Source: Alphaproteobacteria bacterium
GTDB taxonomy: Bacteria; Pseudomonadota; Alphaproteobacteria; JBFXJJ01
Reading direction: 5' to 3'
Assembly (NCBI GenBank): GCA_050175015.1
Contig: JBFXJJ010000008.1
Coordinates: forward strand, 12,415 to 76,414
DNA: 64,000 nucleotides
Part shown: in pieces, positions 1 through 64,000 of the stretch
How positions within the stretch are numbered: the first letter of the stretch is position 1
Layout of the letters: each line of letters opens with the position of its first letter
The notes under the pieces: generated by a model
Told to the model about the DNA's origin: nothing
The model's input: the letters and a program-made list of their open reading frames with translations, nothing else
Database searches by the model: none
Made by a program: the position numbers and the translations under genes

Positions 1-385
1 GGGTAACGCCGTCTTTTTCTTCGGTTCCAGCAGAGCGAGGTTTAGCAAATTGTCCTGCCATTCTGCCTACTTTAACAACAGGGCAGGAAGCCCCGAAGGT
101 AAGAATAATGGACATCTGCAAAAGAACACGAAAAGTGTTTCTAATATTTCTAGCGTGGAACTCTTCAAAGCTTTCTGCGCAGTCACCGCCTTGCAATAGA
201 AAGGCCTTGCCTTTGGCAACTTCGCCTAAGGCTGTTTTTAAATTTCTAGCTTCGCCAGCAAAGACAAGAGGCGGCAAGTCAGATACAATGTTTTCGACTT
301 TTTTTAATGCTCTCTTATCAGGATATTCTGGTAATTGATAAGCCGTTTTTTTGCGCCAGCTGTCAGGATTCCATTTTTGATTCAT
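1..385 (-). CDS. Class II (plant/actinobacterial-type) 3-deoxy-7-phosphoheptulonate (DAHP) synthase, N-terminal part; the gene continues beyond the window start
   Basis: Reverse-complement translation from the ATG at 383-385 gives [23 protein letters not shown]...[37 protein letters not shown]...[25 protein letters not shown], the conserved N-terminus of type II DAHP synthases. Not in the ORF track because it runs off the edge. Confidence 0.8.
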
Positions 386-399
386 TCTTGCTATAACCT

Positions 400-1179
400 T
401 TAAATATTTGTTTTAATTTCTATGCCTTCTTCTTTAAGAACCAGAAGTAATTCCGATAAAAACTCACGTTCATTATCGTGAATAACACCATCTGACAATA
501 TTAGCTTAATAAAGGTTTCAACAAAATCCGTCAATACCTGCTCGCTTTTATTTAAAAGATCGTCTAAAGCATCATAGAAGCTGTCTTCATCTGGGTAAAT
601 ACGGTTAATGTAATCACTAATTTCGTCTGGATTAAGCTCAACACTTTCTCCACGTTTGATAACATAATCAGTAATAACCTTCTTTTCGATAGGAGAAAAT
701 TCGTTGTCTGTTTGAGCAAGAAAAACTAAGCACGTTAACTCATCAGTTAGATTTCTTATAACCTCTGCGGTTGGAGAGTTGGTGTTTGTGTAAGATGCTG
801 TTTTGGGCGAGTTGTCGTCCTCGCTAGTTTTTATCTGGCTAAAAATAAAAGCTTCTGGGTTAGAGAAGGCACGTTTGTTTTTCAAATCAACAATTTTTTG
901 GATTCTAGATAATAAAAAGATGCGGGGAGCTTGTGTTTCATGGCAGAAAGCATCAATTAGAACTTCATCATTCTGCTGCCAGAGCCTTCTTATGGTAATG
1001 CGCTTTTTTTCAAGTTCGTTATATTCATTTAGATAAAAAACGCCGACGAGTAAAGAGATGCCTCTAGCAAGAGGTTTGGCTTTACTTAACTTAAAGTCGT
1101 TATTCTTGACCTCAGATTCATTGTTTGGTTCTTGCAGCTGCTTTTCGTTTTCAAATTTAGGCAGTGGAGGCGGCATCAT
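400..1179 (-). CDS. Hypothetical protein with TerB-like C-terminal domain
   Basis: 259-aa ORF. The C-terminal segment [18 protein letters not shown] resembles TerB/DjlA-type tellurite-resistance-like domains. Weak. Confidence 0.35.
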
Positions 1180-1417
1180 ATTTTGATTAAAAGCAGGCGT
1201 TCCTGCTTTTGAACGGCTGGTTGGCGTTTCATAATCATTATGAAAATCAGGAAGTTTGGGCGGAGTTAGATTTTATTGATGTTTTTTAAAGTTTCTAAAA
1301 AAAGAAAAAAGTTTGTTTTTTGAATGCATTGCACTAAACTCGCTTGCTTATGAAAAAATATGTTTTATTATCTATATAAAACTTATAAGTCCGATATGAA
1401 ACCTAAAATAATTAAAA

Positions 1418-3085
1418 ATGCAAAAAAATATCAAAATAGCTATAGCTCAAAAGAACTTTCATCTAGGCAATATTAAGAAAAATCTTGCACAGATAAAAGA
1501 TACAAGAAAAATTGCGGTTGAAAAAGGAGCCGATTTAATTGTGTTTCCAGAGCTGGCTTTGTGCGGCTATCCTCCTGAAGATTTAGTCAAAAGACAGTCT
1601 TTTTTAAAACTTATTAATAAAGCTGTTTTGGAACTTGCTGAAATAACTAAAGATGGTAAAACGGCAATCTTAGTAGGCGCACCTCTTCTTAAAGAAGGAA
1701 AATGTTATAATGGCGCTGTGCTGCTTGATGAAGGGCGAATTGTTTCTGAAATTATGAAATACGAGTTGCCTAATTATAGCGTTTTTGATGAAGTCAGAGT
1801 TTTTACCAAAGGCCCGCTGCAGAGAATTCCCGTGTTCCTTCGGGGGGTTCGTCTGGGCATAATGATTTGTGAAGATTTATGGTTCTCGGAAGTTTCAAAA
1901 GTTTTGAAAGAAAACGGATCTGAAATTTTAATTTCTATCAATGGTTCTCCTTTTGAGATGGATAAAATAGCCAAGCGCAAAGAAAAAGCCAAACAAAGAA
2001 TTTTAGAAACAGGGCTTCCTATGATGTATGCTAATCTTGTTGGCGGACAAGATGAGCTAGTCTTTGATGGCGCATCATTTGTTATGAATGCTGACCAAAA
2101 AATAGCGGTTCAACTTTCAGAGTTTGTAGAAGAACTTTATATAACAGATTGGAACTTTGATAATAAAACTAAAAAATGGTTTTGTGAGGAAAGTCGTAGA
2201 TCTAGTCTTTTAGATGATAATGCCAATGTTTATCAGGCAATGATGATGGGGCTTGCAGACTACGTTAATAAAAACGGGTTTAAGGGCGTTGTTATTGGTA
2301 TGTCTGGCGGGATTGACAGTGCTCTTACGGCAGCTGTTGCCGTAGATGCTTTGGGCGCTGACCGTGTTAAACTTGTTATGATGCCTTCTCCTTATACCTC
2401 TCAACAGAGCCTTGATGATGCCGCTTTTGCCAGCAAGCTTTTAGGTACTAAGATTGATACTATTGCGATAACAGATGCCATGAATGTTTTTGAAAAAATG
2501 ATGTCGCCGCTTTTTGGTGATTTACCGCACGATATAACCGAGGAAAATATTCAAGCTCGTTCACGTGGTTTGGTGCTTATGGCGATTTCTAATAAATTCG
2601 GATATATGGTGCTGTCAACAGGTAATAAATCAGAAATGAGTGTTGGTTATGCCACGCTTTATGGTGATATGTGCGGTGGCTATTCGGTTTTAAAAGACGT
2701 TTATAAAACAAAAGTTTTTGAACTGTCAAAATGGCGCAATGAAAATTATATGAGTAATTTTTTAGGTTCAAAAGGCGAAGTTGTTCCTGAAAGTATTATT
2801 GTAAGACCTCCAAGCGCTGAGCTTAGAGACAACCAATTAGATCAAGATAGTCTTCCTCCTTATGAAATTCTTGACGATGTGCTAAATATGCTTATAGAAA
2901 AAGAAATGGGAATATGGCAGATTATTAATTTAGGTTATAAAGAAGAAATGGTAAAAAATATCTGGAAATTACTTAAAAGAGCAGAATATAAAAGAAGACA
3001 GGCGCCACCTGGTGTGAAAATAACTTCTTGCTCTTTTGGTAAAGAAAGAAGATATCCAATAACAAATGCTTTTGAAGGTGATTAA
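1418..3085 (+). CDS. nadE: Glutamine-dependent NAD+ synthetase (N-terminal nitrilase/CN-hydrolase domain plus C-terminal NAD synthetase domain)
   Basis: 555 aa. Nitrilase-fold N-terminus (FPELALCGYPPEDL, ICEDLWF) and the PP-loop ATPase motif GMSGGIDSAL of NAD synthetase. Confidence 0.9.
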   Translation: MQKNIKIAIAQKNFHLGNIKKNLAQIKDTRKIAVEKGADLIVFPELALCGYPPEDLVKRQSFLKLINKAVLELAEITKDGKTAILVGAPLLKEGKCYNGAVLLDEGRIVSEIMKYELPNYSVFDEVRVFTKGPLQRIPVFLRGVRLGIMICEDLWFSEVSKVLKENGSEILISINGSPFEMDKIAKRKEKAKQRILETGLPMMYANLVGGQDELVFDGASFVMNADQKIAVQLSEFVEELYITDWNFDNKTKKWFCEESRRSSLLDDNANVYQAMMMGLADYVNKNGFKGVVIGMSGGIDSALTAAVAVDALGADRVKLVMMPSPYTSQQSLDDAAFASKLLGTKIDTIAITDAMNVFEKMMSPLFGDLPHDITEENIQARSRGLVLMAISNKFGYMVLSTGNKSEMSVGYATLYGDMCGGYSVLKDVYKTKVFELSKWRNENYMSNFLGSKGEVVPESIIVRPPSAELRDNQLDQDSLPPYEILDDVLNMLIEKEMGIWQIINLGYKEEMVKNIWKLLKRAEYKRRQAPPGVKITSCSFGKERRYPITNAFEGD

Positions 3086-4422
3086 TGAAATCGGTTTTAC
3101 GTTTTGCTCCAAGTCCAACAGGTCATTTACATATCGGAAATGTCAGGACGGCTCTTTTTAATTGGCTTTTTGCTGAAAAAACAGGCGGTGAAGTTATTCT
3201 CAGGCTTGATGATACCGATATTGCAAGATGTAAGCAAGAATACGTTGACGGCATTTATGAGGATTTAGAGTGGCTTGGAATAGGCTATTCTAAAGAAGAA
3301 AAGCAGTCAGCAAGAGCTGCTCGTTATGATGAAGTTTTACAAAAGCTTATTAAAGACAGCCGTGTCTATGTTTGTTATGAGACTCCAGAAGAATTGGAAT
3401 ATATGCGTCGTAAGCAAAGGAAAAAAGGGCTTCCTCCTATTTATGACCGTTCGGCTCTTTCTTTAACTGACAACCAGAAAAAAGCTTATGAGAAAGAAGG
3501 ACGCAAACCACATTATCGTTTTATGCTTAATCACGAAGAAATTAAGTGGACAGATTTGGTTCGTGGCGACTGCCATTACCACGGAGCACATCAAAGCGAT
3601 CCCATTATTGTGAGAGAAGACGGGACTCTTTTATATATGCTGCCATCAGTGATTGATGATGCTGATTTTGGCATAACTCACATTATTAGAGGTGAGGATC
3701 ACGTTACAAACAGTGCGGTTCAAATTCAGATGTTTGAAACTTTGGGTGCCAAAGTTCCAGAGTTTGCCCATTTGCCTTTAATTACAGGAATGGACGGCAA
3801 GCTTTCTAAAAGAACAGGCAGTCTTTCCGTTTGTGAAATGAGAGAAGATGGTGTTGAGCCAATGGCAATAAATGGTTTTCTCGCTCATCTTGGAGCAGGG
3901 CGTCCATTTAAACCTTGTTTCGATTTGAAAGAGATGGCAAAAGATTTTGATATTTCATCTTTTGGTCGTTCTCAGCCTAAATTTGATATTAAAGAATTAG
4001 AGCATATCAATGCCCAGTTAGTTCACGATATGCCTTATTCTTATGCGGTTAAAAGGCTGGAATCTTTTAATTCAAAAATGGTTTCTGAAGATTTTTGGGA
4101 AACAGTTAAACCCAACCTCAGCAATATTAAAGAGGTGTCTGACTGGTATCAAATTTGTATGAATGATATTAGCTGTAAAGTTGATGCTCAAGATGCCGAA
4201 TTTTTGAAAAATACAGTTAAATTCTTGCCAAGTGAACCTTGGAATGAAGAAACTTTCAGTATTTGGACTAAAGACGTATCAAATAATTTGGCAAGAAAGG
4301 GCAAAGAACTTTTTATGCCTATTAGACTGGCATTAACAGGGCTGGAACACGGTCCAGAGTTGAAGCATCTTTTACCGTTAATAGGCAAAGATAAAACCAT
4401 AGAAAGACTAAGCAAACAATAA
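3085..4422 (+). CDS. gltX: Glutamyl-tRNA synthetase
   Basis: Class I aaRS motifs PSPTGHLHIGN (HIGH) and KLSKR (KMSKS). Start overlaps the nadE stop (ATGA). Confidence 0.88.
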   Translation: MKSVLRFAPSPTGHLHIGNVRTALFNWLFAEKTGGEVILRLDDTDIARCKQEYVDGIYEDLEWLGIGYSKEEKQSARAARYDEVLQKLIKDSRVYVCYETPEELEYMRRKQRKKGLPPIYDRSALSLTDNQKKAYEKEGRKPHYRFMLNHEEIKWTDLVRGDCHYHGAHQSDPIIVREDGTLLYMLPSVIDDADFGITHIIRGEDHVTNSAVQIQMFETLGAKVPEFAHLPLITGMDGKLSKRTGSLSVCEMREDGVEPMAINGFLAHLGAGRPFKPCFDLKEMAKDFDISSFGRSQPKFDIKELEHINAQLVHDMPYSYAVKRLESFNSKMVSEDFWETVKPNLSNIKEVSDWYQICMNDISCKVDAQDAEFLKNTVKFLPSEPWNEETFSIWTKDVSNNLARKGKELFMPIRLALTGLEHGPELKHLLPLIGKDKTIERLSKQ

Positions 4423-4449
4423 ACAGCGCATAATAGTAGGAGAAAACTT

Positions 4450-5838
4450 GTGGCTTTAACTTTATTTAATACCTTGACCAGAACTAAAGAAGAATTTATC
4501 CCGCTTGATAAAAATAAAGTTGGCATGTATGTTTGCGGTCCTACAGTTTATGATCGGGCACATCTTGGCAATGCCCGTCCAGTTATTGTTTTTGATGTCT
4601 TGTATCGTCTTTTAAAACAGCTTTATCCTGAAGTGATTTACGTTCGTAATATTACTGATGTAGACGATAAAATTATTGAACGTTCAAAACAAAGCGGAGA
4701 ACCTATCTCATCAATCACAGAAAAAACAATTAAATTTTACCATGATGATATGGCAAAACTTAATGCTTTGCCACCAGATATTGAACCTAGAGCAACACTT
4801 CATATCCAAGAAATGATAAATTTAATTGCAATGCTGCTCAAACAAGGTCACGCATATGAAGCCGAAGGACACGTTTTGTTTGATGTTTCTTCAATGCCTA
4901 ATTATGGAGAGTTATCGGGGCGTTCTTTAGATGATATGATTGCGGGTGCTAGAGTTGAGGTTGCTCCATATAAGAAAAATGCGGCAGATTTTGTGCTTTG
5001 GAAACCGTCAACAGGAGACCAGCCAGGTTGGGATAGCCCTTTTGGTTTTGGCCGCCCAGGCTGGCATTCAGAATGTTCGGCAATGAGCAGTAAATATCTT
5101 GGCAATAGCTTTGATATTCACGGCGGAGGTTTAGATTTAATCTTCCCTCATCACGAGAACGAGATTGCGCAGTCTAAATGCTGTTTTAAAGGTGAAAGTT
5201 ATGCTAGGTATTGGGTGCATAACGGACATTTGATGGTAAACGGCGAGAAAATGTCAAAATCTCTCGGCAATTTTTTTACGGTACAAGAGGTTTTAGCAAA
5301 AGCTCACGGCGAAGCTATTAGAACCTGTATGCTTATGACCCATTATCACCAGCCGTTGAATTGGACCGATGCGGGATTAAAGCAGGCTGTTCAAACTATG
5401 AACAAATTTTATACGGCACTGCGTGCGGTTGATGAAATAAAAGCCGATGTTTGTGAGCCTGTTCCCGAAATTGTTAAAGCTTTGAGCGATGATTTGAATA
5501 CGCCTCTTGCTATTTCAGTTCTGCACGATTTAGTTTCCGCTTTGAATAAAGCAGAAACTACAGCTGAAAAAGCAGCTAAAAAAGGTGAGCTTCTAGCTTC
5601 GGCTAATCTCTTGGGTTTGCTTGCAATATCTGCGGAAGAGTGGTTTAAATGGCAGCCTGAGGGCGTAGATAACGCTATTATTTCTGATGATGAAATTGAA
5701 AAACTTATTCAAGAGAGAAAAGATGCAAGAGCATCAAAAAACTTTAAACAAGCAGATGAAATAAGAAAAAAATTAGAAGAAGCCGGAATAATTTTAGAAG
5801 ATTCGCCTAGCCAAACAACTTGGAGGCGAGTAAACTAA
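4450..5838 (+). CDS. cysS: Cysteinyl-tRNA synthetase
   Basis: GTG start with an AGGAG RBS at 4437-4441. HLGNARP (HIGH), KMSKSLGN (KMSKS) and Zn-binding Cys residues typical of CysRS. Confidence 0.9.
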   Translation: MALTLFNTLTRTKEEFIPLDKNKVGMYVCGPTVYDRAHLGNARPVIVFDVLYRLLKQLYPEVIYVRNITDVDDKIIERSKQSGEPISSITEKTIKFYHDDMAKLNALPPDIEPRATLHIQEMINLIAMLLKQGHAYEAEGHVLFDVSSMPNYGELSGRSLDDMIAGARVEVAPYKKNAADFVLWKPSTGDQPGWDSPFGFGRPGWHSECSAMSSKYLGNSFDIHGGGLDLIFPHHENEIAQSKCCFKGESYARYWVHNGHLMVNGEKMSKSLGNFFTVQEVLAKAHGEAIRTCMLMTHYHQPLNWTDAGLKQAVQTMNKFYTALRAVDEIKADVCEPVPEIVKALSDDLNTPLAISVLHDLVSALNKAETTAEKAAKKGELLASANLLGLLAISAEEWFKWQPEGVDNAIISDDEIEKLIQERKDARASKNFKQADEIRKKLEEAGIILEDSPSQTTWRRVN

Positions 5839-5905
5839 AATTATCTATATTTTTTTAGTTGATTTTAAAACTTTTATACAATCGTTTGTTTGGGGTTAGC
5901 TGTGA

Positions 5906-8900
5906 ATGGCGTATTTTGGGCATAAAAATAAAATAATTATAATTAATGATGATGCCGAAATATTATCACTTTTAAAAAAAGAGCTTCCTAAAGATGCCGC
6001 AAGTGTTGCGGTATATAACAGTTTGGCAAAAGCAAAACGCAGCAAAAGTTCTAAAGAGCACAATATCATTTTTTTTAATCCATATTTGGAAAGTAAGAGC
6101 AACTCTGATTTTTTAGGCAGTCTAAAAAAAGTGTTTGTAAACTCTATTTTTGTTGCCGTTTATAATAAGGCGAAAGAAAAAGATATTGCTGAGTGGCTAG
6201 ATGAGGGCGTTGTAAGCTTTGTTGCTAAAGAAGATATCAAAAAAAATGTTCTCACAAATCTTATATATGATTTAAGTTTAAGATTTAATATCTCAGAAAA
6301 GAGAAGTCATAATTATGATATTTTTGATGGCATTCTAGCTTGTCTTCGTGATGCGGTTATGGTTGTCTTGCCGATAAAAAAGCAAAGTCAGATTGTAGAT
6401 TTTAAAATTATCATAAGCAATTTAGAAGCAGGGAAAATCTTTGCAAGAAATGCTAATGAAATTGAAGGTGAAAAGCTTTCAAAAATTATAAATTTTGAGG
6501 AAAACAAAGATTTTTTTGAAAAACTTAAAAATGTTTCATTAAACAACGACGTTCTTGATTTAGAGTTTAAAACTGTTATTGATAACAAGGAAAAGTGGCT
6601 TTATATCAAGGGGCTGAAAACAAAGACAGGGATTATTTTGGCCATAGCCGATATTTCTCTTAGAAGAAGTTTTGTTAAAACTTTACGTGAAACTAAAGAC
6701 CATTCTGAAGAAATAGATTATGTAAAAAATAAAATTTTAGCAGAAGTTGCGGAAGAATATATTTCTGATGTTGAAGAGATAGCTAGTTTATCAGAGTTGA
6801 TAAAAAACAAAGTCCACGGCGATAATATTGACAGTTATGCTAATTATATTTCAGAAATTAATCTAAAGTCGCTAGATTTATCGAAATCGCTTGGAACTGT
6901 TTCTGAAAAAATAAGGATTGCTAAAGAACTGAATTTTGAAGAAGGTTTTATGAATCATATTCCTCATATGGTTTGTTTATGCCGTTGTGATAAAATCGAA
7001 AACATCAATTCAGCAGGATTTAAAAAACTGGGTTTTAATTCTGCAGGTGAAGTTATAGGGCGCAGCTTAACAGAATTTGTAGATGATGATGCTGAGAAAA
7101 AAATCAAGTCAGGTTTAGATGTTTTGGCGTTTAAAAATAAATCAGTTTTTATGACGTTTAAGCCGAAAAATGCCAAAAAATTTGAAACTGAAGTTAGTGT
7201 TATTAGATATCATAGTGAAGATAGCTGTGAGTTAGTTATGGTTTCTGCTAGAGATATTTCTTACCGCAAACAAATAGCTCAAAATATAAAAAGACTTGAA
7301 GAGCGGTTGGCTCTTATTCTCGATAAGTCAAGCGAAGCCATCGTCGTAACTAACGCCTATGGCAAAATTGAAGTTTTTAATCAATCTGCGATTAATATTT
7401 TTGGATACTCGATTAAAGAAATTTATGGACAGCCTCTTTCTGCTTTGTTTAAAGATGGCATAACCGTTTTAAGTACAGTTTTCAGCTATGGTGGCAATAT
7501 TGCGAAAGAGGCTATTTGTTTAAAGAAAAACAAAGAAACTTTCTGGGGTGAGGTAATTTTTTCAGAGGTTACGACTGAAAGTAGTAATCACGTAATTACC
7601 TTAATAAAAGATATATCTAAAAGAAAACAAGATGAGGCTAAACTTAGGTTTTTGGCAACAAGGGACAGTCTTACAGGCCTAGTAAACAGAGAGTTTTTTA
7701 AGGAAAGTTTCAAAAATAGGTTAGATACGGTTAAGGATACTAAGAAAAAATTTGCCGCCATTTTAATTGATATTGACAGATTTAGAAATATTACAGATAC
7801 CTTAGGACAGCTTATTGGAGAAAAAGTCTTAATAAAGGCATCAGAAAGACTGCAGAAAATTGTTTCAAAAAAAGATTTGATTGCAAGGTTTTCAGGTGAC
7901 GAGTTTGTTATTCTTGTAAGCAATGTCAAAAAATTAAAAAAATTGATTGAAGACATTAGTTATGCGATGTCGAGACCTTTTGATATTGAAGGTAAAGAAG
8001 TCTTCACTTCAGCTTCAATGGGAATTCTAAACTGCCCTGACGATGCTTTAAACTTTGATCAAATGATGCGTAATTTAGAAGCATCATTAAGAGTTGCTAA
8101 GGCACGAGGAATTAACAGTTATCAGTTCTATAACATTGAAATGAGCATTAACACTGAACGACGGGCATTGATTGAAAATGAGATAAGAAGGGCTTTAGGA
8201 AAAGGCGAATTTAGTATTGTTTATCAACCTAAGGTTGATATTGCGACGGGAATGGTTAATGGTGCAGAGGCTCTTTTACGCTGGAAGAATGATAAGCTGG
8301 GAATAGTTTCTCCTGTTGAATTTATTCCTGTGGCAGAAGAAAGCGGTTTTATTATAGCAATCGGAGAATGGGTTTTTGCTGAGGTTTGCAGGCAGATAGG
8401 GATATGGCAGAACGAAGGTATTAATTTTGGTCGGATAGCGATTAATCTATCTGGACGTCAATTTATGGATTTAGAACTAATAGCAAAGATTACCAAAATT
8501 ATCAAAGATACTGGGGTTAAAGCCGAGCATATGGAAATAGAGATAACCGAAACAACGCTTGCTAAAAATCCAGAAGAAGCAATAAACATTTTGAACACAT
8601 TGAAAGATATGGGAATTCAAATTGCGATTGATGACTTTGGTATAGGCTACTCTTCTTTAGGATATTTAAAAAAATTCCCAATAGATTGTTTGAAAATAGA
8701 TAGAGAATTTGTTAAAGACCTGCCTAATGATGAAGAAGACGTTGCCATAACTTTAGGAATTATAAGTCTTGCTCAGAATTTAGGAATGAAACTTGTTGCA
8801 GAAGGGGTCGAGACCTTTGAGCAGCTTAAGTTTTTGAAAGATTACAAATGCAATGAAGCTCAAGGATATTATTTAAGTTATCCTATTGACGCTCAATCTG

Positions 8901-8938
8901 TTGCCGCATTATTGGGGCAGAAAATTATCAAAATTTAA
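5906..8938 (+). CDS. Multidomain c-di-GMP signalling protein: degenerate receiver-like N-terminus, PAS domains, GGDEF (SGDEF variant) and EAL domains
   Basis: 1010 aa. RFSGDEF diguanylate-cyclase motif. EAL-domain signatures GAEALLRW and DDFGIGYSSL. Confidence 0.85.
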   Translation: MAYFGHKNKIIIINDDAEILSLLKKELPKDAASVAVYNSLAKAKRSKSSKEHNIIFFNPYLESKSNSDFLGSLKKVFVNSIFVAVYNKAKEKDIAEWLDEGVVSFVAKEDIKKNVLTNLIYDLSLRFNISEKRSHNYDIFDGILACLRDAVMVVLPIKKQSQIVDFKIIISNLEAGKIFARNANEIEGEKLSKIINFEENKDFFEKLKNVSLNNDVLDLEFKTVIDNKEKWLYIKGLKTKTGIILAIADISLRRSFVKTLRETKDHSEEIDYVKNKILAEVAEEYISDVEEIASLSELIKNKVHGDNIDSYANYISEINLKSLDLSKSLGTVSEKIRIAKELNFEEGFMNHIPHMVCLCRCDKIENINSAGFKKLGFNSAGEVIGRSLTEFVDDDAEKKIKSGLDVLAFKNKSVFMTFKPKNAKKFETEVSVIRYHSEDSCELVMVSARDISYRKQIAQNIKRLEERLALILDKSSEAIVVTNAYGKIEVFNQSAINIFGYSIKEIYGQPLSALFKDGITVLSTVFSYGGNIAKEAICLKKNKETFWGEVIFSEVTTESSNHVITLIKDISKRKQDEAKLRFLATRDSLTGLVNREFFKESFKNRLDTVKDTKKKFAAILIDIDRFRNITDTLGQLIGEKVLIKASERLQKIVSKKDLIARFSGDEFVILVSNVKKLKKLIEDISYAMSRPFDIEGKEVFTSASMGILNCPDDALNFDQMMRNLEASLRVAKARGINSYQFYNIEMSINTERRALIENEIRRALGKGEFSIVYQPKVDIATGMVNGAEALLRWKNDKLGIVSPVEFIPVAEESGFIIAIGEWVFAEVCRQIGIWQNEGINFGRIAINLSGRQFMDLELIAKITKIIKDTGVKAEHMEIEITETTLAKNPEEAINILNTLKDMGIQIAIDDFGIGYSSLGYLKKFPIDCLKIDREFVKDLPNDEEDVAITLGIISLAQNLGMKLVAEGVETFEQLKFLKDYKCNEAQGYYLSYPIDAQSVAALLGQKIIKI

Positions 8939-9014
8939 ATTGCTTCATAATTCAGAGCTAGCGGCATTTTGTTGTGCGCAAAATAAAGAAAGTCTTTAGT
9001 TAAATTATATTACT

Positions 9015-10193
9015 TTAGCTCTCATAATCTATGAGTTTTTTTATTAACTCAAAAGCTCTATCGACATCATCTTTGGTATTATAAAGCTGCAAGCTTATTC
9101 TTATGCTTTCTTTGTTTTCTGAAGAATTGTTGCAGTGAAGCCCGTGGCGTACACAAACATTGTTTTGTGATAAGTATTCGCCAACATCGGACGCCTCAAA
9201 ATCATCAAGGGTAAAAGCTAAAATGCCGAAATGTTTTTGAATGTTATAAATTCTTGTGGGATATACGAGATTTATTCTCGGGTGAGATAAGAACTTCTCA
9301 AACATATAAGAGCTTAAATTTAAGATGCTTTGGGATATGGTTTCAATTCCAGTATCAATGATATAAGAAGCCGCTTCTCCTAAAGATATAATGCCGCCGA
9401 TATTAGGGGTGCCGCATTCTATCTTTTCATAAAAATTGGCGCCGTTTTTTTGTTCTCCACCGAAGAGAACAGGGAAAAATTCATTGTGCCTTATGGGGTT
9501 AACCCATAAAGCTCCAATGCCCGTTGTCGCAAACATTTTGTGTCCTGAAAACGATACGAAATCGGCACCAAAAGCTTGAACATCAATTTTAGTATGGCTA
9601 ACACTTTGAGCGGCATCAATATTCAAAGCACAGCCTTGAGGAAGCATAGCCTTAATTGCCGCAAGGTCATTTTCAACCCCTGCAACATTATGGATATGCG
9701 TAACATTAATTAATTTTGTTTGAGGGGTTATTTTTGATTTTATATCACTTAAGTTGATTTTGCCTGAAACATCAAGGTTATAAGGTACAATTTTGATTTT
9801 ATGAGGCAGGTTTTTAAAAGGCAGTACCATAGATTTGTGGTCTTTTTCACAAAGCATAATTTCATCGCCGCTTTTGAGGTTATGAGCCGCCCAGCACAGG
9901 GCAACAAGGTTCAGAGACATTGTTGCTCCAGAGGTAAAGACAATATCATTCGGAGAAGACGCATTGATTAATTTGGCAATATTAATGCGGGATTTCTCTA
10001 TTTCAAAATCTACTTTGCTGCTCCATTCATAGCTGCCACGTTTAGCGTTAGCACAAAAAAACTCTTTATATTGTTCTTCTTTTAAAAGGACGTTTTTGGG
10101 CTTTTGTGATGTGGCTGCGCTGTCTAGATAAATAACATCTGGATTGTTACTGAAAATTGGAAAATCGTCTTTAAAATTATTTTCTGACATCAA
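9015..10193 (-). CDS. Class V aminotransferase / cysteine desulfurase-family PLP enzyme
   Basis: 392 aa. SFSGHKMF region typical of the PLP-lysine loop of NifS/IscS/SufS-like fold-type I enzymes. Confidence 0.65.
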   Translation of the reverse strand: MMSENNFKDDFPIFSNNPDVIYLDSAATSQKPKNVLLKEEQYKEFFCANAKRGSYEWSSKVDFEIEKSRINIAKLINASSPNDIVFTSGATMSLNLVALCWAAHNLKSGDEIMLCEKDHKSMVLPFKNLPHKIKIVPYNLDVSGKINLSDIKSKITPQTKLINVTHIHNVAGVENDLAAIKAMLPQGCALNIDAAQSVSHTKIDVQAFGADFVSFSGHKMFATTGIGALWVNPIRHNEFFPVLFGGEQKNGANFYEKIECGTPNIGGIISLGEAASYIIDTGIETISQSILNLSSYMFEKFLSHPRINLVYPTRIYNIQKHFGILAFTLDDFEASDVGEYLSQNNVCVRHGLHCNNSSENKESIRISLQLYNTKDDVDRAFELIKKLIDYES

Positions 10194-10851
10194 AAATAAT
10201 TACCTCATTATAATTGGTTATATGCTCTAGTTGTCTTTTCTCTAATAAGTTAATCTCTAAACCAGCATCTTTGAAGGCTTTTTTATATGCATCTAAATCA
10301 GGGTTCAGCGTTCCCTCATTGCCGCTTTTGATAAGCTCTAAGGTTCGATCATTTTGCGTTTCATATCTGGTAGATACTCCGAGCAGACGACCATTTTGTT
10401 TTAGCATTTGAGCGCAGTTATGAAAGCTCTTTTGAAAAATATCAAAACTATTAACTGATGCAATACATTCAAAAGCCGTAATAACATCAAAGGTGCGCTC
10501 TAAGGGTTTCTGAGAAAAATCATAGTTTAAAATCTCATTGGTTTTTTCAATGATATGCGCAATGGTTTCCATGCTGTTTAACCCTAAATATTCTAAAAAT
10601 TCGCTATCGGTTTCATTAAGGTCATCGGGATCCAGATAAGAGATTTTATTTTGCAGTACCGCAATAACGTTATCATTCTTATCACTAAAATTAAGCTCAT
10701 CAACTTTAGCGGCATAAGCAAAACTAAAGCCGAAAGGATTCTCGCCTGAACCTAAATCTAAAACTTTTCCACCTTTTATGGTTTCAGCCAGCTCAAGTTT
10801 AATTCTTTTTAAAGCAGTTAATCCTGAGTTCCAGATGCATAAGTTAGCCAT
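10177..10851 (-). CDS. Class I SAM-dependent methyltransferase (probable)
   Basis: 224 aa. Glycine-rich VLDLGSGEN motif I-like segment. Overlaps both neighbours, so likely translationally coupled. Confidence 0.45.
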   Translation of the reverse strand: MANLCIWNSGLTALKRIKLELAETIKGGKVLDLGSGENPFGFSFAYAAKVDELNFSDKNDNVIAVLQNKISYLDPDDLNETDSEFLEYLGLNSMETIAHIIEKTNEILNYDFSQKPLERTFDVITAFECIASVNSFDIFQKSFHNCAQMLKQNGRLLGVSTRYETQNDRTLELIKSGNEGTLNPDLDAYKKAFKDAGLEINLLEKRQLEHITNYNEVIIFDVRK

Positions 10852-12175
10852 GGCTTGCCGATTTTTCTAAATTGCCGCCAAACTTCTTATATGCCTGAAT
10901 CCCGCCTTCTAAAGAATAAGCATTATATCCTTGCATTTTTAAGAAAGCGGCATAACGATTAGAAATATCGCCAACTCGGCAAGTAATTATTATGGTCTTA
11001 TCATCAGGGAAGGCTCTTCCGCTTTCCAGCATAATAGCTAAAGCTTCATCAAGGATATTGATTGAATTGGGAATATGTCCCATTGAATATGCAAAATTAC
11101 CACGAATATCAATGACCAAAGGTTTTTTAGCAAGATAATCATCTAACTCCTCAGCCTTAATGATATTGGCGGTTGCAATTTCTTCTGGATTTAAAGACGT
11201 TACGGTTTTTTTAGTTGTTGTTGCACCCGCAAAAATTTCAGGAGCGTGCTGTTTTAAAAAGCTCATATAAAGCTCAACTCTGTCGCAGGCAATAAAAACG
11301 GCAGTTTTTCTTTCTCCTGATTTTTCTAATTCCTCATCTATTGTTTTTAAATGTTTTACGGTTGCGTAATAAGCGAGACCACCTGTTGGACCGCACATAA
11401 CACCGCACTTGCGATTGAGTGTAAGAAGCCCTTCAACAGCTTGTTTGGTATCTCCAGTTATTAAATCATCATAATGTTCACGGCGGTAAAGACCAACTTC
11501 CCAAAGTTCATTCATATTGCGTCCGCCAGGAATATTATGACCAGCTTCGGCAACAATGCCATATATTTTTAATTGCGGATTATGCTCTCTTAGGTAGCGA
11601 CCTGTACCTAATGTAGAACCGCAAGTTCCAAGAAATGAATAAAAATAATCAACATTTCCTAAATCATCAACAAGTTCTTTACCTGTTGTGCGGTAATGGG
11701 TTGTAGGATTTAGTTCGCTATAATATTGATCGGTGTAATGATATTTTTCTGGTTCAGTTTTTAAAATATTAGCGGTGTATTGCAAGGTATCATTCGGATC
11801 AAATGGATCTGGGCAATCGGAAAGAGATGGCAATTCATCAATATCAGCTCCTAGAGTTTGAAGAATCTGTCTCATTTCAGGGTATTTGATGCGGCTACTG
11901 ATAACACGGCAGCCAATACCATTTACACTGGCGAGCGCCGTTAGAGCTTTTGCAGTATTGCCGCTAGATGCCTCAATAACTCTTTTTCCTGATTTTTTTA
12001 TCTCTTCAATATATGGCTCTAACAAACCTTTAGCAATACGATCTTTAACTGAACCAAAGGGGTTGTAATATTCAAGCTTAGCATAGAGGTCGATATTTTT
12101 TAATCCGTGAATTTCAGGAGAGATTAGCAACACAGGGGTGTTCCCAACCATATCCATAACGCTATTATACTTCAT
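10844..12175 (-). CDS. Cysteine synthase (CysK/CysM)-family PLP beta-replacement enzyme fused to a C-terminal rhodanese domain
   Basis: 443 aa. SVKDR PLP-lysine motif and SSGNTAKAL glycine loop. C-terminal rhodanese with the active-site Cys in ITCRVGDISNR. Confidence 0.7.
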   Translation of the reverse strand: MKYNSVMDMVGNTPVLLISPEIHGLKNIDLYAKLEYYNPFGSVKDRIAKGLLEPYIEEIKKSGKRVIEASSGNTAKALTALASVNGIGCRVISSRIKYPEMRQILQTLGADIDELPSLSDCPDPFDPNDTLQYTANILKTEPEKYHYTDQYYSELNPTTHYRTTGKELVDDLGNVDYFYSFLGTCGSTLGTGRYLREHNPQLKIYGIVAEAGHNIPGGRNMNELWEVGLYRREHYDDLITGDTKQAVEGLLTLNRKCGVMCGPTGGLAYYATVKHLKTIDEELEKSGERKTAVFIACDRVELYMSFLKQHAPEIFAGATTTKKTVTSLNPEEIATANIIKAEELDDYLAKKPLVIDIRGNFAYSMGHIPNSINILDEALAIMLESGRAFPDDKTIIITCRVGDISNRYAAFLKMQGYNAYSLEGGIQAYKKFGGNLEKSASHG

Positions 12176-12182
12176 TGTTTTT

Positions 12183-13628
12183 TTACTCCGTCAGAAATGG
12201 GGAATAGTTATTATCAGATAAAAGCTGCCATTGTTGATTGCTATTTTGGACAGCGGTTAGTTTTGAGCCTAATGAATGTTGATGGGGCGCAGCATCTTGG
12301 AAATCAGAAGAATAGGCAGCGGTATCAAAAAAGCATATTAGGTCTCCTCTCTTTGGTGTTTTAGGAAAACATATTTCTCTTTTCATAATAACATCGTGTT
12401 CACCGCATAGGTTGCCTATAATATAACCAGAACAAGCCTCTAAAGAGGTTTCATCTTTAGATATTAGAATCGGATCGGCTAGATAATCGATGAAGTCGAT
12501 AGAAAGATTATATAAGTTGCCTTCTGTTACAAAAAGATTTTCACCTTTGGCATTTTTCTTGGTTTCGATAACTCGCATAAATGTCAAGCCAGCTAATTGA
12601 TAAATTGATTTTCCAGGTTCAAACATTACTTCAAAGTCATTCTCGGCAATAATATCGCAAAGTCTACGTCCTCTAAGTGAAGAATTAAGGAACATCTTAT
12701 CAAGGGTTTCATCAAAATCCTTAAAGATAAAATGAACCATAAGATTGTTTCTTCCTGTAACTCTGCCTTTGTCGTTTAATTGCATACCATAAGGGAAGCC
12801 TCGCCACGTGTGAGTTTCGGTGCCGTTTATTATAGCTTCTTCTAATGATGTTATGAATTGTTCACATTGAATCGAATCTTCAAAGCGGGGACGCCTAAAG
12901 CCGCCGCCAACATCAATAATAGTAGGCTCTAAACCCATTTTCCAAAAATCTTCCATCATTGTAAGCATAGATTCTAAATATCCAGCTCTGACATCACCAT
13001 TTTGCTCATCAGTATGAAAATGAATCCCCTTAAAATTTAAAGATTTACAGCTTGAGATAAGTTCTAAAGAGGCTTTGATGTCTTCTTTGGTCATTCCAAA
13101 GCGGGAATTTCTTTGCAGCATTTTACGGTCAGCATTTTGAATGCCTGAAAGGCGTAGTAAAATATTGGTTTTGGGAACATCTGTAATATTGCTGCGAATA
13201 GCTATTAGTCTTTTCAATTCCTCAATAGAATCGATACTGATTAAACAGTTGTGTAATATTGCAAGGGTTAAAAAATCGGTATTTTTAACGCCTGTTGTTC
13301 CAATATTGTTTCCTGTAAAACCTGCGCTTAAGGCTGATATAAGTTCGCTTTTTGAGGCAACATCAATCCCTGTTTTCATAAATCTTGCTTGTTTGATTAA
13401 GGTATTCGATTTGGTAGGTTTATGAGAACATAAGATTTTATATTCAAAGCCATACTGGTCTATCTTTGCGCTTAAGTCTTTGATGTTTTTTGCCATAAGC
13501 TCTGGAAAAACAATATGCAAAGGACCGTTGTAAGTTGTATTTACGGCATTGAAAACAAGTTCTTTTTGGCGGATTAAATCACCCATTAGGCTGGGCAAAA
13601 TTGGCTTTAAACAAGGAATGTTTGTCAT
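12183..13628 (-). CDS. Fold-III PLP decarboxylase (Orn/DAP/Arg decarboxylase family 2-like)
   Basis: 481 aa. Alanine-racemase-like TIM barrel N-terminus followed by a C-terminal beta-domain pattern (EPGKSIYQLAGL...). Confidence 0.55.
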   Translation of the reverse strand: MTNIPCLKPILPSLMGDLIRQKELVFNAVNTTYNGPLHIVFPELMAKNIKDLSAKIDQYGFEYKILCSHKPTKSNTLIKQARFMKTGIDVASKSELISALSAGFTGNNIGTTGVKNTDFLTLAILHNCLISIDSIEELKRLIAIRSNITDVPKTNILLRLSGIQNADRKMLQRNSRFGMTKEDIKASLELISSCKSLNFKGIHFHTDEQNGDVRAGYLESMLTMMEDFWKMGLEPTIIDVGGGFRRPRFEDSIQCEQFITSLEEAIINGTETHTWRGFPYGMQLNDKGRVTGRNNLMVHFIFKDFDETLDKMFLNSSLRGRRLCDIIAENDFEVMFEPGKSIYQLAGLTFMRVIETKKNAKGENLFVTEGNLYNLSIDFIDYLADPILISKDETSLEACSGYIIGNLCGEHDVIMKREICFPKTPKRGDLICFFDTAAYSSDFQDAAPHQHSLGSKLTAVQNSNQQWQLLSDNNYSPFLTE

Positions 13629-13692
13629 TTTATTAGCTTTTTTATTAAGTTTTTAAAAAGCCAATTTTGCGCCATTGGGTATTTTTTTTCAA

Positions 13693-15132
13693 CTATATTT
13701 TCTCTTTAGTTTCTCCAACAAGTTTTGTAACGGCTCTTGTAGCAAATTTAGGATTAGCTAAAGCTGAAGGTCCCGCGATACAGCCTCCGTTGCAAGCCAT
13801 AACTTCAACTAAATTGCCAGAGCAGCCTTTGCAGGCAAAACGTTTTAAGAGCTTTATAGCTTCTTTATCTAAACCGTCGATTTTTTCTGGAATTATATTG
13901 GCGTTTTCACCTGCAATAGCTTGAACAGCTGCGGCAACTCCTCCAGAGATAGGGAAGTTTCTAGCATTACCTGAGGCATATTTAGATATTGTTACAGGCT
14001 CACAGGCTGTAACATCAATATTCGATGCCACAAAAATAGCGCCGAGTTCTTCAAAGGTTAAGACGTGGTCAACGTTTTCATCGCTATAAGCTTCAGTTCT
14101 TTTGGCAACGCAAGGACCAATGAAGACAGCAACGCAGTCAGGTTTTTCCTTTTTTACAATTTCAGCCGTATATCTCATTGGTGAGAGCGTGGTTGAAACG
14201 TATTTGCTCAGCTCTGGAATATGTTTTTTTACAGCTTCAACATAGGCAGGACAGCATGAGGTAGTCATAAAGCTTTGACCTTCGCTCATCTTATGCAAAA
14301 ATTCTTTTGCTTCATTTTCGGTTGTTATATCAGCTCCCGTGGCAACTTCAATAACATCTGAAAAACCAGCTTTAAGCAAAGCACCAGCTAATTGCTCTAA
14401 GGTTCCTGGAAACTGTCCAACAATGGCAGGGGCAATCATGGCCACGATGTTTTTCTTGTTTTTTATTTTTCTTAAAACATCAACGATGTGGGATCTCTCC
14501 ATAATCGCCCCAAACGGACACGCAAGTAAACACTTGCCGCAAGAAATGCATTTTTCTTGGTCAATGTGTTCTTTGCCGTTTTCGTCTTTGGTGATAGCCC
14601 CAACAGGGCAAGCTTCTTCGCAAGGTACAGGAATTCTAATAATGGAATGGTAAGGGCAAGCTTCAAAACACCTGCCGCAGTTAACACATAAATCAGGATT
14701 AATTTCAGCTTTTCCTTTTTTAATGGTTATTGCTTCTTTAGGACAGTTAAGAGTACACGGCCTAGCTAAACAACCCTGACAAGCGTTAGTAACCATATAT
14801 TGAGCCTTAATACAGCCTTGGCATGCAGCATCAATAACAGTTAAAATTTCTTTGGCATTTTGAGACCGAAGTAAGGCTTCTTTGGCATATTCTGAAAGTG
14901 GTTTTAATTCGTCTTTTTCGTCTTCGATAGCAAAGCCCATCGAAGCCATACAGGCATATTTAATAATTGCACGGTCTTTGTATATGCAGCATCTTAAGTT
15001 GGCGCTGTCTTTAGGGCGCATCTCAAGAGGGATACGGTCTAGATTATGTTCTAAATCATCTTCTAGAAAGGCTTTTGATAGTTTGATTAAGATTTCTTTT
15101 CTTATTCTTGCGGCATTATTATTAGGTAACAT
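13693..15132 (-). CDS. [FeFe]-hydrogenase catalytic-subunit-like protein (H-cluster domain plus multiple 4Fe-4S ferredoxin motifs)
   Basis: 479 aa. H-cluster signature motifs TSCCPAYV (L1), GPCVAKRTE (L2) and VEVMACNGGCIAGP (L3). Several CxxCxxCxxxCP ferredoxin motifs. Confidence 0.75.
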   Translation of the reverse strand: MLPNNNAARIRKEILIKLSKAFLEDDLEHNLDRIPLEMRPKDSANLRCCIYKDRAIIKYACMASMGFAIEDEKDELKPLSEYAKEALLRSQNAKEILTVIDAACQGCIKAQYMVTNACQGCLARPCTLNCPKEAITIKKGKAEINPDLCVNCGRCFEACPYHSIIRIPVPCEEACPVGAITKDENGKEHIDQEKCISCGKCLLACPFGAIMERSHIVDVLRKIKNKKNIVAMIAPAIVGQFPGTLEQLAGALLKAGFSDVIEVATGADITTENEAKEFLHKMSEGQSFMTTSCCPAYVEAVKKHIPELSKYVSTTLSPMRYTAEIVKKEKPDCVAVFIGPCVAKRTEAYSDENVDHVLTFEELGAIFVASNIDVTACEPVTISKYASGNARNFPISGGVAAAVQAIAGENANIIPEKIDGLDKEAIKLLKRFACKGCSGNLVEVMACNGGCIAGPSALANPKFATRAVTKLVGETKEKI

Positions 15133-15146
15133 TGTCCTCGCCCTCT

Positions 15147-15398
15147 TTATAGCATTTTTTTAAGTTCTTCGATAATTTTATGAATAGTAGCTTCGTCAAT
15201 TACTTTGCCGTCAATTAGAACGAAAGGGCCTTTGTTATAATTGCCATCTTTGCAAAAATCTAAACAACGGACATATTCAATCTCAACTTTATTTCTTAAT
15301 TCTTCAGGAAGCTCTGTTTCTAGTTCTTGAATATTAGATGCTCCCATCACGAAACAGCTCGTTCCGGTACAAATTTTAATATTAATCTTTTTTGCCAT
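15147..15398 (-). CDS. Thioredoxin-like [2Fe-2S] ferredoxin (NuoE/HndA-like small subunit)
   Basis: 83 aa. CTGTSC...C...C cysteine pattern. Confidence 0.5.
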   Translation of the reverse strand: MAKKINIKICTGTSCFVMGASNIQELETELPEELRNKVEIEYVRCLDFCKDGNYNKGPFVLIDGKVIDEATIHKIIEELKKML

Positions 15399-15412
15399 AT
15401 CTCGTATCCTCG

Positions 15413-16588
15413 TTAAATAAATTTAATAGTTGTTTCTTTTAAATATTTTTCAGTAAGTACTTTATTAATACGTTTTATGATGTTGCGTCTTATTTCTAAA
15501 TCTACAGGCAGATTTGGGTCTTGATGCGCATTGTTAATTCTTGTTCCTACCATAAATTCTATAATATCGCTGTCGAGTAAAAGGTCGGCTAGTTTTACTG
15601 CGGCATTTTTTTTCTTCGGCCAAATTTCATCTTCCAATATTTGAGCAACTTTAGTTAAGGTTAAAATTCCTTCTGTTACAAGATCCACTCTTTCCATAAT
15701 TGATGCTGCAGGAATTTCCTTATCAATAGTTGAGGTATCTATTCTGCTTTTAAGTTCAAGTTCTCTTTCAATGATATTAGCGCTGGTTCCGCCGCAAATA
15801 GCCTTTTTCCCTTCATAATTATTGAATGTTTCCGCTATTTCACTGTCTTTGTTTTCATCGAAAGGAGGACCTGATAAAAGAAGCAATTTTCTAGGCTTTC
15901 TAAAATATACGACGGTACAGCTCATATCATCGCCGGCAACTTCTCCAATCTCTTTGGTTTTGGCTTCATCAATAATCATTCTAGCAAGGCTTCGTGCCGA
16001 TATATTCTTGTCATTATTTATAATGTTGAGAACAAATTTTTCACAGCCCTCATTCCTCCAACCAAGAGGGTAGGCTCTATTTCCTAAACCTGCTTGACTT
16101 ATACCGTCAGAAAAAACAATGATTCTATCTTCTGGTTTAGTTTCAAATTCATAAACTCTGATTTTTCTTTTTTCCCATTTAGGAGAAGAGAGTTCTTCAA
16201 ACGGAAGTGGGATTGATTTGCCATCTCTGATAAAAAGCATAGGAGGATTATCCATTTCAAAAACTCTGGTATTTCCACCTGCGGTACAATCAATTATAGT
16301 GAACGTCGCATAGCTTATTTTTCGTACCTGACAAATAGGAAGCGCTTCCATAATAATTTCTGAGGAACGTAAAATTTCCATATTTCCTGCAATGAATTTT
16401 GCTGCCATTCTTGAGGTCATAGATGCCAAAACATTGGCTTTAACACCGCTTCCTAAACCGTCAGACAACACCGAAACAATCCTTTGTTCATTAGGTATTT
16501 TGCAAGAAAAGATAGCATCTCCACAAATAACTTGATTGTGTTTGGTCTCTTGAGCGCTTTCGATTTCGATGTATAACGTATTAAGCAT
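15413..16588 (-). CDS. PP2C/SpoIIE-family serine phosphatase
   Basis: 391 aa. QVICGDAIF ... VLSDGLGSG ... IIVFSDGISQAG phosphatase 2C motifs. Confidence 0.7.
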   Translation of the reverse strand: MLNTLYIEIESAQETKHNQVICGDAIFSCKIPNEQRIVSVLSDGLGSGVKANVLASMTSRMAAKFIAGNMEILRSSEIIMEALPICQVRKISYATFTIIDCTAGGNTRVFEMDNPPMLFIRDGKSIPLPFEELSSPKWEKRKIRVYEFETKPEDRIIVFSDGISQAGLGNRAYPLGWRNEGCEKFVLNIINNDKNISARSLARMIIDEAKTKEIGEVAGDDMSCTVVYFRKPRKLLLLSGPPFDENKDSEIAETFNNYEGKKAICGGTSANIIERELELKSRIDTSTIDKEIPAASIMERVDLVTEGILTLTKVAQILEDEIWPKKKNAAVKLADLLLDSDIIEFMVGTRINNAHQDPNLPVDLEIRRNIIKRINKVLTEKYLKETTIKFI

Positions 16589-16594
16589 TGCAAG

Positions 16595-18349
16595 TTAATC
16601 CTTTGGTGTATTTTTTTTGTTCGGATTAAAAACTTGGACTTGAGACTTTTCATTAGTGCCAAAATCTTCGGCAATAGAGCGAAGAAGCATCTCAGTTTCA
16701 GCCATATGCTCTCCTAAAGTGCAAGCAATATTCTGTACGGTAGATAGGTTTTTAGCAATAACTTCGCTGGCTCTTTTAGCAATTTGGTCTCTGCGCATCT
16801 GCATTCTGGTTACGTCTTGGATAATTCCGCCGATAATCAAATTAGGATTAATTGTAAAAACCGTTATGTCATATAACTTGCCATCAATTCTAAAGTTCTC
16901 TCTCTTCAAATCTTCTCCTGTAGCTAAAACGGTTTTAAACATATCCGTCATAGGAAGAACAGCTTTTAAGTGCATTCCTTCCAAATTAGCAGCAGCATAT
17001 CCTTCGGGCATATTAAGAGGAGGAAACATTTCGGAAAACTTGTGGTTATGTTCGATTATCTGCATAGAGTCATTTATAACAACGATACCAGCAGGAATTG
17101 ATTTAATAATAGCATTAGCTTTTTTCATCGCTTGTTTACGCATAAATGAAACGCACATTTCAGATTCTGCTCTGCCATCAATTAAAGCTTTAGCAAATGA
17201 GCGGCAATTATTGTATCCACAGCCACCACAGTTAAGTTCATCATCTTTGCTATGCTTGCCAATGCTTGCAAGAGCTTCTTTAATTGTTTCTTCATCAGGA
17301 TTCATAAAGCTTAAAGCGCTCGGAGAATACTCTTTAGTAAGGTCGATTTTGCTTTCTCTGGTTTTCATCTTTGCTTTTGATAAAATATCAAGTCTTCCTG
17401 TAATGCCATTGTTGCAGTGAGATGTGCAGGGGCCATTTATACAGCCGCCATAACAAGCTAGTCCTTCAATGAAAGTTGTGGGGCATAAGCTGTTTGTTGC
17501 TTCTTCATATCCTTCTAATTCTCTTCTCAAGGCAAGCGTTCCTGAAACTGGAAACATATAATAGTCAGTTGAAAGATATGACCTGATTGTTTCAATCATT
17601 CCGCCTTCTATTGGGTATACGCCGCCTTCTTCTGATAGTTCTGGAATAAAGTGTTCACAGGCATCAACTTCAATGGTTTTTAAATCAACATTACGTTCTT
17701 CTAAAAGTTCTCTTAAGTCTTCAAAAGTCAAGGCTAGAGATAGAATGTCAGGATTTTCATCTGCTTCTAATTTTTTAGCAATGCAGGGACCGAAAAATAC
17801 GACTGAAATATCTTCGCCATAGAGTGCTTTCAACATTTTGGAATGAGCAAGCAGAGGCGACATAAGCTGTGATATTTTGTTGGTATGCTGGGGCATATAT
17901 TTTTTTATATAGGCGACAATTGATGGACAGGCAGAAGAAACCATAATGCCATTTTTATATTCTGGCAGGATTTTAGCAATCTGTGCCGATACTTCTTGTG
18001 CGCCAAGAGCTGTTTCGCTTACACCAAAGATGCCAAAGCTTTTAAGAGCCTTAATTATCTGGCTTGCATCAATATTTTTAAATTCGCTTTTCCAAGATGG
18101 GGCTAGCGAGATAATTATTTTTTTGTTTGTTTCAATAAGCAATTTAAGGCGCCCTAAATCATCTCTAACCTTTTTTGCTTTTGTGGGGCAGACTTCAACA
18201 CATTTGCCACAATAAATGCACATTTCAGGAATAACCATAGCGTGCCCAGCTTCAATTCTAATCGCCTTTACTGGACAGTTGCGAACGCATTTATAACAAT
18301 CTTGGCAGTTGTTTTTTACGGTATAAATTGGTTCTAAATTATTGCTCAT
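16595..18349 (-). CDS. Sensory-type [FeFe]-hydrogenase-like protein (HydS-like): N-terminal 4Fe-4S ferredoxin domains, H-cluster domain with variant L1 motif, C-terminal PAS domain
   Basis: 584 aa. CxxCxxCxxxCP x2 motifs. SSACPS in place of TSCCP, then FGPCIAKKLE and EGLACYGGCINGP. The C-terminal PAS-like segment begins around AIIKSIPAGIVVIND. Confidence 0.7.
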   Translation of the reverse strand: MSNNLEPIYTVKNNCQDCYKCVRNCPVKAIRIEAGHAMVIPEMCIYCGKCVEVCPTKAKKVRDDLGRLKLLIETNKKIIISLAPSWKSEFKNIDASQIIKALKSFGIFGVSETALGAQEVSAQIAKILPEYKNGIMVSSACPSIVAYIKKYMPQHTNKISQLMSPLLAHSKMLKALYGEDISVVFFGPCIAKKLEADENPDILSLALTFEDLRELLEERNVDLKTIEVDACEHFIPELSEEGGVYPIEGGMIETIRSYLSTDYYMFPVSGTLALRRELEGYEEATNSLCPTTFIEGLACYGGCINGPCTSHCNNGITGRLDILSKAKMKTRESKIDLTKEYSPSALSFMNPDEETIKEALASIGKHSKDDELNCGGCGYNNCRSFAKALIDGRAESEMCVSFMRKQAMKKANAIIKSIPAGIVVINDSMQIIEHNHKFSEMFPPLNMPEGYAAANLEGMHLKAVLPMTDMFKTVLATGEDLKRENFRIDGKLYDITVFTINPNLIIGGIIQDVTRMQMRRDQIAKRASEVIAKNLSTVQNIACTLGEHMAETEMLLRSIAEDFGTNEKSQVQVFNPNKKNTPKD

Positions 18350-18596
18350 TTTCTTCTTCTTTTACTGCTTGTTTAATTATGTCAATAATACTTCCAATAT
18401 CGGCATTGTGATAAATCTTACCGTTGATTCTAATGTTTGGTCCTTTAGAACAAGCATTTTCACAACGACAGCCGACAAGCTCTACTTTACTGCTTAAGTC
18501 ATTCTTTTTGATAAACTCTTCAATAAGTTCAAGATTATCTAAATTGCCTCTTGCAAAGCAGGAACTCCCCATACAAATTGAAACTACGACCGCCAT
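18339..18596 (-). CDS. Thioredoxin-like [2Fe-2S] ferredoxin
   Basis: 85 aa. CMGSSC...CRC...C pattern. Confidence 0.5.
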   Translation of the reverse strand: MAVVVSICMGSSCFARGNLDNLELIEEFIKKNDLSSKVELVGCRCENACSKGPNIRINGKIYHNADIGSIIDIIKQAVKEEENEQ

Positions 18597-18607
18597 TTTA
18601 AAGCTCC

Positions 18608-19255
18608 TTATTTATGATGCAAAACTTTACTTAACTTAACAGAAAGTTCTGCTAAGCCTGATGATAAATCTTCTTTTTGAGTAACGATGGTATCAGGGGT
18701 TTTTAGTTTTACCGGCGTAAAGTTCCAAATAGCCCTTATTCCAGCATCAACTAGTTTGTCAACCACATCTTGAGCAGCTTTTGAAGGAACTGCTAAAATC
18801 GCCATATTAATGTTCATTCTTGGAACTAAATCATAAAGTTTATCTATCGGAAAAATCTCTTTACCATAAATTTTGGTTCCAATCTTTTGAGGGTCGACAT
18901 CAAATCCTGCAACAATATTTAAGCCATTTCCAGTAAAACCTTGGTAACCTAGGATAGCAGAACCCAAATTGCCGACGCCTACTAAAAAGGCATCTGTTGT
19001 GTTATTCCAACCTAAAAAGTTTTCAATATTATCTATGAGTTCTTCAATATCAAAGCCTATACGTGGTTTTCCTAAAGAGCCTGTAGATGCGATGTCTTTG
19101 CGGACAACAATCGAATCTATATCTAAAATTTCTGCAAAGTAAGTTGCTGAAACGGTTTTTTCATTTTTTTGCTGCAAATCTTTAGCCAACCTTAAATATG
19201 CAGGTAGGCGTCTTATTGTTGGAATTCCTATAGTTTTATCGAAAACAGCTACCAT
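18608..19255 (-). CDS. rex: Redox-sensing transcriptional repressor Rex
   Basis: 215 aa. N-terminal winged-helix (IPTIRRLPAYLRL) and Rossmann NADH-binding GVGNLGSA. Confidence 0.85.
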   Translation of the reverse strand: MVAVFDKTIGIPTIRRLPAYLRLAKDLQQKNEKTVSATYFAEILDIDSIVVRKDIASTGSLGKPRIGFDIEELIDNIENFLGWNNTTDAFLVGVGNLGSAILGYQGFTGNGLNIVAGFDVDPQKIGTKIYGKEIFPIDKLYDLVPRMNINMAILAVPSKAAQDVVDKLVDAGIRAIWNFTPVKLKTPDTIVTQKEDLSSGLAELSVKLSKVLHHK

Positions 19256-19266
19256 TATTACACCTT

Positions 19267-19298
19267 ATTATTATCGATAATCTTATATCGATAATAAT
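19267..19298. promoter_or_regulatory. 32-bp palindrome (ATTATTATCGATA-N6-TATCGATAATAAT) immediately upstream of rex; candidate operator
   Basis: Perfect 13-bp inverted arms read directly. Does not match the canonical Rex box TTGTGAA-N4-TTCACAA. Confidence 0.35.
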
Positions 19299-19511
19299 AT
19301 ATCGATTTCTCCTTTTATGCAAGACAAATTTTTAAGTGATATTTATAAAATATTTTATGTTTTACTGTAAAAGTAGGTTTTCAAAGAGTAAGGGCAACGC
19401 TAATATAAAAAGATGTTTATTAAACTCTAATTGTGAATATCGTAAACTGCCGAGAGCCTTAATAAAAAATAATGTGATATTAAAAAATTAATAATTAAGA
19501 CTGAAACTTTT

Positions 19512-21872
19512 ATGAATAATAATACTCAAAGCAACATTGAACTTTTATCTCCTGTTGGCAATCTGGAATCTGCCTATGCTGCATTTTCTAGTGGAGCAGA
19601 TGCCATTTATTTAGGATTAAAGAAGTTTTCAGCGAGGTCAGGAACGCTTAATTTTGCAAAAGAAGAGCTTGAGCAGATAGTTTTTTATGCTCATGGCCAG
19701 CAGCCAAGGAAAAAAGTTTTTGCAGCAGTTAATACCATAGTTAGAGAAGATGAAATACCTGAGCTTGTTGAACTTATATTTACAGCTGAGCAAGCAGGAA
19801 TTGATGCCGTTATTATTCAAGATATTGGCGTTTATTCTCTTATAAAAGAGCATTTTCCAAAACTTGCTCTGCACGCGAGTACCCAAATGGCGGTTCATAG
19901 TAGCGCAGGTTGCAGAGTTTTAAAAAAACTAGGATTCGAGAGAGTTGTTTTAGCTAGAGAGCTTACGATTGATGAAGTAAAAGATGCCTCGAGTCAAGGA
20001 ATAGAGACTGAAGTTTTTATTCACGGAGCTTTATGCTACAGTTATAGCGGTTTATGTCTTTATTCTGCAATGTGTTATGGTCATAGTGCTAATCGTGGCA
20101 GCTGTACCTATCCTTGCCGTGAATTTTTTTCATCTAAAAACAGCCAAGAAGAAGGTTATCTTTTTTCTATGATGGATCTCGCTCTTTTGGACGATGTTAA
20201 GCTTTTAGAAAAAGCTGGAGTGGCATCACTAAAGATTGAAGGCAGGAAGAGAAGTACAGGCTATATAGCCTCTGCTACAGAGCTTTACCGCCGCATTTTA
20301 GATGGAAATATTAACACCGAATTGCGCAATAAATTGATTAATCTTGTTAAGGTTTCTTTTGGTCGGAAATGGACCGAACTTTATTTAAAAAATCCTGAAA
20401 ACAAAGAGGTAATCAATAAAAACACAGTTGGTCATCTTGGAACCCAGATAGGGGTTGTCGGCGCTTTTTTTAAAAAAGGAAAAAGGGGTTTTATAGCATT
20501 TAAAACATCAATAGATTTTGGCAGGCACGATGTTCTGAAAATTGAAAAACCCGATGATTTCCAAGTTTTTGCTTTTCCTGTCGATGAGCTTTTTATAAGA
20601 GATGGGGGGAAAAGTAAAAGGGTTTTTGAAGCTAAAGCAGGGCAGGAAGTAGAGGTTGCTTTACCTGATGACTATCCTTTTATAGCATCTCAATATCCTG
20701 TTTTTTGTGCTTCATCTCAAGCTATTAAAAATGAAGTGGTTTCCAATAGTGTAAAGAAAGAAAATCCTATAGCTCTCGAAATTGAGCTTGTTATCAAAGA
20801 AACAGAAATTATATCTTATGTTAAAGTTAAGCTTTTAAATGACGACAATGTAGAGTTGGCTTTTAAGCATAGTGTTTCTTTGGAAAAAGCTCAAAAAGAT
20901 AATAATGAAGAGCTTGTAAAGGCTTTTAGCAAATTTGGTGATACTTGTTTTTATGTTTCCAATCTAAAACTTAAAAATGATGGCTTTTTTGTACCGTTAT
21001 CACTAATAAAAGATTATCGAAGAAGGCTCGCTTCTGAGATTGAAAGTGCTCTAAATAAAAGAAAAACTTTTAAATTATCTGAAATCGCTAAAAGTTTGAA
21101 AGCACCTGAACATTTTGAAATTCATCAAAATTTAAAAGTCGTTGGAATTTTTGATAACTATAAAAAACTTCTAGATGCCAAAGAGCAGGTGCAGAAGTTA
21201 TATGAAATAATCCTGTCGCTAGAAAATTTTGAAATAACAGAAATATTAGAACTTAATAAAATTTTTGAAAATAAAATTAGGATTCAGTTTCCAACAATAT
21301 GTCGTAATAAGGATTATGAAAACCTAAAAGCTACAGCTAAAAAGCTTTGTTCTTTAGGCTTTGCAAAATGGGAATTTACAGGGTTTTGGGGGTTTGATGC
21401 TTTAGGGATTGAACCAGATAAAGAAAGTTTAACAAAAAGCGGTTTAGATATAACCGCAGCCTGGCCTCTATATGTAATGAATACGCTTGCGGCTAAGGCG
21501 TTGCTTGAAATAGGTTTTTCAAGATTTACACTTTGCTTGGAAGATGATTTTAGCAATAGTGAAAAAATAATTGATAGCTATCCCAAAGCTTCGACTCTCA
21601 CTATTTATCATAATACGCCGCTTTTTATTTCAGCAAACAAGCCATCAAATTATAATAATATGGAAATTATTTCAAAAAAGAAATTTGAGTTTGTGATTAA
21701 AAATCAAAAAGATAGATACGAAATTGTTCCAGTAAAACCTGTTTTTATTCAATCTAGTAAAGATGAAATGTTAAAAAAAGGTATAAATTTTATAAAAATT
21801 GATACAAGTAACAGTTCTTTGAAAATAAAAGATATTTTTTCGATAATTAAAACTAAGGGCTATGATTTATAA
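19512..21872 (+). CDS. Peptidase U32 family protein (collagenase-like), long form with C-terminal extension
   Basis: 786 aa. N-terminal ELLSPVGNLESAYAAFSSGADAIYLG and the conserved ExxxxRELxxxE-like region ARELTIDEV. Confidence 0.85.
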   Translation: MNNNTQSNIELLSPVGNLESAYAAFSSGADAIYLGLKKFSARSGTLNFAKEELEQIVFYAHGQQPRKKVFAAVNTIVREDEIPELVELIFTAEQAGIDAVIIQDIGVYSLIKEHFPKLALHASTQMAVHSSAGCRVLKKLGFERVVLARELTIDEVKDASSQGIETEVFIHGALCYSYSGLCLYSAMCYGHSANRGSCTYPCREFFSSKNSQEEGYLFSMMDLALLDDVKLLEKAGVASLKIEGRKRSTGYIASATELYRRILDGNINTELRNKLINLVKVSFGRKWTELYLKNPENKEVINKNTVGHLGTQIGVVGAFFKKGKRGFIAFKTSIDFGRHDVLKIEKPDDFQVFAFPVDELFIRDGGKSKRVFEAKAGQEVEVALPDDYPFIASQYPVFCASSQAIKNEVVSNSVKKENPIALEIELVIKETEIISYVKVKLLNDDNVELAFKHSVSLEKAQKDNNEELVKAFSKFGDTCFYVSNLKLKNDGFFVPLSLIKDYRRRLASEIESALNKRKTFKLSEIAKSLKAPEHFEIHQNLKVVGIFDNYKKLLDAKEQVQKLYEIILSLENFEITEILELNKIFENKIRIQFPTICRNKDYENLKATAKKLCSLGFAKWEFTGFWGFDALGIEPDKESLTKSGLDITAAWPLYVMNTLAAKALLEIGFSRFTLCLEDDFSNSEKIIDSYPKASTLTIYHNTPLFISANKPSNYNNMEIISKKKFEFVIKNQKDRYEIVPVKPVFIQSSKDEMLKKGINFIKIDTSNSSLKIKDIFSIIKTKGYDL

Positions 21873-21953
21873 CATTTTTGTTATCTTGGTATATATTATT
21901 TTTTTTCATATCATAAAAGGCATAGTTCACAAAATTATAAGGGGGGATGAGCT

Positions 21954-22382
21954 ATGGATTTTAATGATAAAAATTTTCAAGATATTTTGAAACTAGCAGA
22001 AGAAGCTAAAGAAGATCAGATGCTAGATATCAATAATAAAGAAAAAAGATTTGATGTCGTTATATCTCCAAAGGTTATGATTGAGAGAATGGAGATTACT
22101 GCTCAAATTGGTTATCTTATGTCATGGTTTTTTTATCAAAAGGCCGTTGAAAATGGAGAAATATCAGAGTTTGAGGCTCTTAAAATGTATAAACCGCTTT
22201 GCGAAAGCTGCCTTTTTAAAACATGTAATGGCAGAAAATGTATAAGCGAGGAATGTGCATGCAGGAAAGACAATATTGTAACTGAAAGTTTTGCTAAGCT
22301 TAGGGAAAAAACCTCAGAGCTTTATTGCAGAATTTCAAGATTAGATAAAATGTTGAGGGACAAAGAAGCTGCTGCAGTTTAA
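21954..22382 (+). CDS. Hypothetical Cys-rich protein
   Basis: 142-aa ORF with a good RBS (AGGGGGGATGAG). Followed by a terminator. Confidence 0.4.
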   Translation: MDFNDKNFQDILKLAEEAKEDQMLDINNKEKRFDVVISPKVMIERMEITAQIGYLMSWFFYQKAVENGEISEFEALKMYKPLCESCLFKTCNGRKCISEECACRKDNIVTESFAKLREKTSELYCRISRLDKMLRDKEAAAV

Positions 22383-22426
22383 AAGGGTCTAACTCTAATT
22401 ATATCGTTTCTGGAAAATTATCAAAA

Positions 22427-22456
22427 AAACCGTCATATTTTGTATGACGGTTTTTT
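22427..22456 (+). terminator. Rho-independent terminator
   Basis: AACCGTCATA-TTTTG-TATGACGGTT hairpin followed by TTTTT. Confidence 0.55.
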
Positions 22457-22721
22457 ATTTTTATAGTTGATTACTTGAATAAAGTAGTATTTTTCAGTTT
22501 TTCTACGTCTAGACGTATTTAAAAACTTTTGGGAACTAATTAAGATTGCCTTTGTTAAAAGTTGCAACCTATTTGTTTTAGAATATATCCCCAATCGAAA
22601 AATACTTTTTTCACAAGACCATAAAAGGTCAAGTAGTAACTCCTAATTTGTCTAACTTTTCTTGGATTGATTTTTCAATCATAAATTCTACATTAAGAAC
22701 TATCCAATAAGAATTATAAAA

Positions 22722-22928
22722 TTAGTTTTCAAGTTTAAGGTTGCCAGCAGCTTCACGTCCGCGTTCAACGACTTTTTCGAAAACAACTTTATCACCTTCG
22801 TTAAGTGATTTAAGGCCAGAACGTTCAACAGCAGAGATGTGAACAAAAACATCTTTTGAGCCATCTTCAGGCTGAATAAATCCGTAACCTTTGGTTTTGT
22901 TAAACCATTTGACTGTTCCGTTAGTCAT
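22722..22928 (-). CDS. cspA: Cold-shock protein, CspA family
   Basis: 68 aa. [18 protein letters not shown]-1 motif and VFVHISA RNP-2 motif. Confidence 0.92.
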
Positions 22929-23191
22929 TTATAGTCTCCATATAGATAAAAATTTAAAAATATACTCCAGTAATAAAAAGTTAAAACTGGACATCAACCA
23001 TCTTTTGTAAAATCGCTTGAAAATAGTCCGACTGCGTAGTAGCTGTTGCTGGCTAAAAAAAGCTCCTTGCCAAAACAAGATTGTCTATAGATTAGGCTTT
23101 AAAAATTGTCTAAAGTCAATAGTTATTATCAATAAAGTTGTTTACTAATGAATAGTGTTTGAGTATTTTTATATTTCTGAACTTTTAATGC

Positions 23192-23269
23192 GCACTCGTA
23201 GCTCAGTTGGATTAGAGTGTCGGCCTCCGAAGCCGAAGGTCGCAGGTTCGAATCCTGTCGAGTGCGCCA
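23192..23269 (+). tRNA. tRNA-Arg (anticodon CCG)
   Basis: Manual cloverleaf. Acceptor GCACTCG/CGAGTGC, D-arm GCTC..GAGT, anticodon stem TCGGC/GCCGA with loop CTCCGAA, T-arm GCAGG-TTCGAAT-CCTGT, discriminator G and encoded CCA. Confidence 0.85.
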
Positions 23270-23632
23270 CTAATAATTTACTGATTTAATTAATTTATTT
23301 TTGTTTTTCGTTTTCGTGAAACAGCCCACAAAAACCCCTTGCGGGACAGTATGGGGACAAAATTTTTAAAAAATCTTGATAAATACTAATTATCTACAAC
23401 AATTAACAATTAAACCTTCAACGCAAACTTAAGCTTTTCCAAAAGATTTAGATTGTTGTTTTTTGTTGTTTATGGTTATTGATTGTCCCTTAGTTGTCCT
23501 TTTTAATACGTATTGCTAACAATATATCTTTTTAAAACAATATATTAGTGTATAAGATTGTCGGAATTATACTCTAATTGATTTATTTAAAAATATAATC
23601 TATAATGATGTGCGATTTTTAAAGGAGAGGTT

Positions 23633-24697
23633 ATGGCAACGATTGAAAAAAGAGAAACAGGCAAAGGGCTTCAGTATCGAGTTAAAGTTCGCAAAAAAGG
23701 CTTTCCAGCTCAAACCGCAACATTTTCTCGCTTAACAGATGCTAAGAATTGGGCGAATGAAATTGAAAGTTCTATTGTTAATAACCGCTATTTTCCAACC
23801 AATGAGCTTCGCAAAAGAACGATATCCGATTTAATTGAAAGATATATCAAAGAGGTTTTATCTAAAAAACCAAGACGAGCTTATGATGCTGTTCCTAAGC
23901 TTCGTTGGTGGCAGGAAAAAATTGGTTTATACACTTTGGCAGATTTAACAACCTCACTTCTTTTCGAAACAAGACAAAAACTTTTTGATGATGATATTAA
24001 AAACGGTAAGAAAAGAAGCAATACAACAGTTAATAAATATGCAACGGCTTTAAATACGGCTTTAAACATTGCGGTTAATGAATTGCAATGGCTTGAAAAT
24101 AATCCAATGAATAAGATTAAGAAGTTGAAAGAGCCAAGAGGCAGGGTTCGTTATTTATCAGAAGAAGAAAAAAACTCATTATTGAATGCTTGTAAGGAAA
24201 GCAAGAATCCGCATTTATTTAATGTTGTTTATCTGGCTTTAAGCACAGGAGCTAGATATGGCGAAATAATCAACTTAAAATGGGAGCAAATCGATTTTAA
24301 CCGCAAAGTCATCACTTTATACGAAACTAAAAACGGCGAAATAAGACTTTTGCCTCTGGTGGGCAAGTCTTATGAATTAATGAGAGAGCATTCTAAGGTT
24401 AGAAGAATTGATAGTGATTTGGTTTTTCCAAGTGCGATAAAACCTCAAAAGCCGATTGAAATAAGAAAATCTTGGCTTAACGCTCTTGAAAAAGCAGGAA
24501 TTGAAGATTTTAGATTTCACGATTTAAGACATTCAACTGCTTCTTATCTTGCTATGAATGGAGCAACTCTAGCCGAAATTGCAGAGGTTCTAGGGCATAA
24601 GACTTTGGAAATGGTTAAAAGATACTCACATCTATCCGAAGCCCACACCGCAGGCGTTTTAGAACGAATGAATCAAAAGTTTTTAGGTGAAGATTGA
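23633..24697 (+). CDS. int: Tyrosine site-specific integrase
   Basis: 354 aa. Catalytic region HDLRHSTASYLAMNGATLAEIAEVLGHKTLEMVKRYSHL (R..HxxR..Y). Confidence 0.85.
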   Translation: MATIEKRETGKGLQYRVKVRKKGFPAQTATFSRLTDAKNWANEIESSIVNNRYFPTNELRKRTISDLIERYIKEVLSKKPRRAYDAVPKLRWWQEKIGLYTLADLTTSLLFETRQKLFDDDIKNGKKRSNTTVNKYATALNTALNIAVNELQWLENNPMNKIKKLKEPRGRVRYLSEEEKNSLLNACKESKNPHLFNVVYLALSTGARYGEIINLKWEQIDFNRKVITLYETKNGEIRLLPLVGKSYELMREHSKVRRIDSDLVFPSAIKPQKPIEIRKSWLNALEKAGIEDFRFHDLRHSTASYLAMNGATLAEIAEVLGHKTLEMVKRYSHLSEAHTAGVLERMNQKFLGED

Positions 24698-24835
24698 GGC
24701 TTAACTTAAATATAAAAAATTTAATTTTATAGTAAAGTCAGTTAAAAATGATGCTAAAGTTAGGCAAACAAATAACTAAAAACAACAGAAAATTATCTTG
24801 TTTTCATAAGCATTTTATTTTGATTTGACATGTGT

Positions 24836-24881
24836 CTCATAACCTGAAGGTCGTAGGTTCAAATCCTGCCCCCGCAACCAA
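24836..24881 (+). repeat. 3'-half fragment of a tRNA-Met (initiator-like) gene; candidate att site, left end of the inner element
   Basis: CTCATAACCTGAAGGTCGTAGGTTCAAATCCTGCCCCCGCAACCA matches the anticodon loop (CAT) to CCA end of tRNA-fMet. No 5' half upstream. An imperfect copy lies at 53947-53995. Confidence 0.6.
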
Positions 24882-24909
24882 AATTAGATTGTAATATCAA
24901 TAAGTTAGA

Positions 24910-24937
24910 AAAATAAAAAGCCTCGAGAATCACTCGG
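24910..24937. terminator. Hairpin terminator flanked by A- and T-runs (bidirectional)
   Basis: AGCCTCGAG-aatca-CTCGGGGCT then TTTTT, preceded by AAAATAAAAA. Lies between the integrase and the convergent 580-aa gene. Confidence 0.5.
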
Positions 24938-25055
24938 GGCTTTTTGCTGTTGCCGCACCATTGCCGCAACGTGTGTTAATATCCATTAAAAAACTACCCA
25001 CAAGATTTTTGACATGGGATTCTTTTATATTGGAGATAGGGAGTTTTATATGAAA

Positions 25056-26798
25056 TTACATATTACAAAAGCGATACCAGTAATTAGCTGGAACGAGGGT
25101 TCTAAAGTGTCTATAAGCAATAAAATCTATTCCAAAATAACCATAATTATATGTTGGAGATTTTTCAACGCAATCGAAATGATCTAATTCTAAAAATTTT
25201 AGCATTATTTCTTTATAAGAGTTTATATCGACTTCTAATTTAATAGGTGCTTCAGAATGTCCTGCTTTATGGTGCAATGGAGAAAAATATAAATCATTTA
25301 AATCTTTACTTAAAGGATACCAAAGTTGAGCAGTAGTTTCTTTACATACCCCACTCATCATAACATACAAATTTTTGTAAAACTCTTCTTGTTTTAAGTT
25401 TACTGCCCAACCAGCAAAAGTTGGTATAAGCCAAGACATATTAGTTAATTTTTTAAATACGTCTTCATTTAAACTTTCTGTTCTAGACGTAATCAAATCG
25501 TCAAAATTATCAGTTGATATTGGATAAAAATAACGCTTAGACATTGTATAACCAAAAACTTCAACAATATCTATAAGCCATTGTGAAGCTATTTTATTTT
25601 CTCCCATCAACATTAGTAAAGACATAGCAAGTGTTATATCTATACAATTTTCATCAAAGCAAGGAGAATTAGATATTGAGTTGTTTTGTATAATTCCTAC
25701 AAGCAAAGATGTTGCTTTTTGGGCAGTTTTGAATTCTGAATAGGTGTTGTTGTTTGAAAAATAAAAATGAGAAAGTCCAATAGAGGATACTAATCCAATA
25801 ATTTCAAAAACTAATATACTAAACAGGCTACTATCTCTTGTGTATCCAGATAAGCCGTCTCTAACCATACAGTGGCGTTCAATTTTAGTTAGAAACTTTT
25901 TAGAAATATCTGAGTAAGTATTCCAAATGTTTTTAAAAGATGGTAAAAGTTTTTTTCTATCTCTCTCTGAAAGTTGGTTTAATAAGTTCCAAGACCAGAC
26001 AACAGCTCTTTCTGCTCCAATTACAGCTGGTTTTATATTGCCCTCATTCTCTGCCCAGTTAGTTAAAAGCCGAGTTGCTAAGTTTACACGGACAAGAGCT
26101 TTTTGTATTTCTTTTACTTTTTTCTTATCTTTTGTAAAAACACCATTTTTATCAAAATTTAATTGCCTTTGCAGAATATTATAAAAGTGTTTAAGAGAAT
26201 AATCAGGTTCACCAATTAAAGCTAGTGTTCTACGAAGATCATTACGCTCATCTTTGTCAAATAAGTTTTCATTTAAAAGATATTTTTGAATAAAGTTTGA
26301 TATTTCATCAGCACCCCAGAAATCAAACTCTGCATCATCTTTATGATCATTTGTATATCCTGCCCAATTTGGCTGAATTTCTTCTTTTAAGTCCCCAGTT
26401 GTGCCAAGAACAATTTTTTTAGGAAGTCTTTGTGCATTTGAGGGAACGCAACTTCTTAGGTAAACATCAAAAATTTCGTTTAGTGATGGGCGAACATCTT
26501 GTGTTCCTGTGTCCCAATTAGAACGACCAATATCTCCTTGTTTGAGAACGAATAAGAATAATTTCTCTATATTATCTTTGGGGTCAATACCAATGGCAGA
26601 TAAATCAACACCATTTTGCCTAGTCCCTCGTTGCGTTTTAGAGGTTGGTATAATTCCCATAGAATTTAATAAATCTGGAAGCAGCTTATCAAACTCGTCT
26701 CTTTCTTTTAATGTTCTTAAATATGTGGAAATAATTAATTTCATAAGATTTAACCCTGCTTTTCTTTTCTTACATTTATCAAACAAGATCTGCGGCAT
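25056..26798 (-). CDS. Hypothetical large protein; possible N-terminal PD-(D/E)xK nuclease-like motif
   Basis: 580 aa. GVDLSAIGIDPKDNIEKLFLFVLKQ resembles a D...ExK restriction-endonuclease-fold core. The rest is unrecognised. Confidence 0.35.
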   Translation of the reverse strand: MPQILFDKCKKRKAGLNLMKLIISTYLRTLKERDEFDKLLPDLLNSMGIIPTSKTQRGTRQNGVDLSAIGIDPKDNIEKLFLFVLKQGDIGRSNWDTGTQDVRPSLNEIFDVYLRSCVPSNAQRLPKKIVLGTTGDLKEEIQPNWAGYTNDHKDDAEFDFWGADEISNFIQKYLLNENLFDKDERNDLRRTLALIGEPDYSLKHFYNILQRQLNFDKNGVFTKDKKKVKEIQKALVRVNLATRLLTNWAENEGNIKPAVIGAERAVVWSWNLLNQLSERDRKKLLPSFKNIWNTYSDISKKFLTKIERHCMVRDGLSGYTRDSSLFSILVFEIIGLVSSIGLSHFYFSNNNTYSEFKTAQKATSLLVGIIQNNSISNSPCFDENCIDITLAMSLLMLMGENKIASQWLIDIVEVFGYTMSKRYFYPISTDNFDDLITSRTESLNEDVFKKLTNMSWLIPTFAGWAVNLKQEEFYKNLYVMMSGVCKETTAQLWYPLSKDLNDLYFSPLHHKAGHSEAPIKLEVDINSYKEIMLKFLELDHFDCVEKSPTYNYGYFGIDFIAYRHFRTLVPANYWYRFCNM

Positions 26799-28465
26799 TC
26801 ATAATCAGCACTGTTTAAAACAAATCTTCTTGGTAGTGTAAAACCAGATGAAAACTCCATATACCCTGTTGGTTCAGAATAGTTGCCTTCTAAAAGACTA
26901 AAGTTGGCAATACCAGCTTTTATAGGAACGACAGCACAAATTTGCCTAACAATAGATTTTTTTTCTCCTTCTTCCATGCTTTTTTGCATTCTTTTGTTTT
27001 CTGCCTTATGGAAGGCTTCTTTCATATTTTTAGACGGTTTTAACTCTTGTATCTCGGGCAACACGTCTAAAGCACTCATATAATTATTGATAAAGCTTGA
27101 AGCATCTTCACAAAGTTTTTTTATTTTTCCATTTTGTTCTGATAAACTGATATTGTTGAGTTTTTCAATTGTTAAAATAGGATAATCTAGACCAAGTTCC
27201 TCTGTAAAGAGCTCAAACAAAAGACCATATTTGTTATCTATAATTTCTGGAATTAGTAGTGATGAAAATGACGAGATGGCTTGCTCTTCATTTATAATAA
27301 CTCCTAGACATCTTTTTATGAAAAAAAGAAAATCTTTATCATTCATATTTTTGACAATATCTAAATCAAAAATAAGATTGTTTGCTTTAGAAACCGATAA
27401 TTTCTCTAATATTTCTTTTACAAACAAAACATAGCACATACTTTCTTTTGTAAGCCATTTTGTAACAAGATTAGAAATAACGTTAGGGCTTTCAAATAAC
27501 TTATAAAAAACATTATCAAAGCACTCTAATATTTTTATGTTCAATTTTCTTGAATCGTTATTTTTAACCCAATTTTCTATATAAGATATAGCTAATTCAA
27601 TATCACCACCTTCCGCTATTTTCTGTAAAACATAGTCAAAGTTTTGTATCGCACCTTTAGCAGAAGGTTTTATATATAATAAACAATTTAATAATGGCTC
27701 AAATAACCCTTGATGACGAATAGCTTCATCATTTCTAAACAGCAAGTCAGCTATAAAAGCTAAAGCCGTATCATCTTTAGCTTCTCCAAGCTCCAAAAGT
27801 TTTTTTGTTGCATTAATCCACTCTATTGAAGCTTCGGCTAAAGCTTGTATAGTTGCGTTTTTTATAGAAGTATCTTGAGATGATAGCCCTCTATTAAATT
27901 TATCCCATACAGCATCTTTATGTTTATCAGAAACACACTGTAATCTTGCTAGTCTTCCTAAAAGCCAAATATTATTTTGTGCAAGAAAATCACTACCGTT
28001 AAACACCGTTTCTAATATAAGATTTATAACTATATCAGGTTCTTTTTTCGCCCAAGCAATAACAGCTACATTGTATATTGAAGAGGTTTCTTCTGTAAGG
28101 CTTACTTTTAAAAGGTTGATAATATCACTACAGACATTAATGTCATCTCTAAGCCTAACCTCTAGTTTGTTTGGGAAGACGCCAGAGGCATAATCATTGC
28201 AAGTCTTTGGGTGTTGAACTCTGCATAGTTCGATTAAATTTTCTGCATTTAAAGATGTGATGAAAGGTAAAGCATCTCCTACTAAATGCAATACCTGAAA
28301 TAAATCAAAAGTATTCTCATTTATAACATCACAAGCAAGCTTAAAAATATCATTATGGTTATGAACTTTTGCTAAAAAACGACCAACAATATCTTTGTTT
28401 TTTTGTCTCCATAAATTATGGGCATGCTCAAAAATTTTCTCTGGTTTTATAGTTTTATTTTTCAT
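26750..28465 (-). CDS. Hypothetical alpha-helical repeat (HEAT/ARM-like) protein
   Basis: 571 aa, helix-rich with no catalytic motif seen. Overlaps the downstream gene by 49 nt. Confidence 0.35.
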   Translation of the reverse strand: MKNKTIKPEKIFEHAHNLWRQKNKDIVGRFLAKVHNHNDIFKLACDVINENTFDLFQVLHLVGDALPFITSLNAENLIELCRVQHPKTCNDYASGVFPNKLEVRLRDDINVCSDIINLLKVSLTEETSSIYNVAVIAWAKKEPDIVINLILETVFNGSDFLAQNNIWLLGRLARLQCVSDKHKDAVWDKFNRGLSSQDTSIKNATIQALAEASIEWINATKKLLELGEAKDDTALAFIADLLFRNDEAIRHQGLFEPLLNCLLYIKPSAKGAIQNFDYVLQKIAEGGDIELAISYIENWVKNNDSRKLNIKILECFDNVFYKLFESPNVISNLVTKWLTKESMCYVLFVKEILEKLSVSKANNLIFDLDIVKNMNDKDFLFFIKRCLGVIINEEQAISSFSSLLIPEIIDNKYGLLFELFTEELGLDYPILTIEKLNNISLSEQNGKIKKLCEDASSFINNYMSALDVLPEIQELKPSKNMKEAFHKAENKRMQKSMEEGEKKSIVRQICAVVPIKAGIANFSLLEGNYSEPTGYMEFSSGFTLPRRFVLNSADYECRRSCLINVRKEKQG

Positions 28466-28480
28466 TATTTTGTAAACTCT

Positions 28481-28975
28481 TTAAGGATTTCTTTGTTTCA
28501 ATATTGTGCATCGCTTCAAAAAAGATTCTGATAATATTTTTTCCTTGTTTGTTGCAGATTTTTTATATTGTTCATCTGATATTACGAGAACTTTTTTAAG
28601 GTTTTTAACTCCTAACGAAACAAGCCATTCAAAATATGGTTTTAGATGGTTGCTTATTTGCTCAACATTTGTTTGTTGACCGTTTTCCTTCATAACTATT
28701 ATTAATGTTAAATTTAAATTTTGGTAATAAGCATAAAAGAATGCTTTGATTAATGAACCGACAAAAGCTTTTCTATCCGTTTTTCGTTCACTTTCAAGGA
28801 TAATCCAGTTTTTTCCCTCATTATCTTTTATTGAAACATCTGGATAGTAATCATTACTATCTGAAATCTTTTCACCTTTTGTGTTTATGGTATAATTATC
28901 TGGTATTATATGCTCAAAATTTTTAAATTCTTTATCTTTCATAAAAACCCCTAGTTTTTTTAAATAAAATACCAT
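28481..28975 (-). CDS. Hypothetical protein
   Basis: 164-aa ORF, first gene of the three-gene co-directional cassette. Confidence 0.3.
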   Translation of the reverse strand: MVFYLKKLGVFMKDKEFKNFEHIIPDNYTINTKGEKISDSNDYYPDVSIKDNEGKNWIILESERKTDRKAFVGSLIKAFFYAYYQNLNLTLIIVMKENGQQTNVEQISNHLKPYFEWLVSLGVKNLKKVLVISDEQYKKSATNKEKILSESFLKRCTILKQRNP

Positions 28976-29053
28976 GAAAAATGATTTAATTCTATTAATA
29001 ATAGTAATGGTTAAACGTCCTATTTTTTCCTCTTTATATTAGCGGGGGTGATT

Positions 29054-29190
29054 AACCCTCTACGTCTCTACAAGTGTTGATAACTGCGACTTACAGAGAA
29101 AATAACCCGCTACACAAAATTTATGATGTAGAGGGTTCGCTTAGAGCGTTTGTCATTGGTTTTGCTGGCTTGTAGCAAGGTAGAGGGTTG
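29054..29190. repeat. Iteron cluster (CCCTCTAC / GTAGAGGG), copy 1
   Basis: CCCTCTACGTCTCTACAA followed by inverted GTAGAGGG copies at 29127 and 29181, plus a degenerate CCCGCTAC. Homologous to 48711-48845. Confidence 0.5.
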
Positions 29191-29194
29191 AGGT

Positions 29195-29494
29195 TTAAGC
29201 AACCTTGTTGTAAGGAACAATCGCTTCAAGTTCGCTTGCTATCTTTCTTTTGGTTTTGATAAGCTCAAAATCTTCTTGAATGCCTAAAAAATAGCCTTCG
29301 GACAAACCAAAATATTTAGTAAGTCTTAAATCGGTATCTGCGGTTATGCCTCTCTTACCATTGATAATATCGCTAATGCGGTTTTGAGGTATCCCCAGAG
29401 CCTTCGCAAGAGAATTTTGAGATAATCTTAAGGGCTCTATAAACTCTTCCTGTAAGACTTCGCCAATGTGGGGTATGTCGATATATTTTTCCAT
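29195..29494 (-). CDS. higA: HigA-family antitoxin (XRE-type HTH)
   Basis: 99 aa. LAKALGIPQNRISDIINGKRGITADTDLRL HTH. Sits downstream of the toxin, as in higBA. Confidence 0.8.
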   Translation of the reverse strand: MEKYIDIPHIGEVLQEEFIEPLRLSQNSLAKALGIPQNRISDIINGKRGITADTDLRLTKYFGLSEGYFLGIQEDFELIKTKRKIASELEAIVPYNKVA

Positions 29495-29564
29495 TTTGAT
29501 AAACCCTTAAAAATAAAACCTTATTAGTTATATATAATACAGATAACATATAAAGTCAAGATTT

Positions 29565-29846
29565 TTAGTGATAATCAACAATTTCAACATTATGAGCGTC
29601 TTTGTCCTGCCAAACAAAACATATTCGCCATTTGTCGTTTATTCTGATTGAATGTTGCTCTTTTCTATCGCCTTTCAATGCCTCAAGATTGTTAGATGGA
29701 GGGATTTTTAAGTCCTCAATCCTTTTAGCCCTATTTATCATCGCAAGCTTGATTATAGCTCTTCTTTGAATATCAAAAGGAAGCTTTTTTGAGGTTTCTC
29801 CGTGCCAAATCTTGGCTGTTTCTTTGCATTTAAAAGATACTATCAT
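29565..29846 (-). CDS. higB: HigB-family toxin (RelE/ParE superfamily killer protein)
   Basis: 93 aa. ...WRICFVWQDKDAHNVEIVDYH C-terminus typical of HigB. Confidence 0.8.
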   Translation of the reverse strand: MIVSFKCKETAKIWHGETSKKLPFDIQRRAIIKLAMINRAKRIEDLKIPPSNNLEALKGDRKEQHSIRINDKWRICFVWQDKDAHNVEIVDYH

Positions 29847-32800
29847 TTTTTAACATTCTCTACGGCAACAATAACTTCGCTTTTGACTTGTTTTGCGTTT
29901 TGTTCGATTGCATCAAGATAGTTTTCACCTAATTGTCCTTTTATAAACTCAATTTCTTTAATAAAAGCAGTGATTTCTTTTTCGCTACTCTGATTGCCTA
30001 TTTCCTGAGAAGAAAGTCTCCTTAATGAATATTGAGATAAGGTTTTATATTCTCTTAAATCCTTAATCAAAACTCTTATAAATGATGACAAACTGCTAAG
30101 CCTATCCTCATAAAAACGTATAGATGCATTAAGATTATTTATAGCTTTAGTTTCAAGTGAGTTTTCGTTGCTTTTATGATGAAATTTAGGCTTCTTTTCT
30201 TTGATGTTTTCGTATGTATCCCAAAACATATCAGAATGTTTGATTTTAGGTTCAGTTTGTTTGCATTCAATATTAGGCAACAGGCTTTCAATATTTATAT
30301 CAAAAATATCAGGCTTTTTATCTCCTTCAACCTTTGCTAGTTGAACAAAAAACCCTAACGCTTTTTTTCTAACTACAATGACTTGATTTTCTTTAAAGTT
30401 TTTAGCCGTCTTAACTCTGTTAGGCAGATATTTAATCTTTTTAAAAATTTCAGGGTATTCTATCCTAATATCCTCAATTTTATTTCTAATTTTGGTGATG
30501 ATGCTTTCTTCTTCATTATCTTCAGGGTTTGAATTTATGCGTTTAAAAAGCTCTGAAGCAGAAGGAATTTCATCTTGGGTAAAGACTTTTGAATCTTCAC
30601 CAAGCGTATTATGAATAAGAAACATTTTCTGGCTTGCGATTTCTTTACTTTTTATAACATCAGCACCTTTTAGGGTTGGAAAGAAGTTGCAGATATAAAG
30701 CTCATCAAAAACCTTTTTGCCAATACGGTTAATTCTTCCGATCCTTTGAATAACCCTAGTTGGGTTCCAAGGAATATCATAATTTATGATTGTTCCTGCT
30801 CGATTTAGATTGAAGCCTTCAGAAAGCTTATCGCTGGCAATAAGAATGGAGTAATTATCTTCCTGTTTGCTTTTAGCAATGCTTGCATCAAAATTTTTAT
30901 AAAGTGTTTCAGCCGTTTTTTTGTTTAAATCACCAGTAAAGGAAAAAACTTTGTTAGGAAAAGCATTTTCAATCGTTTCCTTAAGGTGAGCAACTGTATC
31001 TAAATACTCGGTAAAAACAATAAGTTTGCGGTTTTGCTCTTTTTTTATACTTTCTTTTAAAAAATCAATTAGCTTTGCCCTTTTAGGATCAGAATTTGCT
31101 AAATCAAGATTATCTATTTCTTTTTTTATTTTAGCAAACAAGGCTAAATCACTATCTATATCTTTTAAGAATTGATTTTTATTATAAAAACTATTGATGT
31201 CATAAATTCGGTTATTTTTTGGAGCTTTCTTATCGAGCAGTTCTTCAGCAAATTTTTCTAAGTGTTCTTCAATAGTATCTTCATCTTCAGAGTAAATTTT
31301 ATTAATCAGCTTTCTATCAAGAATATATTTGCCATTTGAATTTTCGATAAACTCTTTAATTTTGATATGGGCTTTTTCAAAGTTTTCAATACTTTTTTTG
31401 AACGCTCCAAAAGAGCTTTCAAACCGTTTTACAAGGAGTCTTCTCATAAAGTCATATAAGTTTCTTTGTTGTTGATATTCCCTGTTATCATCTTGGTTTA
31501 AGTCTTCAAGATTAAGTTTTTTCTCATAGTTAAATGGCTGATAAATTGCCCCTTTAAATTCCCCCACTTCTGCAAAATACTCTTTAATGACCTTGTCGTA
31601 AAATTCTGATTGCTTTTCGTTTAACTCAAAAAGCAATTCTTGAGGGTCTTTAACCTTTGAAAGTTCTTTAACCTCTGTTCGATATTGATAATCGTTTTTA
31701 AGGTCTATTCGGTTTCTTCTAATTAGAATTGGCTCAATAATCTGCCTGATTTCGTTTGATAGTTCGCTTAAGCGGTTTTTAACTTTTTTAATATCGGCAT
31801 ATTCTTCTTTAAAAAGCTCAAAATATTGCTTTTTAGATTTGGCAAGTTTTTCAATATCGTTAGAGTTATGATACCTAGAAACATAAGCAAGTTTGTTAAA
31901 AAGGTTTTCATAGCTTTTAAATCTAGCTTCAATGTTATCATCAAGTGTTATTAGAGATTTTCCTGGAACGATAAAAAGTTTAAGGAGAGAGAATATATCC
32001 GCAGGGCTGTTATTAAATGGTGTGGCGGTTAGCAAAATCACAATTTTGTTACGACAAATCATGTTTAAATATTCATAATCTTGCGTATCTTGATTGCGGA
32101 AACGATGAGCTTCATCAATAACCACAACTTCAATATCCTTACCTTGATTATTCATATATTCAGCAATTTCTTCAAGCTTGCCTGTTGACCTAACCTCCCA
32201 GTCAAAGAGTTCAAAATCACTTTTGTATTTTTGCCAGCCAGCGTTAGCATTAGCATCGCCAATTAGTCCAGGAGGGCAGATAATCATTCCTCTTTTGCCA
32301 ATATTCTTGGCAATGGCACTTGCTATAATCGATTTTCCAAGCCCCACCACATCGGCAATAATAACGCCATTATAGTTTTCGATAATGGTTAGGGCTTGAT
32401 TGACGGCATCAAGCTGATAGGAATAAGTCTTATAGCCCTTATCTTCTAAAATTCTGATGACTTGAGGTTTTATTTTTCTTTGTTCTTGAAGGTCTAAATA
32501 GGTTTTTAAGATATAAGCATACGCTTCAAAAGGCGTAACATTTGCAACTTGAGATTTATTGTTTAGAAAATCGATTAAAAATTGCTTCCTTGCATTATCT
32601 TCAGTAATTTTAACAGAGGTTTCCCAAAGCTCATCAAAGTAGCTTTCTGCATCTTCGGTGCCATAATCAGAAATTTCAACATTAAACTCGTTTTGTTTTT
32701 CAAGTCCTGCTTTGGTTAGATTGCTAGAGCCCGTAATAAACTTAGTATCAGAAATATGCTTTAACTGGTCATTGATTTTGAAAAGATAAAGTTTTGCATG

Positions 32801-33238
32801 GTTTGGCTCTAGGGTTTTTCTGATATGAAGCTTATCTTCTAAAATAAGTTTTAAGAAAAATTCTGCTTGTTCAAAAAAGTCTCGGTTGTCAAGGTCTTCA
32901 TTGTTAAGGGCTTTGTCTAAAGATGCAAAAAAATCATCAGCTTTTTCGGCATTAGAAACATCAGAATTTGAGCCTGCAAACTCGCATATCTTGCCAAGAA
33001 AACTATCGACTTCAAGTCCAACTAGAATTTTAACTGTAATGTTATCTTGTTCTTTGAGGCTTTCGTATAATTCTTTAAGTCCTGAGAAATAGAAAAAACC
33101 AACTAAAAACTTAAGCTCTTTGCTGGAGGTAACAAGCTGTTTTATTCTTGTTTTAAGATTTTTGGTATTTTTTTGATTGGTGATGAAGTTATTGGTCATT
33201 GTCTTTTGCTCGTTGAATTTTGGGGAAGTGTTTATCAA
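29843..33238 (-). CDS. Fusion protein: N-terminal phospholipase-D-family (HKD) nuclease domain plus SNF2-family helicase (SNF2_N + Helicase_C)
   Basis: 1131 aa. HKD motif HAKLYLFKIND...FITGSSNLT. Helicase motif I VVGLGKS, motif II VVIDEAHRFRN, motif VI RVIQRIGRINRIG. Confidence 0.8.
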   Translation of the reverse strand: MINTSPKFNEQKTMTNNFITNQKNTKNLKTRIKQLVTSSKELKFLVGFFYFSGLKELYESLKEQDNITVKILVGLEVDSFLGKICEFAGSNSDVSNAEKADDFFASLDKALNNEDLDNRDFFEQAEFFLKLILEDKLHIRKTLEPNHAKLYLFKINDQLKHISDTKFITGSSNLTKAGLEKQNEFNVEISDYGTEDAESYFDELWETSVKITEDNARKQFLIDFLNNKSQVANVTPFEAYAYILKTYLDLQEQRKIKPQVIRILEDKGYKTYSYQLDAVNQALTIIENYNGVIIADVVGLGKSIIASAIAKNIGKRGMIICPPGLIGDANANAGWQKYKSDFELFDWEVRSTGKLEEIAEYMNNQGKDIEVVVIDEAHRFRNQDTQDYEYLNMICRNKIVILLTATPFNNSPADIFSLLKLFIVPGKSLITLDDNIEARFKSYENLFNKLAYVSRYHNSNDIEKLAKSKKQYFELFKEEYADIKKVKNRLSELSNEIRQIIEPILIRRNRIDLKNDYQYRTEVKELSKVKDPQELLFELNEKQSEFYDKVIKEYFAEVGEFKGAIYQPFNYEKKLNLEDLNQDDNREYQQQRNLYDFMRRLLVKRFESSFGAFKKSIENFEKAHIKIKEFIENSNGKYILDRKLINKIYSEDEDTIEEHLEKFAEELLDKKAPKNNRIYDINSFYNKNQFLKDIDSDLALFAKIKKEIDNLDLANSDPKRAKLIDFLKESIKKEQNRKLIVFTEYLDTVAHLKETIENAFPNKVFSFTGDLNKKTAETLYKNFDASIAKSKQEDNYSILIASDKLSEGFNLNRAGTIINYDIPWNPTRVIQRIGRINRIGKKVFDELYICNFFPTLKGADVIKSKEIASQKMFLIHNTLGEDSKVFTQDEIPSASELFKRINSNPEDNEEESIITKIRNKIEDIRIEYPEIFKKIKYLPNRVKTAKNFKENQVIVVRKKALGFFVQLAKVEGDKKPDIFDINIESLLPNIECKQTEPKIKHSDMFWDTYENIKEKKPKFHHKSNENSLETKAINNLNASIRFYEDRLSSLSSFIRVLIKDLREYKTLSQYSLRRLSSQEIGNQSSEKEITAFIKEIEFIKGQLGENYLDAIEQNAKQVKSEVIVAVENVKK

Positions 33239-34646
33239 TTCCTAATGTCTGATATATGATTGTTTTTAAAACCAAATCTAATCTGTTTGATAGCATACTT
33301 AAAGCTTCCCAGTTTAATGTTTCATTTTTAAAATAAAAAGTGGTGGATATTTCAGAAGAAGATAACTTTCTAGGTCTACCGTTTTTATATGGGTGCGTGA
33401 TAAGGTTTCTAATAAGAGAAACTTGTTTTTTAATATATTCTTTATAACCATATTCAGGAAATTCTTCAGGATAAAGAGTACGTTTTATCATGCTTTTATG
33501 CCAGTCTCCACATAATCCCCCATAAATAAAAATGGTTTCAAAATTATCATTATTTATAAGCTCTAGCCCATTTTTAACATCAACGCCTGATTTGTTTTTT
33601 TTATGTTCAATGTTGCCGATAACTTCTAAAGCTTGAATTTGTGAAATAAGGTAAGTATCTAAAAAATTGTTTTCTTTGCTTAAAATTGTAACGATTAAAA
33701 ATCTTAACTTATTAAAATTATCAAACCATTTTTGCATAACAGCTTTTAAAGCATTTTTTATATCATCATAAGGAATATCTAAATCTAAATAAACGTAATC
33801 TTTTTCGTTTTTAATATTTGGGTTTATAAAATAATAATCATAGCCATTACAATATTTTTTAATCTCTAAATTTTGATTGCATAACAAGGAGAAAAAAGCA
33901 TTTATCTTAAAAATAGTTTGCTTATAAAAATCTAAAGATTGCTCTTCTTCTGTTTCAACACGAATGTAGGTGTCGTTATAAAAACGGCTTTCAAGAATAT
34001 TTTCATAAGAAATACCACTCTTTGAGAATATTGTTATAAAGCATTTAGCATTATCTATGATAATATCAAATTTATTAACTTCCCTTGGAATATTGATTTT
34101 TAAAAATTCTGCATTATCACTGCTTGTTTTGTTTGATTCAGAATTTAAATATTCTAGTCTAAAATATTTACCAAGCCATAAAAATTTATCAAGATTATCT
34201 ATATAAACATCTAAACTTTTAATTTTATCATCTTTTTTTAAAAACTTATCTTTTTTAGGTTTTTTGTATATTTTTGCTAGTATTTTTTTTTCAGAATCAT
34301 CTTCTATATTTGCTAAAACGCTATCTATTTTAGGGTGATGATATACTTCTTTTAAATAAAATTTTTCAAAATTTATATCTGTTTTTTCCCCACCTGTTGT
34401 TGAGGAATTGATAAAGGTAAAATAAAAAAGCTGGTTTGAATAAGATGCCGAATTATTTCTAAAAACACCAAATAATTCAGCCCCGCCAAAACCATAGCGG
34501 CATAATTTTTTAACATCTGTTTCGTTTAAGGTTAGTCTTGGCTCGCCGTCCTTAAATATCAAGATTGCAGATATTTTCTTTTTTGTTATTTTTTTTGGGA
34601 ATGGTTCATAAACAAAACCTTCGTAAATTCCATTTAAATCAACCAT
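33189..34646 (-). CDS. Hypothetical protein with C-terminal HEPN-type Rx4H motif (Abi-like)
   Basis: 485 aa. SLIRNLITHPYKNGRP near the C-terminus. Overlaps the PLD-SNF2 gene start by 50 nt. Confidence 0.4.
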   Translation of the reverse strand: MVDLNGIYEGFVYEPFPKKITKKKISAILIFKDGEPRLTLNETDVKKLCRYGFGGAELFGVFRNNSASYSNQLFYFTFINSSTTGGEKTDINFEKFYLKEVYHHPKIDSVLANIEDDSEKKILAKIYKKPKKDKFLKKDDKIKSLDVYIDNLDKFLWLGKYFRLEYLNSESNKTSSDNAEFLKINIPREVNKFDIIIDNAKCFITIFSKSGISYENILESRFYNDTYIRVETEEEQSLDFYKQTIFKINAFFSLLCNQNLEIKKYCNGYDYYFINPNIKNEKDYVYLDLDIPYDDIKNALKAVMQKWFDNFNKLRFLIVTILSKENNFLDTYLISQIQALEVIGNIEHKKNKSGVDVKNGLELINNDNFETIFIYGGLCGDWHKSMIKRTLYPEEFPEYGYKEYIKKQVSLIRNLITHPYKNGRPRKLSSSEISTTFYFKNETLNWEALSMLSNRLDLVLKTIIYQTLGIDKHFPKIQRAKDNDQ

Positions 34647-34685
34647 TTTTACACACTTTTGGCATTTTTTTGATTGGTGATGAAG

Positions 34686-36422
34686 TTAGTCATATTTTAA
34701 ATCTATTTTAATTCCTAATAATTTTTCTGTATCGCTATTATCGGTCAGTTTAAGAATTATGTTATCATTAATTAGTTTTTGTTTTTCTCCGTCACTTATT
34801 TCAGTAATGTCATCAATCTGATTTTGGTTAAGAGTAAGTATGTATTGTTTGTTATGAGTATTAAAAAGATTGTTAGCTTCAGATAACATAGAAATTTTTT
34901 GTCTTGGGTCAATATCACTAAAAAGACGATTGTCATGAAATAAAAAATCTATTTTATGCCTGCTTCCCATAAACAATAAGGTTAAATCATAACAAAATAT
35001 TTTAGCACTTCCTATTCCGTCAGAGGAATCACTTTCAATTTTTGCGTCAAAATCATATCTTAATTGATTAGTTCCGCTATTGTTTTTAACAGTAATTCCT
35101 GATGTTGCATCAGGGTATATTTTTTTAGCCAGCCTTCTAAAAAAGCCGTCCATATTTTTATCAGAGTTTTCCTCTGTTGAGTTAAGATAATCAACTGTTT
35201 TCTGTTCTTCTTCAACAAACTGTTTCTTTATATTAAGCTCTTTATTTTCATACTCTTTTAATAAGCTTTCATATTTTAAATAATCATTTTTTTGATTCTT
35301 TTTATCGCTAAGTTTGTTGTTCAGTTTTAAAACCACATCAACCGCATTATGAGCATTAAGATATTGCAATTTCTGGTCTAATTTTTTCTCCCAATCTTTT
35401 TTGTCATTATTAAAAGCTGTCAGATTGTTTTGAATAGCCAGTTTTTGTTCGGCAAGCCTTTTGGCTCTGTTTGATAACAATTGCTTATTAAAAACTTCTA
35501 ACTCATCTAAGGTTTTAGATAAATTGTTACTAAAAATTATCCGAGCTTCTTCATATATTGACGTTATTTTTTCTTTGCTTAAGTCTGGAGTGTTTTTTAG
35601 GCTTTGCTCAATGTTTTTTATTTGATATGAGCTTGTAGCAATTTGATTGTTGATATTATCTAATTGTTGCTTTATTTGATTCGCTTCCTGCTCTGTTTGG
35701 TAATAATCTTCAGCAACTTTTGTTTCATTAAGTTTATGCTCTAACTCTTTTATTTCTTCTTCCAAATTTTTCTTTGCAAGCCCAAGGTCTTTAGAGCCAA
35801 TAAAAAATTCTTTTAATACAGGGTCTTTTTTTATCTGCTTGGTTAAATTGTTTATATTATCTAAATCTTTCTTTAGCATCTTTTTTGTTTGAATAAGTCC
35901 AACATCTAATCCCAACAGAAAAGCATTGTTTAGCAATTTTTGATATTCTGTTCCTTTCTTTCTACCGTCAGGATCAGCAAAATTAGAATACGCACCCTTA
36001 GTTCTTCTTATAAAAAAGGGGATTAAAGTTCTAAAAGTTAGATATTGAATTCCAGATGGAATTTCAAAACAAAGCTTTTGCATTTTTTTATTAAAATTAT
36101 CAACCGACAACTCTTCTTTATTCATAAAAATTTTATTATAGTTATCTATAGCACGTTCAACTTTATAATTTTCTCCAGCTATTTCAAATTCAAGATAAAA
36201 AATCCAATTAACGAGTTTTTCTAGAAAATTACCTTGAGGCGTTGCACCTAAGCAAAAATGAATTATCTCTATCATCAAAGATTTACCAACACCATTATAG
36301 GTTTTATCTTTTGATTCGTTGGAGGTATCTTTTTTGCAGGCAACAATAATATTTAAACCCGTTTTTTTAAACTCAACAGTTTTAAAGGTATCTTTGTTTG
36401 CTGATAACGAAATTAAACGCAT
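34686..36422 (-). CDS. SMC/RecN-like coiled-coil ABC ATPase (Lamassu LmuB-like)
   Basis: 578 aa. N-terminal Walker A NGVGKSLMIEI, long coiled-coil middle, C-terminal FHDNRLFSDIDPRQ signature/D-loop-like segment. Confidence 0.5.
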   Translation of the reverse strand: MRLISLSANKDTFKTVEFKKTGLNIIVACKKDTSNESKDKTYNGVGKSLMIEIIHFCLGATPQGNFLEKLVNWIFYLEFEIAGENYKVERAIDNYNKIFMNKEELSVDNFNKKMQKLCFEIPSGIQYLTFRTLIPFFIRRTKGAYSNFADPDGRKKGTEYQKLLNNAFLLGLDVGLIQTKKMLKKDLDNINNLTKQIKKDPVLKEFFIGSKDLGLAKKNLEEEIKELEHKLNETKVAEDYYQTEQEANQIKQQLDNINNQIATSSYQIKNIEQSLKNTPDLSKEKITSIYEEARIIFSNNLSKTLDELEVFNKQLLSNRAKRLAEQKLAIQNNLTAFNNDKKDWEKKLDQKLQYLNAHNAVDVVLKLNNKLSDKKNQKNDYLKYESLLKEYENKELNIKKQFVEEEQKTVDYLNSTEENSDKNMDGFFRRLAKKIYPDATSGITVKNNSGTNQLRYDFDAKIESDSSDGIGSAKIFCYDLTLLFMGSRHKIDFLFHDNRLFSDIDPRQKISMLSEANNLFNTHNKQYILTLNQNQIDDITEISDGEKQKLINDNIILKLTDNSDTEKLLGIKIDLKYD

Positions 36423-36655
36423 TTGCTTATTATTCCTTGTTTTTCTTCAATAACGCCAATCGAAAAAAGAAAAACTATAGTTAAAATCAAATTGTCGAAA
36501 CTATGCTTGGCGAAGTAGTTTCCGCTTTTAAAATCAAATTGATATTTTTTCCATAAATCGTCAATGGTTTTAGGTGTTTTGAGCTCTTCAATGAGATAAC
36601 TACCTAAACCGAGTAGGGACTGTGAAAAATTCAAATGTTTTTTTGGTATAAGCAT
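36413..36655 (-). CDS. Small hypothetical protein (LmuC-like middle gene?)
   Basis: 80-aa ORF overlapping the ATPase start by 10 nt and abutting the upstream gene. Confidence 0.3.
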   Translation of the reverse strand: MLIPKKHLNFSQSLLGLGSYLIEELKTPKTIDDLWKKYQFDFKSGNYFAKHSFDNLILTIVFLFSIGVIEEKQGIISKCV

Positions 36656-36657
36656 AA

Positions 36658-37593
36658 TTACTCTTCTGGTTCTTCAAAAATATCGCAGCTTTCAAAATAT
36701 TTTGCCATAATTTGAATAGCCGCTGGTTGATATACATTGTTACTTTTAGGACATATATTTTCTAAAATCCCAAAAAATATATTATCACCTATGTTGTTTT
36801 TATCAATCATTTCATTTTCGAATTTAAGTTTGTTTTGTTGATAAATATCGCTTAAGGTTTTTTTTGTTTCTTCCGCTAATATGCTTTCTCTTTCCTCAAA
36901 AAACTTGTCTATTTGACCTATTGCAGAATAGGCGTTATCTAGCAAATTTTTTACGTCTAGGCTGATATTATTAATTTTGATTTTTTTATTCCAATCAGGG
37001 GCGATTAATTTGTCATCTAAAATCGTTTTAACGGGGATTTGTGCGATATGGTTTATTACTTCATCAAGAATAGAGTTATTAAGAATGTGCATTTTTGAAG
37101 GGTCTGGCAAATACCCTACAACATCTAACATTTGTTCTTCTGTTAAATCATTAAAAACCATATTTCCTAAATCTTTTGCTGTTAAAAAGCTACATTCTTT
37201 TAGGTTGTTAGTTGTTTTAATGATTCCAATTTTTATCAAACCGTCAGCATTAACACCCTTATATTTATCATTAACAACAAAAAAGAAATTCTCTATCGGC
37301 GACCAATATTTTTTCAATCCGTCAAAATCTGTTTCTAGTTTATTTATCGCTTCAGGATATGATTTGGTTATGTCTTCAGGAGCATAAACTTGATAATAGG
37401 TTGCTGTTTTTGTGTTGCAACCATCATTCTTTCGGTCTCCAATATTGCCCCAAGGTTTAAGTTGTTGGAAATCAGAATCTCTATAATTCATAATTTTGGT
37501 AAATATTTTTTCAAACTCACTGCCATCAGATTCATAAATTTTGTTTTGAAAAATTTTAATAGCATAAGCTTTTTCTTGAGGAGTCATATTCAT
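36658..37593 (-). CDS. Hypothetical protein (candidate effector partner of the SMC-like ATPase, LmuA-like position)
   Basis: 311-aa ORF, first in the 311-aa / 80-aa / ATPase order that mirrors lmuA-lmuC-lmuB (ddmABC) organisation. Confidence 0.3.
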   Translation of the reverse strand: MNMTPQEKAYAIKIFQNKIYESDGSEFEKIFTKIMNYRDSDFQQLKPWGNIGDRKNDGCNTKTATYYQVYAPEDITKSYPEAINKLETDFDGLKKYWSPIENFFFVVNDKYKGVNADGLIKIGIIKTTNNLKECSFLTAKDLGNMVFNDLTEEQMLDVVGYLPDPSKMHILNNSILDEVINHIAQIPVKTILDDKLIAPDWNKKIKINNISLDVKNLLDNAYSAIGQIDKFFEERESILAEETKKTLSDIYQQNKLKFENEMIDKNNIGDNIFFGILENICPKSNNVYQPAAIQIMAKYFESCDIFEEPEE

Positions 37594-37602
37594 TATTCCT
37601 TA

Positions 37603-40600
37603 CTAAACACTCTTGGCTTTGGAGATGCGGTTATAGACAAGCTGGCAGACGGAGCGGTAAACTTCTTTTCGTTCATCTATAGTTAGCCCTATAGCATCAA
37701 AAACAATGTCATCAAGTTCTTTTCTATCGGCAAGAGGTTTTGGCTCTTGCTCTTCAATTGGAATATCGCTTTTAGGGTCAATCCCACATTCTTCGAAAAT
37801 GTTTTTGATTTCTCGGTTGAATAAATTGTTTGTATTTAATTTAGAAAAATTAACACAATCATCTTTTAGTAAGATAAAATTATTTAAATCGGGCTTTTGA
37901 GTTTTGAGAACTCCTCCACCAAAATTTGACCTTCCATATAGTTCTCTAAATAAGTTGGTTGTTGTGGAATTTAAAAATAAAAGGGTGTTTATTTTGTTAG
38001 TTTTACAAACTGTAATTTCGAAGAAATTATCACCAACCAATCTATCGCTATTTAAAAAAGCAATATTTCTATCATTATGGGCTATAATCCAAAGAATTTC
38101 TGCTTCTTTTCTATCGCCTAAAAAATACCATAACTTACGATTTTTTACGGTTTCAATGTTATGAAATCCTGTTAGCTTTTTCCCTTTATCTTTACCTTGT
38201 TTGATTTCTATTTCTGCGATTTCTCCCCATTTGATATATTTTAAGGCGTTCGTTCCTTGTAGTTCAGTTTTAGATTTATCACATAAAAAAAGAAAACCTT
38301 TTGGTTTGATTTTTGAAACATCAATTTTTTTAAGCTCATTGGTTTTCATTGTTGCGGGTTTTAAAAACTCTTCTTCAATGCCCCATTCTTTGGCTTGGGT
38401 ATCCGTTAAATAGAAAAATTCATTACAGCCTGTTGTTATGCCTCTTCTTACTTCGGCAACATCTTTTAATTTGACTAGCTTATCTTTGCCTTTTTCTAAA
38501 ATGGTAAAGAAAATATCGGGGGCTCTTAAATATTTTCCACCCCATTTATCGCCGATATATTTGTTTTCATCAACGCCTGCTTCATATAATTCATCATAGT
38601 TTATGCTATAAACCCTAAAGGAACCAGTTTTTAAAATGCCGTTAGTGTTTTCAATTTCAAGCAGGTTTTCAGTTACAACCACTTCTTCAAAAGGTTTTTT
38701 AAAGGCAACAAATTTAACTTTTTTATCTTTCTTTTGAAACTTATCTTCTGGGGCAGAAAAAATAGAAATTATGGTATTAACATCAGCGTTGGCAAAGCTT
38801 CGTTTAACCTGATTATCAATAATATAGTGCATCTCTACATTGTTTAGCAAAAACTCCTGAAGCCAAGCACCATAACCGACATCAAGCCAAGAGTTAGAGC
38901 AAACAAAACAATGTATGCCTTTGGGGTTTAAAATTCTTAAAGTATGTAAGTAAAAATAAACATATAAATCAGACTTTTTATCGGTTTTGGTTTTGGCTTT
39001 AAAATAACTTGGGTAATCAACCTTAACCGTTTGTTCCAACAAGTCCTTGTAATCTTTGTTGTCTTTTACCAAGCCATTAGGGTCGCTTATTTCCTCTTGC
39101 CTGACATAAGGCGGGTTGCCGATGATTATATCAAATCCGCCTTTTTCACCAAAAATCTCTGCAAACTCAATGTTCCAGACCAGCGGGTGATTGTCGGTTA
39201 GATTTTTAGCTTCTTCTTGTAATAAGGCTATTTCCTCTCTTAATTGCTCTTTTTCTTTTTCTAGTGAGGCAGAATTTTCTTTTTTTGTTTTTTCCCCAAA
39301 TTCAATTAAACTTCCCTGTTTGGAGTAAGTTTTCATATACTCATTTAGCTTTTCTTTTTTGTTTGTTATTTCATCATGGAGCAAATCTAAAAAAAGGTTT
39401 TTTTCCATATTTCTTATAGAGTGAATATCTACGCCGTTTTTGTTATTAAAAAAATCGATTTTAGCATTTTTCAGCTTGGTAACTTTGGCTTTTATGCTTT
39501 GAGAAATGCTCGCGTGTCCTTGTATTGGAAAAAGCTTGCCTCCAATTCTCTGCACCAATGAATCCCCACATCTAACCTTAAAGTTAAGGCTTGGAAGGAG
39601 CGGTTCAAAAGAAGTGTTTTTATCCTCTGGCATATCAATAAATAATGACAGCCAAAGCCTTAATTGGTTTATCCAAACTGCCCAGCGTTTAACCTCAACG
39701 CCGTATAAGGATTTTGCAATGATTTCCTTTTTGCGGTCAAAGGCGGAATAGTTTTTATATTCATCAGGGCAGTTGTTTCTGGTTTGCAGGCTTCCTAAAA
39801 GCTCATCTAAAACCTGCATCATGCCAACTTCAAAAGCACCCGAGCCTGCGGCTGGGTCGCATATTGTTATATTTTGCAAAAGCTCAATTAGTCCTTTGAT
39901 TTCTTTGGCGGTAAAATCGCCTTGCTTTTGGCATTCGTCAAACTCTTTATCAACACCCATTTCTCTAAAAATAAAATGATATAGGTCTTGTTTCGTGCAA
40001 TTAGAGTTTTTCTCAAGCCATTTAACCAGCGATAACCTGCACATTAAATCAACTTCAGTTCTTGGGGTATAAACCGCACCATCTTTTTTATTAACTAATC
40101 TTTCAAAGATAATTCCTAAAAATTCAGGGTTTAGTTCAAGCTCTTCATCATAATTAGTGTTTTCTTCAATCGTAAAATTATATTGAAACAAAAACTCAAA
40201 AAAGGCTTCAATCTCTTTGTCAGGGATATAAGCCGAAGCTAAATCGACCCCTGTTTTTTGCTTAAATAATTCACCATTTAAAAAAGGTGCCATTTGCAAG
40301 GTTTTCTGCGTTTTTTCAGAAAAATCATTGTTGCGGTATTTAACTTGCGTTCCTGGAGTGCTGTTCAAAGCTTCAAAAAACAATGGTTCTAACCAGTTTT
40401 TATAAAACTTATTATCACCATTAAACTTTGCTTTATATTCTAACCAGAAATTTTGCAAAAATTCTTGGTCTCCGCCAAGCCAGCCTCTTTTCTGCACAAA
40501 GCCGATAAATATGGTTCTAATCACAAAGAGCAGGGCAAAATCTTCTTTAGTTGAGGTATCTTCAATTTCTTTAACGCTTTTGGCAATTTGTTCAAACTTG

Positions 40601-41187
40601 GGCTTAAATTCGTTATAAAACTCGTTGGTTACGGCATCGATTGAAAAGGCTTTTAATATATTGGTTATAGAAGAAAAGTCAGCCTTGCCGATTTGGGTTC
40701 TAAAAGTTTTGTTGGGCTTTTTCGGGTCAATAAAATAGGTGTATCGTTTATAATTGCCAAATTCTCTTTTTTTGCCTGCATAATGAACATTGATAAAGCT
40801 GAATCTTGCTTTGCCCTCGTTATCTGTAAATACAAAGATACCTGCATCATAAAAGCCTTCTTTAATGGCTTTTTTAGCAATGTCATATTGTGCTTTTTTA
40901 CTGCTACGCTCGGAAAGCCCTTTTTCTAATTCTCCAAGCAAAACAATGAGTTTTGAGCCTGTTCCAAATTCTATTTCACCTAACTTTTTTAATGATGAGC
41001 AAAAGGAATCTTCATCAATATGATGCGGAAGGTCTTCTTCTTGCGGTGTAAAAAAATCAGATTTTGAACGCAAAAAAGAAACAATCGTTTCTTTAGACAC
41101 TTGATTTATAAGCTTTTCAATCGGATTTGGGGACATTTGCAAATTGCCTTTATTTCTTTCTAATAGGTTTGAAAGTTTTGTTTTCAT
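37603..41187 (-). CDS. Type IIG-like restriction-modification / PglX-like N6-adenine DNA methyltransferase
   Basis: 1194 aa. SAM motif I ICDPAAGSGAFEV and motif IV IIGNPPYVRQ (gamma-class N6-adenine MTase). N-terminal YD...FTDNEGK could be a PD-ExK nuclease core. Confidence 0.72.
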   Translation of the reverse strand: MKTKLSNLLERNKGNLQMSPNPIEKLINQVSKETIVSFLRSKSDFFTPQEEDLPHHIDEDSFCSSLKKLGEIEFGTGSKLIVLLGELEKGLSERSSKKAQYDIAKKAIKEGFYDAGIFVFTDNEGKARFSFINVHYAGKKREFGNYKRYTYFIDPKKPNKTFRTQIGKADFSSITNILKAFSIDAVTNEFYNEFKPKFEQIAKSVKEIEDTSTKEDFALLFVIRTIFIGFVQKRGWLGGDQEFLQNFWLEYKAKFNGDNKFYKNWLEPLFFEALNSTPGTQVKYRNNDFSEKTQKTLQMAPFLNGELFKQKTGVDLASAYIPDKEIEAFFEFLFQYNFTIEENTNYDEELELNPEFLGIIFERLVNKKDGAVYTPRTEVDLMCRLSLVKWLEKNSNCTKQDLYHFIFREMGVDKEFDECQKQGDFTAKEIKGLIELLQNITICDPAAGSGAFEVGMMQVLDELLGSLQTRNNCPDEYKNYSAFDRKKEIIAKSLYGVEVKRWAVWINQLRLWLSLFIDMPEDKNTSFEPLLPSLNFKVRCGDSLVQRIGGKLFPIQGHASISQSIKAKVTKLKNAKIDFFNNKNGVDIHSIRNMEKNLFLDLLHDEITNKKEKLNEYMKTYSKQGSLIEFGEKTKKENSASLEKEKEQLREEIALLQEEAKNLTDNHPLVWNIEFAEIFGEKGGFDIIIGNPPYVRQEEISDPNGLVKDNKDYKDLLEQTVKVDYPSYFKAKTKTDKKSDLYVYFYLHTLRILNPKGIHCFVCSNSWLDVGYGAWLQEFLLNNVEMHYIIDNQVKRSFANADVNTIISIFSAPEDKFQKKDKKVKFVAFKKPFEEVVVTENLLEIENTNGILKTGSFRVYSINYDELYEAGVDENKYIGDKWGGKYLRAPDIFFTILEKGKDKLVKLKDVAEVRRGITTGCNEFFYLTDTQAKEWGIEEEFLKPATMKTNELKKIDVSKIKPKGFLFLCDKSKTELQGTNALKYIKWGEIAEIEIKQGKDKGKKLTGFHNIETVKNRKLWYFLGDRKEAEILWIIAHNDRNIAFLNSDRLVGDNFFEITVCKTNKINTLLFLNSTTTNLFRELYGRSNFGGGVLKTQKPDLNNFILLKDDCVNFSKLNTNNLFNREIKNIFEECGIDPKSDIPIEEQEPKPLADRKELDDIVFDAIGLTIDERKEVYRSVCQLVYNRISKAKSV

Positions 41188-42172
41188 TAATTAGGGCTAT
41201 AATTTCATCAATGTTTTTAATGCTATTAATTGTAAGTTCACAACATTCAACACCATAAAATTTTTGCACGCTTTCTGAAAGGTCTTCAACCTCATGCTGT
41301 TTTATTTTTTGTTTTGCCTGACCCGACGGCATAGTAATAACTAACCTGACCTTTTTCTTTCTCATATAAAGATAAGCAAAATTCTTTTTGTTATGTTGAA
41401 TTGAAACATAATATTTTTGAGGATTAATTTTTATATCGGTTATTGAATTTTTAATGGTTTCATAAATTTCTTTAACCTGATTTTCAACCCCTTCTAAATG
41501 AAATTCTTCGGTATAAGTTTTTTTAAGGTTGTTTGGCTCATCATCTTCAGCTTCTTCAATGTTTGTTTCAACCATTTCTATGACTTCAAAGTCTGGCTCT
41601 GATGTAAAAATAACTTCGCCGTTGTTATGAAATTCTTTGATTATCATAATTTTAACCATTTTATCCCAAGTGTCGGTATAGGTCGCCATTATTTCGGGAA
41701 GCTCTGGTTTTTTCTCATCTATAACAAGCAAAATATTCTGGGAATCTTCAACAATGTCCTTTATGCCTTTATAAAGTTCGTTGGTGCCAATATATTCAAT
41801 GAATTCGCTCTTCAATTCTGAATCTGTATTTACAATAATAAATATTTTCTCTATTAAATCTGTTCTACTTGAAGAGTTTTTGAAAAAAGCAAAAAACTTA
41901 GTAACTTGAGGAAAGATATGATTAAAAAAAGAGTGTCCTACAAGCTCAAATTCAACCAAATAAAAATCGGGGCTTTCTGGCTTAGTAAAATCGAACAAAA
42001 AACCATCTGGTATTGATTTTCCTAATTCTTGAGTTGCTATTTTCTTTTTTGGTATGTAAACAGTCTTTTCACCAAAAAGAAGTTTGTAATTATCAAGAAG
42101 AGTATTCTCGTAATCACTTTCTTTGCTGTATTTTTTCTCTAAAAACCGCTTTCCCTTATAAAATAAACTCAT
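41150..42172 (-). CDS. Hypothetical protein, possible nuclease-fold accessory
   Basis: 340 aa. GFLFDF...PDFYLVEFELVGH resembles a PD-(D/E)xK-like motif. Overlaps the MTase start by 38 nt. Confidence 0.3.
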   Translation of the reverse strand: MSLFYKGKRFLEKKYSKESDYENTLLDNYKLLFGEKTVYIPKKKIATQELGKSIPDGFLFDFTKPESPDFYLVEFELVGHSFFNHIFPQVTKFFAFFKNSSSRTDLIEKIFIIVNTDSELKSEFIEYIGTNELYKGIKDIVEDSQNILLVIDEKKPELPEIMATYTDTWDKMVKIMIIKEFHNNGEVIFTSEPDFEVIEMVETNIEEAEDDEPNNLKKTYTEEFHLEGVENQVKEIYETIKNSITDIKINPQKYYVSIQHNKKNFAYLYMRKKKVRLVITMPSGQAKQKIKQHEVEDLSESVQKFYGVECCELTINSIKNIDEIIALINENKTFKPIRKK

Positions 42173-42282
42173 TTTTTACCTGTGTTTTAATTGATTGTTT
42201 GAACATTTAATTAGATAGCATAAACTAATATTTATTTCTATAAAAATGGTAATCATTAATTGCTAGTTATTTTTAGTTTTCC

Positions 42283-42455
42283 TCGTTGAGCAATGAAATT
42301 GCGAATAAGATAATCCAAGTTTGTTGGCAGGAGAAAAGTGATATTACTTTTCATGTCCTGCCTTCTTAACCTAATAAGACACATTGCGAAAGATTGCAAA
42401 AGAGGTGGAATAATTGATAAATTTTGCAAAAGATGTGCAAAGCCTTTGTTTGTAA
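42283..42455. repeat. Conserved leader element copy A with hairpin (GGCAGG-N-CCTGCC, 42326-42362), upstream of the 340-aa/MTase operon
   Basis: Homologous to 62617-62760 (TCGTTGAGCAAT.AA.TTGCGAATAA...GGCAGGA..AGT..TATTACTTTT..TCCTGCCTTCT.AA...AATTGATAAATTTT..AAAAG..GCCTTTGTTT). Confidence 0.55.
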
Positions 42456-42689
42456 GGGTTTGATACTGGCTTAATTATGCAAAAATTGAGAAAGAACTGG
42501 ATTTTTTGAGAAAGAATAACAAAAATTGAAAAACTTGGAGAAACTCCTTATTTTTCAACGGTTTTAAGGGGTTAAAATTGATAAAATTTGCAAAAGAAGT
42601 GGACTCTTGTGGAATCTCTTAAATCCTCTTAAACTAGCTGATAAAATGTGATAATTTTTAAGGAAAGCCTTGTTTTTCAGAGCTTTAGC

Positions 42690-42980
42690 TTACAGGTTAA
42701 GATTTTTGCTCATTTTATTATGCAAAACCCTTACTATGAAGATATTGTCCTTTGAGACTTTGTAAAAAACATTATGGCTTTGAATTGTGTGTTGAAAATA
42801 GCCCTGCCTTATATAATCAACGGATACGCCAATATAAGGGTTTTCCTGCAAATTTAAAAAATGCCTTTTTAATTCGTTTATGTAGAGGTTGGCTTGCTCT
42901 TTGCCAAAAACATTAAAGGAATAAAGCCAAATATCTCTAATATCTTTTTCGGCTTTATTTGAAATTGTTAATTTTAACAT
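42690..42980 (-). CDS. parE: ParE-family toxin
   Basis: 96 aa, RelE/ParE fold pattern. Start overlaps the parD stop. Confidence 0.75.
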   Translation of the reverse strand: MLKLTISNKAEKDIRDIWLYSFNVFGKEQANLYINELKRHFLNLQENPYIGVSVDYIRQGYFQHTIQSHNVFYKVSKDNIFIVRVLHNKMSKNLNL

Positions 42981-43207
42981 CAGTTATGTTCTTTGTTTAA
43001 AGCTTCGATAATATCATCAATGCTATTAGGGCTTATTCCGCTTTGTTCTCCTTCAATTAAAGCCTGTCTTAAAACTTCAATTTCTTCGATATTATGGCGG
43101 ATTAAATCTCTAACATAATCGCTGGCGTTTGCATATTTGCCAGTTTCAACTTGAGTTTCGACCCATGATTTCATGGTGTTTGGTAAAGATATATTCATTG
43201 TTGCCAT
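42980..43207 (-). CDS. parD: ParD-family antitoxin (RHH/CopG-like)
   Basis: 75 aa. YANASDYVRDLIRHN motif typical of ParD. Confidence 0.7.
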   Translation of the reverse strand: MATMNISLPNTMKSWVETQVETGKYANASDYVRDLIRHNIEEIEVLRQALIEGEQSGISPNSIDDIIEALNKEHN

Positions 43208-43288
43208 TTTTCTGTCCTCCTAGATTTATAATGGCATAGATTGGCAAAGATTGTCAATATTATGAGGTTTAAAGTTAAAATATTTTTC

Positions 43289-43327
43289 ACATACCCATAC
43301 CGAAGCCGTAGCTTTTGGATTTTATTA
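43289..43327 (-). pseudogene. Remnant of a relaxase gene 3' end
   Basis: TCACATACCCATACCGAAGCC(G/A)TAGCTTTTGGATTTT is shared with 46507-46545, where it encodes the C-terminus ...KSYGFGMGM* of the MobA relaxase. Confidence 0.4.
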
Positions 43328-43453
43328 TTGCCTCAAGCTTGCGGCAACAAGAGGAGTTCCGTTGTTTTCAATTGCTTAAGCTTTAGATTTTTTCAGAAAT
43401 GGAATCTTAAAGACTCACTTAAACACTCCTAGACTCTCAAAGATTGTTTTAAA

Positions 43454-43747
43454 CTAATGCTGTTTAGCAGTAACAGAAAAAGAAAGCCCTAATGCGTTAA
43501 TAACCTGCATAATGGTTGCAAATTCAGGGTTGCCATCTAGTGATAACGCTTTGTAAAGACTGGCTCTACCTAATTTTGACTTCCTAGCAATCTCAGTCAT
43601 ACCTTTTGCTCTGGCAATATCTCCTAAAGCGGCTGTAACTAAAGCAGGATCATCTTCTTCCATTGCGGCAGAAAGATAAGCAATAATATCTTCATCAGTT
43701 TTAAGATGTTCTGCAACATCAAAAGGTCTGGTTTTAGTTTTAGTCAT
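43454..43747 (-). CDS. Addiction-module antidote protein (HTH, TIGR02684-like)
   Basis: 97 aa. ...GMTEIARKSKLGRASLYKALSLDGNPEFATI HTH. Sits downstream of the cognate killer. Confidence 0.7.
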   Translation of the reverse strand: MTKTKTRPFDVAEHLKTDEDIIAYLSAAMEEDDPALVTAALGDIARAKGMTEIARKSKLGRASLYKALSLDGNPEFATIMQVINALGLSFSVTAKQH

Positions 43748-43760
43748 ATTACAAAATCCT

Positions 43761-44084
43761 TTATAAGTTCTCTGCGAGCTTAATTGCTTTTAATATATCT
43801 TTTTCTTGAGTTCTTTTGTCTCCGCCAGCCAGCAAAATAACAATCTCTTCGCCCTTTTTGGTAAAATAAATTCTATAGCCAGCTCCATAATCTATCTTAA
43901 GTTCAGAAACCCCAGAACCTACAGACTTGAAATCGCCAAAATTACCTAAAGAAACACGGCGGATTCTAACATTAATTCTTGCCCTAGCTTCTTTGTTCTT
44001 TAGTTTTGCATACCATTTGGCAAAAACTTCAGTCTGTTCTATTTGTATCATTATAACTGTATCCCACAAAAGACAGTTTTGCAA
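43761..44084 (-). CDS. Addiction-module killer protein (RelE-like, TIGR02683-like)
   Basis: 107 aa. ...GSGVSELKIDYGAGYRIYFTKKGEEIVILLAGGDK pattern. Confidence 0.7.
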   Translation of the reverse strand: MQNCLLWDTVIMIQIEQTEVFAKWYAKLKNKEARARINVRIRRVSLGNFGDFKSVGSGVSELKIDYGAGYRIYFTKKGEEIVILLAGGDKRTQEKDILKAIKLAENL

Positions 44085-44192
44085 TATGATTTTTGTATTG
44101 TAAGTGTTTTTAATATAATAATGAGTTTAAAAAACACCTCAATAAATTTGATTAAAGAGGTGATTTTTTATTTTTAAAATCAACTTTAGTTT

Positions 44193-46355
44193 TTACGTTT
44201 TTCTAATTTTTTCAATGAAGCTTGCAACTTCGTTTTTAAGCTCTGCAGACTTTTCAGATAATTCTTTAGAGGCTGATAAAACTTGATTAGCAGCCGAACC
44301 AGCTTCACCTGCCGCTTGAGTTACACCACTAATATTGCTTGATACTTCTGCTGTTCCTTGTGAGGCTTGCTCAACATTTCTTGAAATCTCCGCAGTTGCC
44401 GCTCCTTGTTCTTCAACTGCACTTGCTATTGCTGTTGAAATCTCATCAATCTTATTAATAACCTCGCCAATTCTAGTTATAGCTTCAACTGCATTATTAG
44501 TCTTTTCTTGAACATCAGAAATTTGATTAGAGATATCTTCAGTTGCTTTAGCTGTTTGATTAGCTAAGTTTTTAACCTCACTTGCAACAACAGCAAAACC
44601 TTTACCAGCATCTCCAGCTCTTGCTGCTTCAATTGTAGCATTAAGAGCAAGTAAATTAGTTTGATTTGCAATATCTGTAATAAGTTCAACCACCTCACTA
44701 ATTCTTTGAGCTGATTCTGCTAAACTTCCAACAATTTCATTTGTTGAATGAATTTCATTAACAGCTTGTTTTGCAATCTCGGATTCTTCAGAAACCTGCC
44801 TTGAAATTTCAGAAATAGAAGCTGATAATTCCTCAGATGCGGCTGCAACTGTTTGAACATTTGCGGCTGCCTGCTCAGAGGCTGCTGCAACGGCTGTTGC
44901 TTGTTGAGCCGTTTCTTCTGATATAGCTGACATACTCTCAGCTGTTGAATTTAATTCTGTTGAAGCACTTGATACCGCATCAACAATACCCATAACTGCC
45001 TTTTCAAAATCATCAGCAAGTTTTTGCATCATTACTTTTTTTTCTTCTTCTTCGGCTTTTTGTTTTAATCTTTCTTGTTCTGCTTCTAGTTCTTTGGTTT
45101 TAACCGCATTTTCTTTGAAAACCTCAACAGATTTTGCCATATCGCCAATTTCATCAAAACGATCTTTTCCTTCAATGATAGTGTTTAAATCACCACCAGA
45201 AATACTAAGCATATTTTCTTGTAATTTAAGCAAGACTGATAATTGCTTTCTAAAAAAGAACGCTAAAATAATTGCAATTAGAATAATGATAGCAATAGAT
45301 GTGTAAGTAATTTCTTTAATAGTATCATTAACAATATTTAAAAATAAAGATTGCTCTAATCCTGTAAAATAAATACCTATTATTTCGCCTTGATTGTTTC
45401 TAATGGGATCATAAGCAGTAAAATAAGAACGTCCTAAAATATCAGCCTCACCAACAAAATATTTTCCTTCAAGCATAGCATCATAAACTGCACCTCTGGC
45501 AAGCAATGTGCCAACAGCTCTTTTACCATCTGCTTGAATAATATTTGTTGAAATGCGTTGAAACTCGGTTTGACCTCCTCTTTCAATTCTTTGAAAAATT
45601 GTTGCAACTCCGCCTGTCATTTCTGCAACCATATCAACAATTTCAAAATTATCATTTACTATATGAGCATCTGCAAAATCACTTTGAGGCAAGCCAACAA
45701 AATAAATGCCTATTACTTCTCCTTGATTATTTCTAATAGGATCATAAGCAGTAAAATAAGAACGACCTAAAATATCAGCTTCGCCAACAAAATATCTGCC
45801 AGCTATCATTGCATCATAAACTGCACCTCTGGCAAGTAATGTGCCAACAGCTCTATTGCCATTATCCATAATAATATTTGTTGAAATACGTTGAAATTCT
45901 GTTTGTCCTCCTCGTTCAATTCTTTGAAAAATTGTTGCAACTCCACCAGATATTTCTTGAACTCTATCCACTATTTCAAAATTATTATTAACAATATGAT
46001 TGCCAACAACAAGATTACCCTCTTCAATTCTTACATTTCTTCCTTTGCTATTGAAAACATCTTTTAAGATATTCATAGACGTTGTTTGATTATCATTAGC
46101 GATTCTTCTTAAAACCGCATTTCCATCAATAACCATTTGCCCGTTTTGAATTGAAACTCTTTCACCTTTACTGTTAAAGGTTGCTTGCAAAACCTGCATT
46201 GCAGTGTTTTGATTGCAGTTTGCCATTTCAAGCATTTGCTCTCTAACACTTCTAGAGGTTTGATAAGTTAATGCCGCCCCTAGAATAATTAAGCTTAAAG
46301 TGGAGCTTAAAACTATTTTGCTTGAAAATTTAAGTTTTTTGATAAAATCTAACAT
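44193..46355 (-). CDS. Methyl-accepting chemotaxis protein with a tandemly duplicated periplasmic sensor module
   Basis: 720 aa. HAMP plus the MCP signalling domain (highly conserved ...[18 protein letters not shown]... region). Two near-identical 111-aa sensor repeats. Confidence 0.85.
45366..46031. repeat. Near-perfect 333-bp tandem duplication inside the MCP sensor-coding region
   Basis: Copy 1 at 45366-45698 and copy 2 at 45699-46031. In frame (111 aa), a few percent divergence. Confidence 0.8.
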
Positions 46356-46425
46356 TTTGATTTCCTTAAAAAAGATTAATATTTTTGTGCCATTTTACCT
46401 TTTTTATTTAATAGTTTTCAAGTTT

Positions 46426-46465
<40 letters not shown>

Positions 46466-46506
46466 GAAAATTCAAGGATTTTTCAATTATTTTTTTTGTA
46501 ATTTAT

Positions 46507-48036
46507 TCACATACCCATACCGAAGCCATAGCTTTTGGATTTTTTTAAGGCAAGTTCTTTTTCTTCTAGGTGTTCTTTATAACTTTTTTGCATTTTTTGA
46601 TAAAACTCATTGTTGGTTTTGAGGGTTTCTTTAATGGCTTTGTAAGTTTCATCATCTTTTTTAAGCTCGGGTTTTAGCTCTTTCATCATTGCATCAATGG
46701 TTTTGCTTTTGGCTCGCTCGGCATTGAGCGTATCAGATATTTTATCATAAACAAAAGAAGGGATAATAACATTGCCGCCAAGTTCTTCAATGGCAACAAC
46801 CTTTGGAACTGCATCTTTGCCATCTTCAAGATAATAGAATTTGTTTTCATTGTCATACTTAGCAAGGCTTTTAATCGCTTCTTGTGCTTCTGGTTTTTGA
46901 GGCATTTCAACATAAAAAATGGCTTTTTGTTTTTCTTCAGGTTTAACTTCGAGTTTTATTTCTGGTTTATGGGGTTCTGTTATGTGTCTGCTGGTTTTGC
47001 CAGTATTAAGAAACAAGGCGTTTATTAGTTTTTTCTGAGCAACAATAATTGCCATTGCAAATGGATCTTTTAAGGCTTCAGCCATTAAAAAATCTTTCCA
47101 AGTGTAAAAGGTTTTTTTGAGCAAGGATTGCTCTTTTGGCTTCTTTTTAACGGCTTGGTATTTCTGCCATAAAATAGGCGTGTTAGGGTGTTTGGTAAGT
47201 GGCTTTTCGGTATAGGTTCTTTTGGGTTCAACAATATTTTTTGATTCCTCAAATTTACCTAATCTTTTTTCCAAGGAGTTTTTAGAAAAACTCCTGTCTA
47301 AATCAGATGCTTTAATTGCAACTTTTTCATCTTTAGAAACTATCGCTAAACCGTTGCCTCTTTTTTTAAGAAGCAAACCAGCTTCTTCAAAAACATTATG
47401 TAAATCTTGCCATTTTTGGGCTTGGTTTAATGCTTTGGTTAAGGGTTCTTTTTGCTCTTTAACATAAGAATAAAAGCTTTGTTGCCAAGTTTTAGCCTCA
47501 AAATCTCTGGCTTTCTCGTGAGGTTTTTCATAATTTGGCTCTTTGGTTTTTTCAATACCGTTATCCGTTTTAAGATTATATTTCTTCTCCATATCTCGGC
47601 ATACTTTTGAGCGTTTGTAATAATCGTTTGATAAGGTCGCAACGTTGAAAGTTTCAGGGTTTATTTTGTTATAGGCAATATGCATATGAAAGTTATCGGT
47701 GTTTTGATGCGTGCCGACAACTCTTTGATGGGTTTCTATCCCTAAGGCTTTGGCAAACTCGCATTCAATTGCTTTTAAGGTTTTTAAATCAGGTTTTTCA
47801 TCTTTAAAAGAAACTAATAAGTGATAGGTTTTATCAACTTTGCATCTGGTGTTTTTGCTTTGAGTGTTTTCAATATCAATAATGGCTAAATCTAAATCAT
47901 CAATGGTTTCGCCAGCAATTGAGTTTACTATCCAAAAATCAGATAGTTTTTCGCCTTCGTCTTCTGCACCTGCAATATATTTAGCAAGCCTTCTAAAACT
48001 GCTCTTTGTTGTTCTTGGAATATGCTTAGAAATCAT
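46507..48036 (-). CDS. MobA/VirD2-family relaxase
   Basis: 509 aa. N-terminal relaxase domain with the HMHIAYNKI His-rich motif (3-His metal site) and ...TYHLLVSF.... Confidence 0.7.
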   Translation of the reverse strand: MISKHIPRTTKSSFRRLAKYIAGAEDEGEKLSDFWIVNSIAGETIDDLDLAIIDIENTQSKNTRCKVDKTYHLLVSFKDEKPDLKTLKAIECEFAKALGIETHQRVVGTHQNTDNFHMHIAYNKINPETFNVATLSNDYYKRSKVCRDMEKKYNLKTDNGIEKTKEPNYEKPHEKARDFEAKTWQQSFYSYVKEQKEPLTKALNQAQKWQDLHNVFEEAGLLLKKRGNGLAIVSKDEKVAIKASDLDRSFSKNSLEKRLGKFEESKNIVEPKRTYTEKPLTKHPNTPILWQKYQAVKKKPKEQSLLKKTFYTWKDFLMAEALKDPFAMAIIVAQKKLINALFLNTGKTSRHITEPHKPEIKLEVKPEEKQKAIFYVEMPQKPEAQEAIKSLAKYDNENKFYYLEDGKDAVPKVVAIEELGGNVIIPSFVYDKISDTLNAERAKSKTIDAMMKELKPELKKDDETYKAIKETLKTNNEFYQKMQKSYKEHLEEKELALKKSKSYGFGMGM

Positions 48037-48353
48037 AGCTCCTCAATCTTAGCCTTTAAAATTGCTCGTAAATCTGCAATAGCGTTAATATGTTTGTTTA
48101 ACTCTTCAGGATAAAAATTTTCATCAAGAGCAAGTTTAAACAGATTACCCAGCCTTGCTAAATCAGCATTGATTTTTAATAAATCAGATATAGCTTGTTG
48201 CTTGCCAATGTTAGGCAAGGGAATATTTAAAACCGCAAATCTTAAAAGCTCTGATTGTGATAAATTATAAGTTTTAGCTAACTCAACCAGTTTATCTTTT
48301 TCTTGCCTATTAAGATAAACAAGGCTTGCTATGTTTCTTTTATCTGGTTTCAT
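48033..48353 (-). CDS. MobC-family mobilisation accessory protein
   Basis: 106 aa. Overlaps the relaxase start. ...LNRQEKDKLVELAKTYNLSQSELLRFAV... and a C-terminal coiled segment typical of MobC. Confidence 0.6.
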   Translation of the reverse strand: MKPDKRNIASLVYLNRQEKDKLVELAKTYNLSQSELLRFAVLNIPLPNIGKQQAISDLLKINADLARLGNLFKLALDENFYPEELNKHINAIADLRAILKAKIEEL

Positions 48354-48355
48354 GG

Positions 48356-48673
48356 CTAAAGCTCTTCATCAGGAATTTTTCTCTTTGGATCAAAATGAAA
48401 CTTTTTAATCTCGTGAGGATTATCAGAGCTTAATCTTTTTTCTTCTGCTTCTTTGCGGGCTAAAAGCCTTAAATCTTCAGGGTGCATAAAATCTTTTAGA
48501 TTGATGTGCTTTTTGATAAATCGATAAAAAGATGCTTTAGAGCAGGTTATTTCTCTTTTTTCCTTTAGCTCGTTATAAATGCTATGCCTTGTATAGCCTT
48601 GTTTAAGCAAAAGCCTGATTTTGGCAGTTTTTGCGATTAGTTCATATCTAACTTGGGCGTAATATTTAGTCAT
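48356..48673 (-). CDS. Small hypothetical DNA-binding protein (HTH-like)
   Basis: 105-aa ORF directly downstream of the iteron cluster. CSKASFYRFIKKH resembles a recognition helix. Confidence 0.3.
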   Translation of the reverse strand: MTKYYAQVRYELIAKTAKIRLLLKQGYTRHSIYNELKEKREITCSKASFYRFIKKHINLKDFMHPEDLRLLARKEAEEKRLSSDNPHEIKKFHFDPKRKIPDEEL

Positions 48674-50624
48674 TTTGGTTTCCTCCTAAATCTTGATGGT
48701 TAAAATTGCTACCCTCTACATATCTACAACTGTTGTTTTCCAATTGTTTGCTAAGATAAATTTTATTATCTGGTAGAGGGTTTGTAGAGGGTTGGTTATG
48801 ATTAAAGTTGTTGTTTTCTCTATGTTGTAGAGGGGTAGAGGGTTTAATCAGGTATCTGGAGAACGCATCTTTAAAATGCTCCTTGTGGTAACATTTTAAA
48901 TTTTTATCATTCATTCTTTTTTGATGAGACTTAATGCCAAAATCTTTTAAGATTGCGGATAATTGAAGCGGGGTTATCGGTTGATTAAATCGCCATTCAT
49001 TCCAAGGGCTTTCATCAATATCGGCAAGTTTTAAGCATAGCTCTTGAGAAGAAATAAAGCTTAATGGGTATTCTTTAAAAATATCTCTTATGTCGTTTAA
49101 CAAAAGGGTTTTAATCGAGCTGTCATCATCAGCATAACCAATACTATCTGTGGTGTTCATCGCTATATTGGCAAGTTCTAGCCAATCCCTCCCTGCAAGT
49201 TCAGCAATCGCTAAAAGAGGTCGCCAATTATCGGCGGTTCTATCATTTATCTGATTAGAGATTGTCGGGTCTGCTTCCTGAAGCTTTAAAAAGTTATCAT
49301 CTGCAAAACGACTGCATTTTTGTTTTATAATGTTAAACAAAGAGCTTTTATCGCCTCTTAAGCGTTCAACAGTTTCTCCAGCAAATTTTCTTCGCATCGT
49401 GATAATAATGCTTCTATCAGCTATGGTATCAGCGAGCTTGCCAATTCCTGCAATTGCACAAGGGCAGAAACAAGAAAAGATTCTAACGCTATAACCTTTG
49501 TGGGCTTCAACATTGCGGATTACTCCGCCGCCTTTAATATGCCCTTCGTTAATAATGCCTCTAAGTTCCTCTTTTTCTTTTAAAAAAGCATCGGCTTCAT
49601 CAATAAGTAAGGTTGGGGCATAAGCCTCAATGGTTCTAAACATTGCCGAAGCTGTAAGACTTGATACTCTTAAAGATTTACAACAAAGAAAATCCAAAAG
49701 CATAAGTAGGGTTGTTTTGCCGCATCTTTTTTCAGGGGAATGAATAAGAAGTCTTGGCGAATGCTCAAAAGCTTCAAAAGAGTAGGTGAACAAAACCCAT
49801 AGAGCTAAAGTGGTTTCGGCATTTTCTGGCAAAACAAGATATTTTTTAAAGATGTCTCGAAGTTCATTTAAAACCTCAGCCCCATTAACGGGTTTTGAAT
49901 ATGGAGCTGGTCTTGGCAAACTAAGCTCTCTTCCTGCTAGAGCTTTGGTTTCTGTATTTTTTGTTTCTAAAAGAGTTCTTAAAAAACTAATGGTTTTATT
50001 GTTGGGGATTTCATCAGCTAAATCCCAGCCTTCAGGAAAATAATCAGGAATTTTAACAATCGCTACTTCATTCTGTTTTTTTAAGATTTTAAAAAGTTTA
50101 AGCATAGCTTGTTTGCCAGCTTCATCATTGTCAGCCCAAAGTTTAATTTTACGGTTTTGTAAAATACTCCAATTAGCTTTTGAGATAGCATTAGCACCGC
50201 CAGCCCAAGTTAAAACAACATAATCAGGAAAAAGAAGCCTTGCACTATCAACAGTTTTTTCTCCTTCAACAATTAAGATGTTATCTTTTGGTCTTGCTTC
50301 CAAAAGTTCTTCGCCATAAAGAGGTCTTGGTTCAGAAAAGCCCTTCATGTGCCAAGCTGTTTTGCCATTTTCTAGTTTGCAATAAATAAAAGGTCTAAAT
50401 GTCTTTTGTTTAGTGCCATTAACTTTTTCATATCTGGCAATATAACCGACAAGCTTATTTTTAGCGTTTTTATAAGCATAAACATTTGTTGGCTCATTCC
50501 ATTCCGCAATTTTAAAAGAAGGCTTTGGAGCATCACTAGGAACAGGAATAATCGATATTACTTCTGGCTCTTTTGTTAAGATGTTTGTTTTAGAAACATC
50601 TATTGGCTTAAAAAAATTAGTCAT
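48666..50624 (-). CDS. Primase/replication protein (Toprim domain plus C-terminal P-loop NTPase, P4 alpha / D5-like)
   Basis: 652 aa. Toprim acidic motifs LIVEGEKTVDSA...LWADNDEAGKQA. Walker A SPEKRCGKTTL and Walker B LLIDEAD. The low-complexity C-terminal tail overlaps the iterons. Confidence 0.7.
   Translation of the reverse strand: MTNFFKPIDVSKTNILTKEPEVISIIPVPSDAPKPSFKIAEWNEPTNVYAYKNAKNKLVGYIARYEKVNGTKQKTFRPFIYCKLENGKTAWHMKGFSEPRPLYGEELLEARPKDNILIVEGEKTVDSARLLFPDYVVLTWAGGANAISKANWSILQNRKIKLWADNDEAGKQAMLKLFKILKKQNEVAIVKIPDYFPEGWDLADEIPNNKTISFLRTLLETKNTETKALAGRELSLPRPAPYSKPVNGAEVLNELRDIFKKYLVLPENAETTLALWVLFTYSFEAFEHSPRLLIHSPEKRCGKTTLLMLLDFLCCKSLRVSSLTASAMFRTIEAYAPTLLIDEADAFLKEKEELRGIINEGHIKGGGVIRNVEAHKGYSVRIFSCFCPCAIAGIGKLADTIADRSIIITMRRKFAGETVERLRGDKSSLFNIIKQKCSRFADDNFLKLQEADPTISNQINDRTADNWRPLLAIAELAGRDWLELANIAMNTTDSIGYADDDSSIKTLLLNDIRDIFKEYPLSFISSQELCLKLADIDESPWNEWRFNQPITPLQLSAILKDFGIKSHQKRMNDKNLKCYHKEHFKDAFSRYLIKPSTPLQHRENNNFNHNQPSTNPLPDNKIYLSKQLENNSCRYVEGSNFNHQDLGGNQND
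48711..48845. repeat. Iteron cluster (CCCTCTAC / GTAGAGGG), copy 2, adjacent to the primase gene; candidate replication origin
   Basis: CCCTCTACATATCTACAA, then GTAGAGGG at 48773, 48784, 48825 and 48834. Same architecture as 29054-29190. Confidence 0.55.
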
Positions 50625-50941
50625 AGTTCTACCCCCAGCATTTGTGCGAGGTTGTGTAAGGCTTCAAGCTGGGTTGAGTTGGTTAAATAAGCAGCTAGTG
50701 AAACAACATCGCTTCCCTTATCGCCAGTGGCAAAGTCTGCCCATTTACCAGTTTGTATATTTACTTTAAAAGAGCCCTTGCTCTTATCGCTTCTGGTAGG
50801 GTTAAGTGCGATCCACTCGCAACCTTGCTTAACGCCACCAGGTAGCCATCTAGCTAAAATTGTAGGTAAAACCGATAAAGCAACATTATTAACCTTTGCA
50901 AAATCCGCTTTACCCAAGTTGGATAAGTAAATTTTACTCAT
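50621..50941 (-). CDS. Hypothetical small protein associated with the primase (possible N-terminal primase module)
   Basis: 106 aa. Stop overlaps the primase start (ATGA). Confidence 0.35.
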   Translation of the reverse strand: MSKIYLSNLGKADFAKVNNVALSVLPTILARWLPGGVKQGCEWIALNPTRSDKSKGSFKVNIQTGKWADFATGDKGSDVVSLAAYLTNSTQLEALHNLAQMLGVEL

Positions 50942-51176
50942 AGGTTTTGCTGGTTTCTATGTCAGAAGTGGTGTTTTCTTCAAGATAAGCTTTTAATCCG
51001 CTTAAAGGATAACGGACTGCATTGCCAATTTTAACGATTTTAAGCTTTACTCTTTTGGTGCAAGCCCAAACTGAAAGACTGCCCTCTGAAACGTTCAGAT
51101 ACTCTGCGGCTTCTTTTCTGGTTAATAAAGGGTCGTCATTTTTATAAGTGGTTTTAGTCTGTTTATTAGCGTTCAT
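50934..51176 (-). CDS. AlpA-family transcriptional regulator / excisionase-like protein
   Basis: 80 aa. LTRKEAAEYLNVSEGSLSVWACTKRV HTH of the phage AlpA / Xis-like family. Confidence 0.65.
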   Translation of the reverse strand: MNANKQTKTTYKNDDPLLTRKEAAEYLNVSEGSLSVWACTKRVKLKIVKIGNAVRYPLSGLKAYLEENTTSDIETSKTYE

Positions 51177-51326
51177 AACGATAAAATCTCCATAAAAAGG
51201 GTTAATGGAGATTATTTTCTGTTATGAATTATGCAGAAGTCTAATAGTTACTTTGCACGTGCAGAAAAAGCATGTAATTGTTTGTTTTATATAGTAAAAA
51301 TAAATGTGCAGCCTGCATGCGTTACG

Positions 51327-52520
51327 TTACACTAACCCCTGTTTTATCCAATTTTTAAGAGTTCTGGTTTCAATAAGTTCTGTGCCTTCAGGAAAGTTAC
51401 CTTTTTTGTGCTCGCTAGATATAGAATCTAAAACCTGCCTGATGTTGTTGGCATTGTTTTTTTCTTCAATTGTTTTCCAGCCCTTTTCTCTGTAAATTTC
51501 TTTAATTCTTCGTTTGATTGCTCCATATTTTTTTTCATTTTTTGAGTCAGCCGCTTTTTGTTTTATAGGGTCTTTTTCTGGTTTTTGAATTTCTTGGTTT
51601 ATTATTGTCTGTTCGTCAAGATTTATAGTTGTCTGCTCTTCTTGTTTTATAAGATTATTAACCACCACAACAACAGAAGTGTCATTGCTTTCTTTTTGTT
51701 GTTCTTTATATACTGCTAATTGTCCTTTAGGAATTGCGTTTTTTAAGCTTTCTATATCAATCAAAACCTTATAAGCCTTTTGGTATGGGTATATAAAAAC
51801 TATAAATGAAAAAATAAAAAGCATTAAAATAGCAAAAATCATTAAAGAGCTGGCATCAGGCAGAAAGCGAACTGATAATATAACCGCTGTTGCAAAAAGA
51901 GCTAAAAATAAAAATCTTTTTATGTAGTGTAAAAGCTCTATTATGTATTGCAATATTCCTGTTGTTTTAAACACTAGATTTCTTGTAATAAATAAATTTT
52001 CTTCCCAATCTATATAAGTGCAGGTATTACCATTTAAGATATTTCTTTTGTGTTTAGGTAATTTTTGCTGTTTTTCTCTTCTTTTAAAAAAGCTGTCGTT
52101 ACTTTCAATTTTATCAATACCATCTTTTTGATAGTATTTTTTATAATTAAAAGGTTTTGAAAGCTGAAAAAGGTTGCCAGTAAACTGCTCCCATATAAAG
52201 CTTCTGGTGTTATATCTTTGTGCTTCAAAGGACATGTTGCCGTGCAAAAGGTTGTTTTTTAAAATTTCTTTTCCGCAAGTTATTTCTTCTGGAGTAAATT
52301 CGCTATAATCAGGTTCTTTATACTCATTAAATGATATTTTAGTTTGCTTTTCGTTAAATTCAATTGGCTCTTCTGCCGTAACTGCCCATTTTAAAGCTTC
52401 AATTAAATCAGTATATTTTGCTGTATCCATTTTATTAGCCTTATTTATTTTCCAGTTGTTCAATAATATTAACCGCATCATCAATCGATTTTCTGATAGT
52501 ATCTTGTTGAAGTCTAGCAT
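51327..52520 (-). CDS. Hypothetical membrane protein
   Basis: 397 aa with two predicted TM helices (FLFLALFATAVILSV..., LMIFAILMLFIFSFIVFIY). Confidence 0.3.
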   Translation of the reverse strand: MLDFNKILSENRLMMRLILLNNWKINKANKMDTAKYTDLIEALKWAVTAEEPIEFNEKQTKISFNEYKEPDYSEFTPEEITCGKEILKNNLLHGNMSFEAQRYNTRSFIWEQFTGNLFQLSKPFNYKKYYQKDGIDKIESNDSFFKRREKQQKLPKHKRNILNGNTCTYIDWEENLFITRNLVFKTTGILQYIIELLHYIKRFLFLALFATAVILSVRFLPDASSLMIFAILMLFIFSFIVFIYPYQKAYKVLIDIESLKNAIPKGQLAVYKEQQKESNDTSVVVVVNNLIKQEEQTTINLDEQTIINQEIQKPEKDPIKQKAADSKNEKKYGAIKRRIKEIYREKGWKTIEEKNNANNIRQVLDSISSEHKKGNFPEGTELIETRTLKNWIKQGLV

Positions 52521-53745
52521 AAACTTGGGTTGCTTGTTGCGACTTATGCCCTAAGGTTTTGCCGATAATTTCTAGGCTAACGCCGTTCATTGCTTGATAG
52601 CTTCCAAAGGTTCTTCTTATGTCGTGAAGTCTAACGTCCATTAAACCTTGCGGAAGAGCAATCTTTCTTTTTTTTGCTTCTCTTTTAACCGCATTAAAAA
52701 TTCTTAAAACCGTGCAGGCATAGTTATCTTGGCTTTTTACTTCGGTTTCAACGTCATCAACTAATTGAGCTAAATTTGGGTCTTGTTTCCAAATAGCTAT
52801 CGTTGCTCTTTTTCTAACTCTTTCCCAAGCCTTTCTTGGATCTTTATAGTAGTCATCAGCTTCATCATTGGCAAATACCCATTCAGAATTAGAGCTAATT
52901 TTGCGTTTTTTTAAAATATCAATAGCTTTTCTGGTTAAGGGTAGGGTGAGCGGGTCTCCGTTCTTGGTTTCTGGAATACGCCATTCTTCACGTTCCCAAT
53001 GGATTTCTTCCCATTTCATAGTTAGAACGTTAGTTTTTCTTGCTCCTGTTAAAAGCGACATAAAAATATAATCTTTAGCGGTTTCGTTTTCTTCTTCTTT
53101 TAGGGCATCAAGCAAAAAGGGCATTTCTTGATGTTCAATAAACCTATCCCTTGATTTTTCTTTAAACTTTTTAATTCCATTTGAAGGGTTTTTGCCGTCC
53201 CAACCCCATTCAATAGCCTTGTTAAAAATAGCTCTTATTCGCTCTAAAATGCGGTTTGCCTGATAAAGCCCGTTTTCGTCTTTAATTTTGTTATGAAGTT
53301 GTTGGATTTCATATTGTGAGATAGTCGAGATTTTGCGATTTAACCAATGAGATAAAAACTTATTAACTTCTCTTTCGTCATATTGCCAAGAGCGTTTATG
53401 TGGTTTGCTATATCGTTCCATATAATCTTTAAAAAGGTCTTTGAAGGTAGCTTCTTTTTGCATTTTGTGTTTATGCTCAAGAGGGTGAGTGCCTTCTGAT
53501 ATTTTAGCTTTAGCAATGGTTGCTTTTTTTCTAGCATTTTCAACCGTCATATCAGGAAAACTGCCAAGAATAACTCTTTCATCTTTGCCATCAATTCTTT
53601 TGCGAACAAAAAAAGATATAACCCCAGTAGAGGTTATATAAAGCTGTAAGCCTTTTTCTTTGGTGTCTTTATAAACCTCAGTTCCTTTTGATGGGGCTTT
53701 TAAACTTTGGATTGATGCTTTGGTAAAATTAAAAACTTTAGTCAT
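52441..53745 (-). CDS. int: P4-type tyrosine integrase
   Basis: 434 aa. N-terminal arm-binding (DUF4102-like) TKASIQSLKAPSKGTEVYKDTKEKGLQLYI. Catalytic R (LLTGARKTN), HDIRRTFGS and Y (VYARL). Confidence 0.85.
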   Translation of the reverse strand: MTKVFNFTKASIQSLKAPSKGTEVYKDTKEKGLQLYITSTGVISFFVRKRIDGKDERVILGSFPDMTVENARKKATIAKAKISEGTHPLEHKHKMQKEATFKDLFKDYMERYSKPHKRSWQYDEREVNKFLSHWLNRKISTISQYEIQQLHNKIKDENGLYQANRILERIRAIFNKAIEWGWDGKNPSNGIKKFKEKSRDRFIEHQEMPFLLDALKEEENETAKDYIFMSLLTGARKTNVLTMKWEEIHWEREEWRIPETKNGDPLTLPLTRKAIDILKKRKISSNSEWVFANDEADDYYKDPRKAWERVRKRATIAIWKQDPNLAQLVDDVETEVKSQDNYACTVLRIFNAVKREAKKRKIALPQGLMDVRLHDIRRTFGSYQAMNGVSLEIIGKTLGHKSQQATQVYARLQQDTIRKSIDDAVNIIEQLENK

Positions 53746-53946
53746 ATTGTCGCACTCGAAAAATAATTGGTTGCAAAAGCTAAGAAATAACAGTATTTTT
53801 TGTTAAATCTCATTGCCGCACCATTGCCGCATTTTGGATTAAAAAAGGGTAATTTTGGTTAATGGCAATTAAGGTTATAATAGGCTGTAAGTGTTGCAGA
53901 GTAAAGGAATATTAACATCTGTTAAAAGTCGTTAAGTACCCTTGTT

Positions 53947-53995
53947 TTTGCCTCATAACCTGAAGGTCGCATGGTTCAAATCCTGCCCCTGCAAC
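53947..53995 (+). repeat. Imperfect tRNA-Met 3'-half fragment; right att of the inner element
   Basis: CTCATAACCTGAAGGTCGCATGGTTCAAATCCTGCCCCTGCAACC. Compare with 24836-24881. Confidence 0.55.
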
Positions 53996-54139
53996 CTAAG
54001 AAGCCCGCAGTCTCAACATCTTACGGGCTTATTTATCTGAAAATTATGTGTAAAAAAATACCAAAACTATGCTAGCGTAGTATGTAAAAGCAAGTTTTAT
54101 CAACTTTGGAAAGTTTCAATCAATGATATTAAGACAAAA

Positions 54140-54973
54140 CTATTGATTTAAATTAGAGATGTTAGATACTAAATTATAAATAAACCAACCATCTCCTGTA
54201 ATAAATGTCTGAGGTTTAGCACTCACGCCATCTTTATGAACACCTAAGCCGTCAGAATAAGGTATAAAAGAAACTATTTTATTGAAATTAATTCTAAAGT
54301 TTTTTCTAGAACCTCCAAAATAAAGATTTTTATTTGTAATAGCTAATATCCCTGTATCGGCATATAAAGATTGCTCCGTTTGGATTCTTTCTCCTTTAAA
54401 GGCTCCTGTTCTATAATAAACACCTTTTGCAATGCGAATACTAAAACCACTGGAGCATCCGACATAATGTGTTTTTGTTTTTTGTTCGATATAATCAACA
54501 TTTTGAAATATCCATATCAAGCTTTCGTTTTTTTGAAAATTAAAAGGTAAATTTCCTTCTATGGTTATTTTGTTAGGGATTTCTCCATTTATGAGAGTTC
54601 TAATTACTGTTCCTTTAATTAGTTTTGTATAGTAACCGTTGTTGTTGACATCATATTGGGTTAAAGAAAATTTTTCTAAAATATCGCATAACAGGTTTTC
54701 TTCTTCTTCCGAAACCAGATCATCTTCAAAGGCAGTATCAATTGATTTTTCCCAACCAGTAGAGATAAAAAGTTTTTTATCAAAGTCTTTAATATAGCTA
54801 GAATCACATATTTCTTTAATATTATTAACCATATTGGTAATGTTTTTTGATATAAATGCGTTATGAATAATATCTATAACAGCATTTTTTCCTTCTAGAT
54901 ATTTTCTTTCACATTCTTTATGTTTTTTTCTAAGAAAACCAGCATCTTCTCCGCAATATTTACAAATGCCCAT
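54140..54973 (-). CDS. Hypothetical protein with N-terminal Cys-rich zinc-ribbon-like motif
   Basis: 277 aa. MGICKYCGEDAGFLRKKHKEC. Confidence 0.3.
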   Translation of the reverse strand: MGICKYCGEDAGFLRKKHKECERKYLEGKNAVIDIIHNAFISKNITNMVNNIKEICDSSYIKDFDKKLFISTGWEKSIDTAFEDDLVSEEEENLLCDILEKFSLTQYDVNNNGYYTKLIKGTVIRTLINGEIPNKITIEGNLPFNFQKNESLIWIFQNVDYIEQKTKTHYVGCSSGFSIRIAKGVYYRTGAFKGERIQTEQSLYADTGILAITNKNLYFGGSRKNFRINFNKIVSFIPYSDGLGVHKDGVSAKPQTFITGDGWFIYNLVSNISNLNQ

Positions 54974-55018
54974 AATGTCTCCATTATTTTATGATGTATC
55001 ACAAAAATTATATTGAGA

Positions 55019-55201
55019 TTATTTGTTTTTTTGATTTATTTCTTTTTCTAACTCTTCAAATTCTTCAGGGTCGGCATAGGCAATCTTGCCGTCTCGCCAG
55101 ACAACAAGTTTTGTGCCAGTTTGTTTGGCAATTTTGATAGCCTCTAAACCGCCAGCTTTTATACCTTCAAGAATTTTATCAGTATTAATTACATCTAACA
55201 T
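55019..55201 (-). CDS. Small hypothetical protein (possible partner of the zeta-like kinase)
   Basis: 60-aa ORF, 3 nt downstream of the P-loop gene. Confidence 0.3.
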   Translation of the reverse strand: MLDVINTDKILEGIKAGGLEAIKIAKQTGTKLVVWRDGKIAYADPEEFEELEKEINQKNK

Positions 55202-55204
55202 AGT

Positions 55205-55792
55205 TTAAATCTCGCTTTCTTTAAGGATATTATCCCATATTTCTTTATTATAAACAATAATTTCGTTCTTTTCCTTCTTTGCTATCAGCTTGCCAGAATG
55301 AGGATCAACATTGTTATAAATTAAAGCCTTATCGGCAATAGGCAGATAATGATTGATAAGGTTTACAAAGCCTCTTTTATATCTGCGGATAATATCTTGT
55401 TTAGGTATATCGTGTCCGCCTTGTGAGACTCTTATTTTTACTCGTTCAATTGCCATATCAGAGGAAGGCAACCATAAAAAGATAAGTCCTATGGTATAAC
55501 CACCTTCTTTAGCTTTTTTTAACTTGTCAAAAAAGGTTAGGCTTGAGCAGGTAGTTTCAAAAGCAAAGCTCTTTTTTGAAGCCATAAGACTGTCTATGCG
55601 GTTTAACATAAGTTTGCCTGCGGTTATGGCTTGCCCTTTGGGGTTAAGGGGATTTAAACCTCTTGCTATTTCATCGGCGTTTATAAATTCATACATCGAT
55701 AAAAACTTGGGAAGAAGAGTCATTGCGGTTGTGGTTTTGCCCGAACCGTTTGCCCCTGAAATCATGTAAATTGTTGGATTTTCATCTTTCAT
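55205..55792 (-). CDS. P-loop kinase of the zeta-toxin / AAA_33 family
   Basis: 195 aa. Walker A ISGANGSGKTTTA. Size and topology resemble zeta/PezT-like UNAG kinases. Confidence 0.5.
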   Translation of the reverse strand: MKDENPTIYMISGANGSGKTTTAMTLLPKFLSMYEFINADEIARGLNPLNPKGQAITAGKLMLNRIDSLMASKKSFAFETTCSSLTFFDKLKKAKEGGYTIGLIFLWLPSSDMAIERVKIRVSQGGHDIPKQDIIRRYKRGFVNLINHYLPIADKALIYNNVDPHSGKLIAKKEKNEIIVYNKEIWDNILKESEI

Positions 55793-55795
55793 AAA

Positions 55796-58700
55796 TTAAA
55801 CCTCACTCTCTTTATCTTTTTCAGTATCTGCTTCAATCACAGCTTTTATGTCTGCAATATGTTTTTTGGTAAAATATATTTTCATATCTTTATCAGCTAA
55901 AACTACTTCAAGTTCATTTCCTTCAATTTCTTTAAACATTTCCAATATCAAATCATCAGAATCGTTTGCATGACAGAACATGGCTGAGTGATTAGGACAA
56001 AGAGCTAAATAATTTTGATAATGTCTTTTTTCTAAATCACTTCTTAAAAATTCGGTGGTCTCAAAATAGTAATTCCCATCTTTTAATTTAAAAGGCAATT
56101 CCTTTTGGCATATTTGACATATCATTTTGCCGTCTGGGTTTGTGTATTGACTGATTAAATAATTTTTTGCTTCTTTTTTTACATCTTCACGGTTTGTTGA
56201 TACTGAGCGAGTTCTTTTTTCGAATGTCCTTTCTGGGGCACTAGAGGCTTGTGCTCTAACTCTTTCTCTTCTTCTTTCTGGGTTTAATGGCTCATCTTCT
56301 GGTAATTCAAAATTATCATCTTCTTCTTTTTCGGCTAAAATTCTTTCTTGTTCTTCTTCAGGTAATTCTGCAAAACGTCTCGCTCTTTCGGCTGAAGCAA
56401 TATCTTTAAAACCTAGTTTTTTGGCGGCTTCTTCTTTCTCCTTTTTTTGTTCTAGTAATTTTAGTTTTTCTTCTATTTGTTTTTTTGATTTTTCTTCTTC
56501 TTCTAATTCTTCTTTTGTCGGCTCTCTTTTTGCGTTAAAGCCAAAATTTATAGCAAGCAAAAAGTTGTCGCCTTTATCATAAGAAAAGCCCTTTGGCAGC
56601 AAATCGCTAAAAGCCTTGTTTGGGGTTACAAAACTTATTTCTTTTGTTTCATTTTCTTGAGGTATCCATTCATTATTTTTAAGCACTTTGATTAGGGTTG
56701 ATTCTGCCATTCTTGGATCTACTGAACCATTGGGCTTATAAGATGCTTCAACTATATTTTGATACCACCAGTAATCTTTAGAAAATGACGAGTCATTATT
56801 TTTAAGCGTATTCCATATTAGTTTAGAAACATTAATCTCTTTTTCTCCTAATACCTTTTCAAGATTGGGAATATGCCAGTCTTGAAAAGATTCATAATCT
56901 GTTACTCGTCCAGAACAAGACCAAACCAAGTTCCGTTGAAGACTTTTATCTTCTTGTTTTTCTATTGCTAGTTCAGTTTTAACACCCACATTTTTAAAAA
57001 AATCAACAAGTTTTTCTTTTTCAATTTTAAGCTTTAAATATTTATTGGATATTTTATGCAAATTATGACCTTCAAATGCAGAATAAAAAGCACTTAAGTT
57101 TGTTTCTTCATACGGGCTATCAATATATAATTGCTCAATTTTTCTCCACTTACCATTTTCACAAAGAATAATATAAGACTCTTCAAATAAATCGGTTTCA
57201 TCAGGATTTTTTTCTAAAAAATCAATAAAAATTTTAATGTCTTCAATTTTGGAAAATCTATTGCCAATCCAATACCGTTCTTTTAAAAAACACTCTATAT
57301 ATTCTTTCTCTCCAAACTCTCTAACGCCCATTTTTTCTAAAAATAATTTGGCATTTTTTTGCTCTGCTTGGTTTTTTCCTAAAGAATATGTTTTAGGTTC
57401 AACTGTTGGGTAAGTATTTTGTTTTCTTTCTTCATTATAAAAAAAGCATTCATTTTCCGAGTTAAAATTACCATCAGTTAATTTTATAATTTTGCATTTT
57501 TTAAGTTGCCATAAACTTGAATAGTCTTTTTCTACTATTTCATATAAAAAAGCATAAAAGTTTTGAAGCCATTCGTTAGTTTTTTTGCTTAGCCATTCTT
57601 TTGAAGTTTCTTCAATTTCATTTTTTGTATACTTTGCAGTCAAAGTTTTTATTAAATCTTCTTTATCCCATTTCTTTATTTGTAAGCTATTAAGAAACTT
57701 ATCAGCATTATCACTTCTCTGCCGTGATGACATAACCCATAAAGGAGGCTGTTCATCATAATCAAAAAGAAATTCCATATCCTCATTGGATAGCAAATCC
57801 TTTAATTTTCGATCTCCTTGCAATAAATATTTAGCAGGATAATGTGTTCGACAAAATGTGGGAGTTAATGCTTCATTGTTCATTTTATCAATTATTTTTT
57901 CTCTGATTACTTCGTATTTATCAGAAATGTCGTCATCTCCATTAGGTAAAACATTTAAGAAATCGGTGTTCAAAAGATTTAAATCTTTGATTCTATGTAA
58001 TGATTGAGCGGTTAAATCAGCTAATTGTTCATATAAGGAATCGTTTGCAGGGGTGTTTTTAATACTTGCTCTGCTTAATTCGGGAACAAATGGTGCGTGG
58101 AGATGGAATCTTAATCCAGATATTTCTTTTTTAGCAGGGAAGAAAACGGAAACATTGGCAGGCTCGGCAACAACAATTTTCACTTGATTTGATAAATCGT
58201 TATTAGCGTTAAATTCTTTTACCCCAGCTAAAAAATCAAGCGGAAAAGCAATGGCAACTTTTTGTTTTTCTAAACCTTTGACTGGAGCATCAAACTTTAG
58301 AAAATGTGAGCTTTCAGTGGTTTTACCATTTATTTGTTTTAGAATTTCAATATGGTTTGGAGAGTGTTTTGTTCTTAAAACTTCACCAGATGTTTCTGAT
58401 AAAATTTTCCAGCTAATTGTTTCAATGTTATTTAAGAATAGCAAAGTTGTTTCTTCAAGCTCGTTTAGCCCATCCTTGATTTCTTCAAAAGCATCTTCTT
58501 GGCTTTTTTTGTGATTATTAAATGGAAATTCAAATTTGGTTTTTTTTGAATTAATAGGACTTAATTCAAAAGGTAAAACCAAATCTGTTATTTTAAAGGA
58601 AAATGTAGGAGACCATATATGAGGTGTTTCAGAGTATGCAAAAACAGCTTTAAATCCTATTCCAAATCTTCCTATTTTGTCGTTGTCATCTGCCTTTGTT

Positions 58701-58993
58701 CCTTCGCCAATATCTGTAATTGCAAGAATATCTTTCTCATCAAAAGGTCTGCCGTTGTGTTCGAATATCAGTTTGTTATTATGTAATGTAAAAGTTACGT
58801 CTTTAGCTTCGGCATCTTCTGCATTTTGCAATAGTTCGTATATAAAATGAGCACTATCTGGGTATAAGTCTTCAACGATTTTTCTTATACCAGTGTGTTT
58901 TTTCAAAACCCGAGCTAATTCGTCTCGTTCCTCAACTCTTATTTTTTCTATGATATTCATTTTACATTTTTCCCGAAACTTCAATAACTCCAA
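55796..58993 (-). CDS. GHKL-superfamily ATPase (HATPase_c, MORC/Hsp90-like) with C-terminal DUF3883-like domain
   Basis: 1065 aa. Bergerat-fold N-box IYELLQNAEDA, G1/G2 boxes DIGEGT...GRFGIGFKAVF. The C-terminal region ...CQICQKELPF...YLALCPNHSAMF is DUF3883-like. Confidence 0.65.
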   Translation of the reverse strand: MELLKFREKCKMNIIEKIRVEERDELARVLKKHTGIRKIVEDLYPDSAHFIYELLQNAEDAEAKDVTFTLHNNKLIFEHNGRPFDEKDILAITDIGEGTKADDNDKIGRFGIGFKAVFAYSETPHIWSPTFSFKITDLVLPFELSPINSKKTKFEFPFNNHKKSQEDAFEEIKDGLNELEETTLLFLNNIETISWKILSETSGEVLRTKHSPNHIEILKQINGKTTESSHFLKFDAPVKGLEKQKVAIAFPLDFLAGVKEFNANNDLSNQVKIVVAEPANVSVFFPAKKEISGLRFHLHAPFVPELSRASIKNTPANDSLYEQLADLTAQSLHRIKDLNLLNTDFLNVLPNGDDDISDKYEVIREKIIDKMNNEALTPTFCRTHYPAKYLLQGDRKLKDLLSNEDMEFLFDYDEQPPLWVMSSRQRSDNADKFLNSLQIKKWDKEDLIKTLTAKYTKNEIEETSKEWLSKKTNEWLQNFYAFLYEIVEKDYSSLWQLKKCKIIKLTDGNFNSENECFFYNEERKQNTYPTVEPKTYSLGKNQAEQKNAKLFLEKMGVREFGEKEYIECFLKERYWIGNRFSKIEDIKIFIDFLEKNPDETDLFEESYIILCENGKWRKIEQLYIDSPYEETNLSAFYSAFEGHNLHKISNKYLKLKIEKEKLVDFFKNVGVKTELAIEKQEDKSLQRNLVWSCSGRVTDYESFQDWHIPNLEKVLGEKEINVSKLIWNTLKNNDSSFSKDYWWYQNIVEASYKPNGSVDPRMAESTLIKVLKNNEWIPQENETKEISFVTPNKAFSDLLPKGFSYDKGDNFLLAINFGFNAKREPTKEELEEEEKSKKQIEEKLKLLEQKKEKEEAAKKLGFKDIASAERARRFAELPEEEQERILAEKEEDDNFELPEDEPLNPERRRERVRAQASSAPERTFEKRTRSVSTNREDVKKEAKNYLISQYTNPDGKMICQICQKELPFKLKDGNYYFETTEFLRSDLEKRHYQNYLALCPNHSAMFCHANDSDDLILEMFKEIEGNELEVVLADKDMKIYFTKKHIADIKAVIEADTEKDKESEV

Positions 58994-61900
58994 AAATTAT
59001 AGGAGTTGCTCTTATGTCCCCGCTATTTGAAGTCTGCTCAAGCTCTTTCATTCTTCTATCAAAATCTGCATTTGCTCGTGCTAACTCTGCTTCTTTCATA
59101 ATCTTAATTTTATCGTTATTTGCCTTTTCTAGCTGGGCTTCTATCGTTTTACATCTTGCCCTGTGGCTAATGGTTAGGCTTTGCATTTTATGTTCAACCA
59201 GCTCTTTGTTTAAAGAAAAATGTTCGTTTTTCTTTTCTAACCATTTTTGATAATGTAGGTCTTCAAGTTTGTTTAAAATGCTCTCGTTCAATTCCAACTT
59301 AATATCAGCATTTCTTGCTTGAGAAATTATGTTTAATAGTCTTTGTTCTAGAGCAATGTCATCGGTAATAGAAACTAGCATTTCTTCGTTTTTAATGCCT
59401 GATTTTAACCATTTGTATATGGCAAAATAGTATGTTCCTGATTTTAAGTCGGCATCTTCTAAAGCTAATTTAGTTTTTTTGATTTCTTTGATTTCAAAGA
59501 ATTTTGCTGATTGTTTTATTAATGGGTGAAAAACTGATAAATAAACAATGTCTGGGTTGTCTTTGGCTATTTCTTGTTCAAATGTTATAGAAAGACTAGG
59601 CTTGTTTCCCTTAAGCCATTTTTCCCATTCTCTATGCTGTGGATCGTTAGAGTTATATATGGCTTTTAAATCACTTAACAATAAATCTCTGGCTTCTTGG
59701 CTTAATTTAAGATTTTTAATATCTTTTTCTCCAGAAATATGATTGTCTTCGTTTTTTAATTTATTGCATAAATAGCTATTCAAACAGTTTTGTAAATAAT
59801 TGGGAGATAAGAAAGAATTTTCAGCATCATCTAAGTCGTTTTGCCAAGAACTTTTAGGGATATTTAAGCCAAAAAACTCTGATTGTTTTTCTTCCAAATT
59901 TTGCTCTTCTTGGATAAGTCTGATCTTATTATCTGCTAGCTGTTGTAACCTGTTTTTTCTTTCCTCATCACTTAAATTAAAGTTTTCTGCAATTTCCTTA
60001 ATTTCTTGGTTTATTTCGCCAAGAATTTCTTCATTACCGCCGACTGTAGATTGAAAAACGCCTATACGCCATAAGCATCTTTCATATATATCACCATCTA
60101 CGGTATTGGGAGTTACTAAATTAATGATGGCAACGGTTTCACTTTTCTGCCCATATCTATCAATACGACCTATTCTTTGTTCTATACGCATAGGATTCCA
60201 AGGCAAGTCATAGTTAATTAGTAAATCACAAAATTGGAAATCTAAACCCTCACAGCCAACCTCAGATGATAACAAAACATCTATGGCATTTTCATTTTCT
60301 TTAGGCATAGAAAACCGTTTTCTTAAGTCTGCTCGGTCTTCGTCTTTTATATCTCCATGAATTAAAGCAACCCTGATATTGGCTTTTTTTGTTTTTTCAT
60401 AAAGATAATTTAATGTGTGCCTGAATGTGCTGAAAACCATAGCCTTGTTGTTTTCAAGGTTGTGTTTATCTAATAGGACTTTTATAAAAGCCTCAGCTTT
60501 TGGATCATAAGGGTCTAATGTTTTGGCATCTTCTATTATTTTTGAAATATCGGTTTTTATCTCATCTATAAAGTCGTTGTTATATAAAAAATCCTCATAT
60601 TCATCGTTGGCATAGTTATCACCGTCTAACAAGCTAAGTCTTTTGTTTAAAATATCCGATAGCGTAGGGACAAGAGCGTAAATACAACTTGAGGCTTGTC
60701 TTCGTATTGTTGTCATTAAAAACTTAACGAAACGTTCTCCGTGATAATAAGCTAAAATCTTTCCAACAATTTCAAGCAATTTATCGTGAAGATATTTTTG
60801 GTCTTTTGTAAACTCAACTATAATAGTTTCAGGTTTTCTTGTGGTGAAATTTCCAATATCCCTTCTTCTTGTTCTGTTTATGATGGAACTGAAAGTGTAA
60901 ATTTCTTCAAGATTCTTAATGGTTTTTATTCGTTCGTTATCAAGTATCTTATGTTCTTTCAAGCCATCATATGTTTTTTGAAACAAAGGGTTCTCTCTTA
61001 TAAACATTCTGCCCCATTCAGTATTAGCAACACTTTCAAGTGCAACAATAGCTTCTTTGTTCCAATCTTTGTTAGCTGTTCTGCAACAGCTTATAGCTTT
61101 GTTAATGAAAATATTGGGGGCTGCCATTTGAGAAAAGCTGTTTTTATCTATAACTAGGTCTGGTCTTAAGACGTTTAGCAAAGTAAAGAGGTCTTCACTG
61201 CCGAGTTGAACAGGGGTTGCAGTTAAAAGTAAAACAGCTTGAGCGTTATCACATAAAAAACGAACGCCATTATGTAGCAAAGTGTTCTGGTTTCTAATAT
61301 GATGAGCTTCATCAACAATTACTAAATCAAATTTAGGTGGAGGATCAAGTTCTAACAAACCATAATCTTTGCTTTTGCCTCGGCCTTGTTTGCCAAACAG
61401 GTTGTCTGAATCAAAAAGAGAGAAAGGCATAATTGCTTTAGAATATTTATGAGGCCATTCGCCTTCTAAATAAGTTTCTTGAATACAGCTTCTTAACAAA
61501 GAACCATCTATAGAAGAAAAATCTTCATTAAAACGCTTCATTTCTATTTGCCACTTTTTCTCTGCCACAAGGGCTTTTGGACACATAACTAAAATAGAAG
61601 ATATATCCATTCTTGCTTGTAATTCTTTGATAATTAAACCAGCCTCAATTGTTTTACCAACACCCACCTCATCAGCAATTAATATGCGAGGTCTATCACT
61701 GCGAATCAACTTCATAACAGGTCTATATTGGTATGGAACAAAATTTACTCTGCCCATTCTAAGAGAAAATAGCTCTTTAAAAGATGGGGATAATATTTGA
61801 GAGCTTGTGAGATATGCCTCTAATTCTTTTTTGTTGATAATTTCAGATTTAATTTCTGGTAAGTTTTTAGATTGAAGTTGGCTTTCATAATATGTTGCTA

Positions 61901-62522
61901 TGGTATTGTTTTGAAAAACCTTATATCGTTTTTCTACGCCATCTATTATTTCTATAATTGGAAAAACTGAATTTTCATCTGAACGCAAACAAACAACATC
62001 ACCCACTCTAAATAAAGAAACTTGTTTTTTTTCAAGATTATTGTTTGTCGGACTATCTTCGGCAGAAACTGAATTTTTCAATTCTTTTTGTTGCATTTCT
62101 GCAAGAGATTTTTGCTTGGTATCATTTATTATTTTTATGGTTTCATTTTTAGAGCCTAACGTTTTTAATAGTCTTTCAAGCGTGTCTGCATCTCTATAAA
62201 GTTCATTGGCAGGAACATCTTCAGATGATAAATGAGCCCACTTGTTTCTGACATTTTGCAACTCTTTTAGCCAATTTCTAGCCTCTCTTGGTAAATTGAT
62301 GATAGATGTAATCTCATACCAGTTTTGATCTAAAATTCTTAACAATGCAGCAAAGTCTAGCTGTTCAAGACTTTTTACATTTTTTTCCCTTATTATTCGT
62401 TGTTGCTGAAAACTAAGTCTTTCGATAACGCTTTTTTCCCACCAGTTAGAATCTGTTTTGGGTAGAATGTCATTTAAAAAAACGGTTAGGTCTTTAGTTG
62501 CTAAAGAAATTAAATCAATCAA
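58962..62522 (-). CDS. SNF2-family helicase with N-terminal Swt1-like HEPN domain
   Basis: 1186 aa. HEPN Rx4H motif LQNVRNKWAHLS (coded about 62237-62254). Helicase motifs ADEVGVGKT (I), VIVDEAHHIRN (II), LLTATP (III), IEQRIGRIDRYGQ (VI). Confidence 0.75.
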   Translation of the reverse strand: MIDLISLATKDLTVFLNDILPKTDSNWWEKSVIERLSFQQQRIIREKNVKSLEQLDFAALLRILDQNWYEITSIINLPREARNWLKELQNVRNKWAHLSSEDVPANELYRDADTLERLLKTLGSKNETIKIINDTKQKSLAEMQQKELKNSVSAEDSPTNNNLEKKQVSLFRVGDVVCLRSDENSVFPIIEIIDGVEKRYKVFQNNTIATYYESQLQSKNLPEIKSEIINKKELEAYLTSSQILSPSFKELFSLRMGRVNFVPYQYRPVMKLIRSDRPRILIADEVGVGKTIEAGLIIKELQARMDISSILVMCPKALVAEKKWQIEMKRFNEDFSSIDGSLLRSCIQETYLEGEWPHKYSKAIMPFSLFDSDNLFGKQGRGKSKDYGLLELDPPPKFDLVIVDEAHHIRNQNTLLHNGVRFLCDNAQAVLLLTATPVQLGSEDLFTLLNVLRPDLVIDKNSFSQMAAPNIFINKAISCCRTANKDWNKEAIVALESVANTEWGRMFIRENPLFQKTYDGLKEHKILDNERIKTIKNLEEIYTFSSIINRTRRRDIGNFTTRKPETIIVEFTKDQKYLHDKLLEIVGKILAYYHGERFVKFLMTTIRRQASSCIYALVPTLSDILNKRLSLLDGDNYANDEYEDFLYNNDFIDEIKTDISKIIEDAKTLDPYDPKAEAFIKVLLDKHNLENNKAMVFSTFRHTLNYLYEKTKKANIRVALIHGDIKDEDRADLRKRFSMPKENENAIDVLLSSEVGCEGLDFQFCDLLINYDLPWNPMRIEQRIGRIDRYGQKSETVAIINLVTPNTVDGDIYERCLWRIGVFQSTVGGNEEILGEINQEIKEIAENFNLSDEERKNRLQQLADNKIRLIQEEQNLEEKQSEFFGLNIPKSSWQNDLDDAENSFLSPNYLQNCLNSYLCNKLKNEDNHISGEKDIKNLKLSQEARDLLLSDLKAIYNSNDPQHREWEKWLKGNKPSLSITFEQEIAKDNPDIVYLSVFHPLIKQSAKFFEIKEIKKTKLALEDADLKSGTYYFAIYKWLKSGIKNEEMLVSITDDIALEQRLLNIISQARNADIKLELNESILNKLEDLHYQKWLEKKNEHFSLNKELVEHKMQSLTISHRARCKTIEAQLEKANNDKIKIMKEAELARANADFDRRMKELEQTSNSGDIRATPIIFGVIEVSGKM

Positions 62523-62616
62523 AAGATTCTCCTTAACTCAACATAAATTTAAAATATCGAACCAAAATTATAATAGTTATATTAAGTTTTAAAGTCGATA
62601 TTTTTACTAAAATAAA

Positions 62617-62760
62617 TCGTTGAGCAATAAAGTTGCGAATAATGATTTTCCCATTAGGGCAGGATTAAAGTAGTATTACTTTTACTATCCTGCCTTCTAA
62701 AAGTGTGAGAAATTTTGAGACATTATAAAAATTGATAAATTTTAAAAAAGCCTTTGTTTT
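62617..62760. repeat. Conserved leader element copy B with hairpin (62658-62694), upstream of the HEPN-SNF2 operon
   Basis: Homologous to 42283-42455 (see that entry). Confidence 0.55.
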
Positions 62761-62810
62761 CTAGGTATTTAAAGCGTTAAATATTCAAAACTGATTAATA
62801 AGGGCATCAA

Positions 62811-62950
62811 AATGTCTCAAGAGTCTTGAAAAGTCTTAATAATTCTTAATTTTTCTTAAAAAATCTTAAAATTTCTTAAAGTGTTTCAAAAAGTCCTAAA
62901 AATTCTTAAAAAATCTCAATTTGTTTCAAATGTCTTAAAGTTTTTGAATT
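62811..62950. repeat. About 14 degenerate tandem repeats of roughly 10 bp (TCTTAAAA / TCTCAA / TTCAAA), phased A/T tracts
   Basis: Read directly: ...GTCTCAAGAGTCTTGAAAAGTCTTAATAATTCTTAATTTTTCTTAAAAAATCTTAAAATTTCTTAAAGTG.... Confidence 0.6.
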
Positions 62951-63177
62951 TTCTCATCAATTTGGAGGGCAGGATAGTATCAGCAATATTGCTGATAAAT
63001 TTTGAGGGCTTATTCGCCTTCAGCTCAACGATAAAAACCTACGGGACACTGTAGGGACACTTTTTTATAAAAACGGGTAAAAATGGGCAAAAAATGACAA
63101 TCTCTCTTTTTTCACAAGAGCTTGGTTTTCTTATTGTTTTTGATTGTAAGCGGTTGATATTATTGTCTTTTTGAGAA

Positions 63178-63224
63178 CTCCGAAGCCGAAGGTCGCAGGT
63201 TCGAATCCTGTCGAGTGCGCCACT
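63178..63224 (+). repeat. attR: 47-bp direct repeat of the tRNA-Arg 3' half
   Basis: Identical to 23225-23271. Confidence 0.85.
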
Positions 63225-63320
63225 TAATATTTGGGGGGTTTAAAGCGAGCAGTTATTTAATATTTTTAAATTGTGAGCTTAGGCAGCGACCAGCTTTAGA
63301 GCAGGCTTAAAATGTTCTAT

Positions 63321-64000
63321 TTAAATGGCAAACGTTTTAAAAACTACTGCAAAACTTTCAGCAACAGCATTCAAGAATTCATCGGTTGAAGCATATTCGT
63401 CACGTTTTGGATTAGAATTGCCTGTAATTGCTATTCTTAAATCCTTAGTCATAGTGCCATCTTCAATGGTTTTTATACAGGTGCTTTCCAGTTTTTCTGC
63501 AAAATTGCATAGTTCTTGATTGCTATCTAATTTTCCTCTATGGCTCAGAGCTGTTGTCCATGCAAAGATGCTTGCTATCGGATTTGTACTTGTTTCTTTG
63601 CCTTTCATATGTTCGCGGTAATGCCTTGTTACAGTTCCGTGAGCGGCTTCGGCTTCAATAGTTTTGCCGTCAGGACAAACTAAAACTGATGTCATTAATC
63701 CTAAAGAACCAAAACCTTGGGCTATGGTGTCAGACTGTACGTCACCGTCATAATTTTTACATGCCCAGATAATACCACCGTCCCATTTTAAAACTTGGGC
63801 AACCATATCATCTATTAAGCGGTGTTCATAGGTTATGCCTGCGGTCTCAAATTTTTTAGAAAATTCCTTTTCATAAATGGAAGCAAAAATATCCTTAAAA
63901 CGGCCATCATAAGTTTTAAGAATGGTGTTTTTAGTGCTTAGATATAAAGGGTATTTAAGCTGCAAGGCATAATTCATACAGCTTCTGGCAAAATCAGCAA
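63321..64000 (-). CDS. icd: NADP-dependent isocitrate dehydrogenase (eukaryotic-type, IDH1/2-like), C-terminal part; the gene continues beyond the window end
   Basis: ...[70 protein letters not shown]...[13 protein letters not shown]... matches type II homodimeric NADP-IDH. Confidence 0.85.

Follow-up and report, generated by a model that had tools for sequence, protein, structure and literature searches.

How does an integrative element bounded by fragments of tRNA-Met come to lie within a tRNA-Arg island that carries no intact tRNA-Met gene? The question arises from a 64,000-nucleotide stretch of DNA (hereafter the window, whose numbering is used throughout) from a metagenome-assembled genome of an uncultured alphaproteobacterium. 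The initial annotation called the arrangement unusual and offered two explanations, insertion into a tRNA-like att site on the outer island or recombination between two elements. The evidence leans towards the former: the region is probably a composite of two integrative elements, the outer of which carried a degenerate tRNA-fMet relic that served the inner integrase as its point of insertion. The word 'unusual' is fair for the missing tRNA 5′ half; islands that are nested or composite, on the other hand, have been described before (PMC8978831, PMC10111431, PMC9585547).

The outer element spans positions 23225-63224 (about 40 kb, or about 10.8 kb without the inner insert). All of its originally described parts were found, namely attL in tRNA-Arg(CCG), a perfect 47-bp attR at 63178, and a small integrase. 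The tRNA-Arg(CCG) is the only tRNA that ARAGORN detects in the window, and the perfect repeat runs from its anticodon loop to its 3′ end. The element thus bears the Islander signature. Its left end keeps a whole tRNA gene, its right end has the displaced 3′ fragment, pointing the same way, and inside are a tyrosine integrase gene and, in both arms, arm-type repeats:

23192-23269, + strand: intact tRNA-Arg(CCG), by ARAGORN; its 3′ part, 23225-23271, is the attL identity block
23343-23359, + strand: arm-type site pair GGGACAgtatGGGGACA, P′ arm, direct, matching in position GGGGCAatctAGGGGCA in L007
23484-23500, - strand: arm-type site pair, inverted, reading AGGACAactaAGGGACA on this strand; L007 also has an inverted pair
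23633-24697, + strand: outer tyrosine integrase, 354 aa (Pfam Phage_integrase, 1.2e-35)
63043-63059, + strand: arm-type site pair GGGACActgtAGGGACA, P arm, from the motif search
63178-63224, + strand: attR, the displaced tRNA-Arg 3′ half, identical to 23225-23271 at 47 of 47 positions

The pattern GGGACAn4RGGGACA has three matches in place of the 0.01 expected, all confined to the two outer arms. Two of these pairs account for the CGGGACA motif noted earlier near the outer ends; the inverted third pair had been missed. The same layout recurs in L007, a locus at another tRNA whose integrase is 82% identical, and relatives of the outer integrase adjoin many different tRNAs. Two further relatives, P0003 and P0004, have integrases 80% and 71% identical to it.

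Besides its integrase, the outer island holds defence cargo, and has no conjugation genes or transfer functions. Homologues of its 277-aa protein adjoin SACS and helicase genes elsewhere. The features that flank the inner element on the outer side are:

24698-24835, no strand: spacer X, from the outer integrase stop codon to the inner element
54001-54034, + strand: terminator-like hairpin after the right inner att copy, on the outer-island side, read from the sequence
54140-62522, - strand: outer cargo, comprising the 277-aa protein, a zeta-toxin-like NTPase (55205-55792), a Sacsin/TmtA-like ATPase (55796-58993) and a HEPN-SNF2 helicase (58962-62522)

The inner element (24836-53998, 29.1 kb) sits in the non-coding gap between the converging outer integrase gene and outer cargo, and interrupts no gene. 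Its ends are organized as follows:

24836-24880, + strand: left att copy, a flawless tRNA-fMet 3′ half from anticodon loop to CCA with no 5′ half, in the position of the intact tRNA in the related locus L004
24915-24945, + strand: terminator-like hairpin after the left att copy, on the element side, read from the sequence; L004 has an equivalent
24950-24968, + strand: doubled arm motif TTGCCGCAccaTTGCCGCA, P′ arm, 69 nt from the core; the L004 equivalent is 48 nt from the tRNA end
53813-53831, + strand: doubled arm motif (19-mer TTGCCGCACCATTGCCGCA), P arm, 120 nt from the core
53952-53998, + strand: right att copy, a degenerate tRNA-fMet 3′ half adjoining the inner integrase gene

The tRNA-fMet 3′ halves that bracket the inner element are real, and neither copy has a 5′ half according to ARAGORN, reading of the sequence, or Rfam, which returned no tRNA match. 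The copies lie where they had been placed, with small corrections to their limits; shared identity on the right begins at 53952 rather than 53947, and the left copy ends at 24880. Likewise, the right copy of the reported 19-bp direct repeat is at 53813-53831 as described, and the left one is at 24950-24968, not 24941. The two att copies have in common the exact 18-mer CTCATAACCTGAAGGTCG, found at these two places only (0.04 expected), and both start with the very first base of the anticodon loop, as site-specific exchange, and not random deletion, would lead one to expect. The right copy is marred by one substitution and a 1-nt insertion in the T stem, by CCCCCGC changed to CCCCTGC, and by ACCA changed to ACCTA. 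Co-oriented tRNA 3′ fragments at both ends and an integrase inside delimit the element, and with no intact tRNA-Met in the window it falls outside the Islander definition, which calls for one. No outer-type arm motif occurs near the inner junctions, which argues that the outer integrase did not make them.

Gene annotation located every component that had been reported between the inner copies, the P4-type integrase, AlpA, primase and Mob genes, along with an extensive cargo:

25056-28465, - strand: Olokun-like pair, OloB (25056-26798) and OloA (26750-28465) (PADLOC 7.5e-152 and 2.5e-64)
29195-29846, - strand: HigB-like toxin and HTH antitoxin, by annotation
29843-34646, - strand: PLD/HKD-SNF2 helicase (29843-33238) and ApeA-domain protein (33189-34646), by annotation
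34686-37593, - strand: three-gene ABC-3C / PDC-M68-like defence system (Pfam DUF2326, MC6, CTD10; PADLOC PDC-M68B 9.5e-90)
37603-42172, - strand: type IIG restriction-modification enzyme (37603-41187) and PDC-S18-like protein (41150-42172), by annotation
42690-46355, - strand: ParE toxin, Gp49/HI1420 toxin-antitoxin pair and double-Cache chemoreceptor (44193-46355), by annotation
46507-48353, - strand: mobilization module, with MobA/VirD2-type relaxase (46507-48036) and NikA-like accessory protein (48033-48353)
48666-51176, - strand: replication/excision module, with Toprim-DUF3631 primase (48666-50624), Zn-ribbon protein (50621-50941) and AlpA/excisionase-like HTH_17 protein (50934-51176)
52441-53745, - strand: inner P4-type integrase, 434 aa, with an Arm-DNA-bind_3 domain, from domain search and alignment

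The alignment places R236, K261, H374, R377, H400 and Y409 of the integrase in invariant columns that fit the catalytic residues of tyrosine recombinases. The mobilization module matches Pfam Relaxase (5.1e-29), TraI_middle and NikA-like (3.1e-10) families, and the replication/excision module matches PHROGs primase and excisionase families. Having its own site-specific recombinase and a relaxase with accessory protein, the inner element is, judged by its gene content, an integrative mobilizable element (IME) with many defence systems; among ORFs of at least 80 aa, Pfam identified no type IV secretion system or coupling protein in it. We also considered a P4-like or PICI-like phage satellite, which would have genes for capsid remodelling, packaging or other dealings with a phage beside int-alpA-primase. 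That set is present, but so is a relaxase, and Pfam and PHROGs gave no phage structural or packaging matches.

The assignment of the inner repeats as att sites draws support from relatives of the inner integrase. Upstream DNA was compared for seven contig sets at 35–67% integrase identity, and in all seven a tRNA-fMet 3′ half without its 5′ half lies upstream of the integrase gene; the two are divergently oriented in L001, L004, L006, L076/77, L078-80 and L081/82. At 59–67% identity, moreover, a doubled TTGCCGCAnnnTTGCCGCA motif recurs 119–120 nt from the core, as in the window (120 nt), a spacing seen in four independent relatives (L001, L004, L076/77 and L081/82). This conservation of motif and spacing bears out the suggestion that the 19-mers are arm-type integrase sites. 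The window shares with this lineage an fMet 3′ half upstream of and divergent from int, and a doubled TTGCCGCA whose distance from the core is in the range of 119–120 nt. The opposite end, away from int, is visible in one relative, L004, where the relic stands at the int end, an intact tRNA-fMet at the far end, and an arm motif inside each; at the far end the window has the 3′ half alone. Two relatives have tandem relics, identical and 9.7 kb apart in L081 and double in L006. By these sequence comparisons, the inner repeats are supported as the att sites of a tRNA-fMet-specific integrase lineage of Alphaproteobacteria, which recombines at the anticodon loop of initiator tRNA-Met and keeps its integrase gene far from the tRNA.

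With the sum of this evidence, we infer the following order of events. The outer integrase would have integrated a small defence island at the anticodon loop of tRNA-Arg(CCG), rebuilding the tRNA and moving its 47-bp 3′ fragment to what is now 63178. In the reconstructed pre-insertion target, a 5′-truncated, already degenerate tRNA-fMet 3′ half would have lain between the outer integrase gene and the cargo, so that the relic predated the insertion. The inner integrase would then have taken this relic as a substitute attB, with strand exchange within the shared 18 bp; to judge from the extent of the identity blocks, the 7-nt anticodon loop CTCATAA is the most likely place. Since the element must carry a good 3′ half to repair real tRNA genes, the flawless half at the left junction would be its own contribution, and the damaged one at the right junction, beyond the crossover, would come from the target. 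At the left junction the loop has no anticodon stem half-site on its 5′ side, so the substitute attB would have lacked half of the expected inverted repeat. Nor do the flanks point clearly to a source of the relic: X is only weakly like a P arm of the family, and Y lacks the arm motif. Either unit may still be movable.

Three other histories could produce a similar structure. In one, the inner element first entered a tandem array at a genuine tRNA-fMet locus, beside an older element of the same family, giving a left junction of P arm, core and P′ arm; a deletion or homologous recombination then brought this block, with the flank downstream of it, up against the tRNA-Arg integration module, and the whole now moves only as one unit. 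We regard this as unlikely, though it has several points in its favour. Tandem relic arrays are known in the family (L081, L006), a complex PICI tandem with unrelated att sites has been attributed to homologous recombination (PMC10111431), and the last 35 nt of spacer X bear a weak likeness to the P arm of L004 and L081 (18/35 and 17/35 matches; empirical frequency 0.0034 and 0.014). At least two extra, unobserved events are needed, however, with end points that spare both outer arms and the full-length outer integrase gene, and left of 24836 nothing remains of a second element of the fMet family, neither integrase nor arm motif nor other gene. The right arm, moreover, is a coherent defence module, its 277-aa gene keeping company with SACS and helicase genes elsewhere, and does not resemble the flank of a chromosomal tRNA-fMet.

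A simpler history, in which the outer island once had a complete tRNA-fMet, the inner element integrated normally and the 5′ half was deleted afterwards, would explain the flawless left 3′ half and agrees with the intact gene that the family normally has at that end (L004). The deletion, however, would have had to stop precisely where the anticodon loop begins, which is also the boundary of the right copy. On this account the right copy would be the original 3′ end, now displaced, yet it differs at four places in 46 nt although the element's genes are undamaged; we consider this history improbable. Least probable is an assembly artefact in which an element from a tRNA-fMet locus was falsely threaded into the tRNA-Arg island. 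The source is a metagenome-assembled genome, and L072, a Logan contig from an independent assembly that matches the window at 100% identity from 53960 to 62999, does end inside the right att copy. Its other end likewise coincides with nothing of note, which suggests that its breaks have to do with coverage, and L072 joins the last 36 nt of the right copy, its idiosyncratic degenerate part, to the outer right arm. The inner junctions, moreover, share 18 bp only, far below assembler k-mer sizes, so that two coordinated false joins would be required, and a mis-join across a real tRNA-fMet would keep the 5′ half on one side, where there is none.

Insertion into a relic, the reading we prefer, makes the composite another case of one island lying inside another, a known phenomenon and no new kind of system. 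Its closest counterpart is the composite island CGI48 of Shewanella putrefaciens CN-32, which is integrated at tRNA-Trp and carries GI21, the two excising separately (PMC8978831). Both cases involve a tRNA-integrated island that holds a second island with its own integrase, a different target, and toxin-antitoxin genes in the inner unit. GI21 normally targets the protein-coding gene yicC, and its capture was credited by the authors to short att sites (PMC8978831). The inner att site here, in contrast, is a 45-nt tRNA-derived sequence, which excludes its presence by chance. Anticodon-centred att sites with identity blocks reaching the tRNA 3′ end are the commonest Islander class (PMC4383910), and both elements have, like Islander islands, such a block starting at the anticodon loop, a 3′ fragment displaced without change of orientation, and an integrase of the tyrosine family; the inner element differs in having no intact tDNA at one end. 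Some Islander tRNA/tmRNA islands form tandem arrays with a single common att core (PMC4383910, citing Williams 2002). The present pair is not such an accretion array, which would have three or more att copies with one core, since its Arg and fMet cores are only 65% alike and its geometry is nested, not serial.

Nested composites, including IMEs inside ICEs, are also described in Firmicutes (ICEscreen, PMC9585547; Streptococcus suis, PMC7168690). There, as here, one integrative element houses another that is mobilizable and brings an integrase and a relaxase of its own. In our case, by contrast, the host element has no conjugation genes, the target is a tRNA relic and not a gene of the host element, and the lineage is alphaproteobacterial. 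Helper-embedded PICIs (PMC10111431) resemble the inner element in being nested, in their P4-type Int, AlpA and primase, and in a doubled 8-mer arm motif placed once per arm at a fixed distance from the crossover; the inner element differs in its relaxase, its lack of packaging and capsid genes, a host that is not a prophage, and the absence of an interrupted host gene.

The current understanding of integrative elements is unchanged by these findings, which provide a clean, fully delimited case of defence islands growing by elements landing within one another. On the reading preferred here, an integrase that ordinarily requires a tRNA gene can also land in a half-tRNA left over on a mobile element. 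Software that recognizes islands by a whole tRNA gene at one of their ends would overlook the inner element. Both integrases, having defined att and arm sites of the anticodon-loop class (tRNA-Arg(CCG) and tRNA-fMet), are candidate tools for poorly studied Alphaproteobacteria. As a speculation to which we give little credence, the fMet relic might be a docking site from whose use both partners benefit: a helper could mobilize the 40-kb outer circle through the inner relaxase and a putative oriT, and the inner element would gain a second way into the chromosome, at tRNA-Arg, and could still leave alone. If such relics are maintained on islands of this type, they would be portable attB sites that assemble defence islands in modules.

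The only tRNA gene that ARAGORN detects in the window, tRNA-Arg(CCG) at 23192–23269, lies at the left end of the outer element. A 47-bp stretch (23225–23271) that begins with the anticodon loop (CTCCGAA) and stops 2 nt beyond CCA is repeated with no mismatches at 63178–63224, and a co-oriented gene for a tyrosine integrase of 354 aa (outer Int) starts 364 bp past the tRNA. The GGGACA motif that the initial annotation had noticed near both outer ends proved to be real: GGGACAn4RGGGACA occurs three times in 64 kb, where 0.01 matches are expected.

Outer arm-site pairs (matches to GGGACAn4RGGGACA)
23343, direct pair
23484, inverted pair, 125 bp beyond the direct pair
63043, direct pair, 119 bp ahead of the right repeat

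Because tRNA, 47-bp repeat, integrase and arm motifs are all present, the outer element is a complete tRNA island of the anticodon-centred class, the commonest in the Islander survey (PMC4383910). Between the start of the HEPN-SNF2 gene and the outer P-arm site (62819–62916), about nine copies of TCTTAA(A/T)4 recur with a period of 10 bp, a phasing that points to intrinsic DNA bending or to serial protein-binding sites in this att arm.

The source is a low-GC, metagenome-assembled alphaproteobacterial genome (MAG), and three proteins of the window match proteins of one such MAG at 100% identity. Left of 23192 the window is ordinary chromosome, with genes for NAD synthase, a PAS-GGDEF-EAL protein, [FeFe]-hydrogenase-like proteins, a U32 peptidase and a Rex-like regulator; an isocitrate/isopropylmalate dehydrogenase gene follows to the right of 63224. 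G+C content is 30–38% across the whole window and does not tell its parts apart. The two [FeFe]-hydrogenase-like genes and the Rex-type regulator of the chromosomal flank (13693–18349) suggest an anaerobic or fermentative lifestyle for this MAG.

Nested islands had been proposed here from the sequence, and this observation is borne out: the outer tRNA-Arg island holds an inner element situated between two tRNA-fMet 3′ halves. Just two copies of the 18-mer CTCATAACCTGAAGGTCG are present, at 24836 and 53952. The left copy (24836–24880) is a flawless tRNA-fMet 3′ half through CCA, and the right copy (53952–53998) has a T stem with a substitution and a 1-nt insertion, one more substitution, and an extra T in its CCA end. 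ARAGORN, Rfam and reading of the sequence find no tRNA 5′ half at either copy; Rfam scans gave only sub-threshold chance matches across the left junction and none across the right one. The caveat raised in the initial annotation, that tRNA-Met-like repeats might be common intergenic repeats, does not hold in the 64-kb window, which contains just two. All genes between the copies are on the minus strand.

Genes of the inner element
52441–53745, minus strand, P4-type integrase of 434 aa with arm-binding domain (inner Int; backbone)
minus strand, AlpA/excisionase-like protein (backbone)
minus strand, Zn-ribbon protein with Toprim-DUF3631 primase (backbone)
minus strand, NikA-like protein and MobA/VirD2 relaxase (backbone)
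minus strand, double-Cache chemoreceptor (cargo)
minus strand, three toxin-antitoxin pairs (cargo)
minus strand, type IIG restriction-modification enzyme and PDC-S18-like protein (cargo)
minus strand, ABC-3C/PDC-M68 system (cargo)
minus strand, ApeA-domain protein and HKD-SNF2 helicase (cargo)
minus strand, Olokun-like OloAB pair (cargo)

The inner element yielded no genes for type IV secretion, coupling proteins or phage structural proteins, and with this content it is an integrative mobilizable element carrying a defence island. Several smaller features lie within it. A 45-bp direct repeat, 93% identical, occurs at 43283–43327 and 46503–46547, the second copy overlapping the 3′ end of the relaxase gene; the intervening 3.2 kb, which has a Gp49/HI1420 toxin-antitoxin pair and the chemoreceptor gene but no recombinase, could be a third-level insertion or a cassette swapped in beside the relaxase 3′ end. 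A perfect (TC)17.5 microsatellite (46430–46464) precedes the chemoreceptor start codon (46355, minus strand) by about 75 nt and is a candidate for slipped-strand switching. Within the chemoreceptor gene, a 333-bp tandem duplication (45366–45999, 86% identical) corresponds to its two sCache_3 sensor domains.

Comparison across the inner integrase family is the main addition to the account in the initial annotation. Six loci, all in alphaproteobacterial MAGs (Micavibrio, Rickettsiales), were recovered when species-representative genomes were scanned with inner Int, and a protein search with contig look-ups added three further contig sets. In seven contig sets, a relic, that is, a tRNA-fMet 3′ half lacking its 5′ half, lies 140–300 bp upstream of a divergent int gene, as at the right end in the window.

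Contig sets with a tRNA-fMet relic, and integrase identity to inner Int
L001, 64%
L004, 59%
L006, 35%
L076/77, 62%
L078–80, 67%
L081/82, 60%

Measured from the loop edge of its relic, a doubled motif, TTGCCGCAnnnTTGCCGCA, stands at 119–120 nt in L001, L004, L076/77 and L081/82, and at 120 nt in the window. Other P4-type integrases are reported to have doubled arm motifs, with one in each arm at a set distance (PMC10111431). The end away from int is within reach in one relative only, L004, whose 9.4-kb element terminates in an intact initiator tRNA-Met gene, followed by a hairpin and then by the doubled motif 48 nt inside the element. The left end in the window keeps this order, with the 3′ half followed by a hairpin and by the doubled motif at 69 nt, but the tRNA 5′ half is missing. 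Taken together, the relics beside int, the motif spacing and the far end of L004 indicate, by sequence comparison, that this lineage targets tRNA-fMet and keeps int at the end away from the tRNA. In the window, the copy lacking a 5′ half occupies the exact place where the tRNA gene of the lineage belongs.

Other loci differ. L002 (52% identity to inner Int) adjoins an intact tRNA-His instead of a tRNA-fMet relic; its int gene lies just downstream of that tRNA and is co-oriented with it (4303–5974), and its att site is therefore inverted relative to int when compared with the tRNA-fMet group. A search for the relic in L003 and L005 (about 40% identity) found none. Viral contigs gave no match to inner Int as a single protein, and just one truncated and two distant relatives with an alignment; tblastn at 1e-60 against PLSDB plasmids gave no match. 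In L081, the 9.7-kb segment between two identical relics (99–143 and 9819–9863) has two-partner secretion genes and a transposase fragment. A 786-aa ORF left of tRNA-Arg was considered as a relative of a 786-aa ORF in L004 and rejected (BLASTP E = 2.0), the equal lengths being coincidental.

How, then, did an element with tRNA-fMet specificity come to lie inside a tRNA-Arg island? In the outer and the inner element alike, the identity block opens with the anticodon loop and continues to the 3′ end of the tRNA. An integrating element needs to carry such a block only when exchange takes place at its 5′ edge. Were strands exchanged there, the element would supply everything 3′ of the crossover, so that the flawless left 3′ half would derive from the element and the degenerate right one from the target, as established att-site logic for tRNA genes implies. 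The target would then have been a 5′-truncated, decayed tRNA-fMet 3′ half with a terminator-like hairpin after it, in a gap of about 280 bp that separates the stop codon of the outer int from that of a gene encoding a 277-aa protein. The insertion breaks no gene. This uncharacterized protein has homologues of about 50% identity across many phyla, and since at one locus (three overlapping contigs, L083–L085) its homologue adjoins Sacsin/TmtA-like and helicase genes, the gene appears to belong with the outer cargo. Within that cargo region (54140–62522), the protein is probably an unrecognized part of a Tiamat-like defence module.

We consider insertion into a relic already on the outer island the probable history. 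The interpretation in the initial annotation is both supported and sharpened, with tRNA-fMet specificity now backed by relics beside relatives of inner Int. The 35 nt to the left of the left copy match P-arm segments of L004 and L081 at 18 and 17 of 35 positions, scores reached by 0.34% and 1.4% of all window 35-mers (about 0.02 after correction for seven comparisons), a likeness that would fit, weakly, a solo relic that an older element of this family left behind. The sequence 120 nt upstream of the left copy, where a P arm would have the doubled motif, has none; that position is the outer int stop codon. Had the island carried a complete tRNA gene that later lost its 5′ half, a random deletion would be unlikely to have stopped precisely at the edge of the loop, and we regard this history as quite improbable. 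A composite built by rearrangement seems unlikely, though tandem relics do occur in the inner Int family, in L081 and in L006 (9489–9507 and 9663–9707).

Off-target exchange of outer Int with tRNA-fMet (the tRNA-Arg and tRNA-fMet cores are 65% alike) was also considered and rejected: a pattern search over the window found no GGGACA arm motif near either inner junction, and outer Int therefore did not create them. An assembly artefact is very remote. L072, a Logan contig assembled independently from run SRR27751817, is 100% identical to 53960–62999, and in it the idiosyncratic part of the right copy is continuous with the outer right arm. This contig breaks off 8 nt into the shared 18-mer at one end and by a 20-nt palindrome (62980–62999) at the other; reading the end at 53960 as a sign of an excised subpopulation was rejected, given its position within the 18-mer and the equally arbitrary other end.

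The outer integrase has relatives at other tRNAs. In L007, from another metagenome, an integrase 82% identical to outer Int lies downstream of tRNA-Ser(GCT), and the layout (tRNA, hairpin, direct pair, inverted pair, int) is common to L007 (1–420) and the window (23192–23632), with GGGGCA as the arm motif in the former and GGGACA in the latter. Two further relatives of outer Int, P0003 and P0004, share 80% and 71% identity with it. Farther relatives adjoin Gln, Leu, Met, Thr, Lys, Gly and Arg(ACG) tRNAs, and within this family the target and arm specificities seem to turn over rapidly. The locus L010 (6006–11164) has two outer-family integrases 2.8 kb apart with a HipA toxin gene in between, one with a tRNA-fMet relic and GGGGCA arm motifs, the other with GTGTACCA arm repeats and a tRNA 3′-half-like relic (loop CTGAAAA) that we read as tRNA-Phe(GAA). 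It was rejected as a second case of nesting, as ordinary relics beside the int genes of two outer-family integrases suffice.

Nested and composite islands are already documented. In the CGI48/GI21 island of Shewanella, a tRNA-Trp island contains a yicC-specific island and both units were shown to excise (PMC8978831); IMEs within ICEs (PMC9585547, PMC7168690) and helper-embedded PICIs (PMC10111431) are known as well. Unlike in those cases, the landing site of the tRNA-specific element here would be a tRNA-derived relic on another island. What is new, then, is two previously undescribed alphaproteobacterial integrase/att pairs, and the tRNA relic of one island as what would be the landing site for a tRNA-specific element.

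Follow-up and report, generated by a model that had tools for sequence, protein, structure and literature searches.

Does the compact group of three genes at the edge of an integrative element in this alphaproteobacterial genome constitute a new anti-phage system? The window, the whole 64,000-nt stretch analysed here, carries these genes as co-directional minus-strand ORFs at 28481..28975 (164 aa), 26750..28465 (571 aa) and 25056..26798 (580 aa), and all three proteins are labelled 'hypothetical' in the NCBI record. The first-pass annotation had located three same-strand ORFs at the left end of the inner element, with coordinates that proved exact.

Gene models and organization of the locus

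The three ORFs are regarded as real genes because the two large ones, oloA and oloB, have full-length homologues with E-values down to 1e-186, and a stop-free frame of 570 codons would arise by chance at about 30% GC with a probability of roughly 1e-20 by our own estimate. Two of the initially proposed protein lengths required correction. The 580-aa product and its 49-nt overlap with the neighbouring gene are longest-ORF artefacts: Met19 is near-invariant as the start of the OloB family, the PADLOC profile begins at residue 19, and the exact 562-aa OloB is present on the NCBI record as MGD9638715.1, from which the 580-aa sequence is absent. The small protein, proposed at 164 aa, is annotated from Met12 and aligns with its relatives from the same residue, giving 153 aa; it is called p153 here. 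Table 1 lists the revised features.

With these starts, p153 and oloA are separated by 15 nt and oloA and oloB by 5 nt, spacers that make translational coupling of the three genes plausible. The 15-nt gap holds no evident terminator or promoter, and p153 is probably co-transcribed with Olokun here. Judging from the gene layout, the intergenic region upstream of p153 is the sole room for a promoter serving p153, oloA and oloB. A promoter and terminator scan of positions 24700-29300 did not exceed the number of matches in shuffled sequence and identified no promoter.

Table 1. Coordinates of the features in and around the oloA-oloB locus.
Feature	Position	Strand	Remarks
tRNA-Arg(CCG)	23192..23269	+	Integration target of the outer island; ARAGORN
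Inner-element direct repeat, left copy	24856..24882	.	27 nt, tRNA-3'-end-like; 93% identical to 53973-53999
oloB	25056..26744	-	562-aa Olokun nuclease; PADLOC OloB; start = Met19 of the 580-aa ORF
OloB C-terminal all-helical domain	25056..26255	-	Residues ~164-562; secondary structure of the model
OloB PD-(D/E)xK nuclease domain (predicted)	26274..26744	-	Residues 1-157 (562-aa numbering); invariant columns, model, Foldseek
oloA	26750..28465	-	571-aa partner, putative helical-repeat (HEAT/adaptin-like) protein; PADLOC OloA; family HEAT_2 matches
p153	28481..28942	-	153-aa stand-alone protein, predicted nuclease-like fold; model, Foldseek, family alignment
Intergenic region	28943..29194	-	252 nt; upstream of p153, downstream of higA
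Inner-element direct repeat, right copy	53973..53999	.	Adjoins integrase 52441-53745(-)

The locus lies within two nested integrative elements. The outer island, of about 40 kb, is bracketed by the 3' half of the tRNA-Arg gene (23225-23279) and its repeat at 63178-63232, which are 95% identical, and a tyrosine integrase (23633-24697) adjoins tRNA-Arg(CCG). The inner element, of about 29 kb, possesses its own integrase, relaxase and primase and is bracketed by the 27-nt repeat, whose left copy sits inside a 55-nt tRNA-like fragment (24836-24890). The 3' end of oloB lies approximately 170 nt inside this left repeat, and direct-repeat mapping confirmed that the cassette stands at the edge of the element, immediately inside the repeat, as had been suggested. 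The neighbours of the pair are almost all defence genes, and the reading of the cassette as anti-phage defence cargo at the element edge is upheld, the pair being Olokun.

Identification of the pair as Olokun

Olokun was reportedly named by Millman et al. 2022 in Cell Host Microbe ('An expanded arsenal of immune systems that protect bacteria from phages'). Searches of Pfam, NCBIfam and PHROGs returned no significant match to the three window proteins, and PADLOC alone was informative. The 571-aa protein matched the OloA profile PDLC03925 (E 2.5e-64, 216.6 bits; residues 10-568 on profile positions 22-595 of 596), and the product of the 580-aa ORF matched the OloB profile PDLC03926 (E 7.5e-152, 505.2 bits; residues 19-577 in 580-aa numbering on profile positions 1-553 of 556). 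By these matches the two proteins are OloA and OloB, the two components of the known Olokun system, and they bear out the earlier expectation of a protein from a helical-repeat family with a PD-(D/E)xK nuclease as the core of the cassette. Ordinary profiles for finding defence systems pick out the pair immediately, and the locus holds no new system; the proposal of an unrecognised, novel one has to be withdrawn, as Olokun is already in PADLOC and its biochemistry is described in a preprint (bioRxiv 10.1101/2025.07.10.664194).

The gene arrangement conforms to the family. The window oloA lies upstream of oloB on the same strand, with its stop at 26750 and the Met19 codon of oloB from 26744. Among 80 Olokun loci examined in other species, at least 66 give an OloA query match directly upstream of oloB, and most of the 80 have an ORF of roughly 560-700 codons whose end falls a few nucleotides at most from the oloB start. 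The usual junction in those loci is a 4-nt overlap, whereas the window has the 5-nt spacer. Identity to the window proteins in the same loci is 23-31% for OloA and 40-51% for OloB; the best identity in the databases searched is about 30% for OloA and 52% for OloB (193 homologues). The window pair thus resembles Olokun elsewhere in its full-length profile matches, its tightly abutted oloA-oloB order, a PD-(D/E)xK core retaining every family-invariant residue, its HEAT/adaptin-like partner family and its residence on a mobile element, within a defence island. It differs in the divergence of both proteins, in its host, a low-GC alphaproteobacterial MAG, in the junction, and in the extra small nuclease-like gene upstream, which is found in none of the other Olokun loci examined. 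With high confidence, the locus is best explained as a standard Olokun anti-phage system that has an unrelated small gene lying upstream.

The literature places Olokun among the PD-(D/E)xK systems, and in other species it works as a two-gene operon; every operon in the preprint panel defended against at least one phage (bioRxiv 10.1101/2025.07.10.664194). The Pseudomonas system, PfOlokun, forms an OloA-OloB complex of about 278 kDa with 2:2 stoichiometry, degrades the DNA of T7, SECphi17 and SPO1, leaves genomic DNA of E. coli undegraded, and introduces nicks into plasmid (bioRxiv 10.1101/2025.07.10.664194). A literature search found no dedicated mechanistic or structural Olokun paper beyond this 2025 preprint. 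For the present locus, defence, complex formation and cleavage are extrapolated from relatives sharing no more than 52% identity.

Predicted active site and architecture of OloB

Across 46 aligned members, the OloB family holds E32, E35, D37, Q61, G63-V64-D65 and K86 invariant in 580-aa numbering (E14, E17, D19, Q43, G45-V46-D47 and K68 in 562-aa numbering). The window protein keeps all of these N-terminal residues, and its predicted PD-(D/E)xK active site is intact. The D...ExK core put forward in the first-pass annotation stood in part: the indicated stretch holds the invariant G63-V64-D65, but conservation does not extend to its 'ExK' (E78-K79); the lysine that is invariant is K86, within the motif FVxKQGD. 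OloB lacks a textbook (D/E)xK triplet and has a conserved valine two residues before K86; our guess for the second acidic ligand is E32 or E35, or else D89.

The AlphaFold2 model (mean pLDDT 88.4) consists of an alpha/beta N-terminal domain, with the order helix-strand-strand-strand-helix-strand, followed by the helical domain. Foldseek matched the N-terminal domain to MspJI (4f0p) with a probability of 1.00 over 164 columns, and more weakly to MUS81 and the SPARDA nuclease; the C-terminal domain matched TPR and designed helical-repeat proteins, all weakly (E >= 7e-3). When solved structures were searched by sequence, no relative of OloB or p153 was found. The MspJI/Mrr-type enzyme, the best structural match, shares with the OloB domain an aspartate-then-lysine catalytic layout on neighbouring strands. 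The two differ in that sequence identity is about 10%, OloB has no SRA-like modified-base reader domain, and its nuclease domain is joined to roughly 400 aa of helical domain and requires a separate partner from a HEAT-repeat family. MspJI carries QxK at the place where OloB has VxK. [quoted passage not shown]

OloA as the partner subunit

Window OloA is identical to NCBI AB7U85_06620. The HEAT/ARM-like character initially ascribed to it holds at the level of the family, which is one of helical repeats (9 of 30 OloA relatives match Pfam HEAT_2, best E 9.3e-7); the window protein itself has no Pfam match. The preprint describes OloA as adaptin-like only and does not include it among the Walker A partners listed (bioRxiv 10.1101/2025.07.10.664194). 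Between the same genomes OloA diverges much faster than OloB; for this reason it may be a regulatory or specificity subunit, a fit that offers a testable idea.

Predicted fold and genomic contexts of p153

The p153 model is confident (pLDDT 91.4) and restriction-endonuclease-like. Its top Foldseek matches are the PD-(D/E)xK enzymes BstEII (9ibq), SfsA (4dav), PaqCI and BamHI, all weak (best E 6e-3, TM <= 0.41). As in BstEII, BamHI and SfsA, PD...E is placed on adjacent strands; p153 differs from them in having neither sequence-family membership nor a methyltransferase partner, and its lysine lies in 'DRK' at the start of the following helix, not in an ExK triplet. Among the 121 cluster representatives of the family, D35 and K58 are invariant and Y32, P34, E50 and R57 nearly so, whereas K54, the classic ExK lysine, is not conserved. 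Window p153 has no match in PADLOC, as in the other three profile collections, and PADLOC v2 gave three isolated weak matches among 48 family members, each to a different model. p153 belongs to an uncharacterised family with a probable nuclease fold. That it might be a free-standing OloB nuclease domain was rejected, as hhalign of the two family profiles gave a probability of 0.3%.

The genomic contexts of the family are diverse. In two loci (L086 and L096) a p153 relative is the first cassette beside an integron integrase; the two integrases, which share 64% identity, reach 456 and 474 bits with TIGR02249, and in L086 an attC-like site lies 3' of the p153 relative. Elsewhere a relative is flanked by genes for a TIR protein and a NERD-UvrD helicase, close to an EcoRII-C/Dcm pair (L001), or adjoins a nucleotidyltransferase fused to a DpnII-like nuclease (L089), and some relatives (P0160 and P0170) are fused to a P-loop kinase-like domain. 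Many others adjoin housekeeping genes, including those for ThrRS, malate synthase and CcmH. A conserved partner gene was sought by all-against-all clustering of 243 neighbouring ORFs from 37 loci, and no neighbour recurred save on near-duplicate contigs. Nor is p153 typical of phages or plasmids, its relatives occurring on one IMG/VR contig and on zero plasmids; a 335-aa divergent neighbour of the relative on the IMG/VR contig is not an integron integrase.

We read p153 as a single gene that forms an independent and mobile module, with a fold resembling that of restriction endonucleases, and not as a functional component of Olokun. A stronger form of this reading, in which p153 is a new single-gene defence or toxin module built on a minimal PD-(D/E)xK nuclease, so that two independent systems stand side by side, is tentative. 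It is favoured by the confident model, the conserved D35 and K58 with P34 and E50, the integron cassettes, the kinase-like fusions and the occurrence in this defence island and in the settings of L001 and L089. Set against it are the weakness of every structural match, the variable K54, the scattered PADLOC matches, the many housekeeping neighbours, the lack of a conserved immunity or antitoxin partner, the absence from plasmids and the occurrence on just one viral contig. That p153 founds a new family of minimal, self-mobilising nuclease modules, acting as single-gene phage-defence or toxin cassettes in integrons and defence islands, is doubtful. Less likely again is a role as a lineage-specific accessory that modifies the specificity of Olokun.

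Linkage of p153 to Olokun and remaining alternatives

A genuine three-gene system, in which an Olokun variant of this lineage would require p153 as its third part, for instance as a second nuclease or regulator, was suggested by the co-directional genes and their short gaps, by the only sizeable upstream intergenic region preceding p153, and by the same trio on a second assembly. The co-occurrence test largely refuted this reading. When p153 was searched by tblastn against 80 Olokun loci with 6-kb flanks, no match was found in any of them, including the closest at 51% OloB identity. Conversely, OloA, OloB and 120 OloB homologues as queries matched none of the 37 p153-family loci, which had been fetched with a 14-sequence alignment. 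The idea of the trio as a conserved unit accordingly fails at its third gene. The sole other contig with the trio (L118) carries an identical 164-aa ORF with OloA- and OloB-sized neighbours; it probably derives from the same organism as the window MAG and, being sequence-identical, is not independent evidence. As p153 relatives also travel alone in integron cassettes and Olokun elsewhere functions with two genes, a three-gene system is very unlikely. Under the preferred reading, that of Olokun beside an unrelated gene, p153 would adjoin the pair because defence and accessory cargo packs tightly.

Finally, that OloA-OloB serves the mobile element (maintenance, competitor exclusion or DNA processing) and not phage defence is extremely unlikely: the pair does border directly on the end of an integrative mobilisable element, and 35 plasmids, 18 conjugative ones among them, carry OloB relatives, but Olokun is a PADLOC defence system whose family is defined by phage protection, as across the preprint panel, and its neighbours in the window are almost all defence genes.

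Proposed mechanism and comparable two-part systems

In the proposed mechanism, OloB would be the effector, an MspJI/Mrr-like PD-(D/E)xK endonuclease with a C-terminal helical domain, and OloA its partner, a helical-repeat protein of HEAT/adaptin-like type. If the Pseudomonas system studied in vitro is a guide, two copies of each may assemble into a heterotetramer with the nuclease domains side by side, and this complex would degrade phage DNA while sparing host DNA. OloA may sense infection or pick the target. Hachiman HamAB and Gabija GajAB likewise pair a PD-(D/E)xK or related nuclease with a larger partner, either non-enzymatic or an NTPase; in all three systems the two form a hetero-oligomer, and the partner is believed to govern when the nuclease fires. 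If OloA is devoid of an NTPase motif, ATP-driven DNA surveillance as in HamB and GajB could not be the means of control.

Significance

The main value of the locus is the annotation of proteins recorded as 'hypothetical'. A divergent alphaproteobacterial Olokun with an intact predicted active site would be useful for comparing the trigger and self/non-self discrimination across the family. The p153 family, of about 120 clusters, is a modest lead: its confident restriction-enzyme-like model and its occurrence as an integron cassette make it a low-cost choice for screening as a single gene for defence or toxicity. Should the reading of p153 as a defence module be true, the locus would comprise Olokun and a second, undescribed defence gene.

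Olokun genes and their starts

Olokun is an anti-phage system with two components, OloA and OloB. In PADLOC, the 571-aa protein encoded in the window matches OloA with an E-value of 2.5e-64 (residues 10-568 against profile positions 22-595 of 596), and the 580-aa protein matches OloB at 7.5e-152 (residues 19-577 against 1-553 of 556); Pfam, NCBIfam and PHROGs gave no significant match for these two proteins or the small one encoded upstream. The comparison set consisted of 80 Olokun loci from other species, in at least 66 of which the OloA query matches directly upstream of oloB. In most of the 80, an ORF of ~560-700 codons ends a few nucleotides from the oloB start, usually with a 4-nt overlap. 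The oloA-oloB pair is a new, divergent copy of the known system Olokun. The first-pass annotation had proposed a candidate novel three-gene defence system, and its reading as defence cargo pairing a helical protein with a nuclease holds, but the PADLOC matches remove the novelty and the three genes do not form a unit.

The three minus-strand ORFs described in that annotation were reproduced by ORF listing. The oloA and oloB products have full-length homologues with E-values as low as 1e-186, and the chance of a stop-free frame of ~570 codons at ~30% GC is, by our own estimate, roughly 1e-20. Judged by sequence, the three ORFs are real genes, with gene starts corrected as follows. In a 46-member alignment, Met19 of the 580-aa ORF is the nearly invariant first residue of the family, the PADLOC OloB profile begins at the same residue, and an exact-sequence look-up returned a 562-aa product (MGD9638715.1, AB7U85_06615) and no record of the 580-aa form. 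From Met19, oloB starts at 26744, 5 nt past the oloA stop codon, with a purine-rich stretch, AAGCAGGG, 9 nt upstream of its ATG; the 49-nt overlap initially reported is therefore a longest-ORF artefact. The small protein, first given as 164 aa, is annotated from Met12, from which all its relatives align, giving 153 aa (28481..28942); it is termed p153.

Features of the window, with positions and supporting matches
Feature	Position	Strand	Remarks
tRNA-Arg(CCG)	23192-23269		sole tRNA in the window
Tyrosine integrase	23633-24697		after tRNA-Arg(CCG)
oloB, longest ORF	25056..26798	-	580 aa; 49-nt overlap with oloA ORF; ORF listing
oloA ORF	26750..28465	-	571 aa; ORF listing
p153, longest ORF	28481..28975	-	164 aa; ORF listing
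SNF2 helicase with PLD(HKD), 1131 aa	29843-34646 region		PADLOC C3a139 'HKD+Snf2' and DrmD-like matches
485-aa protein	29843-34646 region		weak ApeA-like match
Candidate ABC-3C pair (PDC-M68)	34686-37593		DUF2326 ATPase PDC-M68B (E 9.5e-90, PADLOC) and CTD10 protein PDC-M68A
Type IIG restriction-modification enzyme, 1194 aa	37603-42172 region		Eco57I/MmeI-like
DUF5655 / PDC-S18 protein, 340 aa	37603-42172 region		38-nt overlap with type IIG enzyme
Inner-element relaxase	46507-48036		MobA/VirD2-type
Inner-element primase	48666-50624		
Inner-element integrase	52441-53745		
HigA antitoxin and small upstream toxin-sized ORF	inner element		
Tiamat TmtA-like protein	55796-62522 region		E 2e-68; sacsin/HATPase N-terminus, type IV restriction-like C-terminus
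DrmD-like SNF2 helicase	55796-62522 region		E 6.9e-111; 32-nt overlap with TmtA-like gene

Structure and proposed action of OloA and OloB

Conserved OloB residues, numbered on the 580-aa ORF, cluster N-terminally, with E32, E35, D37, Q61, G63-V64-D65, G70 and K86 invariant and V84, G88 and D89 nearly so, and all of them are present in the window's protein. The AlphaFold2 model built from the family alignment (pLDDT 88.4) comprises an alpha/beta domain over residues 1-157 of the 562-aa product, in the order helix-strand-strand-strand-helix-strand, and an all-helical domain over residues 164-562. In Foldseek, the N-terminal domain aligned over 164 columns with MspJI, a restriction endonuclease, at probability 1.00, with weaker matches to MUS81 and the SPARDA nuclease, and the C-terminal domain matched TPR-like repeats. 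The nuclease core suggested earlier stands in part: the stretch singled out holds the predicted catalytic D65, but its 'ExK' (E78-K79) lies in a variable loop, and the conserved lysine is K86.

The description of the 571-aa protein as HEAT/ARM-like is backed at the family level, with HEAT_2 matched by 9 of 30 relatives (best E 9.3e-7) and no Pfam match for the window's own OloA. Across the same comparison loci (L004-L083), identity to the window's proteins is 23-31% for OloA against 40-51% for OloB, as expected for a subunit that conflicts directly with phage proteins, which suggests that OloA may serve as sensor or specificity subunit. Conservation of OloA between these loci and the window is highest in a C-terminal region of ~120 residues, not in the helical repeats.

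Olokun has been classed among the PD-(D/E)xK systems, with OloA called adaptin-like, and the Pseudomonas system forms a ~278 kDa complex of 2:2 OloA-OloB in which two nuclease domains are predicted side by side (bioRxiv 10.1101/2025.07.10.664194). DNA of T7, SECphi17 and SPO1 is degraded by the Pseudomonas complex whereas E. coli genomic DNA is not, plasmid is nicked, activity requires a high protein concentration, and OloB active-site mutations break the complex (bioRxiv 10.1101/2025.07.10.664194). In that preprint an 'N-terminal helical domain' of OloB contacts OloA, whereas the nuclease core is N-terminal in our model. A literature search found no dedicated mechanistic paper on Olokun, and no relative was detectable by sequence among solved structures. 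In the proposed mechanism, OloB would be the DNA-cutting effector and OloA a HEAT-repeat scaffold in a 2:2 complex with it, gating the nuclease or directing it towards phage DNA in its putative sensor or specificity role, and p153 would act independently of Olokun, if at all.

Nested integrative elements and their cargo

The 3' half of tRNA-Arg(CCG) (23225-23279) recurs at 63178-63232 with 95% identity, defining an island of ~40 kb. Inside this island, a tRNA-3'-end-like 27-mer at 24856-24882 recurs at 53973-53999 with 93% identity, and its two copies bracket an inner ~29-kb element with a second integrase, a relaxase and a primase, which is an integrative mobilisable element. The two tRNA-derived direct-repeat pairs are nested, and the inner left repeat sits in a tRNA-like fragment of 55 nt with what looks like a CAT anticodon loop, for which ARAGORN made no tRNA call. 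The 3' end of the 562-aa oloB lies ~170 nt inside this repeat, confirming the earlier placement of the cassette at the left end of the inner element, just inside the att site.

Almost all remaining inner-element content is defence cargo. The PLD(HKD)-SNF2 helicase and ApeA-like genes overlap by 50 nt and may constitute an as yet unnamed defence module of two genes. A 41-nt direct repeat (33151-33191 and 34648-34688, 88% identical) marks the 5' ends of these adjacent genes, one copy within the N-terminal coding region of the helicase and the other intergenic, just upstream of the 485-aa gene. The repeat may represent a junction for module swapping or a regulatory site common to both genes. The DUF2326 ATPase and CTD10 protein are a candidate ABC-three-component (ABC-3C) defence pair. 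A 300-nt tandem duplication (45366-45998, 86% identical, spacing 333 nt) in a methyl-accepting chemotaxis protein gene (44193-46355) corresponds to the double Cache sensor domain of its protein. The TmtA-like and DrmD-like genes lie outside the inner element, in the segment from its right-hand repeat to that of the outer island. An array at 62814-62943, ~230 nt inward from the right-hand att repeat of the outer island, contains a 10-bp unit (TCTTAAAAAA-like) in at least 8 copies and is iteron-like or bent-DNA in character.

The p153 family

The trio is not conserved as the unit initially envisaged: tblastn with p153 gave no match in the 80 Olokun loci, each searched together with its 6-kb flanks, and OloA and OloB were absent from 37 p153-family loci (34 metagenomic and three found earlier), also when 120 OloB homologues served as queries. 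Clustering 243 neighbouring ORFs gave no recurrent neighbour of the family. Just one other contig, L118, carries the trio; it is identical in sequence and thus probably from the same organism. The gap between p153 and oloA is 15 nt, with no signal detected between them, so p153 is probably co-transcribed with Olokun.

PADLOC, like the other family libraries (Pfam, NCBIfam and PHROGs), has no match for p153. A word-indexed search found only five relatives, whereas an exhaustive profile search gave 121 cluster representatives, almost all of them ~150 aa long and stand-alone. AlphaFold2 gave a confident model of p153 (pLDDT 91.4), whose best Foldseek matches are all PD-(D/E)xK enzymes (BstEII, SfsA, PaqCI, BsmI, BamHI, Can2 and Hef), all of them weak (best E 6e-3, TM 0.41). 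Close relatives share the motif Y-x-P-D ... I-L-E-S-E-x-K; among 48 diverse members invariance is confined to D35 and K58, with Y32, P34, E50 and R57 nearly invariant and no conservation of the 'ExK' lysine K54. The model points to a likely nuclease-like fold with putative catalysis. Kinship with the OloB family was rejected, profile-profile comparison showing no relation. Two distant relatives (P0160 and P0170, 308 aa each) have a fused N-terminal P-loop kinase-like domain (GxPGxGKT) and ESSSSGDRK in place of the ExExK stretch, and may lack catalytic activity or rely on other residues.

In locus L001, a p153 relative follows a TIR protein and precedes a NERD-UvrD helicase and an EcoRII-C/Dcm pair, and in L089 another lies next to a fusion of nucleotidyltransferase and DpnII-like nuclease. 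Other family neighbours are transposases, DUF2779 and M78 peptidase, and genes of the family also adjoin those for ThrRS, malate synthase and cytochrome-c biogenesis. In loci L086 (4668-6351) and L096 (1639-3169), the p153 relative is the first gene divergent from an integron integrase; these integrases share 64% identity and exceed the TIGR02249 cut-off of 265 with scores of 456 and 474 bits. The p153 relative in L086 is immediately followed by an attC-like site (GGCTAAC...GTTGGGC) and then by a series of small ORFs sharing one orientation. The first-cassette positions and the attC-like site indicate that this nuclease-fold family travels as an integron cassette, and these varied contexts, with no linkage to Olokun, argue that p153 is a self-contained mobile gene merely abutting Olokun here. 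The p153 family is where the residual novelty lies, a modest lead as a candidate single-gene defence or toxin.

Follow-up and report, generated by a model that had tools for sequence, protein, structure and literature searches.

A predicted RepAM-type origin and a distant second iteron array in a putative mobilizable defence island of an alphaproteobacterium

Two clusters of the same short repeat lie about 19.5 kb apart in a 64-kb stretch of DNA from an alphaproteobacterial MAG (the window), one of them at the end of a primase gene, which raises the question of what such a pair of arrays is for. A preliminary description suggested that they may form a bipartite, ori/crr-like origin, used after excision as in a phage-inducible island or satellite. 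The explanation favoured here, with slightly more confidence than doubt, is that the cluster in the primase gene (cluster B) would be a replication origin of the RepAM type, and that the distant one (cluster A) would be a second array for the same protein, whose most likely role would be that of an auxiliary cis site.

Repeat arrays and the predicted initiator gene

The repeat CCCTCTAC is present as eight exact copies in the 64-kb window, against 0.34 expected (the mean of shuffled sequences, with a maximum of 2). An exact match scan places 8/8 copies in the two clusters, at 29056 (+), 29128 (-) and 29180 (-) in A, and at 48712 (+), 48773 (-), 48784 (-), 48827 (-) and 48835 (-) in B, so the clusters first described are real; no third one was found in the 64-kb window. 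Cluster B (48712..48842, minus strand) had been located at the 3′ tail of the primase gene, and it does overlap the last ~60 codons of the ORF 48666-50624 (-), its five exact units falling within codons ~594-638 of the 652-aa product, whose tail encoded by this region is predicted to be unstructured (pLDDT ~30). Read in the primase sense, B consists of a pair of units (48842-48827), a second pair (48791-48773), a spacer of 75% A+T and an inverted unit (48719-48712) whose partner, ATCTAC, is degenerate. The units measure 8-10 bp (AACCCTCTAC) and surround the A+T-rich spacer in direct and inverted orientation. The same array and geometry are found in an 86%-identical relative, the locus L001, in which the iterons are kept and the spacers have diverged.

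Cluster A (29056..29187, minus strand) is oriented as B and repeats its internal layout, as had been claimed, with three perfect AACCCTCTAC units (29187-29180, 29135-29128 and the inverted 29056-29063) at offsets of 52 + 72 bp, compared with 51 + 72 bp in B and L001. It also holds a 7/8 unit with one mismatch, CCCGCTAC (29106-29113, plus strand), and degenerate partner units, half of its units being lost or degraded (D2, D4, I1). The likeness of A to B is limited to the ~135-bp array: spacer identity reaches 0.51 and 0.39, where shuffled sequences average 0.32 and 0.27, and the flanks (0.27 and 0.23) are at the random level. A recent internal duplication of B can be discarded as the source of A, given the nearly saturated spacers and unrelated flanks. 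As single-stranded DNA, the arrays are predicted to fold into stable hairpins (z-scores of -4.9 for B, -4.2 for A and -6.0 for L001), largely because of the inverted units themselves.

The gene in which B is embedded (48666..50624, minus strand) encodes, according to domain matches (Toprim_2, DUF6371 and DUF3631) and predicted fold, a DnaG-type (Toprim) primase fused to DUF3631/RepAM. The DUF3631 match (PF12307; 140 bits, E=9.3e-41) covers the full profile at residues 410-591, and in this part a P-loop SF3/AAA+-like domain precedes a C-terminal winged helix (residues 504-591). As a whole, the fold joins a DnaG catalytic core to a domain like the NrS-1 helicase region, PriRep1, MCM, D5/E5 and ORC, and ends in the winged helix. 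The replication operon starts with an HTH_17 (AlpA/excisionase-like) gene, assigned by domain match (50934..51176, -), which is followed by a small ORF with a sub-threshold match to the CHC2 (DnaG-type) zinc finger (50621..50941, -) and then by the primase-RepAM fusion; the stop of the zinc-finger ORF overlaps the primase start, and this ORF is kept in 8 related loci. Directly downstream of B, where a small HTH gene had been noted, lies a gene of 105 aa (48356..48673, -) whose start codon (ATG) overlaps the primase stop, an arrangement suggestive of translational coupling. Its sole profile match is DUF5338 (18.7 bits versus a cutoff of 25.9 bits) and its counterparts occur in L001 and a second relative (L002) only, for which reason this small DUF5338-like protein is rejected as the binder of the repeats.

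Comparison with relatives ties the repeats to the primase, as the preliminary description proposed. Among 79 relatives with 32-86% identity, 77% have a 7-mer present in four or more copies no farther than 360 nt from the primase 3′ end, versus 6% of 1466 control windows. Arrays at the 3′ end are also present in IMG/VR loci, and in a Streptomyces plasmid with Prim-Pol and DUF3631 genes, 13 of the 15 copies of CCGCTAC form one array at the gene 3′ end. Across ~100 relatives the repeats track the primase/DUF3631 gene, a relaxase being found in L001 only. The units follow a template, CCG-NN-AC(A), with variable central bases, and residues ~567-571 of the predicted wing track these bases (GTKR with CGTCAC, GTIR with CGCCAC and RQIR with CGAAAC); from such sequences and models, a short segment of the C-terminal winged helix appears to set unit specificity. 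A loose pattern scan of genome contigs (CCCTCTACN{25,55}CCCTCTAC) returned 120 stretches, nearly all of them chance pairs and none with island proteins; a scan of viral contigs for a 20-nt B motif gave no match, and exact-protein look-ups of P0003 and P0004, whose contigs represent the closest relatives, and of the HigA of the window gave no record.

DUF3631 corresponds to RepAM, the replication initiator of pMEA300 (PMC3218068), and the purified pMEA300 protein binds a set of identical 8-bp repeats located where the gene encoding it ends, on the 3′ side (PMC2440964). This replicon belongs to pMEA300 and to related integrative conjugative elements of actinomycetes (te Poele 2006, reviewed in PMC2440964 and PMC3218068); the origin described for the family is a single array at the gene 3′ end, and the original work left rolling-circle versus theta replication undecided (PMC2440964). 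The DUF3631 initiator, the 3′-end arrays of the relatives and the Streptomyces RepAM plasmid together argue for B as the origin of the element, of this known RepAM type, a prediction that can be made with considerable confidence. The primase-DUF3631 protein would then be the iteron-binding initiator: its C-terminal winged helix would bind the AACCCTCTAC units of B, the bound protein would melt or load on DNA through its SF3/AAA+-like ATPase, and the DnaG-type domain would subsequently prime synthesis, allowing the excised circle to replicate. By eye, a CTTGATG (6/7 of the pC194-like nick motif CTTGATA) can be read on the opposite strand ~18 nt outside the last B unit; it is kept in L001 and falls in the ribosome-binding region of the next gene, and the same reading by eye revealed no counterpart at A.

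The element and its cargo

Both arrays lie within an element of ~29.1 kb (24.84-54.0 kb), which is, judging from its gene content, an integrative mobilizable defence island. Its ends are direct repeats of 45 nt identified by repeat search, the left one (24836..24880, +) resembling the 3′ half of a tRNA and the right one located at 53950..53997 (+); neither Rfam nor ARAGORN detected an intact tRNA at either of them. Beside each of these att repeats lies the same pair of putative integrase arm sites, TTGCCGCAccaTTGCCGCA, at 24950-24968 (left) and 53813-53831 (right), and a tyrosine integrase with an Arm-DNA-bind_3 N-terminal domain, assigned by domain match, is encoded at 52441..53745 (-). The element itself lies inside a tRNA-Arg island, which brings a separate integrase and repeats of 47 nt.

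Besides the relaxase and NikA-like genes, the element carries an MCP gene, toxin-antitoxin pairs and defence systems. In the mobilization module (46507..48353), a MOBP-type relaxase (46507-48036, -) is accompanied by a NikA-like accessory gene (48033-48353, -); the annotated ORFs include no type IV secretion or conjugation-pore genes. Cluster A lies between cargo genes, with an annotated HigB/HigA toxin-antitoxin pair (29195..29846, -) on one side and, downstream on the other, a group (25056..28975, -) formed by orf164 (28481-28975), OloA (26750-28465) and OloB (25056-26798), the latter two constituting an Olokun defence system. A role of orf164 as a replication accessory is rejected, since the one informative homologue lies beside a TIR gene in a defence island that is unrelated.

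The element appears to bring together the parts for excision and replication (integrase, AlpA-like gene, primase-initiator fusion, origin and att repeats). The proposal of a phage-inducible island or satellite found no support: Pfam, PHROGs and PADLOC annotation of the island genes, which covered part of the small ORFs, gave no sid, psu, delta or cos-type genes, and no packaging-related PHROG match occurred among the proteins scanned. The NikA-like gene, the MOBP relaxase and ~20 kb of defence cargo, found instead of packaging or interference genes, point to an integrative mobilizable element.

Possible roles of the second array

Among ~43 distinct elements with clear iterons and enough flanking sequence, five have a second array. 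Beyond the window these are L134/L137, L212, L214 and L221/L222, and the positions and orientations of their arrays differ: direct and distant in the window and L134, inverted in L212, L214 and L221, where they flank the rep gene. These arrays may have no common function. Most relatives for which 7-22 kb of sequence is available have a single array, as does the complete RepAM plasmid of 13.5 kb, so that a second site is not needed for RepAM-type replication. The bipartite origin of the preliminary description therefore survives in part: the two arrays exist, but a general need for both does not follow, and, with second arrays that vary in place and orientation and are missing from most relatives, an obligate ori/crr pair as in P4 is unsupported.

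The best reading of A is a second array for the same initiator, which would act as an auxiliary or copy-control site or would be a captured relic origin. In the excised circle, A and B would bracket attP, the integrase gene and the replication operon on an arc of ~9.5 kb, leaving the cargo on the other arc of ~19.5 kb. The most likely role for A would be that of an auxiliary cis site, where the initiator pairs or loops A with B and so enhances or throttles initiation. Precedents for auxiliary cis sites bound by the initiator are P4 crr, P1 incA and R6K. That A has a present role in replication or copy control is considered nearly an even matter. A bolder and rather unlikely version would make paired arrays a recurrent, undescribed design of the RepAM family, with A as a distal origin partner looped to B across the integrase-replication operon, where it would set copy number or activate a second start site adjacent to the stretch of 77-88% A+T beside A, and would couple replication to the expression, or amplification in situ, of the defence cargo between and next to the arrays.

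A different history for A, tentative and on balance improbable, is that it is the relic of the origin of another, related RepAM element, which had an identical iteron specificity and integrated in tandem at the same att, and whose backbone from integrase to primase was later removed by deletion or recombination; A would still bind the initiator, with no selected role. A likeness confined to the array, with nearly saturated spacers, fits divergence in separate elements rather than recent duplication, and the degeneration of half of the A units, the cargo on both flanks (HigBA; orf164 and Olokun), the composite nature of the nested region and the sufficiency of one array in most relatives agree with such a relic. 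Against it, the three 10-mers of A are perfect (30/30 conserved bases) and their geometry is within 1 bp of that of B, and the array is intact 8 nt from the HigA stop codon (29195-29197), an unlikely endpoint for a random deletion. Moreover, the comparison with the flanks of B revealed neither a residual primase 3′ end nor a trace of the small gene around A, unselected extra iterons would be expected to disturb the resident replicon, and paired arrays also occur in four other lineages.

Quite improbable is the idea that both arrays serve mainly as transcriptional operators or roadblocks, B for the small gene, nikA and the relaxase gene, and A for orf164 and oloAB, which would couple mobilization and the defence module to the replication state and would be compatible with B as an origin. 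Each array does lie directly upstream of co-directional genes, those on the B side overlapping start to stop as in an operon, and the RepAM review proposes that binding sites regulate repAM or a downstream xis (PMC2440964). In L212, L214 and L221, furthermore, the second array lies in the 5′ part of the rep gene or its operon, like the autoregulatory operators of iteron plasmids. However, no minus-strand sigma-70-like promoter was found next to A and only a single weak candidate inside B, the full three-part geometry of A exceeds the needs of an operator, and orf164 and Olokun are unrelated cargo. Finally, oriT/relaxosome sites for the NikA-like protein and relaxase, or arm sites for integrase/excisionase, are very improbable, since despite the position of B directly upstream of the small gene, nikA and relaxase and the capacity of the inverted units to form hairpins, the arrays follow primase/DUF3631 in ~100 loci with relaxase/NikA in L001 only (L002 has an array and no relaxase), a co-occurrence on which the oriT reading is rejected, and the arm-site role is filled by TTGCCGCAccaTTGCCGCA beside both att sites, neither A nor B being at an element end.

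At present, the locus can be regarded as a replication module that is well explained apart from one detail, rather than as a new kind of system; on sequence evidence, what appears new is the second array 19.5 kb from a RepAM-type origin, the origin type itself being known. Cluster A would be important as a true control site, given that transfer and the dosage of the defence genes both depend on copy number after excision. RepAM/DUF3631 initiators are common (at least 2503 proteins at E<=1e-10), and knowledge of them rests on a single biochemical study of one actinomycete element. An origin within the 3′ end of the initiator's own gene would extend from Actinobacteria to Proteobacteria and phage-like contigs. 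This rule, together with the CCG-NN-AC template and the winged-helix segment, could provide a simple origin annotation for many defence islands and mobilizable elements, as well as a prediction of their incompatibility groups.

Comparison with known replicons

The positional likeness to satellite phage P4 invoked at the outset is correct, in that both have two separated arrays of 8-bp units, one directly 3′ of the primase gene. In the P4 record (NC_001609), crr (4291-4590, ten 8-bp repeats) lies directly 3′ of alpha (4636-6969), and ori (9086-9809) is 4.7 kb from crr. Units in both orientations, an integrase with an arm-binding domain, a nearby AlpA/Vis-like gene and a domain logic of primase, helicase-like ATPase and C-terminal DNA-binding domain are also shared. 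Kinship with P4 alpha, in contrast, fails: hhalign found no sequence homology (probability 0.5%, E=0.11) and the protein belongs to the RepAM/DUF3631 family. The element further differs from P4 in the missing helper-exploitation genes (sid, psu, delta or cos-type), in array separation (19.5 kb versus 4.7 kb), in size (29 kb versus 11.6 kb) and in a second array that most of its relatives lack.

In the pri-rep-ori modules of PICIs/SaPIs, the origin directly follows the initiator gene at its 3′ end, with sets of iterons on both sides of an A+T-rich spacer (PMC6092414). The element shows the same order of int, alpA/xis, primase-initiator and origin, and two iteron sets around a spacer of 75% A+T. 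Unlike PICIs, it has no detected phage-interference, capsid-size or terS genes, spans ~29.1 kb versus about 10-15 kb (about twice the usual PICI size), and carries a relaxase, a large defence cargo and an initiator of another family.

Among iteron plasmids, P1 (incA), F (incC) and R6K (gamma with the alpha/beta origins) have an extra array of initiator sites apart from the origin, which works through initiator pairing or looping and serves either for control by handcuffing or to activate the origin from a distance. Cluster A resembles these arrays in its location away from the origin, whereas the initiators of these plasmids are unrelated to the primase-DUF3631 protein.

With the RepAM replicon of pMEA300, the element shares a homologous initiator domain, DUF3631 (PF12307), several identical units of 8 bp, in direct and inverted orientation, within the 3′-terminal part of the initiator gene, an array region that can form a hairpin, and the organization of an integrated island with integrase and excisionase-like genes, which would likewise be able to exist as a replicating circle. 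The unit template is likewise common to the family, as CCGCTAC in the Streptomyces DUF3631 plasmid and many proteobacterial relatives and as CCCGCTAC/CCCTCTAC here. On the side of the differences, DUF3631 is here fused to a DnaG-type Toprim primase and accompanied by a separate zinc-finger ORF, whereas in actinomycete elements Prim-Pol is encoded by a gene of its own; the host is an alphaproteobacterial MAG; a MOBP relaxase takes the place of the FtsK-like Tra protein; and a second array lies 19.5 kb away from the predicted origin, an arrangement undescribed for RepAM elements.

A mobilizable element loaded with defence genes

Every gene between 25 and 54 kb lies on the minus strand, in an order that starts, at the high-coordinate end, with a tyrosine integrase carrying an arm-binding domain (52441-53745), followed by a 397-aa ORF, an HTH_17/AlpA-like gene (50934-51176), a small ORF weakly matching the CHC2 zinc finger (50621-50941) and the gene of a Toprim + DUF6371 + DUF3631 protein (48666-50624), after which comes the repeat array called cluster B. 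A small 105-aa gene, a NikA-like gene and a MOBP relaxase (the last two within 46507-48353) are then followed by a chemoreceptor, two toxin-antitoxin pairs and a defence cargo composed of a PDC-S18-like gene, a type IIG restriction-methylase, an ABC-3C/PDC-M68 pair, an ApeA-domain protein and a SNF2+PLD helicase. HigBA, cluster A, orf164 and an Olokun system (OloA, OloB) occupy the low-coordinate end. These ~29.1 kb, from an alphaproteobacterial MAG, are bounded by a direct repeat of ~45 nt (24836-24880 and 53950-53997) resembling the 3′ half of a tRNA, both copies of which show a CTCATAA loop, a T arm and an ACCA-like end, and each copy is adjoined by the pair TTGCCGCAccaTTGCCGCA, probably integrase arm sites. 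No intact tRNA gene was found at either repeat, so the element appears to be seated in a tRNA fragment within another island rather than in a live tRNA. The preliminary description had likened it to a satellite or phage-inducible island, a view that finds no support: no helper-exploitation genes were found among the island proteins scanned, and the gene content is that of an integrative mobilizable element with a large defence cargo.

This element is nested in a larger island (23192-23271 and 63178-63224), in which the last 47 nt of a tRNA-Arg(CCG) gene (23225-23271) are exactly repeated (63178-63224). A second tyrosine integrase (23633-24697, plus strand) directly follows this tRNA gene, and the 54.1-62.5 kb stretch, beyond which housekeeping genes resume, is filled by further genes that look defensive, for a zeta-toxin-like kinase, a sacsin/HATPase protein and a HEPN+SNF2 helicase.

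Within the inner element, each gene from the AlpA-like one through to the relaxase is joined to the next by an overlap of stop and start codons (50934-50941, 50621-50624, 48666-48673, 48353-48356 and 48033-48036), and the small gene has its ribosome-binding site in the primase tail; because of these overlaps, the replication and mobilization genes look like one translationally coupled operon crossing the putative origin. A 45-nt direct repeat, 93% identical (43283-43327 and 46503-46547), surrounds the chemoreceptor gene and a Gp49/HI1420 toxin-antitoxin pair, one of its copies overlapping the 3′ end of the relaxase gene, and resembles a scar left by the insertion of a cassette. The chemoreceptor gene itself contains a 300-nt tandem duplication (45366-45665 and 45699-45998, 86% identical), which corresponds to its two Cache-domain stretches.

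Cluster B and its predicted initiator

The 8-bp unit CCCTCTAC occurs in eight exact copies in the 64-kb window (29056+, 29128-, 29180-, 48712+, 48773-, 48784-, 48827- and 48835-), whereas dinucleotide-preserving shuffles contain 0.34 on average and 2 at most. Allowing one mismatch over the whole window added only CCCGCTAC at 29106+, inside cluster A, and background, whilst 7-mer searches of the same 64 kb revealed no third cluster. Recounting and ORF positions confirmed both clusters as located and described in the preliminary description, aside from its label of HTH for the small gene, whose sole match (DUF5338) is sub-threshold.

Cluster B (48712-48842) lies within the last ~60 codons of the minus-strand ORF 48666-50624 and is directly followed by the 105-aa gene, which has its ATG in overlap with the stop codon of the primase. 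DUF3631 (PF12307) is the domain of RepAM, which initiates replication of the actinomycete element pMEA300 (PMC3218068). Purified RepAM binds identical 8-bp repeats located at the 3′ end of the repAM gene itself, and these repeats are able to form a hairpin and are regarded as the origin (PMC2440964). RepAM is the correct family assignment for the initiator in the window, and the anatomy of cluster B is exactly as described for the RepAM repeats; judging from the sequence, cluster B is very probably a RepAM-type origin. What is new with respect to known RepAM origins is the host group and the fusion of the initiator with a DnaG-primase.

The AlphaFold model of the initiator (mean pLDDT 80.8) has a DnaG-like primase core, and the best PDB matches of its predicted P-loop domain were replicative SF3/AAA+ proteins: the NrS-1 helicase region, PriRep1, MCM, poxvirus D5/E5 and ORC. 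The predicted C-terminal domain (504-591) combines a helix-strand-helix with a beta-hairpin wing, and the iteron-encoded tail (594-652) is modelled as unstructured (pLDDT ~30). The four closest proteins keep the iteron-encoded peptides KPSTPLQ, QPSTNPLP and CRYVEG and vary in the stretches between them, which points to a constraint on the DNA rather than on the protein. Residues ~567-571, in the predicted wing, vary in step with the iteron group (GTKR with CGTCAC, GTIR with CGCCAC, RQIR with CGAAAC), which, uncorrected for phylogeny, is suggestive of specificity residues.

Similar arrays were found across relatives with a homologous initiator. In the closest one retrieved (L001, 86% identical), six CCCTCTAC units keep the spacing of cluster B with different spacers, and a more distant one (L002, 58% identical), which lacks the relaxase, carries another unit, GCTACAA, at the corresponding location and in the corresponding layout. 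A 7-mer present at least four times within 360 nt of the conserved-domain end was found in 77% of 79 usable windows taken from the 3′ end of the primase gene (the window element, these two and the relatives from a metagenome scan), compared with 6% of 1466 control windows, and the IMG/VR loci behaved as the metagenome relatives did. A 13.5-kb Streptomyces plasmid that encodes Prim-Pol, DUF3631, an HTH protein, an integrase and an FtsK-like Tra protein served as a positive control: 13 of its 15 CCGCTAC copies form one array, the beginning of which falls within the final codons of the DUF3631 gene. The template common to the family is CCG-NN-AC(A), of which CCCTCTAC is a variant. The unit of the plasmid array (NZ_CP108827.1, 3595-3812 of the locus) is TCCGCTAC(C), a core two bases off CCCTCTAC and also seen in many proteobacterial relatives (e.g., L134 and L178); the unit template is thus conserved across phyla.

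Relaxase and NikA genes were found in one other locus only, and the small downstream gene in two, so the repeats would belong to the initiator and not to transfer functions. The products of these three genes were ruled out as repeat binders, being absent from most loci carrying arrays.

Cluster A, a second array

Cluster A (29056-29187) is a genuine second array of the binding sites predicted for cluster B. Aligned in the primase orientation, both clusters and the origin of L001 stay in register over ~150 nt, with perfect units at offsets of 52 and 72 bp in A and of 51 and 72 bp in the other two, and the three perfect units of A all fit the extended 10-mer AACCCTCTAC. The spacers of A and B are 0.51 and 0.39 identical (shuffle means, 0.32 and 0.27), those of the window and L001 0.79 and 0.72, and the 60-nt flanks of the two clusters are unrelated (0.27 and 0.23). 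This spacer divergence, together with the unrelated flanks, rules out that A is a recent copy of B; cluster A is, as far as its sequence tells, a diverged array whose predicted binding units and geometry were preserved.

Similar pairs are found in other elements. Among loci of at least 7 kb, each searched with its element's own unit consensus, second arrays occur in five of ~43 distinct elements with clear iterons and enough flank, the window's included, and the complete Streptomyces plasmid carries a single array, which indicates that paired arrays are recurrent and not required. Their placement varies: a direct array 9.7 kb upstream, directly behind the integrase gene and with a clean A+T-rich spacer (L134/L137); an inverted copy together with its spacer, situated ~350 nt ahead of the primase start (L212); an inverted ~125-bp copy 4.2 kb away, the two copies flanking the replication operon (L214); and inverted triplets on both sides of a DUF3631-only gene (L221/L222). 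In the phage-like contigs L214 (7900-8012 and 12165-12280) and L212 (9200-9295 and 11585-11690), two inverted copies of the entire array, with the spacer, lie on either side of the primase gene or operon, an arrangement that appears to be undescribed for RepAM-family replicons. If the window's element were excised as a circle, A and B would enclose attP, the integrase and the replication operon on a ~9.5-kb arc, which resembles the arrays flanking the replication operon in other elements.

The reading that we tentatively favour, at somewhat less than even odds, is that cluster A acts as an auxiliary or copy-control cis site. Its main rival, a captured relic origin, is the less likely of the two, with the preserved units and geometry against it and the state and surroundings of the array in its favour. 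Half of the units have decayed (CTTGCTAC, a fourth unit that was lost, and GTCTCTAC), and there is an additional inverted 7/8 unit. The array begins 8 nt past the HigA stop codon and is followed, before orf164, by a non-coding stretch of 77-88% A+T; the only informative homologue of orf164 lies in another defence island, next to a TIR gene, which makes cargo of the genes around A. A regulatory role is also possible, and would not be exclusive.

Comparison with known replicons

The preliminary description had compared the two clusters with the ori/crr pair of phage P4. In the annotated P4 record, alpha (4636-6969, minus strand) is directly followed on its 3′ side by crr (4291-4590), with ten 8-bp type 1 repeats, and six more are found in ori (9086-9809). 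The analogy is apt in array layout, with one array directly 3′ of the initiator gene and the other apart, and fails for the initiator, as profile comparison detected no homology of the window's initiator family to alpha. P4, the origins of PICIs (PMC6092414) and, among iteron plasmids, the control arrays of P1, F and R6K thus stand as functional analogues of the RepAM module in the window.

Follow-up and report, generated by a model that had tools for sequence, protein, structure and literature searches.

A stretch of 64,000 nucleotides from an alphaproteobacterial genome (hereafter, the window) carries, in front of two large defense operons, a shared element that, as far as its sequence can tell, is very probably an origin of conjugative transfer (oriT) of the RP4/IncP (MOBP) type. 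It occurs in three copies (A, B, and C; Table 1), all of them inside a tRNA-bounded island. Compared at the sequence level, it is homologous to the IncP oriT in both sequence and architecture, represents a diverged variant of an already known kind of oriT, and lies where conserved backbone gives way to variable cargo.

Table 1. Coordinates of features in the window (^, position of the predicted nick)
Feature	Positions	Strand	Details
tRNA-Arg(CCG)	23192..23269	plus	
Island X, left attachment repeat	23225-23269	plus	3' 45 nt of tRNA-Arg
Island X, tyrosine integrase	23633..24697	plus	
Island Y, left boundary repeat	24836..24885	plus	tRNA-fMet-like 3' half (CTCATAACC...CCCCCGCAACCA)
Cargo behind copy A (defense mosaic)	25056..42172	minus	PDC-S18-like 340-aa protein, type IIG/DrmMI-like methyltransferase, ABC-3C trio, ApeA-like protein, PLD+SNF2 helicase, HigBA, three unknown ORFs
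Copy A, putative oriT of island Y	42281..42455	minus	
Copy A, upstream blocks		minus	AACAAAGGC and AAAATTTATCAAT
Copy A, 10-bp periodic array	42441-42383	minus	CTTTTGCAAT
Copy A, nick block	42362-42355	minus	GGCAGGAC
Copy A, predicted nick	after G42360	plus	GTCCTG^CC
Copy A, inverted repeat	42352-42346 / 42339-42333	minus	GAAAAGT / ACTTTTC
Copy A, nick-block complement	42332-42326	minus	TCCTGCC
Copy A, module	42308-42283	minus	TTATTCGCAATTTCATTGCTCAACGA
TraI/MobA(P)-family relaxase	46507..48036	minus	Pfam Relaxase and TraI_middle
NikA-like ribbon-helix-helix relaxosome accessory protein	48033..48353	minus	
Rest of island Y backbone	48666..53745	minus	Also a 397-aa ORF and a zinc-ribbon ORF
Toprim/DUF3631 primase	48666-50624	minus	
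AlpA-like HTH_17 protein	50934-51176	minus	
P4-type integrase	52441-53745	minus	
Island Y, right boundary repeat	53945..53999	plus	Second tRNA-fMet-like 3' half
Cargo behind copy B	54140..62522	minus	HEPN-SNF2 helicase, Sacsin/TmtA-like ATPase, Zeta-toxin-like kinase, 277-aa ORF
Copy B, putative oriT of island X	62615..62760	minus	
Copy B, TATAAT box	62727-62722	minus	
Copy B, nick block	62694-62685	minus	GGCAGGATAG
Copy B, predicted nick	after G62692	plus	TATCCTG^CC
Copy B, inverted repeat	62684-62677 / 62672-62665	minus	TAAAAGTA / TACTTTAA
Copy B, 8-mer	62665-62658	minus	ATCCTGCC
Copy B, module	62642-62617	minus	
TTAAGA-like hexamers	62815..62943		13 hexamers, exact 9-10 bp spacing, between the facing B and C nick sites
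Copy C, putative oriT, compact, inverted relative to B	62966..63033	plus	
Copy C, nick block	62967-62977	plus	GGGCAGGATAG
Copy C, predicted nick	after G at 62970	minus	TATCCTG^CCC
Copy C, perfect 20-nt palindrome	62978-62997	plus	TATCAGCAATATTGCTGATA
Copy C, module	63010-63030	plus	TTATTCGCCTTCAGCTCAACG
Island X, right attachment repeat	63178..63222	plus	Copy of the tRNA-Arg 3' end

Three copies of the element and their match to the IncP oriT

An earlier note on this DNA had described a hairpin-containing leader of about 150 bp shared by both operons. Copies A and B do align on the minus strand (42283-42455 versus 62617-62760), with the blocks it had quoted conserved and a mean column identity of 76% over ca. 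270 columns. Both contain the GGCAGG/CCTGCC stem-loop, for which folding gave z scores of -4.8 (A) and -4.0 (B) as RNA and of about -4.7 and -4.3 as single-stranded DNA. The first start codon, put at a distance of about 100 bp, lies 111 nt away in the case of A and 95 nt in that of B, and the A/T-rich repeats reported upstream are found in both, as hexamers in B and as a periodic array plus TTAAGA (at 42622 and 42632) in A. The third copy, described as partial, exists with its perfect palindrome but is a complete compact unit, inverted with respect to B, in which GGGCAGGATAG is followed by the palindrome and then by CTTATTCGCCTTCAGCTCAACGA. The window has exactly two occurrences of TTATTCGCAAYTTYATTGCTCAACGA, with zero expected, while the looser pattern TTATTCGC-N4-14-GCTCAACG has three matches in the window and none in 100 shuffles.

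The RP4 oriT sequence used as a query, which has a 100% match to IncP plasmids, where it lies between traK and traJ-traI, aligned block for block with A, B, C, and a copy from a Sulfuricurvum genome (L009). In the three window copies, the nick block, an inverted repeat, and the module CTTATTCGC-small hairpin-CTCAACG follow each other in the IncP order and spacing. The nick block GGCAGGA(T/C)A is the complement of YATCCTG^C. The cores of B and C (TATCCTGC) agree with the MOBP nick consensus (C/T)ATCCTG(C/T) (PMC3772185), and that of A (TGTCCTGC) is a variant shared with L045 and with an IncP plasmid of Klebsiella (L030). In RP4, the inverted repeat begins 8 nt from nic (PMC7314908); by inspection, it starts 8 nt from the predicted nick, on the last-transferred side, in A, B, and C, the 8 nt CAGGA(T/C)A(G/T) being followed directly by the repeat arm.

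The pattern GGCAGGA-N30-60-TTATTCGC-N4-14-CTCAA fits all five fetched IncP-type oriTs and has exactly three matches in the window, namely A, B, and C (none in shuffles). The nick block is separated from TTATTCGC by 54 to 55 nt in the plasmids, compared with 52 nt in A, 50 nt in B, and 40 nt in C. With a profile built from the five plasmid oriTs only, copy A was the best match in the window, over its full length (E = 0.006), B was matched in the module only (E = 2), and C was not found. The module hairpin covaries: across 11 sequences, 81% of the cells were paired and 13 had changed on both sides, which none of 500 shuffles equaled. The layout differs from that of the plasmids, all five of which have oriT between the divergent traK and traJ; this placement is absent from the window, where A and B are followed by cargo and C by an attachment site. 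Nor does A adjoin the relaxase operon, since the relaxase gene is 4 kb upstream of this copy. The leading side of the RP4 oriT is curved and bound by TraK (PMC7314908), and by analogy the hexamer array of island X, kept in the sister island L049, may be its counterpart.

The Rfam model of the IncP version (RF01760, traJ-II) recovered the five plasmid oriTs with 93 to 113 bits, while copy A scored 19.4 bits (model positions 56 to 83 only, E = 0.63), below the gathering threshold of 40 bits, and B and C had no match at E ≤ 1. The outer stem of the model, which pairs the nick block with ATCCTGC after CTCAACG and encloses both hairpins, is not formed in the window copies: in A and B, the nick-block complement TCCTGCC stands directly after the first hairpin and so before, not after, the TTATTCGC module, and in C it is absent. 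No other Rfam family matched the two upstream regions at E ≤ 1 except for a spurious CrcZ fragment, and only tRNA passed the gathering threshold in the whole window.

Two nested islands and a proposed transfer mechanism

The copies belong to two islands, with Y nested inside X. Island Y encodes the matching relaxase, which is 37% identical to RP4-type TraI (E = 3e-58) and aligns with it at the catalytic Tyr (KY) and the HxDxDNxHxH-type motif. Next to it, the NikA-like ribbon-helix-helix protein is the functional counterpart of TraJ, with which it has no significant sequence similarity. The cognate TraI-family relaxase and its ribbon-helix-helix partner are thus on the same element as copy A, the putative oriT of Y, which is an integrative mobilizable element with its own relaxase. 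Island X, whose conserved right end has B and C in opposite orientations on either side of the 10-bp phased repeats, does not itself encode the relaxase or its partner. It has an integrase and no relaxase, so that it would have to be mobilized in trans. No coupling protein or mating-pair apparatus was found in the window, and a helper element is therefore assumed.

Nicking, protein binding, and transfer polarity can be proposed by analogy with RP4. The ribbon-helix-helix accessory protein, here the NikA-like one, would bind the inverted repeat 8 nt from the nick and position the TraI-type relaxase, which would cut 5'-YATCCTG^C-3'; this cut would fall on the plus strand in A and B but on the minus strand in C. 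The relaxase, bound to the 5' end, would then pilot the strand to the recipient through a type IV secretion system supplied by a helper; the window encodes no such system. If transfer started from A or B, RP4 polarity would bring the defense operons into the recipient last. In RP4, transcription of traJ begins 24 nt before nic and continues across the oriT sequence (PMC7314908). A further and rather unlikely idea is that the cargo slot is where it is for a reason, in that a traJp-like promoter across the nick, as in RP4, puts the defense operons under the control of the relaxosome, and that the inverted oriTs of the X family allow either polarity. If so, the operons would be silent under the relaxosome and induced in donors during transfer, gating would also act via the cutting and rejoining of oriT, recipients would express the operons only after the island had recircularized, and the cargo of X would enter the recipient either first or last, depending on the polarity with which a helper transferred the island.

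Backbone, cargo, and alternative readings

When relatives were compared, homology ended right after CTCAACGA. In the sister island L019, the element is preserved up to its last base (91.5% identity); past CTCAACGAG, identity at once falls to background level, and a TetR-like gene comes next. The 3.9-kb island L049, which shares the B-repeats-C end and whose integrase is 82% identical to the one in X, carries a small restriction-modification system as cargo behind its B-type copy. In both island families, then, the slot for variable cargo opens right behind the CTCAACGA end of the putative oriT. The corresponding place in IncP plasmids is the start of the traJ-traI relaxase operon, and in the present genome both slots are filled by large defense operons. 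Since relatives keep the oriT and swap the gene behind it, the element belongs to the backbone of a mobile element and the defense operons are cargo. The same type of oriT was found in an integrative and conjugative element (L020) whose relaxase is 55% identical to that of Y, while homologues of the HEPN-SNF2/Sacsin module elsewhere had only 68 to 124 bp upstream and no element.

The closest relatives of the window proteins came from Alphaproteobacteria metagenome-assembled genomes, so that the idea of a Campylobacterota source for the window was rejected. A scan of one genome per species (185,579 species) with the exact pattern gave one true relative, the Sulfuricurvum copy, and two chance matches. 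Among 241 million metagenome records, there was no true copy and seven chance matches. In viral contigs, exact TTCGCAA-N4-ATTGCTCAACG and the hairpin pattern gave only chance matches in G+C-rich coding DNA, and a looser three-block pattern gave only ordinary IncP-like oriTs (L041, L045, and L048) and probable chance matches. The B-C region had no meaningful blastn match to plasmids, and the profile found no such oriT in the integrative elements (ICEs or IMEs) to which more distant relaxase relatives (L022-L028) and integrase relatives (L050-L057) led.

The earlier note had taken the shared element to suggest a common regulator, a leader RNA or riboregulator, or the end of a mobile cassette, and had proposed a search of related genomes for what lies behind further copies. 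The genes behind the element vary: it precedes the TetR-like gene in L019 and restriction-modification genes in L049, and its homologue precedes traJ in the IncP plasmids, so that it is not tied to the defense operons, and a common regulator or riboregulator of the defense operons found no support. Of the options offered, the cassette end came closest, in that the element does belong to a mobile element, as a probable transfer origin, however, and not as a recombination end. The word leader retains some sense, since the RP4 traJ transcript runs through the homologous sequence and Rfam files the IncP homologue under cis-regulatory RNAs. A transcribed 5' leader controlling the defense operons, whether an RNA switch or the target of an antisense RNA, is nevertheless very unlikely. 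The structures do fold better as RNA than shuffles and the small module hairpin covaries, but covariation of inverted repeats is equally expected from single-stranded DNA hairpins at an oriT. Likewise, although the homologous sequence is part of the RP4 traJ mRNA (PMC7314908), traJ-II in RP4 has already been equated with oriT (PMC6206304). The TATAAT box of B, kept in L049, would start a transcript ca. 22 to 23 nt upstream of the predicted nick, whereas the best that A offers at this position is a weak -10 candidate, and each cargo has its own promoter-like sequence downstream of the junction (B and L019). Furthermore, element and defense genes are uncoupled both ways (L019, L049, L009, and L033-L040), and copy C faces an attachment site with no gene behind it.

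The operator of a shared transcription factor, for instance a dimeric helix-turn-helix protein on GCAAT-N3-ATTGC coregulating both operons, would account for a short palindrome within the most conserved block, ca. 100 bp upstream of the start codons, and the RP4 oriT region is in fact bound by the repressors TraJ, TraK, and TrbA, which control traJp and traKp (PMC7314908). However, the arms vary across relatives while complementarity is kept (GCACC/GGTGC, GCGCC/GGCGC, GCAAT/ATTGC, and GCATAT/ATATGC), and the flanking single-stranded TTATTC and TCAAC are invariant, which is the signature of a structure and not of a fixed operator. With no regulator gene accompanying the element and unrelated genes behind it, we consider this reading extremely improbable. 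An element without any role in conjugation, be it an intergenic repeat dispersed in the manner of REPs or MITEs or one end of a transposable cassette, might be suspected from three copies in 64 kb, two of them inverted and 270 bp apart, and from the sharp homology break at one end. Yet the confinement of all copies to the tRNA-bounded island, the single relative among the species scanned and none in the metagenomes, the lack of target-site duplications and of a transposase, cargo that ends at tRNA-derived attachment repeats instead of at a second copy, and a detailed match to the IncP oriT that would be unexpected for a REP or MITE make it almost certain that the element is not of this kind.

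Some smaller candidates were discarded as well. A sigma-54 promoter (TTCGCAA-N4-TTGCT) lacks the invariant GG, an intrinsic terminator would need a T-run that is missing (a terminator search found none), and a hairpin derived from a tRNA T-arm has only the 8-mer ATCCTGCC in common.

Relation to known systems

As an oriT, the element resembles that of the IncP-1 plasmids (RP4/RK2 and R751; RF01760) in GGGCAGGATAG, the repeat 8 nt from nic, the CTTATTCGC-hairpin-CTCAACG module, the periodic or curved leading side, and, for island Y, the TraI-family relaxase with a ribbon-helix-helix partner. It differs in that the window copies have ca. 30% G+C, repeat arms of 7 to 10 bp (19 bp in IncP), and a chromosomally integrated location, with two inverted copies in one island and cargo genes filling the position of traJ. 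The borders of Agrobacterium T-DNA and the tfs4 oriT of Helicobacter share the MOBP-relaxase core ATCCTG (PMC3772185) but not the TTATTCGC-hairpin-CTCAACG module; it is this module that links the window copies to the IncP group in particular.

With integrase, attachment sites, cargo, and a putative oriT, and with no relaxase or mating apparatus, X and L049 have the composition of iOriT islands (Ares-Arroyo et al. 2026 preprint) and of the mobilizable islands that mimic the SXT/R391 oriT, with the qualification that X currently holds island Y, which carries a relaxase. Defense genes have been reported to cluster near oriT both in integrative mobilizable elements and in relaxase-less iOriT islands (10.64898/2026.01.13.699239), and they lie beside the element in X and L049 too. 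Compared with that study, the host here is an alphaproteobacterial metagenome-assembled genome outside its six species, the putative oriT of X is of the IncP type with two inverted units around phased repeats, and the putative helper relaxase is on a second island nested in X. Island Y, for its part, has exactly the module set of integrative mobilizable elements with P4 integrases (AlpA-like protein, primase, and MOBP/MOBQ mob genes), together with tRNA-derived direct repeats at its flanks and toxin-antitoxin and defense cargo. Its putative oriT, however, is downstream of the relaxase and points into the cargo, whereas theirs is upstream of the mob operon.

Reading the element as an oriT removes the tempting false lead of a defense-operon riboregulator and carries a lesson for annotation, as a conserved hairpin before the defense cargo of an island can simply be a transfer origin. 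It also identifies the 40-kb defense island as two conjugatively mobilizable elements, one nested in the other, and would extend the reach of the RP4-type oriT (traJ-II), below the Rfam model, to low-G+C alphaproteobacterial islands and a Sulfuricurvum genome. With one integrase, one restriction-modification system, and two back-to-back origins, L049 is a handy model island for how relaxase-less islands hitchhike on helpers and for the clustering of defense genes beside oriT.

Three oriT-like units in the window

The stretches at 42283 to 42455 (copy A) and 62617 to 62760 (copy B), both on the minus strand, had been described in an earlier note as a hairpin-containing leader common to two defence operons. 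They do align as claimed, with 76% column identity and the long identical blocks AACAAAGGC, AAAATTTATCAAT, AGAAGGCAGGA, AAAAGTAAT, TCCTGCC, TTATTCGCAA, and ATTGCTCAACGA, and the 26-mer TTATTCGCAAYTTYATTGCTCAACGA has two exact occurrences in the window (none expected). The stem-loop is present in both and stable whether folded as RNA or DNA (z of about -4 to -5 versus shuffles), and the distance from the end of the element to the first start codon, put at about 100 bp, is 111 nt in A and 95 nt in B. The A/T-rich repeats are also real, 13 TTAAGA-like hexamers with an exact spacing of 9 to 10 bp beside B, and an CTTTTGCAAT array with a 10-bp period flanking A. The supposed third partial copy (copy C) turned out to be a complete plus-strand unit, in which GGGCAGGATAG is followed by a perfect 20-nt palindrome and CTTATTCGCCTTCAGCTCAACGA, so that the relaxed pattern TTATTCGC-N4-14-GCTCAACG matches three times in the window and never in shuffles.

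The element is very probably an IncP-type origin of transfer (oriT). The clue to the RP4 oriT was the order of the blocks, namely, GGCAGGATAG, an inverted repeat, CTTATTCGC, and GCTCAACG. The RP4 oriT sequence matches IncP plasmids at 100% over 113 nt; in pBS228, it lies between traK and traJ-traI. When five plasmid oriTs (RP4 and IncP-type oriTs from Delftia, Klebsiella, Thauera, and Xylella) were aligned with the three copies, corresponding blocks appeared in an unchanged order. Nick block and TTATTCGC are 54 to 55 nt apart in the plasmids; in the window the spacing is 52 nt (A), 50 nt (B), and 40 nt (C). GGCAGGACATGAAAAGT of copy A corresponds to GGGCAGGACATGTAAAGT in the Klebsiella plasmid. 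The pattern GGCAGGA-N30-60-TTATTCGC-N4-14-CTCAA fits all five plasmids and, in the window, exactly A, B, and C (none in shuffles). A profile built from the plasmids only had copy A, over its whole length, as its best window match (E = 0.006), found only the module in B, and missed C. Unbiased statistical support for this identification is therefore moderate and comes mainly from the multi-block pattern. Read on the complementary strand, the nick block gives the MOBP nick consensus (C/T)ATCCTG(C/T) (PMC3772185), and the inverted repeat starts 8 nt from the predicted nick in all three copies, as in RP4 (PMC7314908). In addition, the relaxase of island Y (see below) is 37% identical to an RP4-type TraI (E = 3e-58), with catalytic tyrosine and histidine motif in register, and the database entries nearest to it bear the name TraI/MobA(P) family conjugative relaxase.

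In a permissive Rfam scan, copy A gave a weak partial match to RF01760, "traJ-II RNA" (19.4 bits versus a cut-off of 40), while the plasmid oriTs scored 93 to 113 bits over the full length of the family; the identity of RK2/RP4 traJ-II with the plasmid's oriT had already been noted (PMC6206304). The RF01760 consensus is made up of an outer stem (nick block paired with an ATCCTGC 3' of the module), a large inverted repeat, and a small hairpin between invariant CUUAUUC and UCAAC. This last hairpin is kept and covaries across 11 sequences, A and B included (arm pairs GCACC/GGTGC, GCGCC/GGCGC, GCAAT/ATTGC, and GCATAT/ATATGC), with 81% of cells paired, 13 cells changed on both sides, and 0 of 500 shuffles equal. 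The outer stem, however, is rearranged: in A and B a complementary TCCTGCC comes directly after the first hairpin, which creates the long stem-loop seen earlier; on the transferred strand, the DNA fold places the predicted nick at the 3' base of this stem-loop. Copy C lacks such a complement. This makes the window copies distant variants that lie beyond the present Rfam model.

Two nested islands and their cargo

A repeat of the tRNA-Arg(CCG) 3' end, together with the adjoining tyrosine integrase, identifies ca. 40 kb as an integrated island (X). A second island (Y) is nested inside it, and the pair spans window positions 23192 to 63222. By the labels of identical proteins, the host is an Alphaproteobacteria MAG. 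Neither Y boundary repeat is part of a complete tRNA gene. The Y backbone also includes an AlpA-like protein and a Toprim/DUF3631 primase, and beyond the relaxase gene lie a gene for a chemoreceptor, two toxin-antitoxin pairs, and then copy A with the first defence operon after it. The remainder of X contains, in order, the second defence operon, copy B, the phased repeats, copy C, and GGGACA-type repeats adjoining the right attachment site. X and Y encode neither a coupling protein nor a type IV secretion system and would be mobilizable rather than self-transmissible.

Features of islands X and Y (window coordinates)
Feature	Position	Remark
tRNA-Arg(CCG) gene	23192-23269	Left end of X
Tyrosine integrase of X	23633-24697	After tRNA-Arg
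Y boundary direct repeats, ~47 nt	24836-24885 and 53945-53999	From 3' half of tRNA-fMet-like sequence
164-, 571-, and 580-aa ORFs	25056-28975	Distal end of first cargo operon
ABC-3C trio and ApeA-like protein	33189-37593	First cargo operon
Copy A	42281-42455	Minus strand
Relaxase/TraI_middle protein	46507-48036	Island Y
NikA-like ribbon-helix-helix protein	48033-48353	Island Y
P4-type integrase	52441-53745	Island Y
HEPN-SNF2 module	54140-62522	Second cargo operon
Copy B	62615-62760	Minus strand
TTAAGA-like hexamers	62815-62943	Beside copy B
Copy C	62966-63033	Plus strand
Right attachment repeat of X	63178-63222	Copy of last 45 nt of tRNA-Arg(CCG)

The operon behind copy A encodes a PDC-S18-like protein, a type IIG/DrmMI-like methyltransferase, an ABC-3C trio (CTD10 effector, MC6 middle component, and DUF2326 ATPase), an ApeA-like protein, a PLD+SNF2 helicase, and HigBA. 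As the ABC-3C and ApeA-like genes are embedded between the methyltransferase and the helicase, this "operon" is a mosaic of several systems and not one DISARM- or BREX-like unit. The three consecutive ORFs at its distal end had no Pfam match. Behind copy B, we found HEPN-SNF2, a TmtA/Sacsin-like ATPase, and a zeta-toxin-like kinase, as well as a 277-aa ORF without a family match. The first two form a conserved module with >6,000 homologues (E < 1e-50) across Alphaproteobacteria, Gammaproteobacteria, Planctomycetota, and others, whose neighbours elsewhere are often restriction, Schlafen/AlbA, or recombinase genes (loci L033 to L040).

Some minor features accompany the islands. GGGACA-N5-GGGGACA-like repeat pairs lie near both ends of X (23340 to 23365 and 63038 to 63062), with counterparts (GGGGCA-N5-GGGGCAC) at both ends of the X-type island L049 described below; they are probably integrase arm-type sites. 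Direct repeats of 45 nt, 93% identical (43283 to 43327 and 46503 to 46547), flank the chemoreceptor gene and the Gp49/HI1420 toxin-antitoxin pair, which suggests an old insertion just past the relaxase gene, also found in the metagenome contig L019. Between the relaxase stop codon and the chemoreceptor gene there is a perfect (TC)17.5 run (46430 to 46464), 75 to 110 bp upstream of the chemoreceptor start (46355, minus strand), that could act as a slipped-strand expression switch.

Island backbone or defence leader

The link to defence was tested in both directions. In relatives, different genes lie behind the element. L019 has an AlpA-primase-NikA-relaxase (84%)-chemoreceptor-TA-ParDE backbone matching that of Y, and its version of copy A is 91.5% identical over the stretch running from the stop of ParE through CTCAACGAG, beyond which similarity falls to background and a TetR-like gene follows. 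From the same sample comes L049, a 3,954-bp contig (ENA ERZ16299754 NODE_15517) with a whole X-type island in tRNA-Ser(GCT), whose integrase is 82% identical to that of X, located instead at tRNA-Arg. Its sole cargo is a three-gene restriction-modification system (N6/N4 methyltransferase, Endonuclease_7 protein, and HTH protein), and homology to the window starts at the TTGAGCAA...GCGAATAA block. After the cargo come a B-type oriT, TCTTAA 10-bp repeats, a C-type oriT inverted with respect to the first, arm-type repeats, and the right attachment repeat; the arms of the B-type inverted repeat differ from those of the window, yet are again complementary. The element precedes a gene for a type IIG restriction enzyme in a Sulfuricurvum MAG (L009). 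L020, an ICE equipped with type IV secretion genes, has a relaxase 55% identical to that of Y and an oriT of this type adjoining the relaxase gene; on its nick/leading side (11290 to 11560), many tandem GTGGAAA(C/G)-type iterons in longer units of ~115 bp occupy a place equivalent to the TTAAGA array of X, although unrelated in sequence. The oriT profile had no match in eight loci from two HEPN-SNF2/Sacsin homologues, where the upstream gap is just 68 to 124 bp.

Found before differing genes, and missing from the HEPN-SNF2/Sacsin loci sampled elsewhere, the element therefore belongs to the island backbones and is not tied to defence; the defence operons are exchangeable cargo placed immediately behind it. 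The generality of cargo after oriT rests on five independent low-G+C copies (A/L019, B/L049-B, C/L049-C, L009, and L020). That it is a repeat scattered through the genome, the refuting case named in the earlier note, is excluded by indirect means only: the element is rare in public genome and metagenome collections. As for a common regulator or leader RNA, the RP4 traJ mRNA starts 24 nt upstream of nic, and a TATAAT found both in copy B and in the matching L049 unit would place a start likewise, so that some read-through from oriT into cargo may occur. Past the junction, however, each cargo also has a promoter-like sequence of its own, and no good -10 box was found in copy A. Regulatory coupling is unproven and probably not the element's main role.

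Proposed transfer of the islands

By homology to RP4, the NikA-like protein would bind the inverted repeat and the relaxase would cut YATCCTG|C, after G42360 in A and after G62692 in B on the plus strand; in C the cut would fall on the minus strand, following the G at 62970. The nicked strand would then pass 5' to 3' via the secretion system of a helper. RP4 transfer begins with the traK side and finishes with the traJ side; if the islands follow suit, a recipient would get the cargo operons behind A and B at the very end, while transfer starting at C would send in the X cargo first. X has no relaxase, and the nick block, AAAAGTAAT, and module of B are common to A, which makes the Y relaxosome a plausible helper for mobilizing X. 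Unit C has a different repeat and may be served by another relaxosome. The phased array separating B from C takes the place that the curved, TraK-bound stretch has in RP4, a correspondence by analogy only.

OriTs of this family and IMEs with P4-type integrase, primase, and MOBP modules have already been described, as have relaxase-less oriT-only islands, named iOriTs in a 2026 preprint that also places most defence systems of ICEs, IMEs, and iOriTs near oriT (10.64898/2026.01.13.699239). Only four things are new here: an IncP oriT variant of low G+C content that is structurally rearranged and missed by current models; a cargo slot exactly at the traJ position; an island family with a conserved end made of two inverted oriT units around a phased repeat array, with a smallest member of 3.9 kb; and a relaxase-less island enclosing a relaxase-bearing one.

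The 8-mer ATCCTGCC, the nick core, occurs seven times in the window (1.1 expected), including sites within 62658 to 62694 and at 62968 to 62975. Some relaxases are able to integrate DNA at oriT-like sites. In two cases (24863 to 24870 and 53980 to 53987), probably by coincidence, the 8-mer lies in the T-arm of one of the tRNA-fMet-like attachment repeats flanking Y.
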